A stretch of 64,000 bases of DNA from an uncultured Aquimarina sp. (GTDB taxonomy: Bacteria; Bacteroidota; Bacteroidia; Flavobacteriales; Flavobacteriaceae): NCBI RefSeq assembly GCF_947496855.1, contig NZ_CANMED010000008.1, positions 76,509 through 140,508 of the forward strand, written 5' to 3'. The position numbers and the translations under genes are program-made. The notes under the pieces were generated by a model that was given only the letters and a program-made list of their open reading frames with translations, ran no database searches and had not been told where the DNA came from. This document shows positions 1 through 64,000 of this stretch, one piece after another (position 1 is the first letter of the stretch; each line of letters starts with the position of its first letter).

Positions 1-1729
1 CTTTGTAGTCTTGTAAAAAACTGAGTTTTGCTCTTAGAATTTCGTCATTAGCACTCTCATTATCTCCGTATAACAACTTCATAACAAAGACATAATCTCC
101 AAATCTCTCGGAAAATCGACTTATCAGGTGATCCAGAAGCTCGTTACGTCTTTTATAAAAAACCTCACTACCGGTTTCTTCGCCTTTTACTTCGTTCATA
201 ATCCCTATAAGATCCTGCTCATAATTGCCGTGATCAGAAATTATAGTTTCTATATCGACGATATCCTCTACCCCTTGTGTATAATATGTTTGTTTAGCTT
301 TTAACTCCTCTGTTTCTGTAAGTAGGTCATCATCTATATATAATCTTTTAAGATTCTCATCTACAGACAATAAGCCTTTAACCTTCGATAAATGTTTAAA
401 GTAATTGGCCAATATCTGATCAAAAAACAATAAATATGCTTTTAATTGTTTTGCCTTTGCTTTTCGTGGTTTTTTTGCATTTCCAGGAAGCCCAAACGGA
501 GAAATTCCATACGTATCTGGAAAATCATTCTGAATTGTAGTGTAACTTTCTGGTGTTTGATAATTCCCCAGAGGAATTTCTACATCCTCAATGCTTACAC
601 TTTGTTGTTTTGCTTTTTCTTCTGCTTTAAGTTTGTCAATATTCTCAGCAACCCTGGATTCATTAATTCCTATCGGTAATAATCCTTTTGTAAAATTAAA
701 AGTACTTTTATCACAACGAGTTGGTTTATGCCATTCTTTAACACAGATATTCCAAGATCCTTCTAATCCTAAAGTGCCATCACAATTACCAATAGAAATA
801 TCCTTAATCACATGAACCCCCTCTATATTCATGATTAATTGTATAATATCCGAAAGTCGAACTTCTTTTCTAAGGTCTGCATTAATCAACTCTTCCTTAT
901 CTATAAATCCTCCTTTGATATTTTCAAAATCTACACAGGCTTTAGAAAATGGAATAGGTCCTTCAAAAATTTGATCTGTTGTATATCCCTTATCAAACAT
1001 CTGTTGTAAAGAATAGAAATTTACCGATGGAGAAAAGTAGTAATCTATTGCTTGGTAAATTAATGCTAAAATATACTCTTCATCCGCTCCAGGTTCTAAA
1101 TCTATATAAGCGCAAATGGCTATTGGATCTTCCTTTACAACCGTAACATCTACTATGTCTTCACACAAATTTCTATTTTGATGATATACATCTCTTACTA
1201 GGTTAATAATGCTTTCTTTATCTATAGCTTCTTCTTCCAGATCTAAAATAATATCATTAAGCCCTTTTAATTTAAGTGGAGCTGGCAATACCTGATTTTC
1301 ATCAATAACATTATATGACAGTTCTACAGGATGTATTTTGCAATTAATGTGTATGTACTGCTCGTGAGCTTTGATCCACGCATTTTTAACTCCCTGCACA
1401 TGAATAAACAAGTTTCGATAATCCAATGCTGTGACAGGTTTTGTAGGAAGAATATTTATTGCCGACAGAAACTGCTCGTGCATCTTACTTTTATTATTCT
1501 CTTTTGAAGCTAATAAATTCTGAATCGGCATCTCGATTCGTTGTGAAAGATCAGTAATCGCATATGACAACATTTCCAACATAGTCACTCCAGGATCATG
1601 AACATTATAATCCGTCCATAATTTGCTTCCGATCTTCTCGACATAATCAACACCTACATCTCTTAGATAATCATAATCCAGATCATCTCCTGTATTTACA
1701 TTTTTTGGTATGGAAATCGTTTCTTTCAT
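1..1729 (-). CDS. Large contractile-injection-system baseplate protein (Afp12/Cis12-like position); C-terminal part cut off by the window edge
   Basis: Absent from the ORF track because it has no stop in the window. I read every codon in the frame of the ATG at 1729..1727 down to nt 2 and found no stop (576 codons). N-terminus: MKETISIPKNVNTGDDLDYDYLRDVGVDYVEKIGSKLWTDYNVHDPGVTMLEMLSYAITDLSQRIE. From memory, the DPG-x-T-x-LE-x-L-x-Y block is typical of large phage-like baseplate proteins. It lies directly downstream of the Baseplate_J-like gene in the same operon. Confidence 0.7.
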   Translation of the reverse strand, partial: MKETISIPKNVNTGDDLDYDYLRDVGVDYVEKIGSKLWTDYNVHDPGVTMLEMLSYAITDLSQRIEMPIQNLLASKENNKSKMHEQFLSAINILPTKPVTALDYRNLFIHVQGVKNAWIKAHEQYIHINCKIHPVELSYNVIDENQVLPAPLKLKGLNDIILDLEEEAIDKESIINLVRDVYHQNRNLCEDIVDVTVVKEDPIAICAYIDLEPGADEEYILALIYQAIDYYFSPSVNFYSLQQMFDKGYTTDQIFEGPIPFSKACVDFENIKGGFIDKEELINADLRKEVRLSDIIQLIMNIEGVHVIKDISIGNCDGTLGLEGSWNICVKEWHKPTRCDKSTFNFTKGLLPIGINESRVAENIDKLKAEEKAKQQSVSIEDVEIPLGNYQTPESYTTIQNDFPDTYGISPFGLPGNAKKPRKAKAKQLKAYLLFFDQILANYFKHLSKVKGLLSVDENLKRLYIDDDLLTETEELKAKQTYYTQGVEDIVDIETIISDHGNYEQDLIGIMNEVKGEETGSEVFYKRRNELLDHLISRFSERFGDYVFVMKLLYGDNESANDEILRAKLSFLQDYK

Positions 1730-1830
1730 CTGGTTCTATTTATTTTTTTAGAGGTCAGATGGGATCTTTGACGATCAAAAAAATCTTTACTCCGTACCCT
1801 TAAATATTTTTTTAATCGTGTCGGTTTCAT
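1726..1830 (-). CDS. Candidate 34-aa very basic small ORF between the two large baseplate genes
   Basis: Hand translation gives MKPTRLKKYLRVRSKDFFDRQRSHLTSKKINRTR. Its ATG lies 10 nt after the TAA of the upstream gene. Its TGA overlaps the ATG of the downstream gene (ATGA). Its start context is a perfect 21-nt copy of the downstream gene's start context. Confidence 0.3.
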   Translation of the reverse strand: MKPTRLKKYLRVRSKDFFDRQRSHLTSKKINRTR

Positions 1831-1840
1831 CTGGTTCTAT

Positions 1841-4800
1841 TTATTGTCCTGGTGTTAATACTGTGCATCCTTCTTCTGGAGTTACTACTCCTATTTCATG
1901 GCTCGTGAATTTCACTGAAGTGAGAATTACCTTTGCATTACTTGGTTCTACTTTCTTTACCGATGAGAATATTTTTATTCCTGAATTGGTTACACCTGTT
2001 GCTTTTTGTAATTGAAAATCAGTTACATAATCTACATACTCCAATTTTTCTATATAGTTAATGACTACGCTTTCATGCAAGGTAATTCCAAAATCAATGA
2101 TCGAAGTTTCTTCAAAAGCCCAAGGAGCTAGTAATTTTGCTATATCTTTTTGCAATTGAGTTGAGTAGAAATTTTCATCTTTACCTTCGTAAAACTTCGC
2201 TTTCAAAATCACCTTTACTTCTTCATAAATAGGATTAATTACCTGCGCTGTCACATGAAGCGTATTTAGTTGATTGATGAAATTTTGTATTTCATTTCTC
2301 TTCGCCTTACTAATTCTAGGCTTATACGGGTCGTACACATTTTGGTTTATGATATTAGGGATGATCACCAGGGTTATATCTCCAAGAGATAAAAAAGAGG
2401 TTATCGATGTGTGATTTAAACAGTTTACCTTATAGATATCAGGAAACTCCTGTAAAACTAAATGTTCATAATCCCAGATAGTAATTGCCCGTTGTTTATG
2501 TCTTAATCGTTCGCTAATTCTTTTGTAAAACTCTTTATCCGTTTCCTCTGATTTCCCATCAAAAGATCCATACTCCTGAATAACTCCTTTTACATTTGCT
2601 AAACGTTCCACCAGTTTAGAAATAGTGCCAGCAGGAATACCATATTGTAGATGATTCAGGTTATTATTATTATTTTCAAATTGAGCCAATACTGCTTGAG
2701 ACTTGATATCAATCAATTGACTCACAGTATCAAAATCTCTTGGATTATCGACTTTTAGCCAAAAATATCCCGTTGGTAATTTTGTATTTTCCTTCGTAGC
2801 CTGTTTAGGAATTAAAAATTTTATAATTCCTGATCTTAAAAAATTATCCGTGTTATTAGAAATTATAAAATCTTGATTTAAGGATAACCATTCGTTATTG
2901 CATAGTATAGACCATTCTAGTTTTTCTCCTTCTACAAAATCATTAATTGTTTCTGGGTTTTCGCTTCCTTCTAATGTCTGGACAAGTAACGATACACTTT
3001 GAAGATTCTCTGCATTTTCTAAAGCAATAAACAAAGATCCATTTTGATATGCAGGTAGTAATTTTATCGCTCTATTTGTTGTTTTTAAAACTGAGTTATT
3101 TTTTAACTCCTCATTTTCTTCAGAAACTCCAAAAGGATGTTCATGAAATAATTTCACATTATTATCAGTCGTACTAGCTTGTGCATCGTATCCAACTTTG
3201 ATTGTTTCGATTTGTGGTGTATATGGTGTATTAGGAATAAGGGTATTAGATACATTTTCTTTGGACAACGCTACAGAAAAAATTCTAGGAAACAAATCAT
3301 GTAAAAATGATTTATTCAGAATGAGTTTTACAAATCCTTTTTTTACAGCGGCTGTAAATTTTTCTTTTGATGGTTGTTTACTTTGAAATATAGTTCCACC
3401 TTTTTGAAACTTTCTCATAGCCCGAAAGGGGAAATCAAAAAAATCTTCCTTATTAGCAGCTGTATCAGCAGTTTTTGTAATCTCTATACTACTTTTATTA
3501 CGATCAACGGTACTAAACAAAAAATGGTTTAAATCCTTAGTATCCCAAACCCCATTATCTAGAACCTGCACTTTTGTTGTAAAATAATCTTCGCTATCTA
3601 CTATAGCACTCAATGAATTAGGATTGCTAATAACTCCATTTGCATCAAGTGTTAATGTATATCTATCTTTACTGATTTTATCAATAAATTCTGTTCTATA
3701 AGCGATATAATTATCTACCAGATTTAGCTTATCCTTCCAATCAAAATCTATATTTATTTTAGTCCAGTTTTTATCTAATGCTTCTGGTAATCCTATAAAA
3801 AAATTAGATCCTCGTTTGGGTTGTGGTCCGAAAGGGTAGAATGGTTTAGAAGCATCCAAAACTCCTAAATCATTCTCGACTGTAATATCCTGTATTGCAT
3901 CAATTGATACAGCTATTGTTGCACTATTTATTACCGTAGAAGAAAATAGTTGTTGAGCTTTATAACCTTTATCATTTGTAATACTATTTCTTATCACAAA
4001 CCTAACAACTGGATCTGTCGTATTATATGGTTCAAGTAGCACTTTTTTGTCATAATTTATTATAGGATCCAAACCTTCGTTAAGTTCTACTACTATTTTT
4101 AATTCTCCAGATACAATTGAAGATTCACTCGTAATTATATCACCTTCAATCCATTCTGCTTCTCCACTAAAAAAAACTGCTACAGCATCTGTAAGATCTG
4201 AAGTGGTTAATTGAGAAGCGTTAAAGGGACTAAGACTAAAAGTAAACGTAACAGTTCTCTTTCCTTCTTTTAGCAATAATACCGGAGAAGATAATCCGAA
4301 TCCAATTTTTGCAAAAGAAAGGTCGGGGTAGGACCCAGAATCCTGTGTAGCTCCTGAAGTATCAGTGGGATACCCAAATGGCCACCATCTAACTTCGTCT
4401 TCAGGAAAATCTTCTCCGATTCCATCATAAGAATTCGCTACAAAGGCATTTTTTATTCCAACTCCTTCTTCGTGAAAAACATTTAATAATGAAGCTACTG
4501 AAGCTTTATTCACTATAATTTCTTCCTGAGTTTTATATATACGTTTTAGCCCATCATCATCTTTTCCTCCATCAAGTGAAGTTTTTTCGCTTATTTTAAC
4601 TTCAGTACCATTTTTAGCTAACTCAAATAATAAATGTACCTTATCTTCAACAGGAGCTTTGTTATCTAATTTCAAAACTTCTTTATAGTAAAAATCCAGA
4701 TGCTTTTTAGATAAACTATTTAATCGTTCTTGGGAAAATGAAGTCAATTTTAAAAAGGCTGCAAAAAGAGTGAGATGTGGTTCTATATTCTTTTCTACTA

Positions 4801-5083
4801 TATACGCTTCAGAAGGTTCTTCTAATTTTTTTAGTTTCTCTACAAAAGATAAAATTTCATCTTCTTTTACAAAGAAATTACTCCAATCTCCGGAAATAGT
4901 ATTTGTTTCAGTTTTAAAATAATGTACGCCTTCAGAAAACTTAAGAGCAAATCGCATCCAATCTTCTGTTGTTAGATCGTGCAGTTGAATATTTTTAGGG
5001 TCCAGTGCATCAATACAACGCTGATTTTGGGATGTTCCATTCCGCATCAATAATAGATCGTTATGTTCACAACTGTTACTCAT
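1841..5083 (-). CDS. eCIS large baseplate wedge protein, gp6/Baseplate_J-like (Afp11/Cis11-like)
   Basis: 1080-aa ORF. The C-terminal block KQRAITIWDYEHLVLQEFPDIYKVNC resembles the Baseplate_J core motif (R-A-V/I-T..DYE..). It lies directly downstream of the gp25 and PAAR genes. Confidence 0.75.
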   Translation of the reverse strand: MSNSCEHNDLLLMRNGTSQNQRCIDALDPKNIQLHDLTTEDWMRFALKFSEGVHYFKTETNTISGDWSNFFVKEDEILSFVEKLKKLEEPSEAYIVEKNIEPHLTLFAAFLKLTSFSQERLNSLSKKHLDFYYKEVLKLDNKAPVEDKVHLLFELAKNGTEVKISEKTSLDGGKDDDGLKRIYKTQEEIIVNKASVASLLNVFHEEGVGIKNAFVANSYDGIGEDFPEDEVRWWPFGYPTDTSGATQDSGSYPDLSFAKIGFGLSSPVLLLKEGKRTVTFTFSLSPFNASQLTTSDLTDAVAVFFSGEAEWIEGDIITSESSIVSGELKIVVELNEGLDPIINYDKKVLLEPYNTTDPVVRFVIRNSITNDKGYKAQQLFSSTVINSATIAVSIDAIQDITVENDLGVLDASKPFYPFGPQPKRGSNFFIGLPEALDKNWTKINIDFDWKDKLNLVDNYIAYRTEFIDKISKDRYTLTLDANGVISNPNSLSAIVDSEDYFTTKVQVLDNGVWDTKDLNHFLFSTVDRNKSSIEITKTADTAANKEDFFDFPFRAMRKFQKGGTIFQSKQPSKEKFTAAVKKGFVKLILNKSFLHDLFPRIFSVALSKENVSNTLIPNTPYTPQIETIKVGYDAQASTTDNNVKLFHEHPFGVSEENEELKNNSVLKTTNRAIKLLPAYQNGSLFIALENAENLQSVSLLVQTLEGSENPETINDFVEGEKLEWSILCNNEWLSLNQDFIISNNTDNFLRSGIIKFLIPKQATKENTKLPTGYFWLKVDNPRDFDTVSQLIDIKSQAVLAQFENNNNNLNHLQYGIPAGTISKLVERLANVKGVIQEYGSFDGKSEETDKEFYKRISERLRHKQRAITIWDYEHLVLQEFPDIYKVNCLNHTSITSFLSLGDITLVIIPNIINQNVYDPYKPRISKAKRNEIQNFINQLNTLHVTAQVINPIYEEVKVILKAKFYEGKDENFYSTQLQKDIAKLLAPWAFEETSIIDFGITLHESVVINYIEKLEYVDYVTDFQLQKATGVTNSGIKIFSSVKKVEPSNAKVILTSVKFTSHEIGVVTPEEGCTVLTPGQ

Positions 5084-5100
5084 CGTATTTTGTTTTTCTA

Positions 5101-5520
5101 TTATATGTTAGTTCCTTCTTCTTTGTAGAATGGGAATACCAAGTTATTTCTAGCATTGGTAGCTCTGATTCTATATTCAATTAGGATCAATAGTTCGCCA
5201 TCTAATTCGTTGGTTTGATCGATCTGTATTTTCTCTGCATCAATTCTAGGTTCGTAATACAGGATCGCATTCTTAATCAGTTCCTTCACAAAGGTTTTCA
5301 ACGTTAGGTTTAGGGGTTTGAACAATAGTTCATCTAGATTACACCCATAATTCGGTACCATCACACGTTCACCTAGTCGCGTAGAAAGTAAAATCTCCAA
5401 ACTACTTTTTATATCTACTTCATCGGATAACATTGCTGTTTTTCCAGATCCGCTTGCTTCTTTGTTAAACTCTGGTGGGAATCCCCAACCTGTTCCTAAA
5501 AATGATGTATTATTATCCAT
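5101..5520 (-). CDS. GPW/gp25-family baseplate wedge protein (Afp9/Cis9-like)
   Basis: 139 aa. The GTGWGFP N-terminus and IKSSLEILLSTRLGERVMVPNYGCNLDELLF match the gp25 signature (..SI.ILL.T..GER...P.FG..L). Confidence 0.9.
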   Translation of the reverse strand: MDNNTSFLGTGWGFPPEFNKEASGSGKTAMLSDEVDIKSSLEILLSTRLGERVMVPNYGCNLDELLFKPLNLTLKTFVKELIKNAILYYEPRIDAEKIQIDQTNELDGELLILIEYRIRATNARNNLVFPFYKEEGTNI

Positions 5521-5522
5521 AA

Positions 5523-5813
5523 TTAACCTCCTATTATTACTGTAGGTAACCCTAAAACAATAGTTCCTCCATGTGCGGTACTATCTCCCATTCTTGCTGC
5601 TGGCATTCCACCAATCATAACGGTTCCAGAACCTACAATAATAGTATCTGGTGGTCCTACACAGGTTGCCATATCGCCAACTCTTGCCGCTGGTAATCCT
5701 CCAATAAGTACTGTAGGTTCTCCTGCAGGAAGTATTGGACCTCCAACATGAGGTACTACACCTGTTACCATAGGACATACATGCATATCTGTTATTCTTG
5801 CTGCTGGTGGCAT
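5523..5813 (-). CDS. PAAR-domain spike tip protein (Afp10/Cis10-like)
   Basis: 96 aa with three PAAR-type motifs (PPAARITD, LPAARVGD, MPAARMGD). Gly/Pro rich. Confidence 0.9.
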   Translation of the reverse strand: MPPAARITDMHVCPMVTGVVPHVGGPILPAGEPTVLIGGLPAARVGDMATCVGPPDTIIVGSGTVMIGGMPAARMGDSTAHGGTIVLGLPTVIIGG

Positions 5814-5882
5814 ATTGTTTTGTTTATAGTTGTTAGCTCTAATTTACTATTTCATTATAGGGTATAGATGCGTATTAAAACA

Positions 5883-5907
5883 CCTCCCTAGCCCTCCTCA
5901 AGGAGGG
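5883..5907. repeat. Pyrimidine-arm hairpin repeat (CCCTCC-TCAA-GGAGGG) inside the eCIS operon
   Basis: cctccctagccctcctcaaggaggg lies in the 133-nt gap between the VgrG stop and the PAAR start. It has the same architecture as the hairpins at 9.5, 51.9, 52.5, 52.8 and 53.2 kb. Confidence 0.6.
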
Positions 5908-5946
5908 AATTAATTCTTTGTATACTCAATACTAGTCACTTAACAC

Positions 5947-7692
5947 TCAATTAATCTGAACTAAAGAACCTTTAAGCGTTGCTGTTGCGCTAGAGGACAT
6001 CTCGACTCCTGCTGATCCTTCTGCTTTAAACTGTGCATTGGCTGTAATATTTACGTTAGTGCCTTCGATATTTACATCTCCTGATGCCGTTAGGTTTATA
6101 TCGCTAGCACTTTCTATTGCTATTCCCGAATCATCTATGGTAATTACATTAGAATTATCGTCTTCTACTATTATAGATCCTGCATCTTCATCTAGTACTA
6201 TCTTCTTTCCTGCAGGTGTTTCGATACTTATTGATTTTTTATCATCATCAAACAGCACTTTCATCTCGCTTCTGGTAACAAATCCTTTTTCATGATTATC
6301 ATCACTTGCTGTAATTGGTGAAGGTTTAGCACTACTATGTAACATTCCTAATACCACTCCATCATTAGGGTCATCATTGATAAAGCCTATAATCACCTCA
6401 TCAGATATTTCAGGAAGAAAAAAAGCGCCTCTATTTTCTCCAGCGTCTAAAGAAGCTACACGGCACCAAACACCTTGCTCCTCATTATTTACTATTGGCA
6501 ATTGTACCAATATCCGATTCTCTCCATCCGGATCTTCTTCGAGCTGACTCACAATACCAATTTGCAATCCACACACTCCAGATAATAAACCAGATGCTGG
6601 CATCGGATTCGTATCATATGTTTCTGAAAACCACTTAGGGTTAATTCCAAACTGTGCATCTACTGTCCAATTTCCTTCAGAAATGTGATGGCTTATACCA
6701 GTAACATATACCTTCCCGTTAAAGCGATCTCCAACACCTTGTAGATTTAAAATTGTTCCTGGTTTTACAGCTGGAATACCCTGAAATTTAACTCTACCCC
6801 TAATTTTAGAAAGCTGCTGAAACATCCATTTAGCATCACTCCAATCTTGCATTTCTGTGGTAGAAAGTGCTCCACCGTGTCTTAATTCTAAGTTTTCTAG
6901 TGCTATTACCGTGGCTAAATCGGAAGGTTCTAAATTTCCGTTTAAGGATACAGCAGGATCAGCCGCTTCAATCTCAACAAGCTCTTGATCAGCATAATTC
7001 CAACTATACGCTGTTACCTTATCAATCTGATGTCTTGCGTCTATTTCTGCATCTAAATCCAACATAGTAGCACCAAAGGTGACTGTTTCTATTTCTGTAG
7101 TACCAAAATCAGGTTTTTTGATGCTTAATTTCCCATCATCCACGAAACAAAGTTTCCCATTTGCCTGTGCTCTACTCACTATAAAATCCCAATCAGAAAT
7201 ATTATACTGCACCAGTTCTTTATGTTCATAATTAGTAGCTTCTACATCCTTATCAATTCCGTAGGTATCAATAATCTCTTCAATAATTCCACTATCCTTA
7301 TTTTCATAGAAGTACTTACTTTTTCTACCGATTGTTAGTTTAACAGATTCATCTTTACATTCGAGAATTAGGTAAGAACCATTGGTTCTTATTCTTATAT
7401 TGTGTTTGATTACAACACCCTTAAAAACTGTTTCTTCATCGGAATGATATCCGGCTGTTATTTCGATTTCAGTACCTGGAATTAATAATTCTTCATTACT
7501 TAATTCAAAATCTTGCTTTGCCGGTTCCCCATCTATCAAAATAATCTTAGCTGTTGAGATTCTATTAACCTCTTTTTCTATAGCTATGGTCTTAACCTGA
7601 TATTTTTTTGACAGTTCCTCTCCTGCTAATAGAAGTTTATGAGTAACTAGATCTGCATTCTTCGAGGTTTGTATAACGCTACCTTCTGCCAT
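5947..7692 (-). CDS. VgrG-like spike (phage gpD + gp5 OB-fold + C-terminal beta-helix; Afp8/Cis8-like)
   Basis: 581 aa. The C-terminus has repetitive beta-helix-like segments (ISIETPAGKKIVLDEDAGSIIVEDDNSNVITIDDSGIAIESASDINLTASGDVNIEGTNVNITA). It lies between the LysM protein and PAAR. Confidence 0.85.
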   Translation of the reverse strand: MAEGSVIQTSKNADLVTHKLLLAGEELSKKYQVKTIAIEKEVNRISTAKIILIDGEPAKQDFELSNEELLIPGTEIEITAGYHSDEETVFKGVVIKHNIRIRTNGSYLILECKDESVKLTIGRKSKYFYENKDSGIIEEIIDTYGIDKDVEATNYEHKELVQYNISDWDFIVSRAQANGKLCFVDDGKLSIKKPDFGTTEIETVTFGATMLDLDAEIDARHQIDKVTAYSWNYADQELVEIEAADPAVSLNGNLEPSDLATVIALENLELRHGGALSTTEMQDWSDAKWMFQQLSKIRGRVKFQGIPAVKPGTILNLQGVGDRFNGKVYVTGISHHISEGNWTVDAQFGINPKWFSETYDTNPMPASGLLSGVCGLQIGIVSQLEEDPDGENRILVQLPIVNNEEQGVWCRVASLDAGENRGAFFLPEISDEVIIGFINDDPNDGVVLGMLHSSAKPSPITASDDNHEKGFVTRSEMKVLFDDDKKSISIETPAGKKIVLDEDAGSIIVEDDNSNVITIDDSGIAIESASDINLTASGDVNIEGTNVNITANAQFKAEGSAGVEMSSSATATLKGSLVQIN

Positions 7693-7694
7693 AA

Positions 7695-8420
7695 TTATGA
7701 TATTTTTTCTATAGGTGGAAAAAAGATTTCTTTTCCTACTTCGAGTTTTCTAAAAGATGACAGTTCATTTACCTTTGCTATTTCTAAATAATACTTTGAA
7801 TCTCCATAAATGCGATGCGACATTAGCGGCAATGTATCTCCTTCTTTTACCAAACGAATGTGAGTTAAATCTGGGGATTGATTATTCTCTTTAGCTACTC
7901 GTAAATCATCCTCTACAAATCCTTGAAACTTTGCCTTTGCAACTGCTCTTATTGGAGTACCGTCTGATTTAAAAAGTTTAAACTCAACACTCATTTCGGT
8001 CAGACTTCCTTTAAATAATAAGGTTCCCCAATAAATCATTACATAATTAGGTTTGTGCTCATCACCATTATAGTCAAGAATTACTTTTTTAAACTTTTCG
8101 ATATCCTCGATAACACCTTCGCCTTTATCCTTAAAGACTGTATCATCAGAGCTTTCATCTGGATTACTACCATAATGAATAATCACGCCAGTTCTATCAA
8201 AAAGAAATTCTAACGCTAGGTCTTCTGGAAGTTTTTTATTGAATCTAGGAGATAAATCACTCGTACCTGATGCTTGATCTTCATTCTGTTCGATCTTATA
8301 ATTAAAGGTATACTTCTCGGGATTTACCAAAGTGGTAAATTCTCCATCAGCAACCTCATTATTAAATTGAGGATCACTATAGGCTTTAATCTTTAGTTTT
8401 GTTAATTCTCCTGTACTCAT
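7695..8420 (-). CDS. Tube-initiator/baseplate hub protein with C-terminal LysM domain (Afp7/Cis7-like)
   Basis: 241 aa. The C-terminus HIRLVKEGDTLPLMSHRIYGDSKYYLEIAKVNELSSFRKLEVGKEIFFPP is LysM-like. There is a 2-nt gap to the VgrG gene. Confidence 0.7.
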   Translation of the reverse strand: MSTGELTKLKIKAYSDPQFNNEVADGEFTTLVNPEKYTFNYKIEQNEDQASGTSDLSPRFNKKLPEDLALEFLFDRTGVIIHYGSNPDESSDDTVFKDKGEGVIEDIEKFKKVILDYNGDEHKPNYVMIYWGTLLFKGSLTEMSVEFKLFKSDGTPIRAVAKAKFQGFVEDDLRVAKENNQSPDLTHIRLVKEGDTLPLMSHRIYGDSKYYLEIAKVNELSSFRKLEVGKEIFFPPIEKIS

Positions 8421-8422
8421 AA

Positions 8423-8590
8423 CTATCGTTCAGTTTGTTTAGCAATGATCTCCATAACTTGTTCCACACACTCAGCAATGATCACATCCTTATTACTTTC
8501 AGATTTTTTAGAATCATTACTAACGGATTTACTTTTTTCATTATCAACATTAATTTTGATATGAAGCTCTTTGATCTCTATTGCACCCAT
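8423..8590 (-). CDS. Small 55-aa eCIS protein in the Afp6/Pvc6 position (below the ORF-track size cut-off)
   Basis: Hand translation: MGAIEIKELHIKINVDNEKSKSVSNDSKKSESNKDVIIAECVEQVMEIIAKQTER. It fills the 172-nt gap between tube gene 2 and the LysM gene exactly, leaving 2-nt gaps on both sides. Confidence 0.5.
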   Translation of the reverse strand: MGAIEIKELHIKINVDNEKSKSVSNDSKKSESNKDVIIAECVEQVMEIIAKQTER

Positions 8591-8592
8591 TA

Positions 8593-9036
8593 TTATGTTA
8601 TGGTATTATAATAGTTGTATACTAATTCAATCGTTTCTATAACTACTTTGCTTTCTTCTGCATTAAAATCTGCTATTGACCATTTTATAGGATATGCATG
8701 CACAATGTTCCAAGATAGTAGTGGTTCGTGCTTTTCGTTAAGAAGTTTAACAATGAGATCTATAGGCTCAAAATCAAAATTCTCTACTGCTTTTTTACAC
8801 CAATCCACTACTTCTGAATCGACTAATAAACCTCTCTTTAAAACAAGATTAGGATACTTCGTCCTTACTGGAATTTTATGCTTGAATCTATTTTCTCCAC
8901 CTTCTGTAATTTCTTCAGTTTCAATATCAACAGTTAGTCCAGAGACGGATTGAAACTGATGATCTTTATCACCAGTAGACAAACCGGTAAACTCTACACT
9001 GAAGTGAAATCCAACTGGTGGATAATAGGTAGCCAT
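8593..9036 (-). CDS. Contractile tail tube protein, T4 gp19-like (second paralog, Afp5/Cis5-like position)
   Basis: 147 aa. FHFSVEFTGLS...FQSVSGLTVDIETEEITEGGENRF matches the tube signature (F.F.V...G...F.evSGL....e..eyreGG). Confidence 0.85.
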   Translation of the reverse strand: MATYYPPVGFHFSVEFTGLSTGDKDHQFQSVSGLTVDIETEEITEGGENRFKHKIPVRTKYPNLVLKRGLLVDSEVVDWCKKAVENFDFEPIDLIVKLLNEKHEPLLSWNIVHAYPIKWSIADFNAEESKVVIETIELVYNYYNTIT

Positions 9037-9482
9037 TATGAAGCAAGTTTAAGACTGTTAATTACAAATTCTGCGGATTCTATTGCGATCTCGTTTCCAT
9101 CGGCTTTTAAGTCAGTTGATTGGATTTTCAACAACCACGCATCTGCAGCTTCCCAGGTAACGATAGGTTCGTGTTTTTCATCTAGTAAACTGATCGTAAG
9201 ATCACTTCTGTATTGTTCTTCGCCTTCTTGAAAGAATACATTCTTTTTCCACATATCGTAGAACTGACCTTTTGTTGAGGCAAAGGTTCCTCTCTTAATT
9301 GAAATATTAGCAAACTTGGTCATTCCAGGTTGCTTTTTCTTGAAATAATCATTGTCCGCTCCGCCTCTGTATTCAATTACTTCGGTTTCAAAATCTAAAC
9401 CTGATACTTCGGTACAATTTAATTCGGTATCACCGCCAATTGTAACCTTAAAATGGAACTTTGGTAATGGATATTCTGCCAT
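9036..9482 (-). CDS. Contractile tail tube protein, T4 gp19-like (Afp1/Cis1-like)
   Basis: 148 aa containing FHFKVTIGGDTELNCTEVSGLDFETEVIEYRGGAD. Its stop overlaps the start of the next tube gene by 1 nt. Confidence 0.85.
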   Translation of the reverse strand: MAEYPLPKFHFKVTIGGDTELNCTEVSGLDFETEVIEYRGGADNDYFKKKQPGMTKFANISIKRGTFASTKGQFYDMWKKNVFFQEGEEQYRSDLTISLLDEKHEPIVTWEAADAWLLKIQSTDLKADGNEIAIESAEFVINSLKLAS

Positions 9483-9501
9483 GATTTCTATGTTTTAAAC
9501 T

Positions 9502-9537
9502 CCTCTGCCTTTCAGGCATCTCCCTAAAAAAGGGAGA
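9502..9537. repeat. Twin hairpins in the sheath-tube spacer (TGCCT-TTC-AGGCA and TCTCCCT-AAAAA-AGGGAGA)
   Basis: Read directly at 9506..9518 and 9519..9537, about 24 nt upstream (transcript sense) of the tube ATG at 9482. Confidence 0.6.
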
Positions 9538-9649
9538 AGTATTTTTTTTTAAGTTACTTGTTTGGCAAAAGAGAGATGTTATTATTAATGATTTACTTTA
9601 TGGTTATTTTATTTACTAACTACTAATATCTAGCTACTAAAAATCTACT

Positions 9650-11590
9650 CTAAGCTTCCTGCATTTTATGAGAGAATTTTAGAATAATAAACTCCGCTGG
9701 TCTTACCACTGCCATTCCGATTTCAATAATCATATTACCATCAAGAATATCATTAGCTGTCATCGTCTCTCCTAAACCAACATTAACGTAAAATGCTTTA
9801 TCAGGTGTTGGCCCGGCAAGTGCTCCTGCTCTCCATTGTAGTGTTAAGAAGTTATTAATCATTGCTTTTACACGAACCCAAGTATTCATATCATTTGGCT
9901 CAAAAACGAATTGCTCTGTTGCTTTCTTGATGGATTCTTCTGCCATATTAAAGAATCTTCTTACTGGAACATATCTCCATTCTTTATCATTACCTGCTAA
10001 AGTTCTTGCTCCCCAAACTAATGTTCCTTTTCCTGTAAAAGTTCTGATGGCATTTATTGATTTACCAGTTGTATGTACGTTTAGATCAAATTGATCTTCG
10101 TGAGATACCTGAACAGATGGTTTCGTTACATAATTAACACTCACATTAGCTGGTGCTTTCCATACTCCACGATCACTATCAACACGAGCGTACACTCCTG
10201 CCATTGCAGAACTTGGTGGTAGTTTTATAGGCAGCAAACCTATTTCTGCTTTGATTCTGTTATACAAAGCATTATCTGTTGGTTCCAGCGTATTTAATTT
10301 TACTGTTGTTGTTCCCCCACCAGAGGATGGTAAAGCAGCTATCAACGTAAACAATTCTCCTGAAGCAATTAAAGTATCTACTTTTGATTTCATTGAGTCC
10401 GCTGCTGCATCATCATTATGGACTCCTAAAACTCTTCGTAAAGACGGATCATTTGTCGTACTTGTTGAAATCTCATTTTGCACTGTAAGTTTAGAGTCGT
10501 CACTATTGAGTCTATCAATAGTTTTATTTAGATCCAACACTGTTTGCTCTAATTCATCCGTCATCCAAGTATCTAGCGCGTTAGCTTCTGTGTCAGCACT
10601 TCCGTCTGCTCTAGCTATGTCCAAACCGTTCTTTAATCCTGATTTTAGAGTTTGTATATAACTAATAATCTCATTTATTTTTGCTTGAATATTAGGAACT
10701 AATGCAATAGAAGCGGCATCATCTGCTGCGTTATTCACTTGTGTTTCTAAATCATCTAAGTCCAAAATATGGTCATCAATTTCTGTAGTATCGATTGCAT
10801 CTGCAATATCCTGAACTTCTTGTTGAACATCCGCTGGACCTGCTGCGCTTTGGGTTACATCAATTTGACTTTCATCATATGAATAATCTAAGATTGTTTC
10901 TAAGAACGGATAGTATACAGCACCATACTTTAAATAATCTTTTTCAGAATTAATACCATCACGAACTGCAGCGTCTGGATTTACATCATTATTTAGATCG
11001 TTGTTATACTCTGCATCAGAGTAGGTATCGATAATTGTAAACCTATCTTGTAAATCTTTACATTGTGCTAAGGCATTCTTATAAAGGTTATAAAAATCCC
11101 CATCACTTAAAAGCGATGTTGCATCTGGAAACACCAATAAAGTTGGTTCATCTTCTTTTCTAATTAAATCCAATCCTATATTTAATTTAGAAAATTCTAC
11201 AAGTGTAGCTGGAAATGAAAGATTAGCATCATACTGCCCTACAGATACTATATAGCAAGGACCCCCTCCATTTGCAAAATATATTTGCATAGCGTAGAAC
11301 ATCATAAACGGAGACTTATTCGCCGATGTTGGAGGCGTAGCTGATATCACTTCGTCTATTACTGAAACTGTGATATCAGTTTCTTTTTTTGCATTTCCAA
11401 AATAGGTTTCGTATTCCAATAAGGAAGTAATTCTTGTGGGAATATTGTCCAAATCTCCTTCGGCTTTTTTCATTGCTTTCTCTGTGTATCCTATAAAAGC
11501 CGGTATTGCTGTTTCTACTTGGGCTACCGAAGGAGGAAATTTTACAATCTCCTCGATATAGACCCCTGGTGTTTTGTACGTAGTTGCCAT
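9650..11590 (-). CDS. Contractile tail sheath protein (Afp2/Cis2-like) with a large internal insertion
   Basis: 646 aa. The N-terminus MATTYKTPGVYIEEI and the C-terminal GVWKAPANVSV...TLVWGARTLAG...WRYVPVRRFFNMAEESI are canonical sheath motifs. Confidence 0.9.
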   Translation of the reverse strand: MATTYKTPGVYIEEIVKFPPSVAQVETAIPAFIGYTEKAMKKAEGDLDNIPTRITSLLEYETYFGNAKKETDITVSVIDEVISATPPTSANKSPFMMFYAMQIYFANGGGPCYIVSVGQYDANLSFPATLVEFSKLNIGLDLIRKEDEPTLLVFPDATSLLSDGDFYNLYKNALAQCKDLQDRFTIIDTYSDAEYNNDLNNDVNPDAAVRDGINSEKDYLKYGAVYYPFLETILDYSYDESQIDVTQSAAGPADVQQEVQDIADAIDTTEIDDHILDLDDLETQVNNAADDAASIALVPNIQAKINEIISYIQTLKSGLKNGLDIARADGSADTEANALDTWMTDELEQTVLDLNKTIDRLNSDDSKLTVQNEISTSTTNDPSLRRVLGVHNDDAAADSMKSKVDTLIASGELFTLIAALPSSGGGTTTVKLNTLEPTDNALYNRIKAEIGLLPIKLPPSSAMAGVYARVDSDRGVWKAPANVSVNYVTKPSVQVSHEDQFDLNVHTTGKSINAIRTFTGKGTLVWGARTLAGNDKEWRYVPVRRFFNMAEESIKKATEQFVFEPNDMNTWVRVKAMINNFLTLQWRAGALAGPTPDKAFYVNVGLGETMTANDILDGNMIIEIGMAVVRPAEFIILKFSHKMQEA

Positions 11591-11605
11591 AATTTTAATT
11601 GTTTT

Positions 11606-12616
11606 TTAAATAAAAATTTCAGAATATGTTGTTGTTATATTTGTGTTTACGTCAGTAATTTGTTTTATAATGTTAACCGTAGGGTTAGGAAAAATGTATT
11701 TATCTATATCTGTGGGTAATGGACCAGAAAAATCGGCATCTGGATCAATTTCTATAAAACCATTTCTGGTTAAAGGTTTTACTGAAGAAGTTTCCAATTC
11801 GTTTTCATCCGATTTCTTAATATACTTCCAAATGGTTTTCCTGTTTTGGAAATGAAGTTTATATACTGGAGTGGGATCTAATAAGAAACTTTTAATATCA
11901 TTAGGATCTGTACTATCTATCTCTAGGACGTCCATATTATCATCACCAACCATTTGTAGTTCTATGATTCCTAATAATCCTCTACCTTGTTCTTTTTGGA
12001 TGTATTGATCTATAATTTTTTTTCCTTCGTCTGTAACCAGATCATCATTATCTAGTTCTGCAACAAGATCTAATCGTGTCGCTATTTCTGCTCTTATATT
12101 GTCTTGCTCCAAATCGAACCATAGCTGTCTTGTGCTTTCTTCTGTTAATAAAAAATCATCAGTAATGAGATCGTTTGAGGAACTTAGATGAATATATGAG
12201 TACGGATCTGCTTCAGTGGATGGTTGCCTATTAGAAAAATAATAAAGTCTATTATCAGTTTGTGTTAATTCAGTATAGTTATCAAATAAATGATCTTTTA
12301 TGTATACCAAAAAGGTAAGTTTTAGATCATTTTCTAAAAACCTATGCGATTTAAATTTATTATTTTCTTCAATCACACTACCTAATATTCTGAAACTACC
12401 CAGCCCCTTTCTTAAAACTAACTTATGATTTCTTAAGGTTGCCTGAGTTGCGTATGTTGGGATCACATTGATATAATCTAAAAAATTGTAGTTTTTTAGT
12501 TGTTCTTTTTTATCATCATCATTCATAGATATATAAGGAGACAATCCGTCATCCAGGAAATAAGAATGTAATAGCTCTATCTCAAACAATGTTTTATATA
12601 GTGTTCTAAATGCCAT
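11606..12616 (-). CDS. Hypothetical protein, eCIS-operon member of unknown role
   Basis: 336-aa ORF packed between the DUF4255 gene (1-nt gap) and the sheath gene (15-nt gap). I recognise no motif in it. Confidence 0.6.
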   Translation of the reverse strand: MAFRTLYKTLFEIELLHSYFLDDGLSPYISMNDDDKKEQLKNYNFLDYINVIPTYATQATLRNHKLVLRKGLGSFRILGSVIEENNKFKSHRFLENDLKLTFLVYIKDHLFDNYTELTQTDNRLYYFSNRQPSTEADPYSYIHLSSSNDLITDDFLLTEESTRQLWFDLEQDNIRAEIATRLDLVAELDNDDLVTDEGKKIIDQYIQKEQGRGLLGIIELQMVGDDNMDVLEIDSTDPNDIKSFLLDPTPVYKLHFQNRKTIWKYIKKSDENELETSSVKPLTRNGFIEIDPDADFSGPLPTDIDKYIFPNPTVNIIKQITDVNTNITTTYSEIFI

Positions 12617-12617
12617 T

Positions 12618-13208
12618 TTATTTATGATTTAGAGTTCCATTTATTTCGGTGATTAAACTTCCTTCCGATTGTGTAACATCTCTTTCGATTTCGAGAACAC
12701 TTGCTTTATATATTACAGAAGGATACTGTTTACCTCCAAGTGTACCCCAGATAAAATTCATCTCTTCGAAGGATGGACTAAAGAGTTCTACTGTAAATCG
12801 AAAGCCTCTAATCTTATCCATTCCATCTACTTCTCTATCAAAACTGGTATTACTTTGTGTAAAAATTCTTTTTGACTGGAAAAACTCTATGATTTTTGAT
12901 AAACTTTTTAGTGATTCTGTATAATCACTTCTATTAGCAGAAAACATTAGATATAGATTCAAATGAACCTTGTTATTTTTGTAGACAACTTTGGTTCCTT
13001 CTATTTGATGGTTGAGTATGTTTTTTAATGTAGCTTCCTCCTCTGTATGCAGTAATGATAGTACTACATTATTACTGGTGTTTGAATTTTCGTTAGTTTC
13101 TGATTCTATAAAGGCTATATTATCTAATGAAACCGGTTTTTCTTCGATTTCTATATTGAAGAAATTGTTGACCTCTTCCGTAATAATTTGTAATACCTCG
13201 AATATCAT
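12618..13208 (-). CDS. DUF4255/Pvc16_N-like protein (tail terminator/cap, Afp16/Cis16-like)
   Basis: 196 aa. From memory, the N-terminus MIFEVLQIITEEVNNFFNIEIEEKPVSLDNIAFIE resembles the DUF4255 N-terminal pattern (MI.e.L..i...LN.f.......V.L.NI). It is the first gene of the operon. Confidence 0.65.
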   Translation of the reverse strand: MIFEVLQIITEEVNNFFNIEIEEKPVSLDNIAFIESETNENSNTSNNVVLSLLHTEEEATLKNILNHQIEGTKVVYKNNKVHLNLYLMFSANRSDYTESLKSLSKIIEFFQSKRIFTQSNTSFDREVDGMDKIRGFRFTVELFSPSFEEMNFIWGTLGGKQYPSVIYKASVLEIERDVTQSEGSLITEINGTLNHK

Positions 13209-13653
13209 ATTCTTTTAATTATGAATTAACTGTTTTCAAAAATCACTTTCTTCTGCATCAAGAGTTAAAAACAAAAAATGATGTACATTTTAAAATCCAA
13301 AGAAATAGGGCGGGTTTATACTAATAAGTGGGGTAAGTACTCTTAATCAATTAAAAAGGGAATTATAGGTTTGATTAAGATGATATAAAATTATGTTTTA
13401 GACAGATAAGTTAGCATAGCTAAAACACGGAATCTATAAAGGAAAATAACTTTTGAATAAAGGGTTAAATGTCCCTAAAAAATTACTGTTTTATTGTACT
13501 CTAATTAAGAAAGGAAAATTTAATGTTATAACCTATAGACCTAAGAATTTTCATTCCCTGAAAACAGTGAAGGTATTTTCACTATAAGAGGTGTACTCAA
13601 AATCTGTTTTATTCCGAATCTTTGTAAAGATTAAAACTAAAAGCACCTTTATT

Positions 13654-14223
13654 ATGAAAAAGATACTCTTTACTCTATTGTCATTTTTAAATCTATTTTT
13701 CTTTACCAAAACTAACGCTCAGGAATTGGCACTCTTAACTAACAAAATTACAGATAGTACTTATTCAAATATTGGTAAACAGAAAAATATTCAGAATACA
13801 TTCTACTATAACAATGGTTCAATTAAAGAAATAAGAGAGACAAAGGGTAACAAATTAAACGGATCATGGAAACTCTTTTACACTAACGGAAAATTAAAAA
13901 AGGAAGGAGCATTCAAAAATGATAAAACTCAGGGTCAGTGGAAAATTTATAATAAAAATGGAGCCTTAACCTTTATCGAAAATTATAATAATGGTGAGGA
14001 ACATGGTAATTGGAAAGCTTTTTATTCTGATGGGAAGATAAAAATTGAAGGTACGTTTGTGGAAGGTAAACGACAAGGTCCATGGAAAATATACAATCAA
14101 TTAGGAGCGTTAGAAAAAATTGTGACGTTTGAAAATGATATAGAAAAAAGTGAATTAATTTTAAATCACCAACCAATAGACCTAAACTTCTTTCCCGTTA
14201 GCCAATCTATTGGTAATTACTAG
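13654..14223 (+). CDS. Exported MORN-repeat-variant protein (YwqK-like repeat family)
   Basis: The track ORF starts at GTG 13591. I prefer ATG 13654, which gives the signal peptide MKKILFTLLSFLNLFFFTKTNAQ. It has repeated G.WK.FY.NGKLK.EG.F..GK..G.WKIYN.NG units. Confidence 0.7.
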   Translation: MKKILFTLLSFLNLFFFTKTNAQELALLTNKITDSTYSNIGKQKNIQNTFYYNNGSIKEIRETKGNKLNGSWKLFYTNGKLKKEGAFKNDKTQGQWKIYNKNGALTFIENYNNGEEHGNWKAFYSDGKIKIEGTFVEGKRQGPWKIYNQLGALEKIVTFENDIEKSELILNHQPIDLNFFPVSQSIGNY

Positions 14224-14247
14224 GAATTAAATAAACTTCACATAATC

Positions 14248-14598
14248 ATGATAACAATTATTTTACTGATAATAGGCATCGCAATTATATTGTTGTATTA
14301 TCAATCCTATTGGTCAAAAATTGAACGACATTATGAATGTATCAATTATGAAAATTATTCACTAATTAAAGAATCTCCTTTTTCTAAAGAGTGCAGCACT
14401 TATGAAATTTTACAGAAAGAAAACGAGATCTGGTTTAAAATAGATGGATATTCCTTGTTTTATATTCATTTAATGTCAAAAGAGTCAAGAAATGTTGAAT
14501 TAATCGGATTGGATGGGTATGGGATTCGAAACATGGAATTTAAAAAATATGTTTGTAAACTGGTTCAAAAAATAAAAATAAAACATAATAGTAATTAA
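14248..14598 (+). CDS. Hypothetical small protein with one N-terminal transmembrane helix
   Basis: 116 aa, N-terminus MITIILLIIGIAIILLYY. It starts 24 nt after the MORN gene. Confidence 0.5.
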   Translation: MITIILLIIGIAIILLYYQSYWSKIERHYECINYENYSLIKESPFSKECSTYEILQKENEIWFKIDGYSLFYIHLMSKESRNVELIGLDGYGIRNMEFKKYVCKLVQKIKIKHNSN

Positions 14599-14794
14599 GT
14601 AGAGTTCTTATATGAATTAACCCTATAAAATTGTTTCTTTTAAATTCTTACCTCGTTAGAAAATTATTCAATAACTATATTTCGACTTAGATCAATAAAA
14701 GTCGTTATTCAGGAGTTTTCTTCCTCATCTGAAATTAAAATAACTCCATTTAGTTTTTTTATCATTTTCATATAAGATCAAGATAAATTAAAAT

Positions 14795-14821
14795 AAGGGA
14801 GAAAATTAAATTTTCTCCCTT
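14795..14821. terminator. Bidirectional rho-independent terminator between convergent genes
   Basis: aagggagaaaat-taa-attttctccctt forms a 12-bp perfect stem, flanked by an A-run and a T-run. Confidence 0.65.
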
Positions 14822-14850
14822 ATTTTTTTAATATCAGAACGGTGTAATAC

Positions 14851-17730
14851 TTACATCTTTACATCGGACAATTTCACTTCTTTAGCATCTTTGTCTAACA
14901 TTAATACTTCATCAAAACCCGCATTCTTAAATTGCTCAAATTGAGTAGCTCCATCACCAATAACTAAATAAGCCATTTTGGACTCATCAAGATATTTGTT
15001 AGCTAATGCTTTATGTTGCTCAAGAGTCATTCCTTCGATAATTGTTTCTTCTTTAGCTATATAATTAGGGTCAAGATCATATCGACCCATTTCTTGTAAC
15101 ATCCCTAACAATGCTCCCTGAGTCTCAAATCTACGTGCGTTTGATTTGATCAAAGCATTTTTAGTAAATTCTAAGTCTTCTTCAGAAATTCCTCCTTTAT
15201 ATTTTTCTATCTCATCTTTAAAGATTTTCACAGATTCAAAAGTAGTATTCGTACGTACGCTAGAAGACGCAGTAAATGTTCCAGGAATCTTGCTACCACT
15301 AAATCCTGATCTGGCACCATATGTATATCCTTTTTCTTCTCTAAGAATTAGATTTACATTTCCAGAGAAAGATCCTCCTAATTTATAGTTCATAACAGTC
15401 GCAGGAAAATAATCCTCATCCGTACGAGCCATAGAGAGATAACCAATATTAATAACAGATTGCTTTGCATTAGGAATATCTACAAAATATAATGAAGATT
15501 TATCTCTATTGTTTACAATCTCATATTCCGGAATCGTTACTTCTTTACTTGCCCATTTACTTTCTAAATTTTTAAGAGCAGTAAGTGCCTTATCTTGATT
15601 TAAATCTCCTACAATCTGAAACTTACTCACAGAAGGAGAGAAATTGTTCGTATAAAATTGTTTTAAATCATCAATAGTGATCGATTCTACAGACGCAACT
15701 GTTCCGATTGTAGGATATGCAAACATATGTTTTTCACCATAAAGTACTTTATTATATACATTTCTAGCTACAACATTAGGGTTAGCGGCAGATCTTTTAA
15801 TATCATTAATAGTTTTTGTCTTAATTCTACCAAACTCCTCTTCATCCCATCTTGGTTCCATAAGAATCTCTTCTACTAAATCAATAGTCTTCTCTAAATT
15901 ACGAACTAAGGTGTTTCCACTAATCACTATAGCTTCTCTTGTCGTATACATATTAATGGAAGCTCCTAGTAATTCTATTTCTTCTTCTAATTGCTCAGGA
16001 GTTTTAGTAGCTGTTCCTTCCATCAAGATATCAGTCATAAGGTTAGCAACACCTACTTTATCAAAAGAGTCTAATAAATGTCCTCCTGATATTATCAAAC
16101 TGAAATTTGCTAACGGAAGTTCATTTTGTTCAATACCATATACTTTCATACCATTAGCCAGTGTCGTATTCCAAGAAGATGGCACATTCAATTTAGGTGA
16201 TTCTCCTTCTTTTGGAGCTACAGATCGATCAATAGCGGAAGGTGTTTTCTCTATTTCTTCTTGTACCTCAGCTACAGCAGTTTCTACATTTTCCTTGATT
16301 TCTTCCTCTACCACAGCTGCTTTCACAGAATCATTTGCTGCCAAATCAGTCTTTCCTTTAGGCACAAAACTAGTGATTATATAAGGCTTATCCTTGATGT
16401 ATGTATTATAAACTCTAACTACATCTTCCTTAGTAACCGCTTTAATATTTTCTATATCTTTAGTTATAAATCCAGGATCTCCTGCAAAAACGTTATACTG
16501 AGCTAATTGAAACGATTTTCCTAACACACTACTGATTCCATTGTAGAATTGCGTTTCTAGACCTGCTTTAATACGCTCAATATCTGTTTCAGTGATTCCT
16601 TCTTCTTCAAATTTCTTAAATGCTTCAAAAACCCCAGCTTCGATATCAGCTAGGCTTTTTCCTTCATTAGCTGTAATATTAACTCTAAATTTTCCTGCAA
16701 TTTCCATAGAGCGATTCCAAGCATTCGTATCAGAAGTTAATTCTTTCTCTTTTACTAATACTTTATATAAAGGTGCTTTCTTTCCTTCTGCCAATAATTC
16801 TCCTAAAAAGTCTAGTGCATATGCATCCTTAGTATATTGTTCTACGGTTGGCCAAACCATATTAAGCTGTGCAGTAGTAGCAAAATTATCTTCGTGCATA
16901 AACCTTTTCGTTTCTGATAAGGTCACATTCTGAACTTTAAGTTTTTCTACAGTTTGTCTTTTTTTGATCTCGCCAAAATACTTTTCGATCATTGCTTTAG
17001 CATCTGCAGTTTCAAAATCTCCTGCAAGTACTAAAGTTGCATTGTTTGGGCCATAATACTTATCATAAAATTCTTTTACATCTTCTACCGTTGCATTCTG
17101 AAGGTCTACTAACTCACCAATTACCTGCCAGTTATATGGATGTCCTTCTGGGAAAATATTTTTGTCGATGACCCAACTGGTATGTCCATAAGGGTTGTTG
17201 TCTACACGTTGTCTTTTTTCATTCTGAACCACTTCTTGCTGATTCTTAAAAGCACCTTCCGTAACAGTATTGATTAAGAATCCCATTCTATCAGATTCTA
17301 ACCACATAACTGTTTCCATTGCATTTTTAGGAACTACTTCATAGTATATAGTTCCATCCTGCCAAGTTCCTCCATTAAGAGTTCCTCCAACATCCTGAAT
17401 TATTTTAAAGAATTGATCCTGAGGTACATTCTCTGATTCTTGGAACAACATATGTTCAAATAAATGAGCAAATCCAGTTCTTCCAGTTTTTTCGCGGTTA
17501 GATCCAACTCCATACTGAATAGCTAAAGAAACAATAGGATCTGATTTATCCTGATGTAAAACTACCTGAAGACCGTTTTCTAATTCATACTTTTCGAAAT
17601 CGATGGATAACTTACCAACTTCTTTAGTTTCTGATTGTGCTTGTACTTCTGTTTCTTTCTTACAAGAAACGATTGTGAAAAATAAAAAGGATATTCCTAC
17701 AAGTAGCATCCTAGATATCTGATTTTTCAT
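14851..17730 (-). CDS. M16-family zinc metallopeptidase (two-lobe insulinase-like), lipoprotein
   Basis: 959 aa. It has the inverted zinc motif HLFEH (HxxEH) in GFAHLFEHMLFQ and a lipobox-like FTIVSCKKE. Confidence 0.9.
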   Translation of the reverse strand: MKNQISRMLLVGISFLFFTIVSCKKETEVQAQSETKEVGKLSIDFEKYELENGLQVVLHQDKSDPIVSLAIQYGVGSNREKTGRTGFAHLFEHMLFQESENVPQDQFFKIIQDVGGTLNGGTWQDGTIYYEVVPKNAMETVMWLESDRMGFLINTVTEGAFKNQQEVVQNEKRQRVDNNPYGHTSWVIDKNIFPEGHPYNWQVIGELVDLQNATVEDVKEFYDKYYGPNNATLVLAGDFETADAKAMIEKYFGEIKKRQTVEKLKVQNVTLSETKRFMHEDNFATTAQLNMVWPTVEQYTKDAYALDFLGELLAEGKKAPLYKVLVKEKELTSDTNAWNRSMEIAGKFRVNITANEGKSLADIEAGVFEAFKKFEEEGITETDIERIKAGLETQFYNGISSVLGKSFQLAQYNVFAGDPGFITKDIENIKAVTKEDVVRVYNTYIKDKPYIITSFVPKGKTDLAANDSVKAAVVEEEIKENVETAVAEVQEEIEKTPSAIDRSVAPKEGESPKLNVPSSWNTTLANGMKVYGIEQNELPLANFSLIISGGHLLDSFDKVGVANLMTDILMEGTATKTPEQLEEEIELLGASINMYTTREAIVISGNTLVRNLEKTIDLVEEILMEPRWDEEEFGRIKTKTINDIKRSAANPNVVARNVYNKVLYGEKHMFAYPTIGTVASVESITIDDLKQFYTNNFSPSVSKFQIVGDLNQDKALTALKNLESKWASKEVTIPEYEIVNNRDKSSLYFVDIPNAKQSVINIGYLSMARTDEDYFPATVMNYKLGGSFSGNVNLILREEKGYTYGARSGFSGSKIPGTFTASSSVRTNTTFESVKIFKDEIEKYKGGISEEDLEFTKNALIKSNARRFETQGALLGMLQEMGRYDLDPNYIAKEETIIEGMTLEQHKALANKYLDESKMAYLVIGDGATQFEQFKNAGFDEVLMLDKDAKEVKLSDVKM

Positions 17731-17861
17731 AGTTTAGTTTTTTGATTATGGGATAAAAGTAATTGAACAAGATGAGTATACATGTTGACGGATTATTAAA
17801 AAAAAGTTAAAAAGACTGTTTTTTATTCAATAAACTTTCTATATCCGTCAAAATTTTAAGG

Positions 17862-17898
17862 TTTACCCCAACCAACCATAACGATCCAAACTACGATA
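17862..17898 (-). repeat. Orphan copy of the last 11 codons plus stop of comM (35/37 identical to 21927..21963)
   Basis: tttaccccaaccaaccataacgatccaaactacgata versus tttaccccaaccaaccatcgcgatccaaactacgata. The orphan would encode YRSLDRYGWLG*, versus YRSLDRDGWLG* in comM. Confidence 0.8.
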
Positions 17899-18010
17899 CA
17901 TTCTGAAGTTGAAAAACAGAAAAAGCTCTCTTGATTCTATTTTGGAAAAATTCAGAACCTAGAGAGCTTTTTAAAATTTAATTCAAGAAAAGTAAATAAA
18001 ATTTATATAA

Positions 18011-21000
18011 TTATTCCTTAACCATTTTTTTAACTAATCTTTTTTGATCATTTTCTATAATAATGAAATATGCACCAGAGGTTAAAAATGAAGTGTTCAA
18101 CTCAACTTGCTTTGAAGTTATTCTCTGAATATCAACTGGGTTGTTTAATTTTCTTCCTCTAATATCAAAAACTGTTATAGTTGGATTAAGAAAATCCACT
18201 GTATTATCTATATATAATTTGTTTTTGGTTGGATTAGGGTAAACTCTAATCGTATCAAAATCAAAATCATCAACACTAAGAGTAGTGGACTTAACATCTA
18301 AAACAAAACTAATGACTTGAGGAGCAGCTCCACAATTGGTGCCAAAAATAACTTCTACGGTCCAATCTCCATCTTCATCTCCATTAAGTTCAATATTATT
18401 AAAACTAATGCTATCGGTATTATACGTCTGACCTCCGGGAGCAGTCCATACTACTGAAGCATTAAACGGAGAAGCGGGTATTGTTAATTCAATATCTAAA
18501 TCTTGTATAACTTCTATAGTTTCTCCATCACTAAAAGATACCGCTGAACCACCATCAATACTGTATTCAGTATCTCCATCTGATAAGTCTGGATTATCTG
18601 TAGCAAGATTAACATTAATTGGTGTTCTTATTGATTCGCATCGCCCCCCTTTAGAAGTAAAATTCCAATCGTAAAAAAAATAATAGAAATCAAAAGCGTT
18701 TACGGTATTACCAATAATTGAAACTACATTAGAAGGTGATGTATACGGATAACTAACTCCATTACCAGATGGTGTTCTTCTTATAGATACAAGGTCACTA
18801 GATACTGATATTATATTATTATTTCCTTTAGGAACATTAAGATTAACTGTTACCAGTGATTCTCCCAAAGGAATATTTACTGTTGTTGAAGCTACAATAT
18901 TACCTGCGCTATCAGCAACCTGTATTGTTCTATCTCCTGCGGACATGGCAGACATCATAAAAGATTCTATAACAATATCATCATTGGTATTAAAAATCAT
19001 TCCTTGAGAAAAATCATAGTCGGTAGCAGTACTCACATCAGGTGAAGAAGTTTGCTCCGAAACTATAACAGCCGAAACTCCAGAAACATAATATGTCGTA
19101 GCTGCTATTATAGCTGGGGTTATATAAGATTCTCCTGTTGCTATTTCTGTCCCTCCAGTAGCCGCAGTATACCATTTATAATCTGCACTTCCCGAAGCTT
19201 TTAGATTTGCTGAATCATTTGCACAAACATCTATGTCTGAAACCATAGGTAGTAAAGCCTCTTCTATATCCAAAGAAAAAGAGTAATCTATAGCTCCACA
19301 AGTACTTGCTGCATTAATTGTAACTAGATACTCTCCGCTCTCATTCAATGATAAGTCATTGATAGTTATTGATGAATCAGTACTCGAAAAATCACTAGGT
19401 CCAGACCAACTGAACGTAGGACTATCTCCTGTTTGGACATCTAATTGGAATGTAATCGATTGTCCTGTACATAAACTTATTAAGGATCCTTCTTCAATTG
19501 TCCCATTATCTACTGAAAACTGTTGTTTTGCAGTAATTGTAAGACAACTAGGAAGTGAAGATCTCCAAATACCTCTTCCGTAGGTTGCTGCAGTAATAGA
19601 ATTATCAGAAACACTTATTTCTAAATCATTTACAATAGTAGTTGGTAAATTATTGAAAAACGGAGTCCAAGAACCGTCAGTCACACTTCTATATACGCCA
19701 ATACTTGTAGCTACATATATTGGATCTTGTGCTTGCCCTGCATGATGAACAATATCATTTAAAAAGAAATAATTATCAGTAACTGGTAGATTAGAAGAAA
19801 TATTATTAAATGTGACACCTCCATCAATAGACTTTTGAACAGAAGATGATGTTGTAACCCATACAATATTTGGATCCGTATTGTGTATTGCTATTCCTCT
19901 TATATTACCCCCGAAAGTAAAAACGTCAGTGACTGTAGTTCCCGAATCATTAGTTTTTTTAAGTATACTCCCAACTGCAATATACATTAAAGTATTATCT
20001 GATGGAGCTATTTCTATTTGATTCGCAGGGTTACCCAAATTTGCTAATTCTATCCATCCAGTTTCAAATGCATTTAAACGATATAAATTATTATAACCTG
20101 CATATAATTCTCCATTAGTATCTATTGCTAAAGGTGTTATCCAATTTCCATTAGAACCAAGTGGTTGATCTACGCTTCCAGAACCGCTACTTCCAGCTGT
20201 AATAGATTTGTACAAACCTCCTCCATTTTGGATAAATCCAAAATATTTATCATCATTCGTAGGGTCAATTGCAGTATCCATACCATCTGCGCCGTAATAA
20301 TTCATCCAATTACCATTCCCATTATCATATGCATGACCTCCATTATCTTGTAATCCTCCAACCATCTTATTTGGATCGTTAGGAGAAACAGCTACTTTAT
20401 AAAACTGACTTGCCTGAATTCCTGCCGTATGGTCAGTAAAATTAATACCTCCATCAGTAGATGAATAAATACCTCCATCAGAACATACAAAAATAACACC
20501 TCCAAAAGACCTAATCATATGTATATCGGCATGTGTATATGATGGTCCTTGAGGAACATTCCAATTATTTACTTTACTAAATGCAGTGCCTCCATTATCC
20601 GACTTCCATACATTAAGACAACCAACAAATACTTCTTCTGCATTAGTTTGAGAAACACCCAAAGCCAGATCATAAAAAGCCTGTCGGCTCTCTATAACGT
20701 CTGTAAAAACATTTTTTACTGTAAAAGAATCTCCACTATCTTCAGAACGATATACACCTTTAAAAGATTCATCGGTATTAACACTTAATAAATATACAAA
20801 TTCATTGTTTGCTGGTGTTACATCTATTACTATTCTGCCATTTTCTATAGGAACTCCATTAGTGATCATTGTAAATGTATCTCCTCCATTAATTGATTTA
20901 TAAAATTCATTTGGAGTCACAGCGTACATAACATCGGGATTACCTGGTTTTAGTTTAACATCTTTAATATTACCTGGTAGCGTCACATTCCAAGTTGCTC

Positions 21001-21781
21001 CTGCATCTATTGATTTATACATTCCCAAATTAGTAGCCACCCAGAGAATATTAGAATTAGCTGGATGCATATACAATTCATTCATTGAAGATGGAGTATT
21101 ATTAGGATCTAATCCTGTCGGATTCCAAGTTTGTCCTCCATCTATTGATTTAAAAACTCCTGCACTTTGAGTATCATTTCCATCATCATCACCTGTAGCA
21201 ATATAAATAATGTCCGAATTTGAATAATCAACAGCTATACCTGAAACGCCTATCTGAGGTAGGTTATCTGTTAAAGGAGCCCAAGTACTTCCCGCATCAA
21301 CTGACTTCCATAGACCTCCAGCCGGAGTACCCACATACCAAGTACTTGTATCGTTAGGATCTACAACAATCGCATTAATTCTTGCCTGACCAGAAGACCA
21401 AGAACCTGTGTTTGTATGAGTAAAAGGACCTATTGCTTCCCAATTACTTAGATCTGTAGAGACCAATTTATTTTGTGTTTCATTTTTATGCTCCCAGGCA
21501 ATCCATTTATCCTTAGATGTTGGAAGATAACCTTCACCATCAACAACATCTTCCCAAATATACTCCCATCTCTTAAATGGTTTATATCCACTACCCTTTA
21601 CACTTGGATCACGAGTTTCCCAATATGTATTAAAAGCTTGTTGAATTTCTTGAAAAGTTGGTTTAAATTCCCCACCATTCTTACTTTGTTTAAGACTTTG
21701 CATCCATGGGGCATCCTGATTGTATTGTGCGTTAGTTATTCCACAGAAAAATAGCACAAAAAAGAGATAAAAATACTTCAT
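18011..21781 (-). CDS. Secreted BNR/Asp-box (sortilin/VPS10-like) repeat protein with T9SS C-terminal sorting domain
   Basis: 1256 aa with a signal peptide and many S-x-D-x-G-x-T-W/F boxes (SVDAGSTW, SIDGGQTW, SIDAGATW, STDGGINF, SIDGGVTF). The C-terminus VYPNPTKNKLYID...GAYFIIIENDQKRLVKKMVKE is a type A T9SS CTD. Confidence 0.8.
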   Translation of the reverse strand: MKYFYLFFVLFFCGITNAQYNQDAPWMQSLKQSKNGGEFKPTFQEIQQAFNTYWETRDPSVKGSGYKPFKRWEYIWEDVVDGEGYLPTSKDKWIAWEHKNETQNKLVSTDLSNWEAIGPFTHTNTGSWSSGQARINAIVVDPNDTSTWYVGTPAGGLWKSVDAGSTWAPLTDNLPQIGVSGIAVDYSNSDIIYIATGDDDGNDTQSAGVFKSIDGGQTWNPTGLDPNNTPSSMNELYMHPANSNILWVATNLGMYKSIDAGATWNVTLPGNIKDVKLKPGNPDVMYAVTPNEFYKSINGGDTFTMITNGVPIENGRIVIDVTPANNEFVYLLSVNTDESFKGVYRSEDSGDSFTVKNVFTDVIESRQAFYDLALGVSQTNAEEVFVGCLNVWKSDNGGTAFSKVNNWNVPQGPSYTHADIHMIRSFGGVIFVCSDGGIYSSTDGGINFTDHTAGIQASQFYKVAVSPNDPNKMVGGLQDNGGHAYDNGNGNWMNYYGADGMDTAIDPTNDDKYFGFIQNGGGLYKSITAGSSGSGSVDQPLGSNGNWITPLAIDTNGELYAGYNNLYRLNAFETGWIELANLGNPANQIEIAPSDNTLMYIAVGSILKKTNDSGTTVTDVFTFGGNIRGIAIHNTDPNIVWVTTSSSVQKSIDGGVTFNNISSNLPVTDNYFFLNDIVHHAGQAQDPIYVATSIGVYRSVTDGSWTPFFNNLPTTIVNDLEISVSDNSITAATYGRGIWRSSLPSCLTITAKQQFSVDNGTIEEGSLISLCTGQSITFQLDVQTGDSPTFSWSGPSDFSSTDSSITINDLSLNESGEYLVTINAASTCGAIDYSFSLDIEEALLPMVSDIDVCANDSANLKASGSADYKWYTAATGGTEIATGESYITPAIIAATTYYVSGVSAVIVSEQTSSPDVSTATDYDFSQGMIFNTNDDIVIESFMMSAMSAGDRTIQVADSAGNIVASTTVNIPLGESLVTVNLNVPKGNNNIISVSSDLVSIRRTPSGNGVSYPYTSPSNVVSIIGNTVNAFDFYYFFYDWNFTSKGGRCESIRTPINVNLATDNPDLSDGDTEYSIDGGSAVSFSDGETIEVIQDLDIELTIPASPFNASVVWTAPGGQTYNTDSISFNNIELNGDEDGDWTVEVIFGTNCGAAPQVISFVLDVKSTTLSVDDFDFDTIRVYPNPTKNKLYIDNTVDFLNPTITVFDIRGRKLNNPVDIQRITSKQVELNTSFLTSGAYFIIIENDQKRLVKKMVKE

Positions 21782-21927
21782 AGTTTATTTAAAAGGTTAA
21801 TAAATAATTAAATGACTGACTCATTCACTTTGATAAAAAAGTCTTCTTCTTTAGTAATAACAAGTTAAGCTAAAATTACCCTAATCTTATTATTGGAAAA
21901 TATTTTATACTTTCATTAACTAAGATT

Positions 21928-23466
21928 TTACCCCAACCAACCATCGCGATCCAAACTACGATATTGTATCGCTTCGGAAATATGATCTCCTTTAATCGAT
22001 TCTGCCCCTTCGAGATCAGCAATGGTTCTGGAAACTTTTAGAATTCTGTCATAGGCTCTGGCAGAAAGATTTAATCTTTCCATAGCTGTTTTCAATAACT
22101 CTTTGGAAGCGTCATCCAGTGCGCAATATTTTCGGATTTGCTTAACTCCCATCTGAGCGTTATAATGAATTTTTTGAGATTCAGAAAATCGAGTTGTTTG
22201 AATATCTCTTGCGGTAGTTACCCTTTTTCTAATATCCACACTACTCTCTCCTCTTCTTTCTTCACTTAATTTATCAAAAGGTACGGGAGTCACTTCGATG
22301 TGAATATCAATACGATCTAACAAAGGCCCAGAGATCTTACTAAGATATCGTTGCATCTCTGCCGGAGATGAGGTTACCGGTGCATCCGGATCATTAAAAT
22401 ATCCTCCTGGACTAGGATTCATACTCGCTACTAACATAAAACTTGATGGATAGGTAACCGTAAATTTTGCTCTAGATATCGTTACCTCTCGATCCTCTAA
22501 TGGTTGTCGCATTACTTCCAGTACTTCTCTTTTAAATTCCGGGAGTTCATCCAAAAACAAAACTCCATTATGAGATAATGAGATTTCTCCAGGTTGGGGA
22601 TAACTACCCCCACCAACTAGTGCAACATTAGAAATTGTATGATGTGGACTACGAAATGGCCTTTGAGCCATTAATCCTACATTATCTTTTATTCTGCCTA
22701 CTACACTATGAATTTTGGTAGTTTCTAATGCTTCTTGTAGCGACATTGGTGGCAAAATACTAGGCAACCGTTTACTGAGCATGGTTTTACCACTTCCTGG
22801 AGGTCCTACTAAAATGATATTATGCCCTCCCGCCGCAGCAATCTCCATACACCTTTTTATACTTTCTTGTCCTTTTACATCTGCAAAATCAAACTCTGGA
22901 TTATCCAATTCTTTAAAAAACTCTTCTCTAGTATCCACAATCGTTTGTTCCAATGTTCCTTTTCCATCAAAAAAGTCAATCACTTCTTTGATGTTTTCCA
23001 CACCATATACTTGAAGATTATCGACTATTGCTGCTTCTTTAGCATTTTGTTTAGGTAAAATAAAACCTTTATACCCTTCTTCTCTTGCTTTAATAGCAAT
23101 TGGCAATGCTCCTTTTATTGGTTGAAGACCTCCATCCAAAGAAAGTTCACCCATAATTAAGTAATCAGAAATCCTTTCTCCTTTGATCTGTGAGCTGGCT
23201 GCAAGAATCCCTAGGGCTAGTGTTAAGTCATATGCAGATCCTTCTTTTCTAAGATCTGCAGGAGCCATATTAATTGTGATTTTCTTTCCGGGAAGTTTAT
23301 AGCCGTTATTCTGTAATGCTGCTGCAATCCGGAAACTACTTTCTTTAATCGCATTGTCTGGTAAACCAACCAGGTGATACCCTATCCCTTTATCTATATT
23401 AACTTCTACTGTAATTGTTGTCGCCTCAACACCAAAAACTGCACTTCCAAAGACTTTAATAAGCAT
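21928..23466 (-). CDS. comM: YifB/ComM-family Mg-chelatase-like AAA+ ATPase
   Basis: 512 aa with Walker A GPPGSGKTM, LFLDELPEF and an N-terminal Lon-like domain (MLIKVFGSAVFGVEA...). Confidence 0.95.
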   Translation of the reverse strand: MLIKVFGSAVFGVEATTITVEVNIDKGIGYHLVGLPDNAIKESSFRIAAALQNNGYKLPGKKITINMAPADLRKEGSAYDLTLALGILAASSQIKGERISDYLIMGELSLDGGLQPIKGALPIAIKAREEGYKGFILPKQNAKEAAIVDNLQVYGVENIKEVIDFFDGKGTLEQTIVDTREEFFKELDNPEFDFADVKGQESIKRCMEIAAAGGHNIILVGPPGSGKTMLSKRLPSILPPMSLQEALETTKIHSVVGRIKDNVGLMAQRPFRSPHHTISNVALVGGGSYPQPGEISLSHNGVLFLDELPEFKREVLEVMRQPLEDREVTISRAKFTVTYPSSFMLVASMNPSPGGYFNDPDAPVTSSPAEMQRYLSKISGPLLDRIDIHIEVTPVPFDKLSEERRGESSVDIRKRVTTARDIQTTRFSESQKIHYNAQMGVKQIRKYCALDDASKELLKTAMERLNLSARAYDRILKVSRTIADLEGAESIKGDHISEAIQYRSLDRDGWLG

Positions 23467-23702
23467 ATTCTCTATTTTGATTAAAGCTGTAGTACTATAT
23501 TTCTTATGTGTAATACTACTATCATTAATACGTGTTTGTTATTGAGTACATGTTACCTCGAAATAGATAGTTTTTTTAAATAAATTTCAAAAACTCTAAA
23601 AAATGACATTACTACTTCATTGTATTAATAGTATGGAATGGATATAAACCTATAAATAATAGATTATTATAAATAGCTACGTGAGATTAGAAACAAAAAA
23701 CT

Positions 23703-23726
23703 GAAAGAAAGAAAGAAAGAAAGAAA
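23703..23726. repeat. (GAAA)6 tetranucleotide microsatellite
   Basis: gaaagaaagaaagaaagaaagaaa, read directly in the 576-nt gap between lysC and comM. Confidence 0.9.
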
Positions 23727-24042
23727 GTGATTTCCATAAGGAAATTTTCTCTTTAGTATCATTAATAAAATTTATTGAAATACAAAAAGCTTAATAAAAG
23801 TAACCGCAACGATTGAGTAAAAAACAAATAAAACAATTTCTAAGCGATATTTTTCTACAATTCTCTTTAACATTATAATAGGTTTACGTTTCTAGTTTCT
23901 ATGTATAAAACAGTTAATTAAAGAGATACCCTATATTTCTTAAAAAAAATAATTTTAATTAATTTAAAATTATTGTCAGCTATAGAAGTACGTATTGCTT
24001 TAGTACTCTAACTTTTACTCATCATTTTACATAACAAACAAT

Positions 24043-25374
24043 TTAGAGAATAACTTCTGGATGCGTAAGAAACAATTTCTCATTTAAAAACCTAAGGGTT
24101 GGTATTTTATCTTTAGTCTCTACAAGAATAGAAATATTATTATTACTTCCTCCATAAGAAATCATTCTAACCGGTATATAATTTAGTACTTCAAAAAGTT
24201 TATGTGAGTTTTTATCATTAATAACGGATTCACCTACAACACATATGATACTATGATTTTGCTCTACCGTTACTTCTGCATATCCTTCTATTTCCTTTAC
24301 AATATCATCAATATAAGTAGTATCATCTATTGTTAAAGAAATAGCAATCTCTGAGGTAGTTATCATATCAATTGAAGTATGGTAATTATCAAATACTTCA
24401 AAAATTCTTCTAAGATACCCATGTGCCATCAACATCCTATTTGATTTAATCTTAATAGCAGTAATATCATCTTTTGCGGATATTGCTTTTAAACCTTTTC
24501 TATATGTTTTATTTGAAATAATAGTCCCAGAAGCTTCTGGATCAAATGTATTTTTTAATAACACAGGAATATCCATATCAACAACAGGCGATACCGTCTG
24601 CGGATGTAAAATTTTTGCTCCAAAATAAGCTAATTCCGCTGCCTCATTATAAGTTAGGTGAGATATAGGATTTGTTCCTTCAACATATCTAGGATCGTTA
24701 TTATGTAATCCATCAATATCCGTCCAAATCTGTATCTCATGCGCATTTAATGCTGCTCCAATTATAGTAGCCGTATAATCGCTTCCTCCTCTTTTTAATG
24801 TGCTTAATTGATTCAAATGATCCTTACAAACAAATCCTTGAGTAATATATATTTCAGAGGGATTAGCTTCTAAAATTTTATTAAGTTTATTAGAAACTTT
24901 CTGAATATTAGGATTATCTGTATTATCTACATTCATAAACTCCTTAGCACTAATCAACTTGTTAGCAACTCCAGTAGCATTTAAAAAATTTGAAAAAATA
25001 TAAGTTAGTAATGTTTCTCCGAAAGTTAGTACCGTGGCGTTTAAAACTTCGGAATACCCTTGATTTGACACTTCTAACATATCAGTTATCATTGAAGATA
25101 CTCCATCTTTAAGGTTATTTCTTAATTCAGTATCTTCAATCAATTCATCGATAACGTCTATGTGCTTATTTTCTAATTTATGTAGGTTTCTGGTAATTGC
25201 TTCTGCATCTTTTAACTTTATGTAAGCCACCAAATTTACCAATTGATCTGTCACTCCAGACATTGCAGAACACACCACAATCTTTTGGTCTTGATCACTG
25301 ATAAGAATATCTTTTACTCTATGTAGATTAACTACAGATCCAACAGACGTTCCTCCAAACTTTAAAATCTTCAT
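24043..25374 (-). CDS. lysC: Aspartate kinase
   Basis: 443 aa. It has MKILKFGGTSVG and C-terminal ACT-like regions. Confidence 0.9.
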   Translation of the reverse strand: MKILKFGGTSVGSVVNLHRVKDILISDQDQKIVVCSAMSGVTDQLVNLVAYIKLKDAEAITRNLHKLENKHIDVIDELIEDTELRNNLKDGVSSMITDMLEVSNQGYSEVLNATVLTFGETLLTYIFSNFLNATGVANKLISAKEFMNVDNTDNPNIQKVSNKLNKILEANPSEIYITQGFVCKDHLNQLSTLKRGGSDYTATIIGAALNAHEIQIWTDIDGLHNNDPRYVEGTNPISHLTYNEAAELAYFGAKILHPQTVSPVVDMDIPVLLKNTFDPEASGTIISNKTYRKGLKAISAKDDITAIKIKSNRMLMAHGYLRRIFEVFDNYHTSIDMITTSEIAISLTIDDTTYIDDIVKEIEGYAEVTVEQNHSIICVVGESVINDKNSHKLFEVLNYIPVRMISYGGSNNNISILVETKDKIPTLRFLNEKLFLTHPEVIL

Positions 25375-25478
25375 CGCATTATCTTTTTAACAGTACATAA
25401 TTAGACAATAGTGTATAAAGAATAAATATTTTCATGAAAAAAACATATATTTACACAATATGTTAAATATCTAACAAA

Positions 25479-26123
25479 ATGAAAACTATAACAGATTGTG
25501 TTCACAATATACTTAGGCATCAACCATTTTTAGAAGATGCACTATCTAGAGATATCATTAATTTTAGTTCTCTTGCTACTGATTTATTACCTCAAGTAGA
25601 AAAAGAAATGCGAAAACCTGTAAAACCAGGATCTATTGTGATGGCGTTACGTAGATATCATCCAAAAAGGATTAAACACTCTGAAAATCTTGGTAATTTA
25701 GGAGATATAGTGGTGCGATCTGGTATTACTGAATATACTTTTCTAAATTCTAATACTATTCTTACAAGTCAATCTAATCTGTTAAACACTGTAAAAGATA
25801 AAACAAAAACTTATTTCACGTATTCTAGTAATTTCCAAGAAAGTAATATACTAGTATCTTCATCTTTAAAAGAAATTGTCGAGAACCATTTTAAAGATGA
25901 AACTTGTATTTCTGTAGCTGACAATTTATCCTCTATGTCTATTGCACTGCCTGATGATAGCGCTAGATCTATCGGGCTATACTTTTATATTTTTAAGCTT
26001 TTGGCTTACGAAGGTATTCCGGTTTTTGAAATTATATCAACTTCCAATTATTTTACCTTATTTCTAGAAAAAGAATATGTAAACGATGCTTTTCTATTAA
26101 TGAATGAAATAAAAGAAAATTAA
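25479..26123 (+). CDS. Conserved-looking hypothetical protein, divergent from lysC (possibly ACT-like)
   Basis: 214-aa ORF with no strong motif recognised. The ACT-like suggestion rests only on its context beside aspartate kinase. Confidence 0.45.
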   Translation: MKTITDCVHNILRHQPFLEDALSRDIINFSSLATDLLPQVEKEMRKPVKPGSIVMALRRYHPKRIKHSENLGNLGDIVVRSGITEYTFLNSNTILTSQSNLLNTVKDKTKTYFTYSSNFQESNILVSSSLKEIVENHFKDETCISVADNLSSMSIALPDDSARSIGLYFYIFKLLAYEGIPVFEIISTSNYFTLFLEKEYVNDAFLLMNEIKEN

Positions 26124-26140
26124 GAACGTATATAAAAAAA

Positions 26141-26156
26141 GCCCTGAAAACAGGGC
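26141..26156. terminator. Bidirectional rho-independent terminator
   Basis: aaaaaaa-gccctg-aaaa-cagggc-ttttt lies between convergent genes. Confidence 0.7.
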
Positions 26157-26183
26157 TTTTTACTATTCTTACTAATTGGTAAT

Positions 26184-28268
26184 TTACCAAATATTTACTC
26201 TTTTCTCTGAAGCTAAATACATTTTATCTCCTTCTTTAATATCAAAAGCATCATAAAATGCTTGAACGTTTAACAAAGGTTGTATTGCTCTTGTTGTTCC
26301 AGGAGAATGCGGGTCTGTCTTAATCTGCGTTCTTAACGCATCTTCTCTAATCTTTGTTCTCCATACAGTAGCCCAAGACATAAAGAATCGTTGCTCTGGA
26401 GTAAATCCATCAATATCTTCTGGTCTTCCATTTTCGGCTAGATGCATTTGCAATCCATCATAAGCACCCAAAACTCCACCTAGATCTCCGATATTTTCTC
26501 CAAGGGTAAACTTACCATTGATAAATACACTATCTAATACTTCTATAGCACTATACTGCTCTGCTAGTGCTCCACCTCTCTTTGTAAATTGTTTAAGATC
26601 ACCTTCTGTCCACCAATTAGAAAGGTTACCTTCTGCATCAAAACGAGCACCAGAATCATCAAAAGCATGTGATATTTCATGACCTATTACTGCTCCAATT
26701 CCACCATAATTAACAGCTTCATCAGCTGTATAATTATAGAATGGTGGTTGTAATATTGCAGCAGGGAATACAATCTCATTAAACAATGGGTTAAAATATG
26801 CGTTTACCGTTTGAGGAGACATCCCCCATTCAGTTTTATCAACAGGTTCCCCTATTTCACTTATATTTTTATTGAATCCCCACTCTGAAATTGCCATCAT
26901 ATTTTCGAAATATGAGTTTCCATCCTTCACATCAAGAGTAGAATAATCTTCCCACTTATCCGGATATCCAATTTTTACTGTAAACTTATCTAATTTCTGA
27001 ATTGCTTTGGTTTTGGTACTGTCACTCATCCAATCCAGCACTTCAATTCTTTTTTGGTATGCTTTGATTACATTAGCAATCATCTTCTCTGCTTTTGCTT
27101 TTGCTTCTGGCGGAAACTTAGCATCAACATATAATTGTCCAATTGCTTCTCCTACAGAACCATTAACTCTTGCTAGAGCTCTTTCTTCCATAGGTCTTTG
27201 TTTGATTGCACCGTTAAGTGTTTTGCTATAAAAATCCCAATTTGCCTTTTCTATTTCTGTAGAAAGAGCTCCTGCAGCATCATTTAATGTAGCCCAACGC
27301 ATTACTGTTTTAAGATCTTCTATATTTGTTTCTGAAAGAACATTTTGTAATTCTTTCATATACTTAGGTTGCATTACAATTACTGAATCTAATTGCTTTT
27401 TTACACCTATATCTTTCATCAATTTATTCCAATCAATAGAGGACGTCATTTCGGAAAGTTCCTCCATTGACCTTGGATTATTAAAGTTTCTAGTATCCCT
27501 ACTCTGAACTTTATCTAATCGTGGTTCCGCTAACTTAGTCTCTATTGCCAAAATAGTTTCTGCATTTTTACGAGCCTGTTTCTCAGTTTCTCCTATATAC
27601 TGAAGCATTCTGGTAATATGATCGACATATTTGCCTCTGATCTCGACAGATTTTTCATCCTGATCCAAATAATAATCACGATCTGGTAATCCTAATCCTC
27701 CTGTAGCAATATATGGAGCATTGATCTCACTATTACTTAGGTTAGGAAAAGAAACTAATCCCGCAAATGGAGCTGAAGCCCCTATTTCTGTAGCTAGAAC
27801 TGTTTGAAGTTCACTTAAATTCTTTATGCCAGCAATTTTATCCAAAGTAGGTTGTAATGGGGTCACACCAGCTTTATCTCTTGCCACAGTATCCATAATA
27901 GATTCATAAATCAATAAAGCTTTATATTGATCTGTTCCTGCAGCATATTTACCACTAGACTTTGCCTTTTCCAGAATCTCAAGTACATCATAGTCGGTCT
28001 TTTTTCTTAATACACCAAAACCTCCCCATCGAGTTCTATCTTCTGGAATTTCTGTGTTTTTCATCCAACTACCATTAACATAGTTGTAAAAATCTTCTTT
28101 TGGACTAATACTTGTATCCATATTATCCAAAACAATACCTGGTATTTTTTCTACCTCTGCTATCGCTTCGGGTTGATTTTCACCATCTTTTTTGGCTTCA
28201 TCCTTGCAACTCGTAAAAGCAATTATGAATACTGCCAAAAAATACACTTTTCTCATTTTTTTAATCAT
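26184..28268 (-). CDS. M13-family zinc metallopeptidase (neprilysin/PepO-like), lipoprotein
   Basis: 694 aa with HEXXH in VIGHEISHAFD, the GENIGDLGG motif, and the lipobox AFTSCKDE. Confidence 0.9.
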   Translation of the reverse strand: MIKKMRKVYFLAVFIIAFTSCKDEAKKDGENQPEAIAEVEKIPGIVLDNMDTSISPKEDFYNYVNGSWMKNTEIPEDRTRWGGFGVLRKKTDYDVLEILEKAKSSGKYAAGTDQYKALLIYESIMDTVARDKAGVTPLQPTLDKIAGIKNLSELQTVLATEIGASAPFAGLVSFPNLSNSEINAPYIATGGLGLPDRDYYLDQDEKSVEIRGKYVDHITRMLQYIGETEKQARKNAETILAIETKLAEPRLDKVQSRDTRNFNNPRSMEELSEMTSSIDWNKLMKDIGVKKQLDSVIVMQPKYMKELQNVLSETNIEDLKTVMRWATLNDAAGALSTEIEKANWDFYSKTLNGAIKQRPMEERALARVNGSVGEAIGQLYVDAKFPPEAKAKAEKMIANVIKAYQKRIEVLDWMSDSTKTKAIQKLDKFTVKIGYPDKWEDYSTLDVKDGNSYFENMMAISEWGFNKNISEIGEPVDKTEWGMSPQTVNAYFNPLFNEIVFPAAILQPPFYNYTADEAVNYGGIGAVIGHEISHAFDDSGARFDAEGNLSNWWTEGDLKQFTKRGGALAEQYSAIEVLDSVFINGKFTLGENIGDLGGVLGAYDGLQMHLAENGRPEDIDGFTPEQRFFMSWATVWRTKIREDALRTQIKTDPHSPGTTRAIQPLLNVQAFYDAFDIKEGDKMYLASEKRVNIW

Positions 28269-28571
28269 TTTATTAATAAATTAAGTTTAGTTCTTTCGAA
28301 TATGACGTGTAAATTGAGGATTCGTTACTCATATCGAACCAGCCAAGATATATAAATTGTAAAAATGTAGGAAATTCTTTATAAAAATTTAACTTACAAT
28401 AAGACTCAAAATAAACACAAGATATTGATTAACAACACTTAACTAATATTTAAATTTTATTGATTAACAAAACATTAAGCTTAAATAATTAGCGAAATAA
28501 AGTGATTCTATTATAAAAGTTAATATTCATAAACTTAATTCAAATATTAAACTATCAATAAACTTCAAAAT

Positions 28572-29027
28572 CTATTTTAGCAAACGAGTATCAAAACTAA
28601 AAGGCTCTATTTCGATCAATTTTACCAAATCAAAGTTAGGATGCAAAGGATTAATAAGAAGATTTTGTTCTCTAGGGACAATTATACTTGGTACTTTCAA
28701 CCCTAATTGAATATTCTCTGATATCCAATTCATCGCAAAATGTTGAATACCTGTTGATGGAGGGATTTTATTCCAGTCCTTGGGTAATTCTTTAATATCT
28801 ATCGTAGAAGTCAATTCATCTGGTAATTCTATCGTAGCAATTGCCATATCATCAGGAAAATAAGCTGCTGGTAAGTGAGCCAATACTTCGAGAACAGAAA
28901 GGGCAACAGTAGTACTTGTGTATAAAACTGCAACTCCTTTGGGGTTCCATCTACCACCAACGGTTTTTGCTCCAATACCTGTTAAGTCTTTTATATACTT
29001 TTGTTTGGCAATTCTATATACTAGCAT
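28572..29027 (-). CDS. RES-domain toxin (NAD+-degrading toxin family)
   Basis: 151 aa containing GGRWNPKGVAVLYTSTTVALSVLEVLAHL. Its ATG overlaps the antitoxin stop (TAATG). Confidence 0.8.
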   Translation of the reverse strand: MLVYRIAKQKYIKDLTGIGAKTVGGRWNPKGVAVLYTSTTVALSVLEVLAHLPAAYFPDDMAIATIELPDELTSTIDIKELPKDWNKIPPSTGIQHFAMNWISENIQLGLKVPSIIVPREQNLLINPLHPNFDLVKLIEIEPFSFDTRLLK

Positions 29028-29479
29028 TATGCAAAAATTCCGTGCTCTATACGAACCAACTCTTCATTTAATAATTGAAATCCAAATGTAGTATCAAGAA
29101 GCTCTTTAGGTTTTTTGGTTGCTAATGCTATATTGGGATGTTCCATCCACCTTTTGAAACGGTCCAAATCACCAAAAATATTCTCCCCTCTAGCATAAAG
29201 CTTAGCTAATTGTAGTGCTTTGGCACTTGCCTCTGTACTCAATTTCTTATTTAATTCATAACGTTGTATAGTGCGTTCGGATAAATGCAAAACATGTGCT
29301 AATTCACTTAGATCAAAATCGATCGTTTTTGCAAGATGTACTAATGCTCTTTTATCTATACCGTTACGAGATAATTCTATAAAATCGTAAATATTATGTA
29401 GAGGAATATCCAAATTAAGATACCTTAACAAACCTTCACTTTCTAAACCATCGTAATCTAATGGGGTTACTGCGCTCAT
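29027..29479 (-). CDS. Xre-like antitoxin with DUF2384-type C-terminal domain (partner of RES)
   Basis: I prefer ATG 29479 (MSAVTPLDYDG...) over the track start at 29512. It has the HTH LSELAHVLHLSERTIQRYE and a C-terminal FKRWMEHPNIALATKKPKELLDT...VRIEHGIFA. Confidence 0.8.
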   Translation of the reverse strand: MSAVTPLDYDGLESEGLLRYLNLDIPLHNIYDFIELSRNGIDKRALVHLAKTIDFDLSELAHVLHLSERTIQRYELNKKLSTEASAKALQLAKLYARGENIFGDLDRFKRWMEHPNIALATKKPKELLDTTFGFQLLNEELVRIEHGIFA

Positions 29480-29531
29480 AATACAAATGAATTTATTATG
29501 ACAAAAATACAAAAAAAAATGACAAATGACT

Positions 29532-31865
29532 TTAATCTTCTATAATTAAATCCAATTCCTCACTAACTTCATCTAATCGAGCTTCCATAGACCGGATTGC
29601 AATGGTAGATAAATAACGTCCCAGAGGAAGAACCGGTTTAATAGCTAATTCTTCTTTATCTATATCATTAGATAATAGAGTCACAGAAGGCGGTGTTATC
29701 TTGGTTTGTTTTAGGTTAATAATATAATCACTCTCCAACCTCTTCAAAATTTCCTGAGTATGTCCATATCGCACATTTTTTAATGTAGTTAACGGAGCTT
29801 CAAACTGTGTACTGGTTCTAGCGATCTTACGTTCTTCTTCATTAGCTATAACCAAATGTTTAATTTTTACTTTTTCTTTTAGATCAGGAAAAGAATCATT
29901 TAATACTTTTTTTAATACCTCTTCTATACCTCTAGATACTCTACCACCAATATTATCATAATATCCAGCATCCGCATATTGATCAGATTTTAATGCATCC
30001 GTTTCTGTAATTTTTCTAACCTCACCTACCGGCGTTATATAGGGGAAACTCGCATTAATACGCATAGCCGTAGAAAGCGCGATAGAATTATTAGGGTAAC
30101 TGGATTGTATATTATTCAAAAAATCGTTCATCCCTGCTAATGGTCTCAAATGGGAATACCTTACCGGACTGATAATATTATAATTTCCTGTTTGTGTATG
30201 TGTTGTATTAATTAATAATAACGGTGGAATTTGCTGACCGATAGTATCTACAGTATTACTTGGAATATTTTGATAAAAAGATAGAAACTCTTTATCAAGA
30301 ACATTTTGACCTTTTTGATCATAAAAATACTTTTCATGAGCTTGAATCCATTGTTCTTCTAATAACTGCCCCCTATTTTTAAAGTTAAACAGGCTCGTAA
30401 CCTCTTTAAATAAATCTCGTCCTAATAAAGAAAGTAGTGCTACTGATAGATAATTTTCTTTATATATGATGCTAGCTTTATACTTAAGATTAGGGTGTTC
30501 TGTATCTTTAATAATCTTAAAATTAGACTTTTTATTATTAAGGCTTGTATTTCTCGCTTCCGCAAAAAACATAGAATTACCCACACTACCACCTGAAGCT
30601 CCTGTTAATGAAAGTAAATTTTCTTCGAAATAAGCCCCGTTTGACTTTTCATACAAATAACTATGTACCAAAAATGACCAAAGCCCGGCTCTGGATCCTC
30701 CCCCTTCTGCAGAAACCATTATAATAGGAAAAGCTTTATCATTATTTTCTATAATCCCCTCCCTACTCTTTAACCAATGATAAATATAAGTATCTAACGG
30801 CGGTCTCAAGGCTGTAGTTTCTTTTAAGTTTAGTTGATAATGATCAGATGTATCAGAAAAAAATCTAGCAGAAAAAATACAAAATATAGTAACAATTGAA
30901 AGAAGTGGTAACTTAATCTTTTTTCCTATTAAAATTAATATGAAACAAATCATAAAAAGGCTTAGCAAAGAAAGGATCAGGATAGACAAGGGGTTTACTC
31001 CACTTGCCAAATTAGGATAGAAATTCAGAATTAAAAATGTAAACAACAATATAAACCCAAATGATATAATCATTCCATAAAACAGTTTCTTAGGAAAACC
31101 ATTAAGAAACCTGTAGCTATTAAATGATAGAGTAGAAAACAATAGTGCCAAAGCGCAATTAGAAAGAAATAGATTGCCTAAATCCTTCTCAGCTTGTGTA
31201 TTTAAGGTTCCTAATGATATAATTAAAAGCATTAATCCAATAGATACACCAAAAAAAATAACCGTTGTGTTAGAACTTCGATTAAGAAAACCTTTAAGTA
31301 CCTTATATATTTTAGGTTCAGATAATAATAACAGTAAAAATATAATAAGAATTAAAGTATTTGTTGGATCTAGAAACTTTGTATAAGTGTTTTCTAATCC
31401 AAATAACTCCATTGCATTAAGAATACTTAGTGCTGATATTGCCAATAATAAGATAGCAAGAATTCTCGGCAATGTCTTTCTCATATGAATTCTGGTCATA
31501 TAAGGGTAGCTGACAGATTCACTTCTATCCTGAAATTTATAATGTTGATTAGGAATAAAACCTATGAGATTAGAAAAAGAAATATCTTTATAATTATGAA
31601 AATAAAAGTATTTAGGAGCATTCCATATTAAGAAAGCGGCAATTATAAGTAAACTAAAGTATAAAGGGACTTCTAATAAAAAAGTATCCGCCTGGTTAAG
31701 AATCAACAATAAGTCCACCGTTTGAGGAAAATGCCATAGTGCCAGATAAACAGCTCCAATAAAAAAAATACTAATCATATTATTAGTTAATTCTCTTAGA
31801 AGGTTTTTAAACCAAACACTGAATCCTTGGAAAAATAATAATAGCTTGATGATCATTGTAGCCAA
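29532..31865 (-). CDS. Polytopic membrane protein with C-terminal patatin-like phospholipase domain
   Basis: 777 aa. The first ~330 aa are mostly hydrophobic helices. These are followed by the oxyanion motif SAEGGGSRAG, the nucleophile elbow GASGG (GxSxG) and DAGYYDNIG (a catalytic Asp candidate). The track start is TTG; an in-frame ATG is at 31856. Confidence 0.7.
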   Translation of the reverse strand: MATMIIKLLLFFQGFSVWFKNLLRELTNNMISIFFIGAVYLALWHFPQTVDLLLILNQADTFLLEVPLYFSLLIIAAFLIWNAPKYFYFHNYKDISFSNLIGFIPNQHYKFQDRSESVSYPYMTRIHMRKTLPRILAILLLAISALSILNAMELFGLENTYTKFLDPTNTLILIIFLLLLLSEPKIYKVLKGFLNRSSNTTVIFFGVSIGLMLLIISLGTLNTQAEKDLGNLFLSNCALALLFSTLSFNSYRFLNGFPKKLFYGMIISFGFILLFTFLILNFYPNLASGVNPLSILILSLLSLFMICFILILIGKKIKLPLLSIVTIFCIFSARFFSDTSDHYQLNLKETTALRPPLDTYIYHWLKSREGIIENNDKAFPIIMVSAEGGGSRAGLWSFLVHSYLYEKSNGAYFEENLLSLTGASGGSVGNSMFFAEARNTSLNNKKSNFKIIKDTEHPNLKYKASIIYKENYLSVALLSLLGRDLFKEVTSLFNFKNRGQLLEEQWIQAHEKYFYDQKGQNVLDKEFLSFYQNIPSNTVDTIGQQIPPLLLINTTHTQTGNYNIISPVRYSHLRPLAGMNDFLNNIQSSYPNNSIALSTAMRINASFPYITPVGEVRKITETDALKSDQYADAGYYDNIGGRVSRGIEEVLKKVLNDSFPDLKEKVKIKHLVIANEEERKIARTSTQFEAPLTTLKNVRYGHTQEILKRLESDYIINLKQTKITPPSVTLLSNDIDKEELAIKPVLPLGRYLSTIAIRSMEARLDEVSEELDLIIED

Positions 31866-32213
31866 ATTTAGAATTAAATATCCTTAAATCATTGCTCTAT
31901 TTAAAAATAACAACTAAAAAAACAGATCATTGCTATTTTGCAGGGTTTGAGCCAAAAAAGCAATAAACTAACAATCAATATGTTAATGAAATGTAAAATT
32001 TAACATTTGTCTAAACACCTGTGTTTACAGGAGCGACGAGATTTTTAGGAAAATTAACGCTATAGAAATCAATATTTAAATTCAATAAATTACGGTTTTA
32101 ACATAAAAAAACGTATCTTGTCGTTGATTATGTGTTTTACGACGATAAAAACACCTTTAACGTAAGATAAAACTTACTTTTTTAATTGCAGTTTAACCCA
32201 AAAACTGAACCTT

Positions 32214-32747
32214 ATGAAAAAATTATTACCCTTATTAACATTACTTATTGCAAGTGTAACATTTGCAAACGTAAAAATCGACATTTCTTATAAATTAATG
32301 TCTGTGACCGAGAATACCGTAATTAACGGATTAGATGAAAATACTGAAGAAGGTGTAATTTTTATAACAGAAAGTTTACATCTTGAAAACGGCGTTCGTA
32401 TCAAGATTAGAAATGCTTGTTTAATCATTTTAGGAGATATTTCTGGAAATGGAATTCTTGATGTAGACGAAACAGCCACAGTAACCCTAGAAGGTGAGAA
32501 AAAAGGAAGAGTTACCTTTATTGATAGATTTTTAGCAGACTCAACTTGCCAACAAGATACTGGAAATAAAACCTTTAAGCACGTAAGAGAAATACCTACT
32601 GGTATTAAATATAGCCTTTACACACTTTCTGGAAGATTATTAGATAGTGGTATAATTGATGAATACATTCATAATTATGTGGATCCTAAAACATATCTTA
32701 TTAAAGTAGAAGGGTATAAACTAAAAAAAATAGTTTTCAAAAATTAA
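32214..32747 (+). CDS. Exported hypothetical protein
   Basis: 177 aa with signal peptide MKKLLPLLTLLIASVTFA. It is followed by a terminator. Confidence 0.55.
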   Translation: MKKLLPLLTLLIASVTFANVKIDISYKLMSVTENTVINGLDENTEEGVIFITESLHLENGVRIKIRNACLIILGDISGNGILDVDETATVTLEGEKKGRVTFIDRFLADSTCQQDTGNKTFKHVREIPTGIKYSLYTLSGRLLDSGIIDEYIHNYVDPKTYLIKVEGYKLKKIVFKN

Positions 32748-32782
32748 GTCAATCATAAAAAGTAAGGTTTATTATGATGATA

Positions 32783-32812
32783 ACACGGCAATTTTTATTG
32801 TCGTGTTTTTTT
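32783..32812 (+). terminator. Rho-independent terminator
   Basis: acacggcaat-tttt-attgtcgtgt forms a 10-bp stem with one G-U pair, followed by tttttt. Confidence 0.7.
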
Positions 32813-32893
32813 ATGACACAAGTAAACTTTAAAATTCTCGAAATATAGGTTTCTTCCAAACAAAGCAATATTTTTGAAACAAAATAATTGTGT

Positions 32894-34069
32894 ATGATTT
32901 CTGTATCAACAGCGCTATCAATAATTTCAAAAATATCTTATACGCCTAATCCTAAAACCATTCCATTAAAGAATGCAAATGGATTACTTCTCGGTGAGAA
33001 TATCATTTCTCAAATAAACATGCCTCCCTTTAGACAATCTGCAATGGATGGCTATGCATTACTACTTCACGATGAAAATTCTTATCAGATTATCGGTGAA
33101 GTAAAAGCAGGAGACGCAGATAATTACTCTTTAGAACCAGGACAAGGTGTTCGTATTTTTACAGGAGCTAGAGTCCCTGATAATGCAAATACCGTAGTAA
33201 TTCAGGAAAAAGTAAATAGATCAGAAAACACCATAACCCTTGATAGCGAAATACACGCAAATCAAAATATTAGAGCGGTAGGAGAACAAATAAGAAAAGG
33301 AGCTACTGCATTAACCAAAGGAACTAAACTAACCCCTGCTGGTATTGGGTTTCTTGCTGGATTAGGAATAACAAATGTAGAAATTTACACTCCTCCCCGC
33401 GTCTCAATCATTACCACCGGTAATGAACTTATAACCCCTGGAGAAAAGCTTAAAGAAGGAAAGATTTATGAAAGTAATTCTATACAATTAGAGACTGTAT
33501 TGCAACAATTACATATTAAACAGATTACCAATTATGTAGTACATGATGAATATAAAAGTACTAAAGAAACGATACAGCAAGCTATAGATAATAATGATCT
33601 TGTATTAATAAGTGGTGGTATTTCTGTAGGAGATTATGATTTTGTAAAAGAAGCTTTATCAGAACTACATACTGAAGAATTATTTTATAAGATTAAACAA
33701 AAACCAGGAAAACCATTGTTTTTTGGAACTAATAATAAAACTATGATTTTTGCCTTGCCTGGTAATCCTGCTTCTTCGCTTACCTGTTTTTATATTTATG
33801 TACTACCAATTATCCAAAAAATGATGGGAGCAGACACCATAGGTCTCAAGAGAACTACAAAACTTATTACCCAGGACTTCACTAAAAAGGGAGATAGAGC
33901 ACAATTTCTTAAAGCAAAAGTATCCGGGGAAACAGTAGAAATTCTAGAAGGCCAAAGCTCAGCCATGTTATATACTTATGCTATTGCCAATGCATTGGTT
34001 TATATCCCAGAACATGTAGATAGCATTAAAAAAGGAAATGAAGCTGAAACTATTTTATTACCTCAGTAA
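32894..34069 (+). CDS. moeA: Molybdopterin molybdotransferase
   Basis: It has the MPPFRQSAMDGYAL motif and SGGISVGDYD. I prefer ATG 32894 over the TTG at 32888. Confidence 0.9.
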   Translation: MISVSTALSIISKISYTPNPKTIPLKNANGLLLGENIISQINMPPFRQSAMDGYALLLHDENSYQIIGEVKAGDADNYSLEPGQGVRIFTGARVPDNANTVVIQEKVNRSENTITLDSEIHANQNIRAVGEQIRKGATALTKGTKLTPAGIGFLAGLGITNVEIYTPPRVSIITTGNELITPGEKLKEGKIYESNSIQLETVLQQLHIKQITNYVVHDEYKSTKETIQQAIDNNDLVLISGGISVGDYDFVKEALSELHTEELFYKIKQKPGKPLFFGTNNKTMIFALPGNPASSLTCFYIYVLPIIQKMMGADTIGLKRTTKLITQDFTKKGDRAQFLKAKVSGETVEILEGQSSAMLYTYAIANALVYIPEHVDSIKKGNEAETILLPQ

Positions 34070-34211
34070 CTTTTTCTCTTTTTCAAAAAGAATATAGCAT
34101 TAATTTCAGTTTAAATCATTACGGTCTTTTATTTTTGAATTAATCATAAAAATTTCTGAAAGAGTTTATTCTTTATCTTTTTCGTTATATCTTGCAGGAA
34201 ACAACGCTTTC

Positions 34212-34544
34212 ATGTATCATATAAAAAGTAGAATTTGGATAGAAGGAGAAGAAGGTGTTTTTCTTGGAGAAGGACGAATTAAAGTCTTAAAAGCAATAAT
34301 GGTAGAAGGTTCTCTTTCTAAAGCTGCTAAATCTCTAGGAATGTCATATAAGAAAGCTTGGAATTTAGTTGATTCTATTAACAAAAATGCCTCGACTCCT
34401 GTCATTATTACTAATACTGGTGGTAGCGGTGGTGGTGGAACAAAGATCACAGCCTACGGAATAAAAATGATTACTGCTTTCGAAAATATTAATAAAAACT
34501 GTTGGGATTTTCTGGATCAACAACTAAAAGATCTCCAACTATGA
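34212..34544 (+). CDS. ModE N-terminal-like winged-helix regulator (no Mop domains)
   Basis: 110 aa. GSLSKAAKSLGMSYKKAWNLVDSIN plus the glycine run TGGSGGGGTKIT resemble the ModE DNA-binding domain. Its stop overlaps the mobA start (ATGA). Confidence 0.65.
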   Translation: MYHIKSRIWIEGEEGVFLGEGRIKVLKAIMVEGSLSKAAKSLGMSYKKAWNLVDSINKNASTPVIITNTGGSGGGGTKITAYGIKMITAFENINKNCWDFLDQQLKDLQL

Positions 34545-35113
34545 CTTTAGGAATAGATCAGGATATAACAGGAATTATACTTGCTGGTGGAAAAAGCAGT
34601 CGAATGGGTCAGGACAAAGGGTTGAAACTTCATAACGGAAAGCCCTTTATACAACATATTATACATTCAATAGAGACGATTACTAATAAAATTCTAATTA
34701 TTACAGGTAGTAGTAATTACCAAATATTTGGCTATCCGTGTATACCAGATATTATTCCGGATCAAGGTCCTGTTGGTGGCATTTATAGCGGTTTAAAACA
34801 TACTAAAACAAAACAGAATTTAGTTTTGAGTTGCGATGTCCCCTTTGTTAAACCTCTTGTTCTTAATAACCTTATTTCTGAATATGACCCCAATTATGAT
34901 GTCATAACATATGAGGATATTCCTCTTATCACCTTATATAATAAATCGGTAGAAAGAACCTTTTTTGAAAGTATTCGAGAGCAACGTCTTAGTCTGAGGA
35001 AAACACTTTCAAAATTAAACGTAAAAAGTATACCTGTTAAGGAGAGTATAGCTCCTTATGTAAAAAATATTAATACACACCAACAGTATAAAGAAGCAAA
35101 TACATGGAAGTGA
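34541..35113 (+). CDS. mobA: Molybdenum cofactor guanylyltransferase
   Basis: It has the GIILAGGKSSRMGQDKGL motif. I prefer ATG 34541 over the track start at 34502. Confidence 0.85.
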   Translation: MTLGIDQDITGIILAGGKSSRMGQDKGLKLHNGKPFIQHIIHSIETITNKILIITGSSNYQIFGYPCIPDIIPDQGPVGGIYSGLKHTKTKQNLVLSCDVPFVKPLVLNNLISEYDPNYDVITYEDIPLITLYNKSVERTFFESIREQRLSLRKTLSKLNVKSIPVKESIAPYVKNINTHQQYKEANTWK

Positions 35114-35343
35114 AAGTTTTGTATTTCGGAATGATTGCGGAAGCTACTGATCGTAAAGAAGAGTTGATCTCTTTAGAATCCGGCAGTAATGTTGGTCAAC
35201 TTGAAAACCTGTTAAAAGATAAATATGAAAATTTGCAACATTTGTCATTTAAAGTAGCAATTGACAAAGAAATTTCATCGAGTAACACCTTACTTACATC
35301 CAATAATGAAATAGCATTATTACCTCCTTTTTCTGGCGGTTAA
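35104..35343 (+). CDS. moaD: Molybdopterin synthase sulfur carrier subunit
   Basis: 79 aa ending in GG (PPFSGG). It overlaps mobA by 10 nt. Confidence 0.8.
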   Translation: MEVKVLYFGMIAEATDRKEELISLESGSNVGQLENLLKDKYENLQHLSFKVAIDKEISSSNTLLTSNNEIALLPPFSGG

Positions 35344-35354
35344 AAAAATAAAAT

Positions 35355-35795
35355 ATGAATAAAAGAAAAACAGTATTTATAGAAGGTCCTATTACTCCTT
35401 CTTTTATTGCGAATTCTATAGAAAAACATCAGACCAAAACTACCATCGGTGCTCACGACATATTTTTAGGTCAAGTAAGAGCAGATAAAATCGACGGTAA
35501 AATTGTTCAAGCAATTGACTATTCTGCTTATACTGAGATGGCAGAAAATAAATTTCATGAAATTCGTGAAGCCACTTTTAGTAAATATGATCTTACCTGT
35601 ATGCATATATATCACAGCTTGGGTAAGGTAAAGGCGGGTGAAATTTGTCTTTTTGTATTCGTTTCTGCTCCTCATAGGAAAGTTGCTTTTGAAGCATTAG
35701 AATTTTTAGTGGAAGAAATAAAAAAAGAAGTGCCTGTATTCGGAAAAGAAGTTTTTGAAGATGAAACACACGTTTGGAAAGTTAATAAAGTTTAA
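35355..35795 (+). CDS. moaE: Molybdopterin synthase catalytic subunit
   Basis: 146 aa. It has the FLGQVRAD...AIDYSAYTEMAE pattern and lies next to moaD. Confidence 0.85.
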   Translation: MNKRKTVFIEGPITPSFIANSIEKHQTKTTIGAHDIFLGQVRADKIDGKIVQAIDYSAYTEMAENKFHEIREATFSKYDLTCMHIYHSLGKVKAGEICLFVFVSAPHRKVAFEALEFLVEEIKKEVPVFGKEVFEDETHVWKVNKV

Positions 35796-35858
35796 TTTTT
35801 CAAAAAGTTCCAATAAAAAAAATACAACCAAAACCCTAGTAAACGATTAAACAGTAAA

Positions 35859-36773
35859 ATGGTAGATATTACACATAAAAATAATACACTCCGAACAGCA
35901 GTAGCACAAGCGATTGTTAAGGTTGGAAGCATAGAAACCATCGAAGCTATTGTATCTAAAAATATTCCAAAAGGTGATGTTTTTGAGATGGCAAAAACTG
36001 CTGGGTTATTTGCTGTAAAAAGGACTAGTGATATGATTCCGGATTGTCATCCTTTGCCAATTGAATATACCAAAATAGATTATAAAATCAATAATCTCGA
36101 AATCACAATAGAGATGATCGTAAAAACTATCTATAAAACTGGTGTAGAAGTTGAAGCAATGCATGGAGTATCTGTTGTTGCACTGACGATGTACGATATG
36201 CTAAAACCTGTAGATAAAAATGTAGAAATACAACATATCAAACTACTGCATAAACGAGGTGGTAAATCCAGTTATAAAGATAATGGAGCTCCATTTACTG
36301 CTGGAGTGATTGTCTGTTCTGATTCCATTTCTGCAGGTCACAAAGAAGATAAAGCCGGTAAAGCTATTATAACCAAACTAGAAGAATGTGGAGTTACTAT
36401 TAACACCTACACAATTATTCCTGATGAAACAGATCAGATCCAACAACAAGTAAAACAATTAGAAAAAGCTGGTAATGATCTTATCATTTTTACCGGTGGT
36501 ACGGGATTGTCGCCTCGCGATGTAACACCAGAAGCAATTTTACCATTAATCGAACGTCGTATTCCCGGAATCGAAGAAGCGATTCGTAATTATGGACAAG
36601 ATCGTATGCCGTATGCTATGCTCTCCCGAAGTGTAGCTGGAGTGATAGGAGAATCACTAGTACTAGCATTGCCAGGGTCTACAAATGGTGCTAGAGAATC
36701 GATGGAAGCAATTTTTCCTGCTGTGTTGCACACCTTCAGAATTCTAAAAGGTGCAAAACATGATGGAAACTAA
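35859..36773 (+). CDS. moaC: Bifunctional cyclic pyranopterin monophosphate synthase MoaC / MoaB-Mog-like domain fusion
   Basis: 304 aa. The N-terminus MVDITHKNNTLRTAVAQA is MoaC-like. The C-terminal half, with GVIVCSDSISAG...FTGGTGLSPRDVTPEA, is MoaB/Mog-like. Confidence 0.85.
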   Translation: MVDITHKNNTLRTAVAQAIVKVGSIETIEAIVSKNIPKGDVFEMAKTAGLFAVKRTSDMIPDCHPLPIEYTKIDYKINNLEITIEMIVKTIYKTGVEVEAMHGVSVVALTMYDMLKPVDKNVEIQHIKLLHKRGGKSSYKDNGAPFTAGVIVCSDSISAGHKEDKAGKAIITKLEECGVTINTYTIIPDETDQIQQQVKQLEKAGNDLIIFTGGTGLSPRDVTPEAILPLIERRIPGIEEAIRNYGQDRMPYAMLSRSVAGVIGESLVLALPGSTNGARESMEAIFPAVLHTFRILKGAKHDGN

Positions 36774-36803
36774 AACAAGAATGTAAATATAAAAAACCAG
36801 CGC

Positions 36804-37790
36804 ATGCTAACAGATAGTTTCGGACGTAAACACACATATCTTAGGATTTCATTGACAGAGAAATGTAATCTTAGGTGTACATATTGCATGCCTGCAAACG
36901 GGATTCCTCTAAGCCCAAAAGAACATCTGATGTCTGCAGATGAAATCTATACGATTGCCAAAGAATTTGTAGGATTTGGAGTTAACAAGATTAGACTAAC
37001 TGGTGGAGAACCTATGGTGAGAAAAGATTTTCCTTTAATACTAGAAAAACTAGCTAGCTTACCTGTCGAATTAGGAATTACAACCAATGGAGTATTAGCA
37101 GACCGTTTTATTCCTCTCTTAAACGATAATGGAGTGAAGACTATTACAATTAGCATAGATTCACTTCATAAAGATAAGTTTGAGAAAATTACACGCCGCA
37201 ATGAATTCGAAAAAGTTTGGAGTACGATACAACTTTTCCAAAAAGAAGGGTTTAAAGTCAAACTAAATATTGTTTTAATAAAAAACTTTAATGAAGATGA
37301 AATTATTGATTTTATTAACCTGACTAAAGATCGAGATCTAGTCATTCGTTTTATAGAATTTATGCCATTTGATGGAAATCAATGGAATATGGATAAACTT
37401 GTAACGCAGCAAGAAATCTTAGATAAGGTAAATTATACTTTTCCGTTACAGCTTAAACGATTAGACGATGCTCCTAATGACACTTCCCGAAACTATAAAA
37501 TTGAAGGATATCGTGGTAGTTTTGCCATAATAAGTTCTGTTACCAATCCTTTTTGTGACACCTGTAATCGTATCCGTATCACAGCTGATGGTAAATTAAA
37601 AAATTGCTTGTTCTCTGGTAAGGAATTTTCATTATTAAAACCACTAAGAGCTGAACAACCTATATTTCCTGTTATACAATCTGCACTAGAACATAAATTT
37701 GCTACCAGAGGAGGAATGGACACTCCCGAAAAATTAAAAAACCCTGAGTTACATTCTAAAAACAGAAGTATGATTAGTATTGGTGGTTAA
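36804..37790 (+). CDS. moaA: GTP 3',8-cyclase (radical SAM)
   Basis: It has LRISLTEKCNLRCTYCMP (CxxxCxxC) and a C-terminal GG. Confidence 0.9.
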   Translation: MLTDSFGRKHTYLRISLTEKCNLRCTYCMPANGIPLSPKEHLMSADEIYTIAKEFVGFGVNKIRLTGGEPMVRKDFPLILEKLASLPVELGITTNGVLADRFIPLLNDNGVKTITISIDSLHKDKFEKITRRNEFEKVWSTIQLFQKEGFKVKLNIVLIKNFNEDEIIDFINLTKDRDLVIRFIEFMPFDGNQWNMDKLVTQQEILDKVNYTFPLQLKRLDDAPNDTSRNYKIEGYRGSFAIISSVTNPFCDTCNRIRITADGKLKNCLFSGKEFSLLKPLRAEQPIFPVIQSALEHKFATRGGMDTPEKLKNPELHSKNRSMISIGG

Positions 37791-37917
37791 TTTCTGAAAA
37801 TTCTTTTAGTATACATTTCTAAAAAACCATTATATTTAGGCTTATATCCCAATAAGGCCCCCAAAATACCTTATCTGAAGATTAACTAACTTAAGATCTT
37901 AGTACAAAAAATCATCT

Positions 37918-39321
37918 ATGAATCAAAAATCATGGTTTAAATCTGAAGCTGCCGCATACACACTATATGGAGTATTATTTGGCTGTATGTTTCCTGTTTT
38001 GGCTACTAGCATAGATATTGCCAAATTAGGATTAGATTTTTCAATAGATTCAGTAATATTTGTTCAGGAACAATATCCAATTCATTACATTATCGATACC
38101 GCTCCCCTATTTCTTGGTTTATTCGCCATGTTTGGAGGACGCAATTTGGATAAACTCAAAGAGAGAAATACGCAAATCCTACAAGCTTCAAAATTTAAAC
38201 AGGATTTCTTGGCTAACATGAGCCACGAAATCAGGACACCTATGGTGGGTGTGATAGGTATGATTGATTTGCTTTTTAAAAATACTGAGCTAAATAATTT
38301 ACAAAAAGAATATGTTACTACAATTCATCAATCTTCACAAAACTTATTAGATATTTTAAATCAAATCCTTGATTTATCTAAAATAGAAGCAGGAAAATTT
38401 ACACTATCTCCTAAAGGGATTAATCTTAAAAAGTTAATCGACCAAAATGTAGATCTATTTCTTGCAAATAGTAAGGCAAAAGGAATTAAACTGGTTTCTG
38501 AATATCCCGATACCTTGTCGGAGCATATTTATGCAGATAATAACAGGCTAACGCAAATATTATCCAATCTTATCGGTAATGCTATCAAATTTACCAATGA
38601 GGGCACTATCACTATAAAATCATCTTTAGTTTCTAAAAAAAATGAAGAGTTAACCATTAAAGTAGAAGTAATTGATTCTGGAATTGGTATCAGCAAACAA
38701 GATCAAGAATCCCTTTTTAATAGATTTAGTCAAGTACATAACGATACTGTCCTAATCGGAGAAGGAAGTGGATTAGGCCTTACTATCAGTAAAAAATTAG
38801 TGGATTTAATGAATGGAAAATTAGGCGTACATAGTGAAGTTGGAAAAGGAAGTAATTTTTGGTTTACTTTCGAAACCAAAATATCTGATGCTATCTCGCA
38901 AACAATTGATAAAGTTTTTGATAAAAGTAGAGATCAAAAGTTTAACCTTAATGTTCTATTGGTAGAAGATTCTGAAACAAACATCCTTGTTTCTAAACAA
39001 ATCCTTAAATATCTAGGTTGCACAGCAGATGTCGCCGAAAACGGAAGAAAAGCTATAGAAATGTTTGAAGAAGGTGTGTACGACCTTATTTTGATGGATA
39101 TAAATCTTCCGGAATTAGATGGAGTAGAAACTTGCAAATTGATCCGTAAAGGCTATAAAAAAGTACCTCCTGTTATTGCAATTACTTCTAACGCCTTACC
39201 CGGTGACGCAGAACGATTTATTGCAAAAGGACTAGATGATTATATAACTAAACCTTTTACTACAGAAATACTTAATATAAAACTTAAAAATTGGTTTGGT
39301 GATCATAGTGGATATCATTAA
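37918..39321 (+). CDS. Hybrid sensor histidine kinase / response regulator
   Basis: It has the H-box FLANMSHEIRTPM, a HATPase region (GSGLGLTISKKLV) and a receiver domain (LLVEDSETN...LILMDINLPELDG). Confidence 0.9.
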   Translation: MNQKSWFKSEAAAYTLYGVLFGCMFPVLATSIDIAKLGLDFSIDSVIFVQEQYPIHYIIDTAPLFLGLFAMFGGRNLDKLKERNTQILQASKFKQDFLANMSHEIRTPMVGVIGMIDLLFKNTELNNLQKEYVTTIHQSSQNLLDILNQILDLSKIEAGKFTLSPKGINLKKLIDQNVDLFLANSKAKGIKLVSEYPDTLSEHIYADNNRLTQILSNLIGNAIKFTNEGTITIKSSLVSKKNEELTIKVEVIDSGIGISKQDQESLFNRFSQVHNDTVLIGEGSGLGLTISKKLVDLMNGKLGVHSEVGKGSNFWFTFETKISDAISQTIDKVFDKSRDQKFNLNVLLVEDSETNILVSKQILKYLGCTADVAENGRKAIEMFEEGVYDLILMDINLPELDGVETCKLIRKGYKKVPPVIAITSNALPGDAERFIAKGLDDYITKPFTTEILNIKLKNWFGDHSGYH

Positions 39322-39555
39322 GATCAAAAAAATCCTTTCTTCAATATAAAAGAAAACACATAGTTATAAACACAACCGTTTTAAAACATCTTATTAAAGA
39401 AGCATAACATTTCTTTATAGAGAACAAGAAGGCTACCATATTAGCTCATTTTTAACTATTGTATCCTAAAAATCATCTGTAATTTTAGTATCTTGTATAA
39501 TCGACATTCTACCTCAAAGATTAAAGAATGTAATTATTAATTGAATGAATCTGAT

Positions 39556-40863
39556 ATGGACAAGAAAAGTATTTTTTTACGTGAAAATTGTATCACATTT
39601 TTACTCTGTATATTCCTAATTATTGGATACTCTAATAGTCTACAAGCATTTAGCTTTTTTCAAGACACCGATATCCAGAACAGTGTAAATTATAATGAGT
39701 ATAAAGGAATTGTAGTGGATAATAACACTAATGCCCCATTGGTATCAGCCACAATTTTATTGAATGGAACTAACATCTCGACGATCACCAATCGAGAAGG
39801 TGAATTTTTGTTAAAGGTGCCAAAAACTGCTACCGATGATAATATCACTGTGTCCTTTTTAGGATATAAAGATAAAGTAGTTTCACTTTCTTCCTTAAAA
39901 GGTGACGATACAAAAATCAAATTAGATGCAACAATAACAGAATTATCCGAAGTTAATATTGATCCCACAGACCCAGAAGCTCTTATCAAAGAGGTTATGA
40001 AACGACGTGGTGCAAACTACCAAAGCGATAACACCATTATGACAGCTTTTTATCGCGAAACTATTAAAAGAAGGAGAACCTACGTATCCCTTTCCGAAGC
40101 TGTAGTTGATGTATATAAAAAGCCTTATGTATCTGGTAAAACTGATATTATTAAGTTATATAAAGCAAGAAAAAGTGCAGATTATAAAAAGTTGGATACA
40201 CTTACGTTAAAGCTTCAGGGAGGACCATCGAGTACGTTGTTTATTGATGTGATGAAAAATCCTGACCTTCTTTTTACAGAAGATATTTTAAAAATCTATG
40301 AGTTTAGTTTTGATAAATCTACTAAAATTAATGATCGGTATATTTACGTTCTTAATTTTAAGCAACGCCCTAATATAGAAGATCTTTATTATTATGGAAA
40401 ATTATATATCGATTCTGAAACATTAGCATTAACAAAAGCAGTTTTTAGTTTAAATCTAGAAGATAGAAATAAAGCCAGTAAATTATTTGTTAGAAAAAAA
40501 CCAACAAGAGCCAAGGTGTATCCTACAGTAGCTACCTATAACATGAACTATAGAGAATCTAATGGTAAATGGTATTATGGTTATGGGAAAATTGATCTGG
40601 TTTTTAAAGTAAATTGGAAAAAGAAATTATTTAATTCTACTTACAAATTAAATATCGAAATGGCTATCACCGATTGGAAAAAGAACCCGAATAATGAAAA
40701 CGTAAGACCAAAGGATCGTTTAAAATCATCTGTGGTTATTAGTGACGAGGCTTCAGGGTTTTCTGATCCAGAATTTTGGGGAGAATACAATGTAATTGAA
40801 CCCGATAAACCTATAGAATCTGCAATTCGTAAAATAAAGAAACAACTACGAAAATTGAATTGA
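39556..40863 (+). CDS. Exported carboxypeptidase-regulatory-like domain protein
   Basis: GIVVDNNTNAPLVSATILLNGTNISTITNREGEFLLKVP is a CarboxypepD_reg-type beta-sandwich. I prefer ATG 39556 over the TTG at 39541. Confidence 0.65.
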   Translation: MDKKSIFLRENCITFLLCIFLIIGYSNSLQAFSFFQDTDIQNSVNYNEYKGIVVDNNTNAPLVSATILLNGTNISTITNREGEFLLKVPKTATDDNITVSFLGYKDKVVSLSSLKGDDTKIKLDATITELSEVNIDPTDPEALIKEVMKRRGANYQSDNTIMTAFYRETIKRRRTYVSLSEAVVDVYKKPYVSGKTDIIKLYKARKSADYKKLDTLTLKLQGGPSSTLFIDVMKNPDLLFTEDILKIYEFSFDKSTKINDRYIYVLNFKQRPNIEDLYYYGKLYIDSETLALTKAVFSLNLEDRNKASKLFVRKKPTRAKVYPTVATYNMNYRESNGKWYYGYGKIDLVFKVNWKKKLFNSTYKLNIEMAITDWKKNPNNENVRPKDRLKSSVVISDEASGFSDPEFWGEYNVIEPDKPIESAIRKIKKQLRKLN

Positions 40864-40888
40864 TCATATTTCAATTCGTTTTAAAAAA

Positions 40889-40918
40889 ACAGGTGCTATA
40901 AAAAGCACCTGTTTTTTT
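40889..40918 (+). terminator. Rho-independent terminator
   Basis: acaggtgct-ataaaa-agcacctgt forms a 9-bp stem followed by a T-run. Confidence 0.75.
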
Positions 40919-41033
40919 GTTTATAATAATAACTACTTACCTCTATTTTATTACATTTACATCCAGAAAACAAGGGGTTGTCACATCTTTTCTTATAAAA
41001 AGTCTTTAAAGATTATATATTAATAATTATCAC

Positions 41034-42485
41034 ATGAACCGCATTTTGTGTATTGTAATTTCGATCATCACATCCACTACGCTATTTGCTCAGAAAAACC
41101 TAACACTTGAAAGGGCTCAGGAAGATTTTAAAATTTTTGAAAGCATATTAAAAAAAGGACATCCATCACTTTATGAATACATTAGCGAAGGTGATCTGGA
41201 TTCTGTTATGAGTGTTACCAAAGAATCAATTACAGCAGATATTTCTGATATCGAGTTATTTAAGAAGATGCAACAGGTTACCGACCAGATTAGAGATGGT
41301 CATTTATTGCTTTTTGCACCTAATACGCTAAATACTACACAATATTATTTTCCTTTAATACTTAAGATTATACAAGGGGAGTTTTATACCGATACGGATG
41401 ATTTTAAGATACCCGTTGGATCAAAAATCATTAAAATACAAGGTAAACCGATAGGGCAAATTCTGGAAGCATTAAAAAAATACACTCCTACTGACGGCTA
41501 TAATCTTACCAGAAAATACAGAGACATCGAATTAAAGTTCGGCCTATTTTATACATACGAATACGGTCTACAAAAAAAATATACCGTTAATTATACGGAA
41601 CCAAATGGCACAGAGAAAACAATCACACTAGCAGCGGAATCTTTTGTTAATGCAAAACATCGAAATATTAACCGAAACTCTTATTTTTCGAAATATCATC
41701 AAGAAAAAGACAAAGTAGCTTTTTTTTCAAAACATATCAATACGAAAGAACCCTTTGTATACTATAAAAAAGATCTTAAAACTGCTGTTTTGGTTGTCAA
41801 CTCTTTTGGAGTAGATATCAGAGCATTTAAATCTCGTTTGATTAAACTCTTTAAGGAAATTAATAAAAAGAAAATAAAGCATCTCATTATTGACATACGA
41901 AACAACGATGGTGGTTTCAGACCTAATTCTGTGAATCTTTTTTCTTTTATTACAAACAAATTATACAAACAAAGAACGAGTGCTTTTGTTTCTTCACTAG
42001 AAGTTCCGGAACGAAAATATGTAACCAGAACATATGGCGAAAAAGAGTTTTTAAAAGATAAGTTCTATAATCATCCAAAATATGATGGATGGAAATTAGA
42101 TTTTGATGATTTAGAAACAATGATGGTTCCTAATAGAGATAGATTTTATGGTAAAGTATATATATTAGCTGCTGGAACTACTTTTTCTGCAGGTTCTGCA
42201 TTAGCGCTATTAGCTAAAAATGATCCGGATATCCTTTTAGTAGGAGAAGAAACTGGTGGTGGTTATTATTCTCATACAGGTCAATTTCCTGTGTATTATG
42301 AACTACCTAACACTAAGATTATTATGGTCATGTCTATGGAAAAAATCACCCATTATGTAAAAGACAAAACAGTTCCTAAAGGCTCTGGTGTGATTCCTGA
42401 TCGCACAGTACAACTTTCTGTAGAAGATCTAATACAAGGAAAAGATAGTCAGTTAGACTATGTTTTGAGATTGATCAAAGGGTAA
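41034..42485 (+). CDS. S41-family (tail-specific protease-like) peptidase, exported
   Basis: 483 aa with a signal peptide, LIIDIRNNDGG, and TFSAGSALA (serine nucleophile region). Confidence 0.75.
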   Translation: MNRILCIVISIITSTTLFAQKNLTLERAQEDFKIFESILKKGHPSLYEYISEGDLDSVMSVTKESITADISDIELFKKMQQVTDQIRDGHLLLFAPNTLNTTQYYFPLILKIIQGEFYTDTDDFKIPVGSKIIKIQGKPIGQILEALKKYTPTDGYNLTRKYRDIELKFGLFYTYEYGLQKKYTVNYTEPNGTEKTITLAAESFVNAKHRNINRNSYFSKYHQEKDKVAFFSKHINTKEPFVYYKKDLKTAVLVVNSFGVDIRAFKSRLIKLFKEINKKKIKHLIIDIRNNDGGFRPNSVNLFSFITNKLYKQRTSAFVSSLEVPERKYVTRTYGEKEFLKDKFYNHPKYDGWKLDFDDLETMMVPNRDRFYGKVYILAAGTTFSAGSALALLAKNDPDILLVGEETGGGYYSHTGQFPVYYELPNTKIIMVMSMEKITHYVKDKTVPKGSGVIPDRTVQLSVEDLIQGKDSQLDYVLRLIKG

Positions 42486-42550
42486 GAATCCATAAAAACA
42501 CCTAACTACAAATACTACTTCTAAACCAGAATTTGGCTTTTAAAAAGATA

Positions 42551-43024
42551 CTAGTCTAATGAATCTAACATCTGCTCATAATCATATTGCAGATCTTCAT
42601 GTAATGTAGTTATGATTTTTTTGATACCGGCTATTTGTCGCTCATAAAGACCAGACAACACTTTATTGTTTTTAATAGAAGGACGCATATCTTTTAATTC
42701 TGAGCAAAAATGAAGTAATATTTCTACCTCTGTTTCTTTTTTACCAGAATATCGGATATACTTTTTACTAATCCGTAGGATTTTACGAACACTTTTTTTG
42801 ATGTAATAATAACTACTAGTATTGATAAGGCCGAACTCATTGGTCATTTCTTGTCGTACTTCTGCTATATAATTATCTTCATCCGATGCTTCGTAAAGCA
42901 AGTAGGTAAGTAGTTCTTTGTTTTCTTTTTTGAACTTAGATAACCGTAAACAAAGTGCTACCAGTTCTTGTTGGGAACAATTGTTTAGTTCTAGTTTTAA
43001 TTCTCTTACTGTAGCAGCTTTCAT
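42551..43024 (-). CDS. Hypothetical protein
   Basis: 157-aa ORF with plausible helical protein composition. No motif recognised. Confidence 0.55.
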   Translation of the reverse strand: MKAATVRELKLELNNCSQQELVALCLRLSKFKKENKELLTYLLYEASDEDNYIAEVRQEMTNEFGLINTSSYYYIKKSVRKILRISKKYIRYSGKKETEVEILLHFCSELKDMRPSIKNNKVLSGLYERQIAGIKKIITTLHEDLQYDYEQMLDSLD

Positions 43025-43089
43025 CGCAATGTAACAAGTTTATATCTATTGCGAACTTAGGAATAATAATTAAGATGAGTTTTTTATTT

Positions 43090-43440
43090 GTTATAAAGGC
43101 CATGTTCACCCATCGACTTCGCTAGGGTTCGGAATGAAACTGCAATTCGAAGACTGTACTTTGGCTGGCTCAACATGAGATGTAGCCGAAGGCCGATATG
43201 CCAAAGGTTCGAGAACACCCTGACAAGTTTTGTATACACTTTACCCTTTGGAATCATATAATGATAATGACCATACTTTAATACTACGCGAGGACTGAGG
43301 CTCTCTAAGTCCGTTAATTCAGAGTTCGAGGGCCTCACCCTTCGATAACTTGGATAGTACGGATTTAAGGAACATTTTCGCGCTATCATATCCGAGCGGT
43401 CGGGTTTCTCTCACAGCACACCTTCGAAGAGCTGGACTCT
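43090..43440 (-). ncRNA. GC-rich structured non-coding element (unclassified candidate ncRNA or foreign DNA relic); strand uncertain
   Basis: By eye, GC is well above the ~30% flanks. Local hairpins include GGACT..AGTCC, TCGAAGGG..CCCTCGA, CCAAAGG..CCTTTGG and CCGA-CCGC-TCGG. Long-range complementarity exists between CTTCGAAGG..CTGT near one end and ACAGTCTTCGAA near the other. The only ORF (43084..43389) has non-protein-like composition. Confidence 0.3.
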
Positions 43441-43980
43441 TTAAGTTGATTCATCTTTTAAAGAAACAAATAACCAACAATTATTTTCTTTCTTAAATTC
43501 AAACTCAACCCTTATACCATTATCTATCCCTAATTGATAATATATATAAGTGTCATTTTCTTTTTTCTCTATTTTTGCTCTAAATCTATCAATATCTCTG
43601 TTTGCAGCTTCACTATCGTTGCTTAAATTAAAAAATTGATAATCCTGTTGCTCTATATATTCTTCTTCAGGTGTTGTTGTGTCAGAACTATAAGCATCAA
43701 AATATGTCATTTTTAAAGGAAATTTAACTCTACTTTTTTGAAAAACACTATCCTTAGAAAACCTATTGAAAAAAGCTTCAAAATTTAATCCACAATTTTT
43801 TGGAACAATAGGATTATCTGAAATAGGTTCTTGCAGAGTATCTAAAACAGGTTCATTTGTTTTCTCCGCTTTAATATCTAAATCTTTACTGTTTGTTTCT
43901 TTTTTATCTACGCACCCTGTAGCAAAAGCTACTAAGACTATCAATAATGTTGTTTTAAATAAAGTATTCATTTTGCTCAA
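43441..43980 (-). CDS. Lipoprotein, candidate immunity protein for the upstream RHS M23 cargo
   Basis: 179 aa with lipobox LVAFATGCVDKK. It starts 8 nt after the RHS stop. The immunity role is inferred from position only. Confidence 0.5.
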   Translation of the reverse strand: MSKMNTLFKTTLLIVLVAFATGCVDKKETNSKDLDIKAEKTNEPVLDTLQEPISDNPIVPKNCGLNFEAFFNRFSKDSVFQKSRVKFPLKMTYFDAYSSDTTTPEEEYIEQQDYQFFNLSNDSEAANRDIDRFRAKIEKKENDTYIYYQLGIDNGIRVEFEFKKENNCWLFVSLKDEST

Positions 43981-43988
43981 ATTAAGTT

Positions 43989-46900
43989 TTAATCCCTAAA
44001 TATCAGAGGGAGAGGTTTTGGTGCAGGTGTAGGTGCTGGATTTGGTATAGTTCCACCACCAGGAACCGGTTGTGGTGTTGGCAAAGGCGTAATATCATTC
44101 GGTGTTATTGGACTTACTGTACTTGCCTTAGGTAAAGCCGGTCTAGAAACTTCAACTTTAGGTGTGTATGTAACACCTGGAAATTTATAAAATGCCCAAA
44201 AATCATTATCATTATCATTATCATTATTACTAATACTATAATAAGATTCTGGCCAAGGACCAGCAGATATCCATGTTTGAGGATCTACTACGTTACTTGG
44301 AGTTTTAGCTTTACCTTCTGTTGGATTATACCAAGTATTATTTTTTCCTGTTTCAACAAAAGGGGCTTGTATTATACCGTAATGTAAATGAACTTGATAT
44401 CCTCGTTCTTTTCCTCTACCTGAACCCCCAATAAGACCAATTGTTTGTCCTTCATCTATTTCATCACCTACTTCTACTAAAACAGAACTCATATGAAAAT
44501 ATCTAGTTTGAAATGAACCGTCTGGTGATTGCAAATATACATTTCTTCCAGAACCACTTAAAGTAGCTTTTACAGATACTACTCGACCAGAGTGTGTCGC
44601 TAATACAGGTGCTCCAAAATCAGTTGCGCCACCTCCATCAAAATTTATATCTAAACCTCTATGATTTTTACTACATCCTGAACAATTTCTTGGACCAAAA
44701 TATGAGTCTATTCGTCTCCTCCAATTCTTAAACATTTCAGGAACTGGCCAAGGAATATTTCCTCCGCTATCACTAAAATAAATAGGATTATTAAATCCAA
44801 AATTATAAGGAGATTGAGATCTCATAAATTCAGCAAGTGGATCGATATTGAACCATCTTCCTAATTCTGGATTATAATTTCTTTCTCCAAAATCATAAGT
44901 AGTTAAACCAAGTTCGTTCTGTTCTTCTTTCCCACCAAAACCGTATTTATGTTCCGATACAATTAGATCATTGTATCCTTTATGTTGTAGTCCAAATGGA
45001 TAATAATTCTTCTCTTGTAGTATTTCGTGAGCATAATCAGCATCTCCATCAGCATCTGCATTATTTCTCAGCACATCAATTTTTCCATCTTTATCCTTAT
45101 CAGAAAATGAGAGTCTTATATTTCCCAGATGGTCTTTATATTGGTATACGTAATCAAACTCACCTTCTCCATTAGGTTCTATATACCCTTCTGCATGGTT
45201 AAAGAACTTAAGTTGTCCGTTTTCATACACATGGTTACCAGCGTATTCTACTATTAAAGAACTTCCTCCAGAGACAACTTTCTTTTGTTTCGCTCCAGTG
45301 GCATCGTAAATATAAGTAATATTTCCTGTTCCTTCACTATTAGAGATCGCAACAGTGTTAGGTAAGTTTAAATGATTATAACTAATACTAGATATTCCTT
45401 TATTATGATCCACAGTCATATTACCGTTAACATCATATTGATAATCATCTCCTGCAACTGTGGTATTCTTGGTAAATCCAAAAGGCATTGTTACCTCATC
45501 GGTAACTTTTAGTAATCTGTTCCCTGCATCATATTCATAGGCAAGATGATCCATCATGCCAAAATCACCAGATCTATTTCGATCAGGATTGGTAACAATC
45601 GCTCCAGTTCTTTGTAAGGTTTCGATATTTCCGTTTTTGTCATAGGATACATTACTTAAGTTATACCTACCATCACTACTCGTTCCGGCAAGAATTCTAT
45701 TCAATGCATCATACTGGTATCCATAAGCCCGTTTGGTATTATCATTAGCAGTTTTCCAACTAGTTTCACTAATGTTTCCATTGAATAATGGATCAGCACC
45801 TAAGTTTTCGCTAGTGGTATTGTAATTAATTACAATACCAAATAAATCACCATTATCGGTAGTACCCTCATTAATTTCTTTTAACCAACCTCTCACATTA
45901 TATGCGTAATCTACCTTTTGTAGTCCCCCTTCGGCTCCGCTCAAGGATCCTTGGGCACTGATCGACGCAGAAGTGCCTCCAACTGCTTTAGACTCCAATT
46001 GCCCTAATGCATCATAGGTGTTATATACGATTCGTTCTTCTGCTTGATTATTAATCGTTTGATTTTGATCTAATAATCTCCCCATATGATCGTAAGTAAA
46101 GGTATCAATGGTCACTATCGCAGCATTGCTGCCTTTGGTATGGGATGTTCGGGTTTTTAAAACCTTGCCCACAAAATCCAATTTATTTAAAATCCAATCT
46201 TCAGTACCGAGATAATCATTTTTTATATGCGTTTCCCAAGCTCTTCCCTTATTATCATAATAAGTAGCTGTTGTAATCCATTGATCAGTTCCTAACACTC
46301 TAACTTGGGATACCGTTGGTAAGCCTTTTACTTCAGCGGTTGCTGTCATACCTTCCCAGGTTCCGGAGCCATTAACTGGATTAAAAGTTACTAGATTTCC
46401 AACTTCATAATCATCATAGTAATTGATGGTTAATATTTCATCAAAGCTATTAGGATAAACACTCCCTTTATTATAATATATGGTTGTACCAATGTATATA
46501 TTGGGTACTGTTGTTCTATTTACAAATTGAGAAGTTCTTTCATCAGCTTCTATTTGTATTTGACTTCTGGTTTTGGTATTATTTTTATCTTTTCCAGTAT
46601 AAATTACTCTACCAAATGCATCATACGTGGTAAATAACCATTCATTTTTTGTTTTCTGATTTGCATCCTGAGTCATTATAGGTTGATCCAATTTGTTATA
46701 TATAATATACTCCCATCCTTTTCCTGGTATTTTCTTTTCGATCAATCGGTTTCTGTAATCATATGTATATTGGTAGCACAGTTCGGCAAGTTCTTCTGGA
46801 GATACTCCATCTGTAGCACTTAATGTTACTTTTGGAGGAATGACATAGGTAAGATTCCCAAAATCATCGTATACATAATAGGTATCGTGTGCTCCGCCTG

Positions 46901-47852
46901 CGGCACCTCCCCCAGAGGGAGAGGAGTTAAAAGTACGCTTTAGAATGACTCTGCCAGATTTATCAGTGAATTCCTGTGTAGTGTGATTATCACCATCACC
47001 CGTCGTCCAATTCTCATCTTTGGTAATGTTTACAAAGAGTTCATTATCTGGATAATCCCCCACTTTTACCAAGCTAGGCGCTTCGGTATTGCCATCGGTA
47101 AAGTTTACTCTAAAATAGACCACATCATCTGCGGCATTATTAGCCCTTCTATCTAATTTTATAGTATGATCATCTCCTGTAGTTTTTGCAATCCAGTCTA
47201 ATCCCGGTGCAGCCTGTTTTAAAGATCTACTTAATGGGGATTTCTCAAAAATAGTCTCTGAATAAGCATTGACATCAGCTTCTGCCATTCCGATAAAATC
47301 ATTAGGATATTTTGTTTTATAATAGCTATTAATATCTGTAATAACATCAACGGTATTATAACTTCCTATAACTTCATTTTGTCTCTCGAAAGGCAAATAC
47401 TGTTTTGCTTGTCTTCCATAAGTATCATATTCCATATAAGTTACAATATCCTTTTTATCAGAAGAGGCTTTAATTCCTATTTGTTGTGTAGCACGGCCTA
47501 ATCCATCAAAATAGGTAATGCTTTCGATCACATCGCTATTATTGCTAACTTCAGAAAAACTGGTCTTCTCCTTTTGATACACTCGTGTGAATACATAATT
47601 CTCGTCAGTGCTTAATAATGGATTTACATAAGGATCTCCAGAAATCGTTGCAGAAAACACAGTTCCTGGTTGTATCCAGGTGGTTGGTTTAATGATAATT
47701 TTTTGACCTGCGCTTACATTAAGTAATGCCGGATCGCTAGATGCATTAATGGTTTCGTTTTCTATAATTACTGTATCTGCTCTTTGGGCAGTTACCACTA
47801 TGCTTACTAAAACTAGCAAGACTGTAGCAATTTGTGTTACAATATTTTTCAT
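43989..47852 (-). CDS. DUF6443-type RHS/YD-repeat protein with C-terminal M23 (LytM-like) peptidase domain
   Basis: 1287 aa with a signal peptide and the N-terminal block STDENYVFTRVYQ...ITYFDGLGR. It has many YD repeats. The RHS core end is YNPELGRWFNIDPLAEFMRSQSPYNFGFNNPIYFSDSGG. It continues with HRGLDI (HxxxD) and HLHYG (HxH) M23 motifs and ends in a Pro-rich tail. Confidence 0.9.
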   Translation of the reverse strand: MKNIVTQIATVLLVLVSIVVTAQRADTVIIENETINASSDPALLNVSAGQKIIIKPTTWIQPGTVFSATISGDPYVNPLLSTDENYVFTRVYQKEKTSFSEVSNNSDVIESITYFDGLGRATQQIGIKASSDKKDIVTYMEYDTYGRQAKQYLPFERQNEVIGSYNTVDVITDINSYYKTKYPNDFIGMAEADVNAYSETIFEKSPLSRSLKQAAPGLDWIAKTTGDDHTIKLDRRANNAADDVVYFRVNFTDGNTEAPSLVKVGDYPDNELFVNITKDENWTTGDGDNHTTQEFTDKSGRVILKRTFNSSPSGGGAAGGAHDTYYVYDDFGNLTYVIPPKVTLSATDGVSPEELAELCYQYTYDYRNRLIEKKIPGKGWEYIIYNKLDQPIMTQDANQKTKNEWLFTTYDAFGRVIYTGKDKNNTKTRSQIQIEADERTSQFVNRTTVPNIYIGTTIYYNKGSVYPNSFDEILTINYYDDYEVGNLVTFNPVNGSGTWEGMTATAEVKGLPTVSQVRVLGTDQWITTATYYDNKGRAWETHIKNDYLGTEDWILNKLDFVGKVLKTRTSHTKGSNAAIVTIDTFTYDHMGRLLDQNQTINNQAEERIVYNTYDALGQLESKAVGGTSASISAQGSLSGAEGGLQKVDYAYNVRGWLKEINEGTTDNGDLFGIVINYNTTSENLGADPLFNGNISETSWKTANDNTKRAYGYQYDALNRILAGTSSDGRYNLSNVSYDKNGNIETLQRTGAIVTNPDRNRSGDFGMMDHLAYEYDAGNRLLKVTDEVTMPFGFTKNTTVAGDDYQYDVNGNMTVDHNKGISSISYNHLNLPNTVAISNSEGTGNITYIYDATGAKQKKVVSGGSSLIVEYAGNHVYENGQLKFFNHAEGYIEPNGEGEFDYVYQYKDHLGNIRLSFSDKDKDGKIDVLRNNADADGDADYAHEILQEKNYYPFGLQHKGYNDLIVSEHKYGFGGKEEQNELGLTTYDFGERNYNPELGRWFNIDPLAEFMRSQSPYNFGFNNPIYFSDSGGNIPWPVPEMFKNWRRRIDSYFGPRNCSGCSKNHRGLDINFDGGGATDFGAPVLATHSGRVVSVKATLSGSGRNVYLQSPDGSFQTRYFHMSSVLVEVGDEIDEGQTIGLIGGSGRGKERGYQVHLHYGIIQAPFVETGKNNTWYNPTEGKAKTPSNVVDPQTWISAGPWPESYYSISNNDNDNDNDFWAFYKFPGVTYTPKVEVSRPALPKASTVSPITPNDITPLPTPQPVPGGGTIPNPAPTPAPKPLPLIFRD

Positions 47853-47858
47853 CTATTA

Positions 47859-50800
47859 CTAGTTTTTGTAGTTATACTCGTTTTCTGATATCAAATTACC
47901 ATACTGATCTTTTACCGTTGATAATCGATTAAAACCATCATATTCATAATACATCGTATCTCCTCTGGGATCTGTTATACTAGTCACACCAATCTGTGGA
48001 TTATAGGTATAACTAATTATTTCTGCATTGGCAAAGAATGTGTGGGATCTTAAGTCCTCGAACTTAGATCGCATAGTAATCTCTTCAGAAGCAGTATCCT
48101 CTGCATTAGAGATTGTTTTGATCTGATCAATCAAATCGATTACCTCTGTAGGCATTCCTGTATAGGTAGCGTTGTCAATTTTAGCAATCGGATATCTATC
48201 GTTGTATCCCCAAATAAATATAACTGGACTTCCTAAGGTCTGTACAACTTCTAATGGATGTCCTAGATTATCATAATCTACATATCGCATACGCTCTTCC
48301 AGCGTTGCATTTCCTTTACTGGTATACACAAATTCTGGAGATACGTGTTTTTCGGTACCCCATAATTTATAATCTGTTCTTTGTTTAGCCAGTAGGATGT
48401 TTTCAGTTCCTTGCTTGGTGTACTGCTCTACTTGTAAAGGCATTCCAATACGATGGGTATCTATCATTACATCAATAGCTTTGTTGGCATTAAGAGGTAA
48501 AGTACCGAGCGCTGCTCTATCCTGAGGATAATACATTTTAGAGATCCCTATTTCCCCATTGTTTTTGGTGGTTTGCGTACGCGTCATTTGTTTATGAGTA
48601 TCGTTATCATAGAAGTATTCTGTTTTTTGCTCTATGAGCTGATCCTCAAAAAATTGTTTTTCTGTTTTTGCCTCTAATCGTGTCCATACAGGGGTTAAGC
48701 GGTACTTATTAGCAAAATACTTGGTATATGGCCCTAATTCTCCTCCTCCAAAACAACCGCCGACTATAGGGTCAGCAAGTGAGACAGAAATGGTATACGT
48801 ACCATTTTCGTATATTTTTTTCTTACAGGCCTGGTGTGCAACTGCCTCTGGCATCAAAAAGACTCCGTTGTGTGGCATGGTAGTACTCAGGGTTTGTTGT
48901 GAGTACAGCTGTGAGCTTTGCTGCGCAATTTTTCTTTGATCGTTATAATGGATAATGGCTCTCAGTCTTCCGTTTAGATGGTATCTGGGGAAATAAGGGC
49001 GGTTTGCCACTGCTACGCCATCATCCTCATTATAAAAACTATAGACAGTATGTCCTTGATATTGATCATTTTTGAATCGTATTTCAGAAACATTCGTATA
49101 GGCGATATTGTATTTTGCTTTTGGAGCTAAATTATTGCTATAAAACTTATACAAATTCACATCAGGTACATTGACACCGTCACGCACAAGACCACTATGT
49201 ATTTCTACATCAGAAAAGAATAGTTTTTGATGCACCACTCCGGAAGAAGCATAGTTACCTTCTATGATATCAGGAGTAATTGCTCCATTTTCAGGCAACG
49301 TATTATAATAATAATACTTAGTCAATACATCAGTAGCATTTTCTGAAGGTTTGTCTTCTGTTTTAACCAATCGTAAACCTCCTACCATATTGTTTCTGCT
49401 TATCTCCTGTTCTACTAACAAGTCATACTGAACATTCAAAGCTGTATTAGCATTTCCATTGACTAGTAAAATGCGATAATCTCCTTCTTCTAATTGTAAA
49501 ATAAAATCACTGTCAGGAGTCGTACTGAAGTATACAATCTTTGGGTTGGTAGCAGGATTGCTGGTCATAATATCGCAATAAGTTAGTGGTGCTTCTCCAT
49601 CATCACAAATCGTATAGGTATCACCCGATACGCTTGTAGAACATCCATTAGGTTGTAACCCAAGATCAGGACAAGGACGTGTCTCACACTGCCCTGTTCC
49701 TATTCGAGATTTATACACACAAACAAATGTTACTCCATTATCAGCTAATGGATTGCCGGGATCATAATTATTGAATGTGGCATCAAAAGCAATTGCTTTA
49801 TTTGCATTTAAAGCATCAATGGTAAACTCCCCATTGGCAATATTCTGAAGATTGTTTAGATATGAAACATCATCAACATTAGGACAATCGTTTAGATCAT
49901 TGGTACTGGCTATGGGGTTGTCACTTCCTCCCTGAACCGCAGTGGTGTATCTTTGTAGATTCGTATTGGTTTGTTCTTCTAAAGGACCACTATGTCCATT
50001 AAAAAAGAATTCCGTGCTTCCTCCAGTAGGATAGGTAATTTTTTGTAGCGTTCCATTGATGGCAAATTCCGGTTTAGATGTACGGTCAGACCCTGGGAAG
50101 TCATAATCTAATCGGCTCAATCCATATTGTTGGTTAAAAAGGAACCTGTTCCCCACCACATTGGTGATATGTGCTCCTCCACCATTATAATATCCCCAAA
50201 GATCCATATAATGAGAGCTTATGTGAGGAAGTTGTGTCGGGTTAAAATAATCAAAACTATGCGTTTTCTCTTTAGGAGTTGTAGGTGATGTATTAATAGT
50301 TCCTTGATTCTGAAACACCTCAATGTCACGAATTGCATCTAGTTTTAGACGTTTATCACCTGCTGGATATATCCCAGAACCGGATTCTGACACGAAATAT
50401 GAATAATCAAATTCGAAGGCTTTTACAGTTTGCCCTAAAGTGTTGTAAGCATTGATACCGGTAATCGCAGACTGCCCAAGCAAATCTTCTCGCTGCAGAC
50501 TACTTCCAAAATCTACTGCCAAGGTACCATTATGAAAAATAGCTGTTGGGTTAAATTGTTTGATCTTATAGATTGTTTGCTTATGTTGTTCTACAATTTC
50601 TTGTGTAAAAACTGAAGAATTCACGTTTTGATAAAATTGAACAATATGGTCTAAAGGCAACCGCTGATTCTCTGCATAGTAGGCTCCATTACCGTAGTAG
50701 TATACGATTGTATCTTCTTTATCAGCAGTTTCTATGTTGGTAACATACCAACTGGAGATATATTCTGCGGTATACTCATTCTGTTGGGTGCTATAGGATG

Positions 50801-51545
50801 TATGGGTAAATTCTGCTTTAGCAAACTCATAGCGTGTTCCCTGGGTATCCGTAATGATCCAATTGGTGATCTGATCCCCTAACAAGGTATAATCGATTTT
50901 GACTTCAGGGTTATCAATACAAAAAATTTGATATTTCCCATTTTCTATCACATCGTAGTTGATCCCAATGGTTCCCGATAGTCCATTAATAGAAAAACTA
51001 AAGGTATCTGCCTGGATATCGATATTGTTCATACTATAATTGGTTAATAAAGCATCAGCGGCATCCATCGCTTCTACGGTAGAAAAGGCTGTCATGTGCG
51101 CATTATTATATGCCGCATCAAGACCTGCTCGAGTGCCTGGATCGGTAATTTTAGCATAGGTTCCATCCGCTTGATCAGGAAGTCCATGTACCTGACGAGA
51201 AACTACCCCACCATAGTTTAGGTTCCACCCTAAACCAACCTTAGTAGCGAGTTGATTTACCTTAATCCCAGAAGCATCATAGGTCATACTAATCGGCATA
51301 CTGATACTATTCCCTTTGATCTCACAAATCGGAATCGAAATATTAGGAGTACCTGTATATTGGTTTAATGGAACATTCCCATATTTAATAAAAGCAGCTG
51401 CTTCTGGAGAGTTAGGAATCGTAACTGCTCTGGAAAGCTCTGCTGTATAATCAAATGCAGTAGTGCCTCCACCGTCATCGCCAGTCTGTGCATATCCCAA
51501 ACTTGTGATCAAAAAAAGTGTGAGAAATAATGAAATGTTTTTCAT
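47859..51545 (-). CDS. Large secreted protein, SpvB/TcB-like N-terminal region with C-terminal YD repeats (partner of the RHS protein)
   Basis: 1228 aa with a signal peptide. NQYTGTPNISIPICEI...PISMTYDASG...VGLGWNLNYGGVVSRQVHGLPD resembles the SpvB/TcB N-terminal pattern (from memory). The C-terminus is DPRGDTMYYEYDGFNRLSTVKDQYGNLISENEY. There is a 6-nt gap to the RHS gene. Confidence 0.65.
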   Translation of the reverse strand: MKNISLFLTLFLITSLGYAQTGDDGGGTTAFDYTAELSRAVTIPNSPEAAAFIKYGNVPLNQYTGTPNISIPICEIKGNSISMPISMTYDASGIKVNQLATKVGLGWNLNYGGVVSRQVHGLPDQADGTYAKITDPGTRAGLDAAYNNAHMTAFSTVEAMDAADALLTNYSMNNIDIQADTFSFSINGLSGTIGINYDVIENGKYQIFCIDNPEVKIDYTLLGDQITNWIITDTQGTRYEFAKAEFTHTSYSTQQNEYTAEYISSWYVTNIETADKEDTIVYYYGNGAYYAENQRLPLDHIVQFYQNVNSSVFTQEIVEQHKQTIYKIKQFNPTAIFHNGTLAVDFGSSLQREDLLGQSAITGINAYNTLGQTVKAFEFDYSYFVSESGSGIYPAGDKRLKLDAIRDIEVFQNQGTINTSPTTPKEKTHSFDYFNPTQLPHISSHYMDLWGYYNGGGAHITNVVGNRFLFNQQYGLSRLDYDFPGSDRTSKPEFAINGTLQKITYPTGGSTEFFFNGHSGPLEEQTNTNLQRYTTAVQGGSDNPIASTNDLNDCPNVDDVSYLNNLQNIANGEFTIDALNANKAIAFDATFNNYDPGNPLADNGVTFVCVYKSRIGTGQCETRPCPDLGLQPNGCSTSVSGDTYTICDDGEAPLTYCDIMTSNPATNPKIVYFSTTPDSDFILQLEEGDYRILLVNGNANTALNVQYDLLVEQEISRNNMVGGLRLVKTEDKPSENATDVLTKYYYYNTLPENGAITPDIIEGNYASSGVVHQKLFFSDVEIHSGLVRDGVNVPDVNLYKFYSNNLAPKAKYNIAYTNVSEIRFKNDQYQGHTVYSFYNEDDGVAVANRPYFPRYHLNGRLRAIIHYNDQRKIAQQSSQLYSQQTLSTTMPHNGVFLMPEAVAHQACKKKIYENGTYTISVSLADPIVGGCFGGGELGPYTKYFANKYRLTPVWTRLEAKTEKQFFEDQLIEQKTEYFYDNDTHKQMTRTQTTKNNGEIGISKMYYPQDRAALGTLPLNANKAIDVMIDTHRIGMPLQVEQYTKQGTENILLAKQRTDYKLWGTEKHVSPEFVYTSKGNATLEERMRYVDYDNLGHPLEVVQTLGSPVIFIWGYNDRYPIAKIDNATYTGMPTEVIDLIDQIKTISNAEDTASEEITMRSKFEDLRSHTFFANAEIISYTYNPQIGVTSITDPRGDTMYYEYDGFNRLSTVKDQYGNLISENEYNYKN

Positions 51546-51861
51546 AAAAAATACTATTTAATAATTGTTGCCTTACTTAATTTTTTAAATGGATTACCCA
51601 TCAATCTCTTAATGTGTTTAAGAATACTTCTGAGGTGAATTTTACTTTCCTACTTGTACGTGTCTTGGGAAAGAGAAATGTTACCTCTGTTTTTGATCTT
51701 TTTTTGTTTTTTTATTTCACAAAACAATGAAACATCAAAAAAAAGCGCACTAAAACACAAACAAATACTTAATCCAATACAGGAATTGTATTATATTTTA
51801 AAAAAAAAATCTGAAATAAAAAAGATCTACTGAGCTACTTCAGCAGGTGGACAGGTGTTCA

Positions 51862-51897
51862 AACATCCTCTCCCAACCTCTCCTTCAAAGGAGAGGA
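51862..51897. repeat. Hairpin repeat, family copy 1 (core CCTCTCC-TTCAAA-GGAGAGG)
   Basis: aacatcctctcccaacctctccttcaaaggagagga shares its first ~25 nt exactly with the copy at 52541. Confidence 0.8.
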
Positions 51898-51958
51898 TTA
51901 CAAACTATTGAAACAGGAACAATTTTTGATGCTTTTTTAACGTATTAACTTTTACATT

Positions 51959-52477
51959 ATGAAAAAATACTATTCAACATTCTTATTAGCTTTTGTCATT
52001 ATCTTGACATCCTCTTGTTCTAATAGCAATAAAGAACCTTATCAAATTCCTGAAAATTCTACTGAGCTTATTGCTGGAACATCAGGTAAAATCTGGAAAA
52101 TAGCAAAACGACATAATGATGGTACCAGAATGAATATGGCAGGTTGCTTTTTATCATATAGAACCACCTATAATCCCGATATGACGATGAAGGATAATAA
52201 TGGTGAACAACATGATTGCGGCCCATCTCTTATTGCTGTTTGGGAAATCACACAAAATAAAGAAGGACACTACTTCATCAAACTAAAAAGTGATCAACTG
52301 CCTAAAATGATGAATATAGAAAAAGATTATAAGTATTTTCAGATTACGTATCTCAATAAAGACAGCCTGCAATTACGCTATAGGCATGCTCAATTTTCTG
52401 GTCAGGTTCGCACGATTGTAGATCTATATGTGCAAGAAGATGTTGTTGTTAAAAACAGGGATTTTCATAATAGATGA
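51959..52477 (+). CDS. Small lipoprotein, unknown function
   Basis: 172 aa with lipobox ILTSSCSNS. Confidence 0.6.
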   Translation: MKKYYSTFLLAFVIILTSSCSNSNKEPYQIPENSTELIAGTSGKIWKIAKRHNDGTRMNMAGCFLSYRTTYNPDMTMKDNNGEQHDCGPSLIAVWEITQNKEGHYFIKLKSDQLPKMMNIEKDYKYFQITYLNKDSLQLRYRHAQFSGQVRTIVDLYVQEDVVVKNRDFHNR

Positions 52478-52540
52478 TGTTATTTAGTTATCAGCGTTGG
52501 TTCCAGTTATAGGAATAAACAGTTTCGATTTTCTTGTAAA

Positions 52541-52615
52541 AACATCCTCTCCCAACCTCTCCTTCTAAGGAGAGGAGCTAAGAAGTTACTCTTTTGAAAA
52601 CTTATATAGTATTCT
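52541..52615. repeat. Hairpin repeat, family copy 2, long form (~75 nt)
   Basis: aacatcctctcccaacctctccttctaaggagaggagctaagaagttactcttttgaaaacttatatagtattct is about 85% identical by eye to 53153..53223. Confidence 0.8.
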
Positions 52616-52806
52616 TGCTAAATTGATTATATGTAATTACAACTACAACACTTAGAATCAAAAACATTTCGGCTCCACTCAATATAACAGCGCAGTATCA
52701 GGATGTAAAAAAATTCTTGAAATAGACGATCCTCGAGGCAGAGCCATAGAGCTATTTCGCCGATTTCATTTTGGCCTTAGGACCAAAAACCAAAATTTAT
52801 TATTTT

Positions 52807-52843
52807 CCCCTCACCCCAGCCCTCTCCCCAAAAGGAGAGGGAG
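52807..52843. repeat. Hairpin repeat variant (CCCTCTCC-CCAAAA-GGAGAGGG)
   Basis: cccctcaccccagccctctccccaaaaggagagggag. It underlies the spurious ORF 52800..52985. Confidence 0.75.
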
Positions 52844-53062
52844 AAAACTGAAACCCCGAGGCACTGTGTCCGCCTATAGAGGAGAGCCTCGAGGAATTCT
52901 TCAGATTGAAATATTGATTTATAAAAAACAATAGTATTTGGTCATCTACGTTAGTACTAATAATAATAAGAAGAGTAAAAATCACACCTTCTAAGAAGGT
53001 GACTTTATAAAGCCCCTAAAAGGGGCAATGAGCAACATATAAAATTAGGTTCACATTAGGCC

Positions 53063-53095
53063 AGACCTGTCAGGTTTTGAAAACCTGACAGGTCT
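53063..53095. repeat. Perfect 14-bp stem hairpin
   Basis: agacctgtcaggtt-ttgaa-aacctgacaggtct. Confidence 0.8.
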
Positions 53096-53152
53096 AAAAC
53101 AGGCAAAGCCCCATAACCTGATCACCAGCTAAGCAGGTGGTTTTTTTATAAA

Positions 53153-53223
53153 AATATCCTCACCCAACCTTTCCTTCTAAGGAGAGAAACTAAGAAGTTA
53201 CTGGAAAAATCATATAGTATTCT
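53153..53223. repeat. Hairpin repeat, family copy 3, long form
   Basis: aatatcctcacccaacctttccttctaaggagagaaactaagaagttactggaaaaatcatatagtattct. Confidence 0.8.
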
Positions 53224-53273
53224 AAGAGGAAGATATAAAGAAATTTGGCATAATTGAACCGTTATAAACTACC

Positions 53274-54710
53274 CTAAACTACTTCTAAAATCATCTTCTC
53301 AAAACTATCTTTACCAGCGTCACATAATGCACATTGATAGGTTTCTGGTAAATCTACAAACTCAGTTCCTGCAGGAATACCTGATACAAGATCGCCTATA
53401 GATGGATCATATATCGTTTGGCAATCCTTACATTGAAATACTTCGATCTCCGTTTTCTCATTTTTAGCAGGAATTCCTGCAAAACTTTCTTCGTCTCCTT
53501 CTCCCAAATTCTGGAAATAAGCTTTTGTCAATTCTAATAATATTGCGGGCAAATCCATTTGGTCTATATCTTGCGCATATACAATATAATTTCGTGTATT
53601 AGGGTCGAATTTCTGAGCATACAGAACATTATAGGTGGGTCTTATAACAAAATCTTTTATAGCCTCTGGTGTTTTGTTTTCTTCTATAACAACCGACGTG
53701 AAATATCTTTTTTGATTGCGATTGATACTTATGGTAAACGTCATACCATAGGTACTTATATCATTTTGATCAAAATTCATGACCAAGAATTTTTTCAGAT
53801 CCAGTGCCTTCTGATTAGCTACCGGCAAATGCCAATTTAACTCTAATGCAGAATGACGTACATTAATCCCTAACTGCCCCAAGAGTTTTTCCAGAGGTAA
53901 TTTACATTCCTTCGGAATTCCTTTTATTATAAAAGATTTCCAAGGGGTTAAACACATTTTACCTATTCGATATTCTATACAAAACTCACAAAGTGCCTTA
54001 AGAAATTTTAGATCATATTGATTATTTCTCCAATACAGTCCTAACCAATATTGATTGATTCCCATTTTATTCATTCCTTCATAATACGGAAATGGCTTAA
54101 AACTAACACTTAGTGGCTTTTCTACAACTCGATTATTAGTATCAATACTCTCATTGAGAAACTGAAAAAGCTCATCAACATTATTTACTTTTTGATATAT
54201 TTTTTCGATTTCCTGAGCTACTTTTGCGATATCCCAAGTAAATATTAAAACCGGGTAAAACACTTCTTCCCAGCCTGGTAATTTTAAGAATAAGTACCAA
54301 TAATCTTCATTTGCAGAGGCAATAAAATTAAGATCTCCCGAGAATAATGACACCATTTGCTGTTGGGGATCTGATATATTAATTTTCAGCTTAGGTTTAT
54401 ACCTAAATTGCTCAAGAATGTATAAATATGTTGTACCACGCAACCAAACAGTAGAATTAAAAATATCTATAGAAACGTAAGAGCAACTTATATTCTGTTC
54501 CGTCTCCGGAGCAAAAAAGTCAGTATTGAATGATTCATGTTCAGTGACCAAATTCCCCTTAGCATCTTTAGATGGAAATATGATATCCTGTCTGGATCCA
54601 AAATGGAAAGTTTCTAACCCTAGATCCTCTGCATACCTAATGATTCGTTGCAATTCACTAGGTGATAAAATCCCCCCTTTGATATTTACTCTATGCATAA
54701 ATTCTTCCAT
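53274..54710 (-). CDS. Nitrite/sulfite-reductase-like protein fused to a C-terminal rubredoxin domain
   Basis: 478 aa. The N-terminus MHRVNIKGGILSPSELQRIIRYAEDLGLETFHFGSRQDIIF looks like a NiR/SiR ferredoxin-like half domain. The C-terminus FQCKDCQTIYDP...YQCALCDAGKDSF is rubredoxin (two CxxC pairs). There is a 2-nt gap from nasA. Confidence 0.7.
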   Translation of the reverse strand: MEEFMHRVNIKGGILSPSELQRIIRYAEDLGLETFHFGSRQDIIFPSKDAKGNLVTEHESFNTDFFAPETEQNISCSYVSIDIFNSTVWLRGTTYLYILEQFRYKPKLKINISDPQQQMVSLFSGDLNFIASANEDYWYLFLKLPGWEEVFYPVLIFTWDIAKVAQEIEKIYQKVNNVDELFQFLNESIDTNNRVVEKPLSVSFKPFPYYEGMNKMGINQYWLGLYWRNNQYDLKFLKALCEFCIEYRIGKMCLTPWKSFIIKGIPKECKLPLEKLLGQLGINVRHSALELNWHLPVANQKALDLKKFLVMNFDQNDISTYGMTFTISINRNQKRYFTSVVIEENKTPEAIKDFVIRPTYNVLYAQKFDPNTRNYIVYAQDIDQMDLPAILLELTKAYFQNLGEGDEESFAGIPAKNEKTEIEVFQCKDCQTIYDPSIGDLVSGIPAGTEFVDLPETYQCALCDAGKDSFEKMILEVV

Positions 54711-54712
54711 AC

Positions 54713-57700
54713 CTAAGCTAATTGCAATACTTTATTAAATACTTCTTTTACTTCGGGCTTACAACTACCACAACCTAATCCTGCTCCTGTTTTAACACAC
54801 AACTCTGAGAAATCTTCACAGCCAGATTTTATCGCTTCTTCTAGATTACCCTCACCCACCTGACTGCAAGAACAAATCAGTTTACCAAGCACAGGTTCAT
54901 CGGGTTGTGATGACCTAAGTAATTCTTCTCTTTTTTCTGATAATTCTATTTTCTCCTCGATCAACCTTTTAAAATCTGCAAACTCGCTCTTATCACCCAT
55001 CAAAATTGCTCCTACCAACCAATCGTTTTTAACAATACATCTCTTATAAAATCTCTTACCTACGTCCATGAAAACAACTTCTTCATAGGTGGGATCATCT
55101 TTTGGCATATCAATATTACCAATACTGCATAAATCCAAATCCTCAAATTTCAGGATATTCATAAATACAGAACCTCTATAAATCGCACTAAAATCTCCTA
55201 AAAGATACTTCGCTACTACATCAGCTTGTTGTTCTGCTGCAGCTGTAATTCCGAATAAATTACCTTCAAATTCAGCAATCTCTCCTACTGCAAAAATATC
55301 TGGATCACTAGATTGTAAATATTGATTTACTACAATTCCTCGACGACAATTGACACTTTCAGCTTTGGCTAAATCAATATTAGGAATGGTACCAATAGAA
55401 TAAACAACGGCATTACAGCTAAATGATTTTCCTGATTTCAGGTTTACTAACAATGATCCAGAATCCTGATTAAATACTGTATCCACTTCATTATCAAAAT
55501 GGATTTGTATTCCTTTTTCGCGTACATCCTCTGCTAACAAACGACTGGCTACAATGTCTAATTGACGTTCCATCAATCGATTTCCTCGCTGTATAATGGT
55601 AATTTTCACTTCCTTTTTACGCAGTGCTGCTGCCAGTTCCAGACCTAATAATCCACCTCCTACAATAGTTACATGTTGTTTATTTTCGGGCAAACCGGTA
55701 TCATCGAGATATGTCTTTAGTTTATCTGCATCACTACGGTCCCTCATGGTAAATCTTCCTGGCAAATGAATCGGCACCTCTTTTGGTACAAAAGCTCGAC
55801 TACCTGTAGCCATTAGCACCACATCATACTGATGTTTTTTTCCTTTACTATCGATAAGATACTTTTCTTCTCTATTAATCTTAGCAATTGGATTGCTTGT
55901 AGACAAGGTTACATTAAGAGATTCCATGCTGCCTTCTCGCATCTTTTGTAATTGCTCCCAAGTAAGTTCTTCACTCACATATTCTGGCAGTAAAACACGG
56001 TTATAAAAAGGATACGGTTCTTTAGAAAACACAGTAATCTCATCTTCCATATTATGCTCTCTATACGTTTGTATAAAACGATATGCAGCAGTACCTGCAC
56101 CAATGATACAAATCTTCTGTTTTTCTTTTACAAATTTTGAAACCTGTACTGCAGAAAACTTAAAATCAGGTTCTTTGGAAACGGGATCAACAATACTAGT
56201 TGTTAGATTATTAGCTCTTCCATAATCATTACCTAACACTTTACCCCAATGCATTGGCAGGAATACTACTCCCTTACGGATAGTATTGCTAACCTTTACC
56301 TTTACCTGTACTTTTCCTCGCTTACTTTCTACCACAGCAATATCACCATCTTTCATCTTTCTGAGAAAAGCATCTACTTGGTTCATTTCTAAGAAAGGAT
56401 GTGGAATATGCGTTAATAACCTATTTACCTTTCCCGTTTTGGTTCTGGTATGCCATTGATCACGAACTCTACCAGTCGTTAAAATTAATGGATGCCTCTC
56501 TGTTAATAATTCTGAAGTTGGTTTGGTAAACCTTGGAACTATAAACTTTGCGTTACCAGTATCTGTATAAAAACGTTTATCCTCAAATAAGCGTGCAGTT
56601 CCCGAATGATTGCTTTCTGGTACTGGCCACTGAAAACTACCTTCATTTTTTAATCGTTCATAATTTAAACCAGCAATATCAATATTTGTATTTTTAGTCA
56701 ATCGACAATGTTCTTTGTACACCTCTTCTACAGATGAGTAATCAAATCCCCTGTATCCCATTCTTTGTGCAAATTTCCAAAGTATTTCTGAATCAGATAA
56801 TGCTTCTCCAGGAGGATCAACCACCTTATTCAAATACGTAATACGTCTTTCGCTATTAGTCATTGTACCTTCTTTTTCTGCCCAACCAGCAGCAGGCAAA
56901 ACTAAATCGGCATACTCTAAGGTCTCGGAACGATGAGAAATATCCTGGACCACAACAAACTTGGCATTTTGTAAAGCTTTTTCTACCTTATTAGCATTAG
57001 GGAGACTTACTAAAGGATTTGTACAAATAATCCATACTGCTTTTAGTTTTCCACTTTCTAGAGCCTCAAACATCTCTGTAGCTGTCAATCCTGGTTTCTC
57101 AGAGATTTCTTTACCTCCCCAAAAATTAGCGACTTCTGTTCTATGTTCTTTATTACTTAAATCTTTATGGGCTGCCAGTAAGTTAGCCATTCCTCCTACT
57201 TCTCTTCCTCCCATCGCATTAGGTTGTCCTGTCAATGAAAAGGGACCAGATCCAGGTTTTCCGATATGCCCCGTAAGTAAGGATAGATTTAAAAGCGCAT
57301 TATTTTTGTTTACTCCTATAGAACTTTGGTTTAACCCCATCGCCCAAAGCGTTATAAATCCTTTAGCATTACTTATATATGAAGCGGCTTTCTTAATATC
57401 AGCAACAGTTATTCCACATACTTTTGCAGCTTCTGTTAATGAAGTGGATTGCAAAGACTCTTTTAACGATTCATAATTATCTGTGTGGTTTGCTATAAAA
57501 CTCTTATCGATTTTTCTTCGATCAATTAGTCGCTTAGCAATTGCATTAAACAATACCACATCTGTGCCTGGTATAATTTGTAAATGTAAATCTGCAATAT
57601 CACAGGATTGCGTTTTTCTTGGATCAACTACAATGATTTTGGTATCTGGATTTTGTTCTTTATGTGCTTCAATTCTTCTATATAAAATAGGGTGACACCA

Positions 57701-58234
57701 TGCAGGATTAGCTCCCGCAATCATAAAGCAATCTGCTAATTCTATATCATCATACGCAATCGGCACGCTATCTTCTCCTAACGCTTGTTTGTATCCCACA
57801 ACTGCAGAACTCATACATAATCTAGAGTTGGTATCTACATTATTAGTACCAATAAATCCTTTGGTCAGTTTGTTTACCAGGTAATACTCTTCAGTAAGAC
57901 ATTGTCCTGAGACATAAAACCCGACACTATCCGGTCCATATTTATCAATAATGGTATTAAAAACTGCCGTTGCACGGTCAAAAGCCTGATCCCAAGATAT
58001 CCGTTGACGTTCATGTCCTTTACTCCACCTCATCTCTGGGTATAAAACCCTATCACTCTTATCCTGAACTACATGGTGTAAATTCATCCCTTTAGAACAT
58101 AACATTCCTTTATTCACAGGATGATCAGGATCTCCCTCTACAGTAATCACTCCTTTAGCATCTTTTTTAGCTATTATTCCACAACCAACACCACAATATG
58201 AACATGTAGTTTTATAAGATTTAAATGCCGTCAT
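54713..58234 (-). CDS. nasA: Assimilatory nitrate reductase (molybdopterin oxidoreductase) fused to an NAD(P)H/FAD oxidoreductase and a BFD-like [2Fe-2S] module
   Basis: 1173 aa. The N-terminus has a 4Fe-4S motif, CSYCGVGCG. A Rossmann motif ICIIGAGTAAY lies at about residue 710, with a second one, VTIVGGGLLGLE. The C-terminal Cys cluster is ICSCSQVG...GCGSCKPEV. Confidence 0.9.
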   Translation of the reverse strand: MTAFKSYKTTCSYCGVGCGIIAKKDAKGVITVEGDPDHPVNKGMLCSKGMNLHHVVQDKSDRVLYPEMRWSKGHERQRISWDQAFDRATAVFNTIIDKYGPDSVGFYVSGQCLTEEYYLVNKLTKGFIGTNNVDTNSRLCMSSAVVGYKQALGEDSVPIAYDDIELADCFMIAGANPAWCHPILYRRIEAHKEQNPDTKIIVVDPRKTQSCDIADLHLQIIPGTDVVLFNAIAKRLIDRRKIDKSFIANHTDNYESLKESLQSTSLTEAAKVCGITVADIKKAASYISNAKGFITLWAMGLNQSSIGVNKNNALLNLSLLTGHIGKPGSGPFSLTGQPNAMGGREVGGMANLLAAHKDLSNKEHRTEVANFWGGKEISEKPGLTATEMFEALESGKLKAVWIICTNPLVSLPNANKVEKALQNAKFVVVQDISHRSETLEYADLVLPAAGWAEKEGTMTNSERRITYLNKVVDPPGEALSDSEILWKFAQRMGYRGFDYSSVEEVYKEHCRLTKNTNIDIAGLNYERLKNEGSFQWPVPESNHSGTARLFEDKRFYTDTGNAKFIVPRFTKPTSELLTERHPLILTTGRVRDQWHTRTKTGKVNRLLTHIPHPFLEMNQVDAFLRKMKDGDIAVVESKRGKVQVKVKVSNTIRKGVVFLPMHWGKVLGNDYGRANNLTTSIVDPVSKEPDFKFSAVQVSKFVKEKQKICIIGAGTAAYRFIQTYREHNMEDEITVFSKEPYPFYNRVLLPEYVSEELTWEQLQKMREGSMESLNVTLSTSNPIAKINREEKYLIDSKGKKHQYDVVLMATGSRAFVPKEVPIHLPGRFTMRDRSDADKLKTYLDDTGLPENKQHVTIVGGGLLGLELAAALRKKEVKITIIQRGNRLMERQLDIVASRLLAEDVREKGIQIHFDNEVDTVFNQDSGSLLVNLKSGKSFSCNAVVYSIGTIPNIDLAKAESVNCRRGIVVNQYLQSSDPDIFAVGEIAEFEGNLFGITAAAEQQADVVAKYLLGDFSAIYRGSVFMNILKFEDLDLCSIGNIDMPKDDPTYEEVVFMDVGKRFYKRCIVKNDWLVGAILMGDKSEFADFKRLIEEKIELSEKREELLRSSQPDEPVLGKLICSCSQVGEGNLEEAIKSGCEDFSELCVKTGAGLGCGSCKPEVKEVFNKVLQLA

Positions 58235-58419
58235 ATATCAATTTAAAAATACTCAAGTTTACTCCCAAAACTAAGTATTAATACGTATTAAACATAACTT
58301 AAACATCCTTTTCTCTTGTAGATTGGAAAGAATTACGAATTCGATAAAATATCCATAGTTAAAAAATGATTGTAGGATTATAGGACTATAACTTTTATTA
58401 ACTTACATAAACAAAAAAA

Positions 58420-58445
58420 GCCGGTTACGACTTCTCGTAACCGGC
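58420..58445 (-). terminator. Rho-independent terminator after the small-paralog pair
   Basis: gccggttacga-cttc-tcgtaaccggc forms an 11-bp stem. An A7 run on the plus strand gives a U-run on the minus transcript. Confidence 0.8.
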
Positions 58446-58733
58446 AACACAAGAAACACTTAAAGCTACTAGTCTTTAAGGTTTCAAACACTAAATTATT
58501 TAGAATAAATCCTATATATTTTTATAAATACCAATGTAAATATTGTCTCATAAAATGAGTATAAGTAATTTGTTTCTAGAAAGTATGATTCGTTCTTTAA
58601 TGAGTTTAAAAAACCATAACTAAAGAAATAAGCTCTGTTTGCGCAAATATTGGACTAAATATACCAATATTCCACAAACAGAGCTTATAACTTATTCCTT
58701 TTTGGAAAAATTTATGAACTATAACGTTACAGC

Positions 58734-59060
58734 TTAAGCAGCCTTTTCAATTTTTCTCAATAAACCGATTTCTATATACTCTTTTATCTTATCCGCTTTT
58801 TTAATTTTTCCCGTATCAATAGGTAACCATCCATCAACTTTAATCATATCGTTAGGATTACTACTAAAAAACATTTCATACTCATACGCATCGGAGTTAT
58901 TATTTACTCCATATGACTCTGGACTATTTTTAACCTTATTTGTGATTCGTTTTTTTACAATTTCGATTTTAGATGCAAAATTCAGGTTACCAGTATCTCC
59001 ATTTACTTCCACTTCTAAAAACTCTGTAATAGCTTCGGTGATTAATTCATTTACTTTCAT
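58734..59060 (-). CDS. Small acidic protein of unknown function, paralog B
   Basis: 108 aa, roughly 75% identical by eye to the 59153..59482 product (shared ITEFL.VEV..DTGNL.F.SKIEIVKKRITNKVKNSP..YG...YEYEMFFSSNPNDMIK.DGW.PIDT). Confidence 0.6.
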   Translation of the reverse strand: MKVNELITEAITEFLEVEVNGDTGNLNFASKIEIVKKRITNKVKNSPESYGVNNNSDAYEYEMFFSSNPNDMIKVDGWLPIDTGKIKKADKIKEYIEIGLLRKIEKAA

Positions 59061-59152
59061 AATTCATTTTATTTTTGGGTTCATATTTTATCAACTAAAT
59101 AAATTGGTTAAACAAACCATGTTATTAACTAAAAATCAATAACTAATGTTTG

Positions 59153-59482
59153 TTAGCTTAAAGAGCTTCCTATCCTTCTAAGCAATCCAATTTCAATATA
59201 TTCATCTATTTTATCAGCTTTTTCAATTCTGCTCGTATCAATAGGAATCCATCCATCAATCTTGATCATATCATTAGGGTTACTACTAAAAAACATCTCA
59301 TATTCATAACCTTCAAAACCATTTACCATACCATAAGCATCCGGACTATTTTTAACTTTATTAGTAATCCGCTTTTTTACAATTTCTATTTTGGATGAAA
59401 AATCCAGATTTCCCGTATCCCTATGCACCTCAACATCCAAAAATTCCGTAATTGACACCATTATCAACTCTTCTATATTCAT
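59153..59482 (-). CDS. Small acidic protein of unknown function, paralog A
   Basis: 109 aa. It is a tandem duplicate of the gene above, separated from it by a 92-nt spacer. Confidence 0.6.
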   Translation of the reverse strand: MNIEELIMVSITEFLDVEVHRDTGNLDFSSKIEIVKKRITNKVKNSPDAYGMVNGFEGYEYEMFFSSNPNDMIKIDGWIPIDTSRIEKADKIDEYIEIGLLRRIGSSLS

Positions 59483-59862
59483 ACTCCTTTTTTTAATTCT
59501 TCACAAACAACTATCCCCTGTTTTTTTAGGGTTATTTCAATAAAAAAAATAATAAAATTAAAAATAACCCTATAAATATTATACAAATCTATACATAAAA
59601 CATATAAAAATACAAATGACCCCTAAAAAATTAGGGGTTAAATACAAATTATTGCGTTTTAATAAAAAATATTTAAATAAATTACTTTTTCTGCAATTTG
59701 AATTAGTGAAATTTTGAGATTTAGTAAGCTTGGTAGTCAGAATATCATCTTATTTAAGCATTACTATCATAAACTTGAAAATAAAAACACCTTATATCGT
59801 CATTTATACCTAAACAACAATATAAGGTGTAATAAGAATTGAATATTTTTCTTTAAAAAACC

Positions 59863-60687
59863 CTAATGTTCCAGAAAATTTATCAAATGTTCCCTGTATT
59901 TATAATAGTCAGGATGTTCTAAAACATCTTTTCTTAAACGAGGGCGTTCAAAATCAATTTCCAATATATCTCCGACTTTAGCTCTCGGACCACTGGTCAT
60001 CATTATTACTCGATCTGCTAAAAAAATAGACTCATCAACATCATGAGTAATCATAATAGCAGTAATTTTTTCTTGATTCCAAACCTCTATCAACACATCT
60101 TGCAATTCTCCCCTGGTAAGAGAATCTAACATCCCAAACGGCTCATCTAACAATAAGACCTTAGGCTTTAATGCAAATGCCCGAGCAATTCCAACACGTT
60201 GCTGCATTCCTTGAGATAGTTCTTTTGCCTTCTTATACATAGCATCTTCCAAACCTACTTTTGATAGATAATATTTTACAATATCATCTCTATCTTTTTT
60301 TGTTCCGTGTCCAAATACTTGTTTAACACCCAGCATCACATTATCATATGCAGTCATCCAAGGTAACAAACTAGGCGACTGAAATATAACTCCTCTATCA
60401 GGCCCAGGGCCTTTGATTGTTTGATTATTAGCTACAATTGTTCCTCTAGAAATAGGATTAAGTCCAGCGATCATAGTAAGTAATGTAGATTTACCACAAC
60501 CAGAGTGGCCAATAATAGAGATAAACTCTTCATGTTTTACTTTTAAATCAAGATCATCTAAAACTACATAATCCCCTTTAGGAGTTGGATATATTTTAGT
60601 CAACTGAGAAATATCCAGCATATATTTATCCTCAAACAATCCATTATCCGATCTTCTTACCTCTTCTAATTCTTTTAATCCTTCCAT
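59863..60687 (-). CDS. Nitrate/nitrite-type ABC transporter ATP-binding protein
   Basis: It has Walker [10 protein letters not shown], signature LSQGMQQR and Walker B LLLDEP. It lies in an nrt-like operon. Confidence 0.85.
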
Positions 60688-60698
60688 TTTAGTCTATT

Positions 60699-61562
60699 TT
60701 AGTTAAAACTTATCCTTCTAAAAGGTGGTATTTTAACTATGGGTTTAATATCGGGTAACACGTGATTACTGTCTTTTTTAGAAGCTCTTTGTTCTCCTAT
60801 TTGAATAAGATATTCCATAATACCATTACGGAGTAGCTTATAATCCTCATTATGATTAAGCGCAGCTTTATCTCTGGGGCGCGCCAGATTAACTTTATAC
60901 TCAGGTCCAAGTGTAGCTTTAGGACCAGGTTTTAATGGTATAATCCGATCTGCCATTAAGATCCCTTCGTCTACATCATTAGTAATCAACAAAGCTGTTT
61001 TTTTATCCTTATTCCAAATATTGAGAATTTCTTGTTGTAAATTACCTCTAGTTAGTGCATCTAAAGCGCTTAAAGGCTCATCCATCAAAATCATATCCGG
61101 ACTCATAGACAATGCTCTCGTAACAGAAACTCTTTGTCTCATTCCTCCAGAAAGCTCTTTTGGTAATTTACCAATAGCAGGCGAAAGGTTCACCATCTCT
61201 ACATAATCCTCTACACGTTTATTTCTATCCTTTTTAGACATTTTTCTAAACGCCTCTTTCACTGCCATACCGACATTATTGCGAACATTTAACCAAGGTA
61301 GTAATGAATAATTCTGAAAAATAACTCCTCTTTCATGACTTGGTCCTGTTACCCGCTCTCCTTTAAATAAAACCTGACCTTCATCAGGCATTAACAAACC
61401 AGATATAAGATTTATCAAAGTAGTCTTCCCACTTCCAGTAAAACCAACAATAGCAACAAATTCCCCTTCTTCGATTTCTAAATTAATATTAGATAATACT
61501 TGTGTACGATCTTTTCCGGTTCCAAAAGATTTGGATACATTTCTTAATTCTATATATGCCAT
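60699..61562 (-). CDS. Nitrate/nitrite-type ABC transporter ATP-binding protein
   Basis: It has Walker [10 protein letters not shown], signature LSGGMRQR and Walker B ILMDEP. Confidence 0.85.
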
Positions 61563-61573
61563 AATCTTCTATT

Positions 61574-62710
61574 TTAAGTTGTTGCTTCTTCAGTAAACGT
61601 TACAAACTTTTGTACTGTAAACATTAATTTATCTAACAAAAAGCCAATACCCCCTATTACAAACATTGCTGCAATAATTTTTGCATTAGAATCATTTGCT
61701 CCGTTCTGGAATTCTTCCCAAACAAAAGTCCCTAACCCAGGGCTTTGCGATAACAATTCTATTGCGATAAGCACCATCCAAGCTACCGAAACTGTAATTC
61801 TTAATCCCGTAAAAATCAAAGGGAAAGATGATGGTAAAATAATTTTAAACACTTTCTGACCTACCCCAAGATTTAACACCTTTGCCACGTTAATATAGTC
61901 TTTATCAACTGTAGAAACACCTAAAGTAGTATTCACTAATGTTGCCCACATCGCACACAAACCAACAGCTATAAAAGAGATAATAAAAGAAACATCCCCA
62001 TCATATTCTAAAGTAAATGTTTTAACGATCATATATACTAGTAAAAACCACACTACTGGAGAAACCGGTTTAAAAATTTGGATTAACCAATTGAAAGAAG
62101 ATCGTAAAGTACTACTTAACCCCAATACAACACCTATCGGAACCGCTAAAAACAATGCTAGAAAAAACCCAGCAAAAACCGTTTTTAAACTAGTAAATAT
62201 CTGATCAACAAAAGATGGTCTTCCTGTATATTTTATTGGTTTTTTTTTCGCTGCTATTCCTTCTTTAATTTTATCAGCATTAACTCTATTAAATTCTAAA
62301 TTCTTTTCATTTAATGGTGCTACTTTGAGAGCAAAAGCTTCTTTTTTTAAATTGATTTCTTTGTGATCTGCTAATAATGTTTTAAAAGCCCCTAAAACAG
62401 CAACAGGAGATGGTAAAGAATTAATAGACGATTCTCCTGTTTCAATTCTTTCTAACTCGGTAGTTACCCCACTATTTCCAGATGCTATTCTCGCAGTTTC
62501 AATTTTAAAATCTTTTTCTACGTTATACAAATAACTAGATCCAGCATGCCATAGAATCAAAAACAACCCTACTGCCAAAACAGGCAGTAATACCTTTTTA
62601 AACAAAGCAATCAAATTCTTCTTTGTTTCCTCTCCAGCTGCTAACCTTATAGCCGGTTCAAAAAAACCTAATCCCACAAAATTGAGAATATGTATAGACC
62701 TATCTTTCAT
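61574..62710 (-). CDS. nrtB: Nitrate ABC transporter permease
   Basis: 378 aa. It has a C-terminal BPD-transporter core with multiple TM helices (LPSSFPLIFTGLRITVSVAWMVLIAIE) and lies between the binding-protein and ATPase genes. Confidence 0.8.
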   Translation of the reverse strand: MKDRSIHILNFVGLGFFEPAIRLAAGEETKKNLIALFKKVLLPVLAVGLFLILWHAGSSYLYNVEKDFKIETARIASGNSGVTTELERIETGESSINSLPSPVAVLGAFKTLLADHKEINLKKEAFALKVAPLNEKNLEFNRVNADKIKEGIAAKKKPIKYTGRPSFVDQIFTSLKTVFAGFFLALFLAVPIGVVLGLSSTLRSSFNWLIQIFKPVSPVVWFLLVYMIVKTFTLEYDGDVSFIISFIAVGLCAMWATLVNTTLGVSTVDKDYINVAKVLNLGVGQKVFKIILPSSFPLIFTGLRITVSVAWMVLIAIELLSQSPGLGTFVWEEFQNGANDSNAKIIAAMFVIGGIGFLLDKLMFTVQKFVTFTEEATT

Positions 62711-62838
62711 TTTATTTCTTTTAAAAACTTATCCGCTCCAGTCGTCATTTTAAAACATATTGCTTCTACACTAGAGACATTAGATTAATTTTGTTCATTA
62801 TTCACTTGAAGGGTAAACTAAAAGAGAATATTCTCTTT

Positions 62839-64000
62839 TTACTTCTCAATGCTTGAAACACCTTCTACATTCTCTTTATTCCCAATACCAAAACTGTTGA
62901 TATACCCTATCGGATCTTTAGCATCATATTTATTACCATCAATAAAATCAGTAGTAGCTGGTTTATAACCATCTGTCTCAGGTAATTCTGAAGCCTCAAG
63001 ATGACCTTCTTCCACTAACAAATTAGCTGCTTTTTTCCAAATATCAGGGCGATAGATATCTTTAATCGTTTTATCATACCACGCTGCAGGTTTACTATCT
63101 GGAATTTGTCCCCATCGTCTCATTTGAGTCAGAAACCATACACCATCAGAGTAAAAAGGATAGGTGGCATCATGCCTGTAGAACACATTAAAGTCAGGCA
63201 TTTCTCTTTTATCCCCTTTTTCGAACTCAAAAGTCCCTGTCATAGAATTAGCCAATACCACTTCATCCGCTCCAACATATTCTGGCATCGATAGTATTTT
63301 TACTGCTTCTGGGCGGTTACCAGGTGCATCCAACCATTTACCTGCTCTAATCAACGCTTTGGTTACAGCAGTAGCTGTATTTGGATATTGTTCTACAAAT
63401 TTCTTAGTCATCACAAAAACTTTCTCTGGATTATTTTTCCAGATATCATAATTCGTAACTACAGGAACACCTATTCCTTTAAAAACAGCTTGTTGGTTCC
63501 AAGGCTCACCTACACAGTATCCATAAATTGTACCTGATTCTAACGTTGCTGGCATTTGTGGTGGTGGAGTTACTGACAACAATACATCCGCATCAATTTG
63601 TCCCTGAATATTATTCTTAGAATACATACCTGGATTGATCCCTGCTGCAGCTAACCAATACCTTATTTCATAGTTATGTGTAGACACAGGAAATACCATA
63701 CCCATTTTGAAAGCTTTTCCATCATTTTTATAAGATTCTATAACTGGCTTCAATGCATCCGCAGAAATAGGATGGATTGGCTTTCCGTCTTCTCCTTTTG
63801 GAACGTTAGGCTTCATTTTAGACCAAACATCATTAGAAACGGTTATGCCATTACCATTCAAATCCATAGAAAAAGGAGTTACCAATTCTGCTTGTCTACC
63901 AAAACCAGCTCCAGCCGCAATAGGCTGTCCTGCTAACATATGAGAACCATCCAGCTGCCCATCAATAACACGATCTAATACATTTTTCCAATTTGACTGC
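62839..64000 (-). CDS. nrtA: Nitrate ABC transporter substrate-binding protein; N-terminal part beyond the window
   Basis: The track starts it at M (63939), but the frame stays open to nt 64000 (hand-read ...[34 protein letters not shown]). The LDG.HMLAGQP block is NrtA/CmpA-like. Confidence 0.8.

What the first reader, a model, noticed from the sequence alone, without database searches (positions are those of the whole stretch)
1..13208. Near-complete extracellular contractile injection system (eCIS) operon running off the window edge
Thirteen co-directional, almost gap-free genes lie on the minus strand. In order: DUF4255 cap, unknown 336-aa gene, sheath, tube, tube, 55-aa ORF, LysM hub, VgrG-like spike, PAAR, gp25, Baseplate_J-like 1080-aa protein, 34-codon ORF, and a second giant baseplate protein. 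This matches Afp/PVC numbering 16-?-2-1-5-6-7-8-10-9-11-x-12. The 64 kb contains no capsid, portal, terminase or lysis genes, and no T6SS membrane-complex or ClpV-like genes. That favours a tailocin-like injection device over a prophage or a canonical T6SS. The length-determining protein (Cis14), AAA+ ATPase (Cis15), tail fibres and payload genes are not visible. They should lie beyond coordinate 1, downstream in transcription. eCIS are an established family (Afp, PVC, MAC, AlgoCIS, Bacteroidales BIS, Amoebophilus T6SSiv), but targets and cargo differ by lineage, and this locus has several atypical features listed separately below.
Basis: partly seen in the sequence, partly recalled or inferred. 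Interest (0 to 1): 0.75.

Follow-up and report, generated by a model that had tools for sequence, protein, structure and literature searches.

The report
AlgoCIS-type contractile injection system, Aquimarina
This is the first 13 kb of a roughly 32 kb gene cluster in a marine Aquimarina bacterium that encodes a phage-tail-like "nano-syringe"; it matches the already solved AlgoCIS particle gene for gene, so it is a real but ordinary new member of a known family.

Summary
All 13 minus-strand ORFs are at the stated coordinates, and 11 hit the expected profiles. These are Pvc16_N, sheath, two gp19 tubes, DUF5908, CIS_tube, VgrG, PAAR, gp25, Baseplate_J and a Cis12-like protein.

[quoted passage not shown] The "unknown" 336-aa gene is the cap adaptor Alg16B. 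The 55-aa ORF is the Alg6 plug. The 1080-aa protein is Alg11 with its spike-cage domain.

The 34-codon ORF is not a credible gene. It lies in a 101-nt spacer that 7 of 9 related loci lack, and its dN/dS is about 1.3.

A strain 99.7% identical to the window shows what lies beyond coordinate 1:
- the rest of Cis12 (937 aa);
- an Alg19-type tail fibre;
- the tape measure;
- two DUF4157 cargo proteins;
- an AAA ATPase;
- then housekeeping genes, with no phage head genes.

The eCIS reading is therefore supported. "Near-complete" overstates it, because the window holds 12 of 23 genes. The "atypical" features are the norm for clade Ib.

One modest surprise: the outward-facing sheath domains are a swapped allele that does not track the rest of the operon.

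The parts
12618..13208 (-). Cis16A cap protein (196 aa), first gene of the operon
   Evidence: Pfam Pvc16_N 2.2e-36. Best PDB match is the AlgoCIS cap 7adz_0A, 5.6e-66, residues 1-190 to 1-191. dN/dS 0.02 against A. rubra.
11606..12616 (-).
   Evidence: No Pfam, NCBIfam or PHROG hit. PDB match to the AlgoCIS cap adaptor 7adz_1A at 3.6e-42, and to Anabaena All3326 at 3.4e-5. Conserved in all 9 related loci; dN/dS 0.08.
9650..11590 (-). Single sheath protein Cis2 (646 aa) with outward domains III/IV
   Evidence: Phage_sheath_1C 1.4e-12. Matches AlgoCIS Alg2 7adz_2A at 5.8e-199. Mosaic: the N-terminal 40 aa and C-terminal ~210 aa are about 100% identical to relatives, the middle 10-50%.
9036..9482 (-). 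Inner tube protein Cis1 (148 aa)
   Evidence: Phage_T4_gp19 2.7e-34. 100% identical to A. rubra.
8593..9036 (-). Tube-initiator paralogue Cis5 (147 aa)
   Evidence: Phage_T4_gp19 2.2e-44. dN/dS 0.004-0.011. Position equals Alg5.
8423..8590 (-). Cis6 'plug' (55 aa)
   Evidence: DUF5908 3.1e-17. Matches the AlgoCIS inner protein Alg6 7aef_t at 1.1e-8. The plug role comes from PMC8894135.
7695..8420 (-). Cis7 tube initiator with a C-terminal LysM-like domain (241 aa)
   Evidence: CIS_tube 7.5e-53. The LysM hit is sub-threshold in Pfam (15.9 bits, cut-off 20.9). The full length aligns to AlgoCIS Alg7, named 'LysM domain-containing protein' (7aeb_M), at 1.1e-92, residues 1-239 to 1-226.
5947..7692 (-). 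Cis8 VgrG-like spike (581 aa)
   Evidence: TIGR01646 3.6e-71 and Phage_base_V 1.5e-20. Matches AlgoCIS Alg8 7aef_q, also 581 aa, at 4.7e-240.
5523..5813 (-). Cis10 PAAR spike tip (96 aa)
   Evidence: PAAR_motif 2e-25. 100% identical to A. rubra.
5101..5520 (-). Cis9 gp25-like sheath initiator (139 aa)
   Evidence: GPW_gp25 3.3e-26.
1841..5083 (-). Cis11 baseplate wedge with spike-cage domain (1080 aa)
   Evidence: Baseplate_J 1.6e-6 over residues 816-994 only. Matches AlgoCIS Alg11 7aeb_G at 1.3e-226, aligned 1-514 to 1-541 and 581-1062 to 545-1028. This covers cage domain IV, residues 278-643 of Alg11.
1726..1830 (-). 34-codon ORF inside a 101-nt spacer; probably not a gene
   Evidence: The spacer is flanked by a 21-nt direct repeat that duplicates the Cis12 ribosome-binding site and start codon. 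It is absent from 7 of 9 related loci. Against L002 there are 17.5 non-synonymous and 3.5 synonymous changes, dN/dS ~1.26. No family hit.
1..1729 (-). Cis12 baseplate wedge, first 576 of 937 codons (runs off the window)
   Evidence: Matches AlgoCIS Alg12 7aeb_A at 8.8e-135. 100% identical to residues 1-576 of WP_299260785.1 (937 aa, uncultured Aquimarina sp.).
13209..13590 (.). Divergent intergenic region, presumed to hold the operon promoter
   Evidence: It is the only sizeable non-coding stretch upstream of Cis16A. The sigma-70 scan was uninformative, with fewer hits than in shuffles. The promoter was not located.

Best explanation
Window 1-13208 is the 5' structural half of a chromosomal, clade Ib (AlgoCIS-type) contractile injection system operon of an Aquimarina species (Flavobacteriaceae).

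Proposed mechanism, by homology to the solved AlgoCIS particle:
1. The VgrG trimer, with the Cis6 plug in its cavity and PAAR on its tip, nucleates a baseplate.
2. Cis7 and Cis5 start the tube.
3. Six Cis11/Cis12 wedges, together with gp25, form the baseplate iris. The large insertion domain of Cis11 closes a cage around the spike.
4. Cis1 polymerises along a tape measure, and the single sheath protein polymerises around it.
5. Cap (Cis16A) plus cap adaptor (Cis16B) terminate the particle.

Genes just beyond the window supply the rest: an Alg19-type tail fibre, the tape measure, DUF4157/eCIS_core cargo proteins that would load into the tube lumen, and an AAA ATPase.

After release, the fibres would bind a target cell, the cage would open, and the sheath would contract and drive spike, tube and cargo into the target.

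What is shown here: gene content, order, homology, purifying selection, and the downstream genes in a near-identical strain.

What is taken from the AlgoCIS papers: the role of each part.

What is inferred: that particles are made and released, and that the target is probably another bacterium.
For: - Profile hits for 11 of the 13 ORFs.
- Of the nine window proteins searched against solved structures, all have their best match in an AlgoCIS chain, with Anabaena tCIS second and Afp/PVC far behind (the two tube proteins, PAAR and gp25 were not searched):
  - cap 5.6e-66
  - cap adaptor 3.6e-42
  - sheath 5.8e-199
  - plug 1.1e-8
  - Cis7 1.1e-92
  - VgrG 4.7e-240
  - Cis11 1.3e-226
  - Cis12 8.8e-135
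- Gene order is identical to alg16A-16B-2-1-5-6-7-8-10-9-11-12 (PMC8894135).
- The cluster is conserved in 9 GTDB species representatives, 8 Aquimarina and 1 Hwangdonia.
- dN/dS is 0.00-0.09 for all structural genes except the sheath.
- A strain 99.7% identical over 17,898 nt without gaps continues with an Alg19-like fibre. The A. rubra orthologue of that fibre matches PDB 9wt0_a at 4e-152. Then come CIS_TMP at 1.8e-98, two eCIS_core proteins at about 1e-31, an AAA ATPase at 2e-27, and then DUF2891.
- The window's Cis12 fragment is 100% identical to a 937-aa RefSeq protein on a 453,151-bp contig. That same contig also encodes a DUF4157 protein and the 222-aa protein.
- No head, lysis, integrase or T6SS genes in the 64 kb, and no tRNA.
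Against: - Nothing here shows expression, particle assembly or release.
- Clade Ib also contains cell-anchored systems (T6SSiv) and thylakoid-anchored systems (tCIS) built from homologous genes. An Alg19 homologue also exists in tCIS (All3314, 1.6e-47). Fibre presence therefore does not prove extracellular action.
- The downstream half was read in a 99.7%-identical strain, not in the window's own contig, which the encoding index does not hold.
- The promoter was not found.
- The target organism is a guess.
Confidence: 0.85

Rival explanations
1. Same clade Ib hardware, but not deployed extracellularly. The particles would stay inside the producer. They would be anchored to the inner membrane and fire outward, as in the Amoebophilus T6SSiv. 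Alternatively they would be held in the cytoplasm or on a membrane and act on cell lysis or stress, as in Anabaena tCIS or Streptomyces CIS.
For: Clade Ib mixes eCIS and T6SS-like modes among close relatives (PMC8894135). The second-best structural matches for every protein are to Anabaena tCIS chains. A 162-aa protein with a faint MlaE-like (membrane permease) hit, and OmpA- or PG_binding-domain proteins, sit in the downstream half of the cluster in relatives.
Against: Every protein scores far higher to AlgoCIS than to tCIS: 666 against 531 bits for the sheath, 758 against 413 for Cis11, 454 against 313 for Cis12. AlgoCIS has been shown experimentally to be released. The Alg19-type fibre, which mediates AlgoCIS binding to target bacteria (PMC13314943), is conserved.
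Confidence: 0.11
2. Tail module of a prophage, or an R-type tailocin derived from a recent prophage.
For: Sheath, tube, gp25, Baseplate_J and VgrG families are shared with myovirus tails. PHROG baseplate-wedge hits exist for Cis11 and Cis12.
Against: No capsid, portal, terminase, integrase, holin or endolysin gene was found in the 64 kb window, nor in the 18 kb to the left in the near-identical strain. The eCIS hallmarks Pvc16_N, CIS_TMP, DUF5908, eCIS_core and an AAA ATPase are present. A. brevivitae carries its cluster in the same chromosomal neighbourhood. GC content is no different from the flanks. The R-pyocin sheath matches only at 7.5e-5.
Confidence: 0.01
3. Canonical type VI secretion system, for example the Bacteroidota T6SSiii.
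For: VgrG, PAAR and gp25 (TssE-like) families are shared with T6SS.
Against: The sheath is a single phage-type protein, not TssB/TssC. The tube is gp19-type, not Hcp. No ClpV, TssK/F/G or membrane-complex genes occur in the window. A tape measure and a cap of the Afp16 type are present.
Confidence: 0.01
4. A decaying, non-functional remnant of an eCIS.
For: Nothing positive. Only expression data are lacking.
Against: All reading frames are intact. dN/dS is 0.00-0.09. The full 23-gene set is present in the near-identical strain. The cluster is conserved across the genus.
Confidence: 0.02

Closest known systems
AlgoCIS of Algoriphagus machipongonensis PR1 (clade Ib eCIS; Xu et al. 2022, PMC8894135; firing mechanism 2026, PMC13314943)
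   Same: Gene order is identical for all 12 real genes in the window, and for fibre, tape measure and DUF4157 cargo downstream. The best PDB match of all nine window proteins searched is an AlgoCIS chain. Both have the short single-domain cap (196 against 197 aa), cap adaptor, single four-domain sheath, Alg6 plug, a 581-aa VgrG, Alg11 with a cage domain, a ~935-aa Alg12, and an Alg19-type PKD fibre.
   Different: - The host is from a different class (Flavobacteriia against Cytophagia).
- The cap adaptor is longer (336 against 284 aa).
- The sheath is shorter (646 against 692 aa), with divergent outer domains.
- The fibre is shorter (1279 against 1443 aa).
- The cargo set differs. In the near-identical strain it is a 444-aa and a 1394-aa eCIS_core protein, the latter with a sub-threshold nuclease domain and an ankyrin-repeat neighbour.
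- A 162-aa gene sits between tape measure and cargo. Whether the AlgoCIS cluster has a counterpart was not checked.
Anabaena sp. PCC 7120 thylakoid-anchored CIS (tCIS, All3314-All3327; PDB 7b5h/7b5i)
   Same: It gives the second-best structural match for every component, including the cap adaptor (All3326), plug (Asl3322), Cis11, Cis12 and the fibre-like All3314.
   Different: Scores are much lower. Its sheath is shorter (484 aa), while its Cis11 (1231 aa) and Cis12 (1335 aa) are longer. From my own recollection of the literature, not checked here, tCIS is anchored to thylakoid membranes. Aquimarina has no thylakoids.
MACs of Pseudoalteromonas luteoviolacea and T6SSiv of Ca. Amoebophilus asiaticus (clade Ib)
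   Same: According to PMC8894135, both share the plug, the cap adaptor and the Alg11-type cage extension.
   Different: MACs form arrays of about 100 tails joined by a different type of fibre and lack an Alg19 homologue. T6SSiv is anchored to the inner membrane. Neither was compared directly here, because no sequences were on hand.
Afp (Serratia entomophila) and PVC (Photorhabdus), clade Ia eCIS
   Different: They have three sheath paralogues, a two-domain cap of about 295 aa with no cap adaptor, much smaller Cis11 proteins (607 and 728 aa) without a cage, and adenovirus-like Afp13 fibres. Matches are far weaker, for example 1e-30 to 1e-25 for Cis11.
Catalogued Aquimarina eCIS loci (Danov et al. 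2024, PMC11297309; receptor-binding-domain catalogue 2026, PMC12923769)
   Same: eCIS clusters in Aquimarina atlantica, Aquimarina sp. AU58 and AU119 are already listed in these catalogues. An A. atlantica TIR toxin (EAT15) was shown to be cytotoxic.
   Different: Those studies concern toxins and fibres of other strains. This particular locus and its sheath allele are not described in the papers held here.

Membership tests
eCIS / Afp-PVC-like CIS (class I) | Phage-type contractile sheath plus gp19-type tube genes | tested here: met
   Phage_sheath_1C 1.4e-12 and two Phage_T4_gp19 hits at 3e-34 and 2e-44. PDB matches to the Alg2, Afp2-4 and Pvc2-4 sheaths.
eCIS / Afp-PVC-like CIS (class I) | Spike complex and baseplate: Cis7, VgrG, PAAR, gp25, Cis11 (Baseplate_J), Cis12 | tested here: met
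   CIS_tube 7.5e-53, vgr_GE 3.6e-71, PAAR 2e-25, gp25 3.3e-26, Baseplate_J 1.6e-6 with Alg11 1.3e-226, and Alg12 8.8e-135.
eCIS / Afp-PVC-like CIS (class I) | Afp16-type cap (Pvc16_N / DUF4255) | tested here: met
   Pvc16_N 2.2e-36. Alg16A 5.6e-66.
eCIS / Afp-PVC-like CIS (class I) | Tape measure (Cis14), AAA+ ATPase (Cis15) and an eCIS_core/DUF4157 gene in the same cluster | tested here: met
   These are not in the window. They are present directly downstream in a strain that is 99.7% identical over the shared 17.9 kb: CIS_TMP 1.8e-98, AAA 2.1e-27, and eCIS_core 6e-31 and 9e-32. They are also present in A. rubra and a second Aquimarina. The window's own contig could not be read.
Clade Ib, AlgoCIS-type | Cap adaptor (Alg16B homologue) encoded between cap and sheath | tested here: met
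   The 336-aa product matches 7adz_1A at 3.6e-42.
Clade Ib, AlgoCIS-type | Small plug protein (Alg6 / DUF5908) between tube and Cis7 | tested here: met
   DUF5908 3.1e-17. Alg6 1.1e-8.
Clade Ib, AlgoCIS-type | Cis11 carries the large insertion (domain IV) that forms the spike cage | tested here: met
   Query 1-514 aligns to Alg11 1-541 and query 581-1062 to Alg11 545-1028, spanning Alg11 residues 278-643. That a cage actually forms was not tested.
Clade Ib, AlgoCIS-type | One sheath protein with extra outward domains III/IV, rather than three paralogues | tested here: met
   There is a single 646-aa sheath gene. It aligns to the 692-aa Alg2 in two stretches. The middle ~400 residues are the variable part.
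Clade Ib, AlgoCIS-type | Alg19-type (TssK-like shoulder, Ig/PKD-rich) tail fibre after Cis12 | tested here: met
   This lies outside the window. The 1274-aa A. rubra orthologue matches 9wt0_a at 4.1e-152. A 1279-aa gene occupies the same position in the 99.7%-identical strain.
Extracellular mode of action (eCIS in the strict sense) | Particles are not membrane-anchored and are released into the medium | not testable with these tools
   This needs sheath preparations, EM or cryo-ET of an Aquimarina culture. It has been shown for AlgoCIS only (PMC8894135).
Prophage or R-type tailocin | Adjacent capsid, portal, terminase, lysis or integrase genes | tested here: not met
   None was found in the 64-kb window, nor in the 18 kb to the left in the near-identical strain.
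Canonical T6SS | TssB/TssC sheath, Hcp tube, ClpV, TssK/F/G and a membrane complex | tested here: not met
   No such Pfam or NCBIfam hits in any ORF of the window. The only AAA-like gene in the window is a ComM/Mg-chelatase-type housekeeping gene at 21928-23466.

The most novel reading that the evidence does not exclude
The outward-facing sheath domains III/IV behave as an exchangeable surface cassette among Flavobacteriaceae AlgoCIS-type systems. The cap and cap-adaptor genes upstream also have a separate history in this strain and may belong to the same exchanged block.

The window's sheath is 79% identical to that of A. brevivitae. Yet A. brevivitae's other eCIS proteins are only 40-93% identical to the window's. 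Conversely, the window's sheath is only 56% identical to that of A. rubra, whose other proteins are 87-100% identical. About 770 nt of the gene cannot be aligned at the DNA level to A. rubra, and that stretch is flanked by sequence that is nearly identical at the protein level.

If this reflects diversifying selection or recombination on the particle surface, it would be a third evolutionary hotspot. The two named for AlgoCIS are the gp7-like part of Alg12 and the Alg11 cage. It would also imply that the sheath surface interacts with something, such as the target, the producer envelope, other particles or a predator.
Probability: 0.35. Interest if true: 0.45.

Novelty: new member of a known kind. 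Interest (0 to 1): 0.25.

Why it matters
The value is mainly in annotation. The cluster's genes carry generic names in the source databases where these were seen: 'hypothetical protein' for Cis12 and 'phage tail sheath' for the sheath. Each gene in the window can now be assigned a specific structural role by one-to-one correspondence with a solved particle.

The locus shows that the AlgoCIS architecture (cap adaptor, plug, spike cage, TssK-like fibre) is a conserved chromosomal resident of Aquimarina. It also links this strain to a payload set in a near-identical strain that includes a candidate nuclease with an ankyrin-repeat partner.

Aquimarina species are associated with sponges, algae and crustacean shell disease, so an injection system there is ecologically plausible. 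AlgoCIS-type particles are also being engineered for protein delivery.

None of this changes what is known about eCIS. The only lead beyond routine is the swapped allele of the sheath surface domains.

Tried and rejected
- **Direct extension of the window's own contig failed.** Cis11, the DUF4157 protein P0013 and the Cis12 protein P0364 are not on record in the encoding index. I used a 99.7%-identical strain instead.
- **The 34-codon ORF as a real small gene was rejected.** It is absent in most relatives, its dN/dS is ~1.26, and it has no family hit.
- **The 101-nt spacer as a multi-copy mobile element was rejected.** There is no other copy in the window or in any locus except the orthologous site in L002.
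- **The LysM call for Cis7 by Pfam is only sub-threshold** (E 0.013, 15.9 bits against a cut-off of 20.9). It is accepted on full-length homology to Alg7.
- **The sigma-70 promoter scan was uninformative.** It found 50 hits against 64 expected from shuffles. Bacteroidota use a different consensus, and the promoter was not located.
- **No RNA genes were found.** Rfam gave no hits at gathering threshold and ARAGORN found no tRNA, so there is no RNA element or tRNA integration site.
- **PHROGs scan of the window's family-less proteins** found no phage head or other phage hits.
- **Prophage, canonical T6SS and pseudogenised remnant** were considered and rejected. See the rival explanations.
- **Comparison with dbeCIS and with Amoebophilus T6SSiv proteins** was not possible with the tools and caps available.

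Full report
**1. What is in the sequence**

They are 12618-13208, 11606-12616, 9650-11590, 9036-9482, 8593-9036, 8423-8590, 7695-8420, 5947-7692, 5523-5813, 5101-5520, 1841-5083 and 1726-1830, plus an ORF that starts at 1729 and runs off the window. Intergenic distances are -4 to 17 nt, apart from 167 nt between sheath and tube and 133 nt between VgrG and PAAR.

| Gene | Family | E-value |
|---|---|---|
| 12618-13208 | Pvc16_N | 2e-36 |
| 9650-11590 | Phage_sheath_1C | 1e-12 |
| 9036-9482, 8593-9036 | Phage_T4_gp19 | 3e-34, 2e-44 |
| 8423-8590 | DUF5908 | 3e-17 |
| 7695-8420 | CIS_tube | 7e-53 |
| 5947-7692 | vgr_GE | 4e-71 |
| 5523-5813 | PAAR_motif | 2e-25 |
| 5101-5520 | GPW_gp25 | 3e-26 |
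| 1841-5083 | Baseplate_J (C-terminal third only) | 1.6e-6 |

The rest of the window was scanned ORF by ORF and is ordinary chromosome. It holds an M16 peptidase, a protein sorted by the type IX secretion system (T9SS), ComM, aspartokinase, an M13 peptidase, a RES-Xre toxin-antitoxin pair, molybdenum-cofactor biosynthesis genes, a hybrid kinase, an RHS toxin, and nitrate assimilation and transport genes. There are no capsid, portal, terminase, lysis, integrase or T6SS genes, no tRNA and no Rfam hit. GC content of the cluster (31-36%) matches the flanks.

**2. What it is**

Nine window proteins (cap, cap adaptor, sheath, plug, Cis7, VgrG, Cis11, the Cis12 fragment) were compared with the sequences of solved structures; the two tube proteins, PAAR and gp25 were not. 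All nine have their best match in the AlgoCIS particle of Algoriphagus machipongonensis:

| Window protein | AlgoCIS counterpart | E-value |
|---|---|---|
| cap | Alg16A | 5.6e-66 |
| 'unknown' 336 aa | cap adaptor Alg16B | 3.6e-42 |
| sheath | Alg2 | 5.8e-199 |
| 55 aa | plug Alg6 | 1.1e-8 |
| Cis7 | Alg7, deposited as 'LysM domain-containing protein' | 1.1e-92 |
| VgrG | Alg8 (both 581 aa) | 4.7e-240 |
| 1080 aa | Alg11 | 1.3e-226 |
| truncated ORF | Alg12 | 8.8e-135 |

The second-best match is always the Anabaena thylakoid-anchored CIS (tCIS). Afp and PVC follow far behind.

The Cis11 alignment covers Alg11 residues 1-541 and 545-1028. It therefore includes domain IV (278-643), which forms the 'spike cage' in AlgoCIS (PMC8894135).

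The AlgoCIS paper describes the cluster as 18 genes labelled after their Afp homologues. It has a short cap (197 aa), a cap adaptor, a single four-domain sheath, a plug, an Alg11 cage, an Alg19 fibre and two DUF4157 cargo proteins. The window reproduces the order 16A-16B-2-1-5-6-7-8-10-9-11-12 exactly.

**3. Source and the missing half**

A scan of GTDB representative genomes with Cis11 found nine loci, eight in Aquimarina and one in Hwangdonia, all with the same gene order.

The window's sheath is 100% identical to a RefSeq protein of an uncultured Aquimarina sp.. Its Cis12 fragment is 100% identical to residues 1-576 of WP_299260785.1, a 937-aa protein on a 453,151-bp contig. That contig is not in the look-up index.

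A second assembly is available: GCA_947496745.1, contig CANMDZ010000011.1. It is 99.76% identical to window 1-17898 with no gaps. In that strain the operon continues as follows:
- Cis12, 937 aa
- a 1279-aa PKD protein; its A. rubra orthologue matches the Alg19 fibre at 4e-152
- CIS_TMP, 550 aa
- a 162-aa protein
- an eCIS_core (DUF4157) protein, 444 aa
- 144-aa and 222-aa proteins
- an eCIS_core protein of 1394 aa with a sub-threshold Endonuclea_NS_2 match (24.9 bits, cut-off 27)
- an ankyrin-repeat protein, 230 aa
- a 432-aa protein
- a PG_binding_1 protein, 272 aa
- an AAA ATPase, 447 aa
- then an unrelated DUF2891 gene

A. rubra and another Aquimarina show the same layout with different cargo.

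The DUF4157 and 222-aa proteins of the 453-kb contig cluster at 90% identity or more with those of the near-identical strain. The source genome therefore has them too.

The whole cluster is about 31.7 kb and 23 genes. The window carries 11 complete genes plus 1 truncated gene.

**4. The 34-codon ORF**

Alignment of the Cis11-Cis12 junction shows that the ORF lies in a 101-nt spacer. The two closest species, A. rubra and L001, lack the spacer and have a 10-nt gap instead. The spacer is bounded by a 21-nt direct repeat (AATAAATAGAACCAGATGAAA). That repeat duplicates the ribosome-binding site and start codon of Cis12, which is why the spacer opens with an ATG.

Only L002 has the orthologous spacer. 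The ORF stays open there, but with 17.5 non-synonymous and 3.5 synonymous differences, a dN/dS of about 1.26. It has no family hit and no other copy anywhere. I read it as a chance ORF in a variable spacer, not a component.

**5. Is the cluster functional?**

dN/dS against A. rubra and L002 is 0.00-0.09 for the cap, cap adaptor, tubes, plug, Cis7, VgrG, PAAR, gp25 and Cis11. All frames are intact.

The A. brevivitae cluster sits beside the same housekeeping genes: RES-Xre, M13 peptidase, aspartokinase and ComM. The system is therefore an old chromosomal resident of the genus, not a recent island.

**6. The one unusual thing**

The sheath is only 54-57% identical to all eight Aquimarina loci from the GTDB scan, while every other protein is 87-100% identical to the closest of them.

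The protein is a mosaic. The first 40 and last ~210 residues are 97-100% identical to relatives. Residues ~40-440 are 10-50% identical. These correspond to the outward domains III/IV of Alg2. At the DNA level, window 10234-11006 cannot be aligned to A. rubra.

There are three allele types among the eight Aquimarina loci of the GTDB scan, and Hwangdonia lacks most of the region.

The window's allele is closest to A. brevivitae at 79%. It is 66-71% identical to sheaths from Tenacibaculum, Mariniphaga and Sungkyunkwania. Yet A. brevivitae's other proteins are only 40-93% identical to the window's.

Synonymous divergence of the cap and cap-adaptor genes from A. rubra (dS 1.4 and 0.8) is also two to five times that of the downstream genes (0.24-0.51). 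The 5' block therefore has a separate history. Recombination or long-lived allelic types of the particle surface would explain this. I did not test it formally.

**7. Mechanism**

The model is taken from the AlgoCIS structures and genetics (PMC8894135, PMC13314943).

Assembly:
- The plug-VgrG-PAAR spike and Cis7/Cis5 nucleate assembly.
- Cis11/Cis12 wedges and gp25 form the baseplate iris and cage.
- Tube and sheath grow along the tape measure.
- Cap and cap adaptor terminate the particle.
- DUF4157 cargo fills the tube lumen.

Firing:
- Alg19 fibres bind target bacteria.
- The cage opens.
- The sheath contracts.

Applying this model to the Aquimarina system is an inference from homology. The candidate nuclease with an adjacent ankyrin protein looks like a toxin with an immunity partner. 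Together with AlgoCIS binding to Echinicola pacifica, this makes a bacterial target the best guess, at low confidence. Whether particles are released or stay anchored in the cell cannot be told from sequence, because clade Ib contains both modes.

**8. Comparison and novelty**

This is a new member of a known kind. eCIS clusters of other Aquimarina strains already appear in published catalogues, and one A. atlantica toxin has been tested (PMC11297309 and PMC12923769). The proteins are in RefSeq under generic names.

The claims 'near-complete' and 'atypical' are not. I score interest at 0.25, with the sheath surface cassette as the only lead worth a follow-up.

Noticed in passing
window 10234-11470 (sheath codons ~40-440): The sheath is a mosaic. 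Its outward domains III/IV are a different allele from those of the closest relatives (10-50% identity, with ~770 nt unalignable), while the ends of the protein are ~100% identical. The allele is closest to A. brevivitae (79%), whose other eCIS proteins are much more distant.
   Followed up: partly
window 11006-13700 (cap, cap adaptor, 5' sheath, upstream spacer): This block is ~80% identical to A. rubra at the nucleotide level, against ~90% for the rest of the operon. Its dS is 0.8-1.4 against 0.24-0.51 downstream. The 5' end of the operon has a separate history, possibly through recombination.
   Followed up: partly
window 1726-1845: A 101-nt spacer between Cis11 and Cis12 is bounded by a 21-nt direct repeat that duplicates the Cis12 ribosome-binding site and start codon. 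It is absent from the closest species and present in L002. Loss or gain through the repeats is likely.
   Followed up: yes
window 17899-21926: A ~4 kb segment encodes a 1256-aa Sortilin/Ig_7/Por_Secre_tail (T9SS-sorted) protein. It is absent from the otherwise 99.7%-identical strain. It is flanked by an imperfect ~37-nt direct repeat (TTTACCCCAACCAACCAT..CGATCCAAACTACGATA).
   Followed up: partly
window 5814-5946 and 9483-9649: The two large intergenic gaps each hold a GC-rich hairpin, at 5883-5907 and 9519-9537. The VgrG-PAAR spacer varies in length between species (133 nt here, 319 nt in A. rubra). These may be internal attenuators or RNA-stability elements. Not tested.
   Followed up: no
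window 13591-14223 (+ strand): A MORN_2-repeat protein (210 aa from the first in-frame GTG; called as 189 aa in the near-identical strain) is transcribed divergently from the operon. It is conserved at this position in all eight Aquimarina loci of the GTDB scan and in the near-identical strain, but not in Hwangdonia or A. brevivitae. Any link to the injection system is unknown.
   Followed up: no
L014 10722-15611 (near-identical strain, outside the window): A 1394-aa eCIS_core protein has a sub-threshold C-terminal Endonuclea_NS_2 match. It is followed by a 230-aa ankyrin-repeat protein. Together they are a candidate nuclease cargo with an immunity partner. Cargo genes differ between Aquimarina species.
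   Followed up: partly
window 28572-31865: A RES toxin and Xre-family antitoxin pair (28572-29512) lies next to a 777-aa protein with a weak patatin-like phospholipase match (29532-31865).
   Followed up: no
window 42551-51545: A 1287-aa DUF6443-RHS protein with a Peptidase_M23 domain (43989-47852) is preceded by a 1228-aa protein with no Pfam or PHROG family hit (47859-51545). It is followed by three small ORFs, two of them without a family hit. This looks like a polymorphic-toxin locus unrelated to the injection system.
   Followed up: no

Follow-up and report, generated by a model that had tools for sequence, protein, structure and literature searches.

We propose that three adjoining genes within the window, by which we mean the whole 64-kb stretch of DNA analysed, constitute an antibacterial operon encoding a polymorphic toxin that functions as the BC (TcB-TcC) subcomplex does in Tc toxins, without TcA and with a T2SS/T4P-like export machine, an explanation that we regard as reasonably probable. 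On this reading the system is a BC-like two-part RHS polymorphic toxin that stands outside Tc toxin membership. According to the ORF list, the operon, all of whose features lie on the minus strand, encodes giant1 (1228 aa, 47859..51545), giant2 (1287 aa, 43989..47852), a DUF6443-RHS polymorphic toxin by Pfam and NCBIfam, and a small lipoprotein; the two giant genes are 6 nt apart, as a preliminary description of this DNA had stated. The sequence of giant2 is identical to the NCBI entry 'DUF6443 domain-containing protein [uncultured Aquimarina sp.]', and the locus is probably an antibacterial toxin pair with a small protective lipoprotein, carried by a marine Aquimarina. The earlier interpretation of the two giants as a BC module is supported by the evidence given below, from which we infer its further element, the co-assembly of both proteins into a single cocoon.

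The relation of giant1 to TcB is backed by its fold, not by its sequence. An AF2 model of residues 29-1228 was nearly all-beta (pLDDT 85.2, pTM 0.77), and when it was compared with the PDB using Foldseek, the top eight matches were TcB chains (E about 1e-17, TMq 0.35-0.37), about threefold higher in TMq than T6SS Rhs proteins, teneurins and SGS1 (0.07-0.15). Judged by this predicted fold, giant1 is a TcB-like shell protein. Sequence searches of Pfam and the PDB matched no family significantly, the terminal RHS repeats excepted; the window protein had no Pfam SpvB match, and TcB was not found in the PDB profile search. The SpvB/TcB likeness of the N-terminal region, claimed in the preliminary description, thus stands for the predicted fold and for a motif at residues about 56-123 (YTGTPNISIP...GLGWNL...GLPD; 51177..51380) that is SpvB/TcaC-like by hhalign, Pfam and a TcB HMM and co-linear with the start of the SpvB/TcaC domain, but not for significant sequence similarity. 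In an hhalign comparison of giant1 with a TcB profile, only this ~60-residue motif aligned (E 0.005, probability 7%); it occupies the same N-terminal position and pairs with SepB residues 33-88. The TcB HMM matched 99 of the 120 giant1 family members, with 94 matched stretches at the position of the SpvB-like motif, all below 10 bits, and one family member (P0051) matched Pfam SpvB positions 3-98 with 21.8 bits, just short of the cut-off of 22. At the level of sequence, homology to SpvB/TcB appears weak and is not significant.

Homologue alignments and phmmer searches delimited a conserved, family-defining N-domain in giant1 (residues 29-520; 49986..51461), which is all that many homologues have in common, roughly 40% of the protein. 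At a threshold of E<=1e-10, phmmer with this domain against 1.84 billion representatives gave 12,762 matches, further proteins of ~2,400 aa among them; our literature search found nothing on the giant1-giant2 system, and the giant1 family appears to be a very large, hitherto undescribed family of Bacteroidota. The N-domain is followed by a variable, Cys-containing middle (about residues 530-720; 49386..49958), whose conservation in alignments A1 and A3 was poor and of which residues 577-719 remained unaligned in BLAST with one fused homologue (L036); speculatively, it could be a specificity or receptor module. Such a variable middle, together with the PKD/Ig domains present in some homologues, would also suit a binding module in a different and considerably less probable arrangement, in which giant2 is a self-sufficient Rhs toxin with DUF6443 as its N-terminal plug, and giant1 is a separate accessory outside the shell, for example a surface anchor, a receptor-binding/translocation partner or an export carrier. 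The predicted fold of giant1, that of a TcB-like RHS shell segment and not of an adhesin, argues against such a role. The C-terminus consists of YD/RHS repeats (residues about 1175-1228; 47862..48023), as had been noticed earlier: Pfam placed RHS_repeat at residues 1187-1213 with 17.7 bits, under the cut-off, and the C-terminal profile matched the RHS repeats of solved Rhs cages with E about 1e-6.

By its sequence features, giant2 is TcC-like: RHS repeats form its shell, the core retains catalytic residues, and the C-terminal toxin is variable. Its shell was confirmed as DUF6443-RHS: DUF6443 (PF20041, E 1.7e-38) occupies residues 89-230 (47163..47588) and RHS/YD repeats (Pfam RHS_repeat) residues 231-949 (45006..47162), ahead of an RHS-associated core at residues 950-1032 (44757..45005), a predicted aspartyl autoprotease. 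TIGR03696 (Rhs_assc_core) matched residues 950-1031 with 49.1 bits, above the cut-off of 32.5, and in the alignment with SepC, the TcC of pADAP, R991, D1004 and D1028 line up with the conserved R/D/D and 'DSGG' at 1028 with 'DSNG'; cleavage is predicted directly past DSGGN, at about residue 1032. The profile and structure comparison with TcB and TcC that had been called for in the preliminary description was favourable as to the giant1 fold and this SepC-aligned core, but not as to the hhalign probability. When the AF2 model of giant2 (pTM 0.46) was compared by Foldseek, every RHS cage was matched, at E 1e-20 to 1e-13, and no cage type was singled out. The best E-values were those to T6SS Rhs proteins, and this favours a self-sufficient giant2, as does its length, at which the shell might close alone: from DUF6443 to the core it comprises about 950 residues, and the T6SS Rhs cages, which are self-contained, comprise roughly 1,000.

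The C-terminal toxin of giant2 (residues 1033-1287; 43992..44756) was delimited by Pfam and PDB matches as an M23 metallopeptidase (1063-1162) followed by a Pro-rich tail (about 1225-1287). Peptidase_M23 scored 59.8 bits, above the cut-off of 28.7, and the motifs HRGLD at 1064, YFHM at 1118 and HLH at 1155 are intact, preserving HxxxD at 1064-1068, H1120 and HxH at 1155-1157, so that the M23/LytM-type cargo described earlier holds; PDB matches were ShyA, LytM and lysostaphin. This toxin region was not found in the 80 related loci searched and is therefore variable. In one of these loci (L001) the C-terminus differs although the shell is 86-98% identical, and giant2 paralogues bear many different toxin Pfams, nucleases among them. 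The giant2 C-terminus is thus a polymorphic toxin that changes from locus to locus. Tc cargoes sit in a larger BC cocoon, whereas the toxins of single-chain Rhs cages are small; at 255 residues the giant2 cargo is nearer in size to the former, which speaks against a giant2 that forms its cage unaided.

For the lipoprotein, the ORF list gave 179 aa from a TTG start (43441-43980), 8 nt downstream of giant2. The ATG at 43971 seems the likelier start, and the adjacency reported earlier is retained with a spacing of 17 nt. Read from this ATG (43441..43971), the protein begins with MNTLFKTTLLIVLVAFATGC, has the lipobox ATGC with the lipobox cysteine at position 20, and matches Pfam DUF4348 (E 1e-7) and the NTF2-like PDB entries 4mjf and 3sbu. 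In an independent Aquimarina locus (L081) a toxin 66% identical to that of giant2 is followed by a 53%-identical DUF4348 lipoprotein, while in another locus (L084) a different M23 subtype is followed by an unrelated lipoprotein. The DUF4348 lipoprotein therefore co-varies with its M23 toxin subtype, which strengthens its earlier designation as a candidate immunity protein.

A survey of whether the two giants accompany each other, as the preliminary description had advised, revealed that in 52 of 54 related loci giant1 is followed, in the same orientation, by a giant2-like gene, with tiny or overlapping gaps. In some related loci small extra genes lie between the giants, as might be expected if giant1 were an accessory. 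Single-ORF giant1-giant2 fusions, however, occur in three independent loci (L010, L036 and L041) in the order B-to-C. The junction runs from about residue 1226 of giant1 to about residue 82-109 of giant2, so that the last YD repeat leads directly into DUF6443, and the giant2 signal peptide is lost together with about 60 mature residues. A continuous beta-spiral would predict such a junction, which would be odd for a detachable accessory and argues for the shared shell of the BC-like reading.

Both giants carry N-terminal signal-peptide-like sequences ending in A before Q, in agreement with the Sec signals described earlier. In giant1 the predicted signal peptide covers residues 1-19 (51489..51545; MKNISLFLTLFLITSLGYA followed by QTGDD), with cleavage between GYA and Q, and in giant2 residues 1-23 (47784..47852), with cleavage between VTA and Q. 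Gln at +1 is the rule at signal peptidase I sites of Bacteroidota; Q20 of giant1, which agrees with this rule, is invariant across 33 homologues, and the corresponding Gln of giant2 is nearly invariant in alignment A4. As noted before, no TcA-sized or TcA-like gene was seen within the window. A phage-tail-like (eCIS-type) cluster with sheath, VgrG-like spike and baseplate J does lie at about 1.8-12.6 kb of the window, confirming the earlier observation of an eCIS some 30 kb away. Since Rhs toxins are typical T6SS cargo, and many appear in the giant1 Foldseek list, the giants could in principle be loaded onto this cluster or onto a T6SS elsewhere; we consider this very improbable. The Sec signal peptides on both giants and on the fused homologues make eCIS involvement very unlikely, as T6SS and eCIS load in the cytoplasm; moreover, searches of Pfam and NCBIfam gave neither giant a PAAR, a VgrG or any other domain that targets proteins to a T6SS, the cluster is separated from the giants by about 30 kb of unrelated genes, and the neighbour clusters that recur around the 80 related loci included no recognised sheath, VgrG or baseplate family.

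The annotated recurrent neighbour across these 80 loci is instead a compact cluster of pilin, prepilin peptidase, GspE/PilB ATPase and secretin genes, which adjoins about 14 of them and is absent from the window. It comprises six genes, a GspM-like protein included, among which no GspF/PilC-type platform gene was identified; it appears T2SS/T4P-like, a description within which the sequence does not assign it to one or the other. In a reverse search from the secretin, 29 of 36 loci, in several genera, had a divergent giant1 gene, and 3 further loci a giant2-like RHS gene only. This two-way linkage in relatives suggests a lead on the export route. A fully assembled BC-size particle may exceed the width of a secretin channel, and an oversized cocoon would fit an unlikely alternative, in which the giants are T9SS substrates or surface-anchored, while the neighbouring secretin/pilin genes encode either an ordinary pilus or competence system unconnected with the giants or a pilus for cell contact. 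T9SS is the usual Flavobacteriia route for large Sec-dependent proteins, the cluster's uncertain type leaves room for this view, and T9SS use has been proposed for TANFOR, another Bacteroidota polymorphic toxin class (PMC7073777). However, at E<=0.01 no T9SS C-terminal domain of type A or type B was detected in either giant, while a neighbouring 1256-aa window protein clearly has one; the giant2 C-terminus is a variable toxin predicted to be cleaved off; and chance does not explain 29 of 36 clusters beside giant1.

Under the BC-like explanation, the operon would make all three proteins and Sec would export them, the giants through signal peptidase I sites before Gln and the lipoprotein through its lipobox. 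We infer that in the periplasm the C-terminal YD strands of giant1 run on into the DUF6443/RHS strands of giant2, so closing a single RHS shell with a combined length of about 2,200 residues. The core (R991, D1004, D1028) would then cleave past about residue 1032, and the released M23 peptidoglycan endopeptidase would stay sequestered within the shell, shielding the producer's own wall in transit. A dedicated T2SS/T4P-like machine of pilin, prepilin peptidase, GspE/PilB ATPase, secretin and GspM-like protein may carry the particle, or its two halves, through the outer membrane; its genes would lie elsewhere in the Aquimarina genome, and in many relatives they adjoin the homologous locus. Once at a competitor cell, the toxin would be freed and cut peptidoglycan cross-links, while the periplasmic DUF4348 lipoprotein would neutralise toxin reaching the periplasm of the producer or a sibling.

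Compared with the Tc BC references (TcdB2-TccC3, PDB 4O9X; YenB-YenC2, 4IGL; SepB/SepC of pADAP), the system has the same two adjoining, at times fused genes in B-to-C order, a first protein whose predicted fold is TcB-like and whose N-terminus has an SpvB-type motif, and a second with RHS repeats, R/D/D core residues and a hypervariable C-terminal toxin; shell totals are also close, about 2,200 residues against about 2,100 for TcB plus the TcC shell. Unlike Tc toxins, the locus has no TcA, and giant1, besides its non-significant sequence homology to TcB, has in profile and domain comparisons no FG-GAP/TcdB_mid beta-propeller, the TcA-docking gate, whereas all 120 TcB homologues listed have SpvB and both TcdB_mid, and nearly all FG-GAP/VCBS. 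Giant2 differs from TcC in beginning with DUF6443 and in a shell about 270 residues longer. Tc subunits lack the Sec signal peptides of the giants and are freed by a lysis cassette; in pADAP, sepA has holin and lysozyme genes as neighbours, and sepB and sepC are separated by a DUF2514 gene. Tc cargo is anti-eukaryotic, whereas the giant2 cargo is predicted to be antibacterial, with an immunity gene. With single-chain Rhs toxins (T6SS RhsA, Tse5, RhsP and Tre23-Rhs; Gram-positive WapA) the system shares the cage, the core autoproteolysis motif, a swappable C-terminal toxin, a downstream immunity gene, the antibacterial role and, in some related loci, orphan core/toxin cassettes downstream. It differs from them in being Sec-dependent, in lacking PAAR, VgrG and prePAAR, in needing, or at least always travelling with, a second 1,200-residue shell-like protein, and in its linkage to a secretin cluster, not a T6SS. 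As in M23 bacteriolysins (lysostaphin, zoocin A, LytM, ShyA), the HxxxD and HxH zinc ligands are present and cutting of peptidoglycan cross-links is expected; in giant2, however, the M23 domain belongs to the C-terminal part that is predicted to be cleaved from an RHS shell protein, and it has a Pro-rich tail and a dedicated NTF2-like lipoprotein partner in place of a cell-wall-targeting domain and Fem-type resistance. SpvB-headed, Sec-exported RHS toxins are already known in general, since a 2012 survey by Zhang et al. described a 'TcdB/TcaC' class of signal peptide, SpvB and RHS toxins in many phyla including Bacteroidetes (PMC3482391). That class combines the SpvB domain and an integrin-like beta-propeller in one polypeptide, and the survey's export-pathway table lists TcdB as its sole associated component, with no link to secretin/T2SS (PMC3482391); the giants, by contrast, have no propeller and are split into two genes joined at DUF6443.

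Directly downstream of the operon, blastn revealed a REP-like 37-nt motif (43371..43407, minus strand), which is probably a mobile-element footprint outside the toxin machine. Further copies were found downstream of the corresponding genes in L001, which has three, and in L003 and L004; those in L001 bracket an IS200-like Y1 transposase ORF.

In the reading that we consider most likely, this locus encodes an RHS capsule made of two parts, exported by Sec and functioning in the manner of the BC subcomplex of Tc toxins. Its three genes follow one another on the minus strand: giant1 (47859-51545, an ORF of 1228 aa), then after 6 nt giant2, a DUF6443-RHS protein (43989-47852, an ORF of 1287 aa), and then a DUF4348 lipoprotein gene (43441-43980, an ORF of 179 aa from a TTG start). 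For the lipoprotein an ATG at 43971 is the more plausible start, which widens the gap to giant2 to 17 nt and yields MNTLFKTTLLIVLVAFATG-C, a lipoprotein signal with Cys20. A consensus scan for terminator-like hairpins found none in the gaps between the three genes and several weak ones inside both giant genes, in a number not clearly above chance, and the promoter and terminator scan of the locus, which models no Bacteroidota promoters, gave counts equal to chance expectation. The proteins are 100% identical to 'uncultured Aquimarina sp.' (Flavobacteriaceae) entries.

Scanning giant2 against Pfam and NCBIfam placed DUF6443 at residues 89-230 (Pfam, E 1.7e-38), followed by RHS repeats, the Rhs-associated core TIGR03696 at residues 950-1031 (49 bits, cut-off 32.5) and Peptidase_M23 at residues 1063-1162. 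The peptidoglycan-hydrolase cargo read from this C-terminus in the preliminary description was borne out, as the M23 domain scored 59.8 bits against a cut-off of 28.7 and matched ShyA, LytM, lysostaphin and other M23 enzymes in the PDB (E 6e-8 to 1e-5); with the zinc and catalytic residues H1064-x3-D1068, H1120 and H1155-x-H1157 kept, and hence the HxxxD and HxH motifs of the family, it is a predicted peptidase. The core aligned by BLASTP (E 1e-5) with SepC, the TcC protein of the Serratia entomophila plasmid pADAP, in such a way that R991, D1004 and D1028 fall on SepC's conserved Arg/Asp/Asp and DSGG pairs with SepC's 'DSNG'. We take these three residues to be those of the autoprotease, which presumably cuts a few residues past the last Asp, as in YenC2 and TccC3; on this precedent, giant2 would be cleaved near residue 1032, freeing a 255-residue toxin with a Pro-rich tail. 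Like TcC, giant2 thus has RHS repeats, a core with Arg/Asp/Asp and a hypervariable toxin, and is predicted to cleave itself. When plasmids were searched by tblastn with the giant2 core, all matches were DUF6443 proteins of Bacteroidota apart from two RHS/SpvB proteins of Streptomyces, and no proteobacterial TcC was among them.

The preliminary description had also likened giant1 to SpvB and TcB, and this likeness stood for the predicted fold and fell short for the sequence. In Pfam, giant1 matched nothing but an RHS repeat at its very C-terminal end, and this below the cut-off; NCBIfam gave no match and phmmer none in the PDB at E ≤ 10, and when a 33-sequence giant1 profile was compared with the PDB, its last ~60 positions matched generic RHS repeats of Rhs cages, TcB being absent. 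Towards the N-terminus the family carries a conserved block, YTGTPNISIP...P-ISL-YDASG...GLGWNL...R...GLPD. SpvB (PF03534) did not match giant1 of the window and matched two of the 33 homologues, the best being the family member P0051 with 21.8 bits (cut-off 22; profile positions 3-98). Using hhalign, the N-terminal block alone, ~60 residues in equivalent position, aligned with SepB, the pADAP TcB (E 0.027), and with a 26-sequence TcB profile (E 0.005), at a probability of 2-7%; HMM cross-searches agreed, the TcB HMM touching the same position in most family members with less than 10 bits each. Sequence homology between giant1 and TcB is accordingly suggestive and below significance. An AlphaFold2 model of residues 29-1228, built from a 60-sequence alignment, was confident and almost all-beta (pLDDT 85.2, pTM 0.77), and when it was compared with the PDB by Foldseek the best eight matches were all TcB chains (E 1.5e-17 to 1.9e-16, query-normalised TM 0.35-0.37), namely TcdB2, alone in the holotoxin or as TcdB2-TccC3 fusion constructs, TcdB1 and YenB. 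T6SS Rhs cages, teneurins and SGS1 ranked after them, with TM of 0.07-0.15. Because TcB chains fill the best eight places and other RHS proteins have far lower TM, the modelled giant1 looks like the large open RHS-type beta-shell segment of TcB and not like a small closed Rhs cage.

While giant1 shares this predicted open shell with TcB, the propeller and gate are missing from it. FG-GAP/VCBS propeller and TcdB_toxin_midN/midC domains (PF13517, PF12256, PF12255) were found in none of the 33 family members even at E ≤ 1, hhalign gave no alignment with the propeller region of TcB, and giant1 contains no D-x-D/N-x-D/N-G Ca-type motif. By comparison, SpvB and both TcdB_mid domains are present in all 120 TcB homologues listed, and PF13517 in nearly all. 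Judged by these domain searches, giant1 is without TcB's beta-propeller, the gate on which TcA docks. An exhaustive search with the giant1 N-domain, run against representatives of clusters at 50% identity, matched 16,413 of them at E ≤ 1e-3 and 12,762 at E ≤ 1e-10.

Scanning GTDB with the giant1 profile yielded 80 related loci, nearly all in Bacteroidota, among them Aquimarina, Dokdonia, Flagellimonas, Maribacter, Psychroserpens, Roseivirga, Ekhidna, Algoriphagus and a Bacteroidales MAG; outside the phylum the system was seen in bins of an Alteromonas MAG (L043) and a 'Candidatus Paceibacterota' MAG (L071, L075), which are more likely mis-binned contigs than true occurrences. The survey of whether the 1228-aa partner accompanies DUF6443-RHS genes, which had been proposed, was made from the giant1 side: of the 54 loci that extend 3 kb or more past giant1, 52 have a gene with DUF6443, RHS repeats and core 3' of it on the same strand, and this gene usually abuts or overlaps giant1. 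At three loci (L010; L036, with 2,422 aa; L041) the two are fused in a single ORF with no stop codons and no Ns, giant1 ~1226 being joined to giant2 ~82-109, so that the signal peptide and first ~60 mature residues of giant2 are missing; more proteins of ~2,400 aa turned up in the exhaustive N-domain search. These fusions have the same end-to-start order as TcB-TcC fusions, and because they join the two proteins in this way, they imply that the last YD strands of giant1 would adjoin the start of DUF6443 in the assembled state. Summed shell lengths are likewise similar, ~2,200 residues for mature giant1 plus the giant2 shell and ~2,100 for SepB (1,428) plus the SepC shell (~679). An arrangement in which giant2 is a self-contained cage and giant1 an accessory has to be weighed against this, given that the AF2 model of giant2 reached a pTM of 0.46 and Foldseek does not discriminate with it a TcC-like open shell from a complete cage; set beside the TcB-like predicted fold of giant1 and the fusions, we regard this arrangement as unlikely, though it is the strongest of the competing explanations. 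A few loci have a small gene between the giants, coding either for a lipocalin-like protein of ~170 aa (Pfam Lipocalin_4; L015:13417-13929, L066, L070, L076) or for one of ~140 aa without family (L035:12178-12621, L046, L051, L069), which may act as an accessory or chaperone that the system can do without. Aquimarina aggregata has a run of three genes of ~350 aa each ahead of its giant1 homologue and in the same orientation (L081:1299-4562); they have no confident Pfam match, are absent from the window and are not among the families common to at least four of the 80 loci.

The C-terminal region of giant2 and the lipoprotein were conserved at none of the 80 loci. At the closely related locus L001, identity to the window runs from 93% in giant1 and 98% in DUF6443 through 86% in the RHS region to 59% in the core, with no match in the toxin, and the dozens of giant2 paralogues in Aquimarina differ in their C-terminal Pfam domains (among them M23, Amidase_3, Tlde1, CHAP/NlpC, Toxin-JAB1, Ntox21, ribonuclease). 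Two further M23-bearing loci, both with a giant1 homologue upstream, bear on the lipoprotein, which had been put forward as an immunity candidate. In L081 of A. aggregata, the shell is 55% identical and the toxin, with its tail, 66% identical along 255 residues, and a gene for a 53%-identical DUF4348 lipoprotein comes directly after it; in L084, whose M23 domain is of another subtype (25% identity along 86 residues), giant2 is followed by a gene for an unrelated 211-aa lipoprotein. Because L081 pairs both and L084 differs in both, the lipoprotein follows the toxin subtype and not the shell, as expected of an immunity protein; this co-variation favours the proposed role, and it would be the periplasmic immunity partner of the M23 cargo. 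Where the structure of a DUF4348 relative has been solved (4mjf, 3sbu), the protein is NTF2-like. As far as its sequence tells, the locus has the general features of Rhs polymorphic toxins, that is, YD/RHS repeats, a core, a variable C-terminus and an adjacent immunity candidate. Orphan RHS-core-plus-toxin cassettes, as in classical Rhs loci, were seen 3' of the main giant2 gene at six loci (L016, L026, L036, L053, L075, L079) and not in the window.

The N-terminal residues of both giants resemble a signal peptide, with small-x-Ala at its end and a Gln after it; in the giant1 family this Gln20 is invariant, and in giant2 its equivalent is nearly so. This fits the preference of Bacteroidota for Gln in the +1 position where signal peptidase I cuts. 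On visual inspection and by this residue, both giants have the putative Sec signal peptides previously assigned to them, and fused homologues keep one such sequence at their start. Such signals argue against machines that are loaded in the cytoplasm, T6SS and eCIS. The window does contain a genuine phage-tail-like, eCIS-type cluster on the minus strand (1841-12616), with a baseplate J-like gene (1841-5083), a VgrG/gpV-like spike (5947-7692), a sheath (9650-11590) and, at 8593-9482 and 11606-12616, two ORFs of ~147 aa and one of 336 aa without Pfam match, and we saw no link between it and the RHS operon. Unlike T6SS Rhs effectors, the giants have signal peptides and, in Pfam and NCBIfam, no PAAR, VgrG or prePAAR domain; T6SS genes, said earlier to be absent from the window, were indeed not recognised there, nor among the recurrent neighbour clusters of the 80 loci. 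That the giants are eCIS or T6SS cargo is thus very improbable, and we rejected this reading.

Export by the T9SS or display on the surface, with the pilus cluster described below serving another role, is somewhat less remote and still quite improbable. A 1256-aa protein encoded in the window (18011-21781, minus strand), with Sortilin-Vps10 repeats and Ig_7, has a clear T9SS C-terminal sorting domain, so the organism uses a T9SS and the scan is able to detect the tail; neither giant, though, has such a domain (Por_Secre_tail/TIGR04183 or type B TIGR04131) at E ≤ 0.01 in Pfam and NCBIfam, which sets them apart from T9SS substrates, and as substrates of that system we rejected them.

The lack of a TcA in the window held up in a scan of most of the largest ORFs (at least 440 aa), those scanned having other identities (baseplate J, Sortilin/T9SS-CTD, nitrate reductase, M16, M13), and no family of TcA size recurred among the conserved neighbour clusters of the 80 loci. 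The same clustering of all ORFs of these loci brought out a pilin/ATPase/secretin operon, present in about 14 of the 80 (L004:3035-9256 and L039, both of Aquimarina; also L019, L025, L029, L040, L047, L056, L060, L066 of Maribacter flavus, L067 and L068) and usually located immediately and divergently upstream of giant1. In L004 it comprises six genes, for a prepilin-type pilin (TIGR02532, above cut-off), a prepilin peptidase (weak Peptidase_A24, 23 bits vs 26.5), a GspE/PilB ATPase (T2SSE, E 1e-128), a secretin (E 1e-38), a 403-aa protein without family and a 172-aa, weakly GspM-like protein (E 9e-5). Neither a GspF/PilC platform nor a minor pilin was found among the six, which is unusual for T2SS or T4P, and by sequence the cluster would fit either; the six-gene operon itself is uncharacterised. 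In the reverse test, the secretin profile A6 yielded 80 metagenome loci (L085-L164), 36 of which extend 4 kb or more beyond the pilin gene on its upstream side; here we found a divergent giant1 N-domain gene at 29, only a giant2-like RHS gene at three and neither at four. The linkage is thus asymmetric, about 1 in 5 from the toxin side and about 4 in 5 from the secretin side, as would be expected if a single machine served several toxin loci in each genome. The window contains no gene of the secretin cluster, so for the Aquimarina source genome the link is by homology only. A fully assembled particle of BC size may be too wide for a secretin, and because of this each half might cross on its own, or the filament might function in contact and not in export.

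Taken together, the capsule would enclose an autoproteolytically released M23 peptidoglycan endopeptidase and would probably leave the cell through the linked secretin machine, its targets being competing bacteria; the enclosure would also shield the producer's own wall during periplasmic transit, and a cell-wall hydrolase that crosses its producer's periplasm gives a clear rationale for an enclosing shell. The mechanism does not explain the step from the secreted particle to the target peptidoglycan, nor how the nuclease cargoes of the paralogues would reach the target cytoplasm. The full proposal, that a dedicated T2SS/T4P-like secretin machine exports and/or presents a Sec-exported two-part RHS cocoon without Tc gate and TcA, widespread in Bacteroidota (~12,700 50%-identity clusters with the giant1 N-domain), we put forward tentatively, at rather less than an even chance. 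If this is true, Rhs toxins would have a further, new route of export, and a capsule of BC type would be used on bacteria independently of TcA.

Three settings are known for delivery by RHS shells, namely Tc toxins, where TcA takes part, T6SS effectors and teneurins. The giant1/giant2 locus would be a fourth, with a TcB/TcC-like split shell that is Sec-dependent, anti-bacterial, free of TcA and T6SS, and genomically tied to a small secretin/pilin machine. It departs from Tc toxins in three of their defining features, TcA as a partner, the gate formed by the beta-propeller and assembly in the cytoplasm, and we would therefore not class it among them. Nor does the operon have a phage-type lysis cassette for release: no gene for a holin or endolysin adjoins it, whereas in pADAP sepA is preceded by genes for a holin and a lysozyme, and a DUF2514 gene separates sepB from sepC. 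A 2012 survey lists a 'TcdB/TcaC' class with signal peptide, SpvB, beta-propeller and RHS, Bacteroidetes included (PMC3482391); the principle of a secreted RHS toxin headed by SpvB was thus already known. Our literature search found no description of the propeller-less split architecture joined at DUF6443, of the giant1 N-domain family at its size or of the linkage to a dedicated secretin/pilin cluster, and these three appear to be new here. If confirmed, polymorphic toxins would gain one more export route in a phylum dominant on marine particles and in guts. Thousands of proteins of 1,100-1,300 aa that lack annotation would be accounted for, DUF6443 would have the function of joining B to C, and a TcA-free BC capsule, being simple, would be usable for the engineering of protein delivery.

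The upstream neighbours of the operon are nitrate/nitrite assimilation genes unrelated to it, among which two unusual fusions stand out on the minus strand: a 1173-aa nitrate reductase (54713-58234) combining an assimilatory NasC-like molybdopterin enzyme with a NirB-like flavoprotein part, and a 478-aa protein (53274-54710) with a nitrite/sulfite reductase ferredoxin-like half domain and a C-terminal rubredoxin. On the other side, 3' of the lipoprotein gene, the stretch 43060-43440 has a GC content of 43% against about 31-36% locally; it holds a mechanical 101-aa ORF without family, and neither Rfam (applied to the whole window with gathering thresholds and to this stretch with E ≤ 1) nor ARAGORN found an RNA family or tRNA in it. 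A 37-nt motif at 43371-43407 on the minus strand, AAACCCGAyCGCTCGGATATGATAGCGCGGAAATG..., recurs downstream of equivalent toxin loci of other Aquimarina (three copies in L001, others in L003 and L004) and looks like a REP-type element. An IS200-like Y1 transposase ORF of ~184 aa (Pfam Y1_Tnp, E 1e-11), without a copy in the window, was observed 3' of the toxin and immunity genes at 13 of the 80 loci; in L001 (18483-19037) it is flanked by copies of the 37-nt motif, which suggests a RAYT/REP pair tied to these toxin loci.
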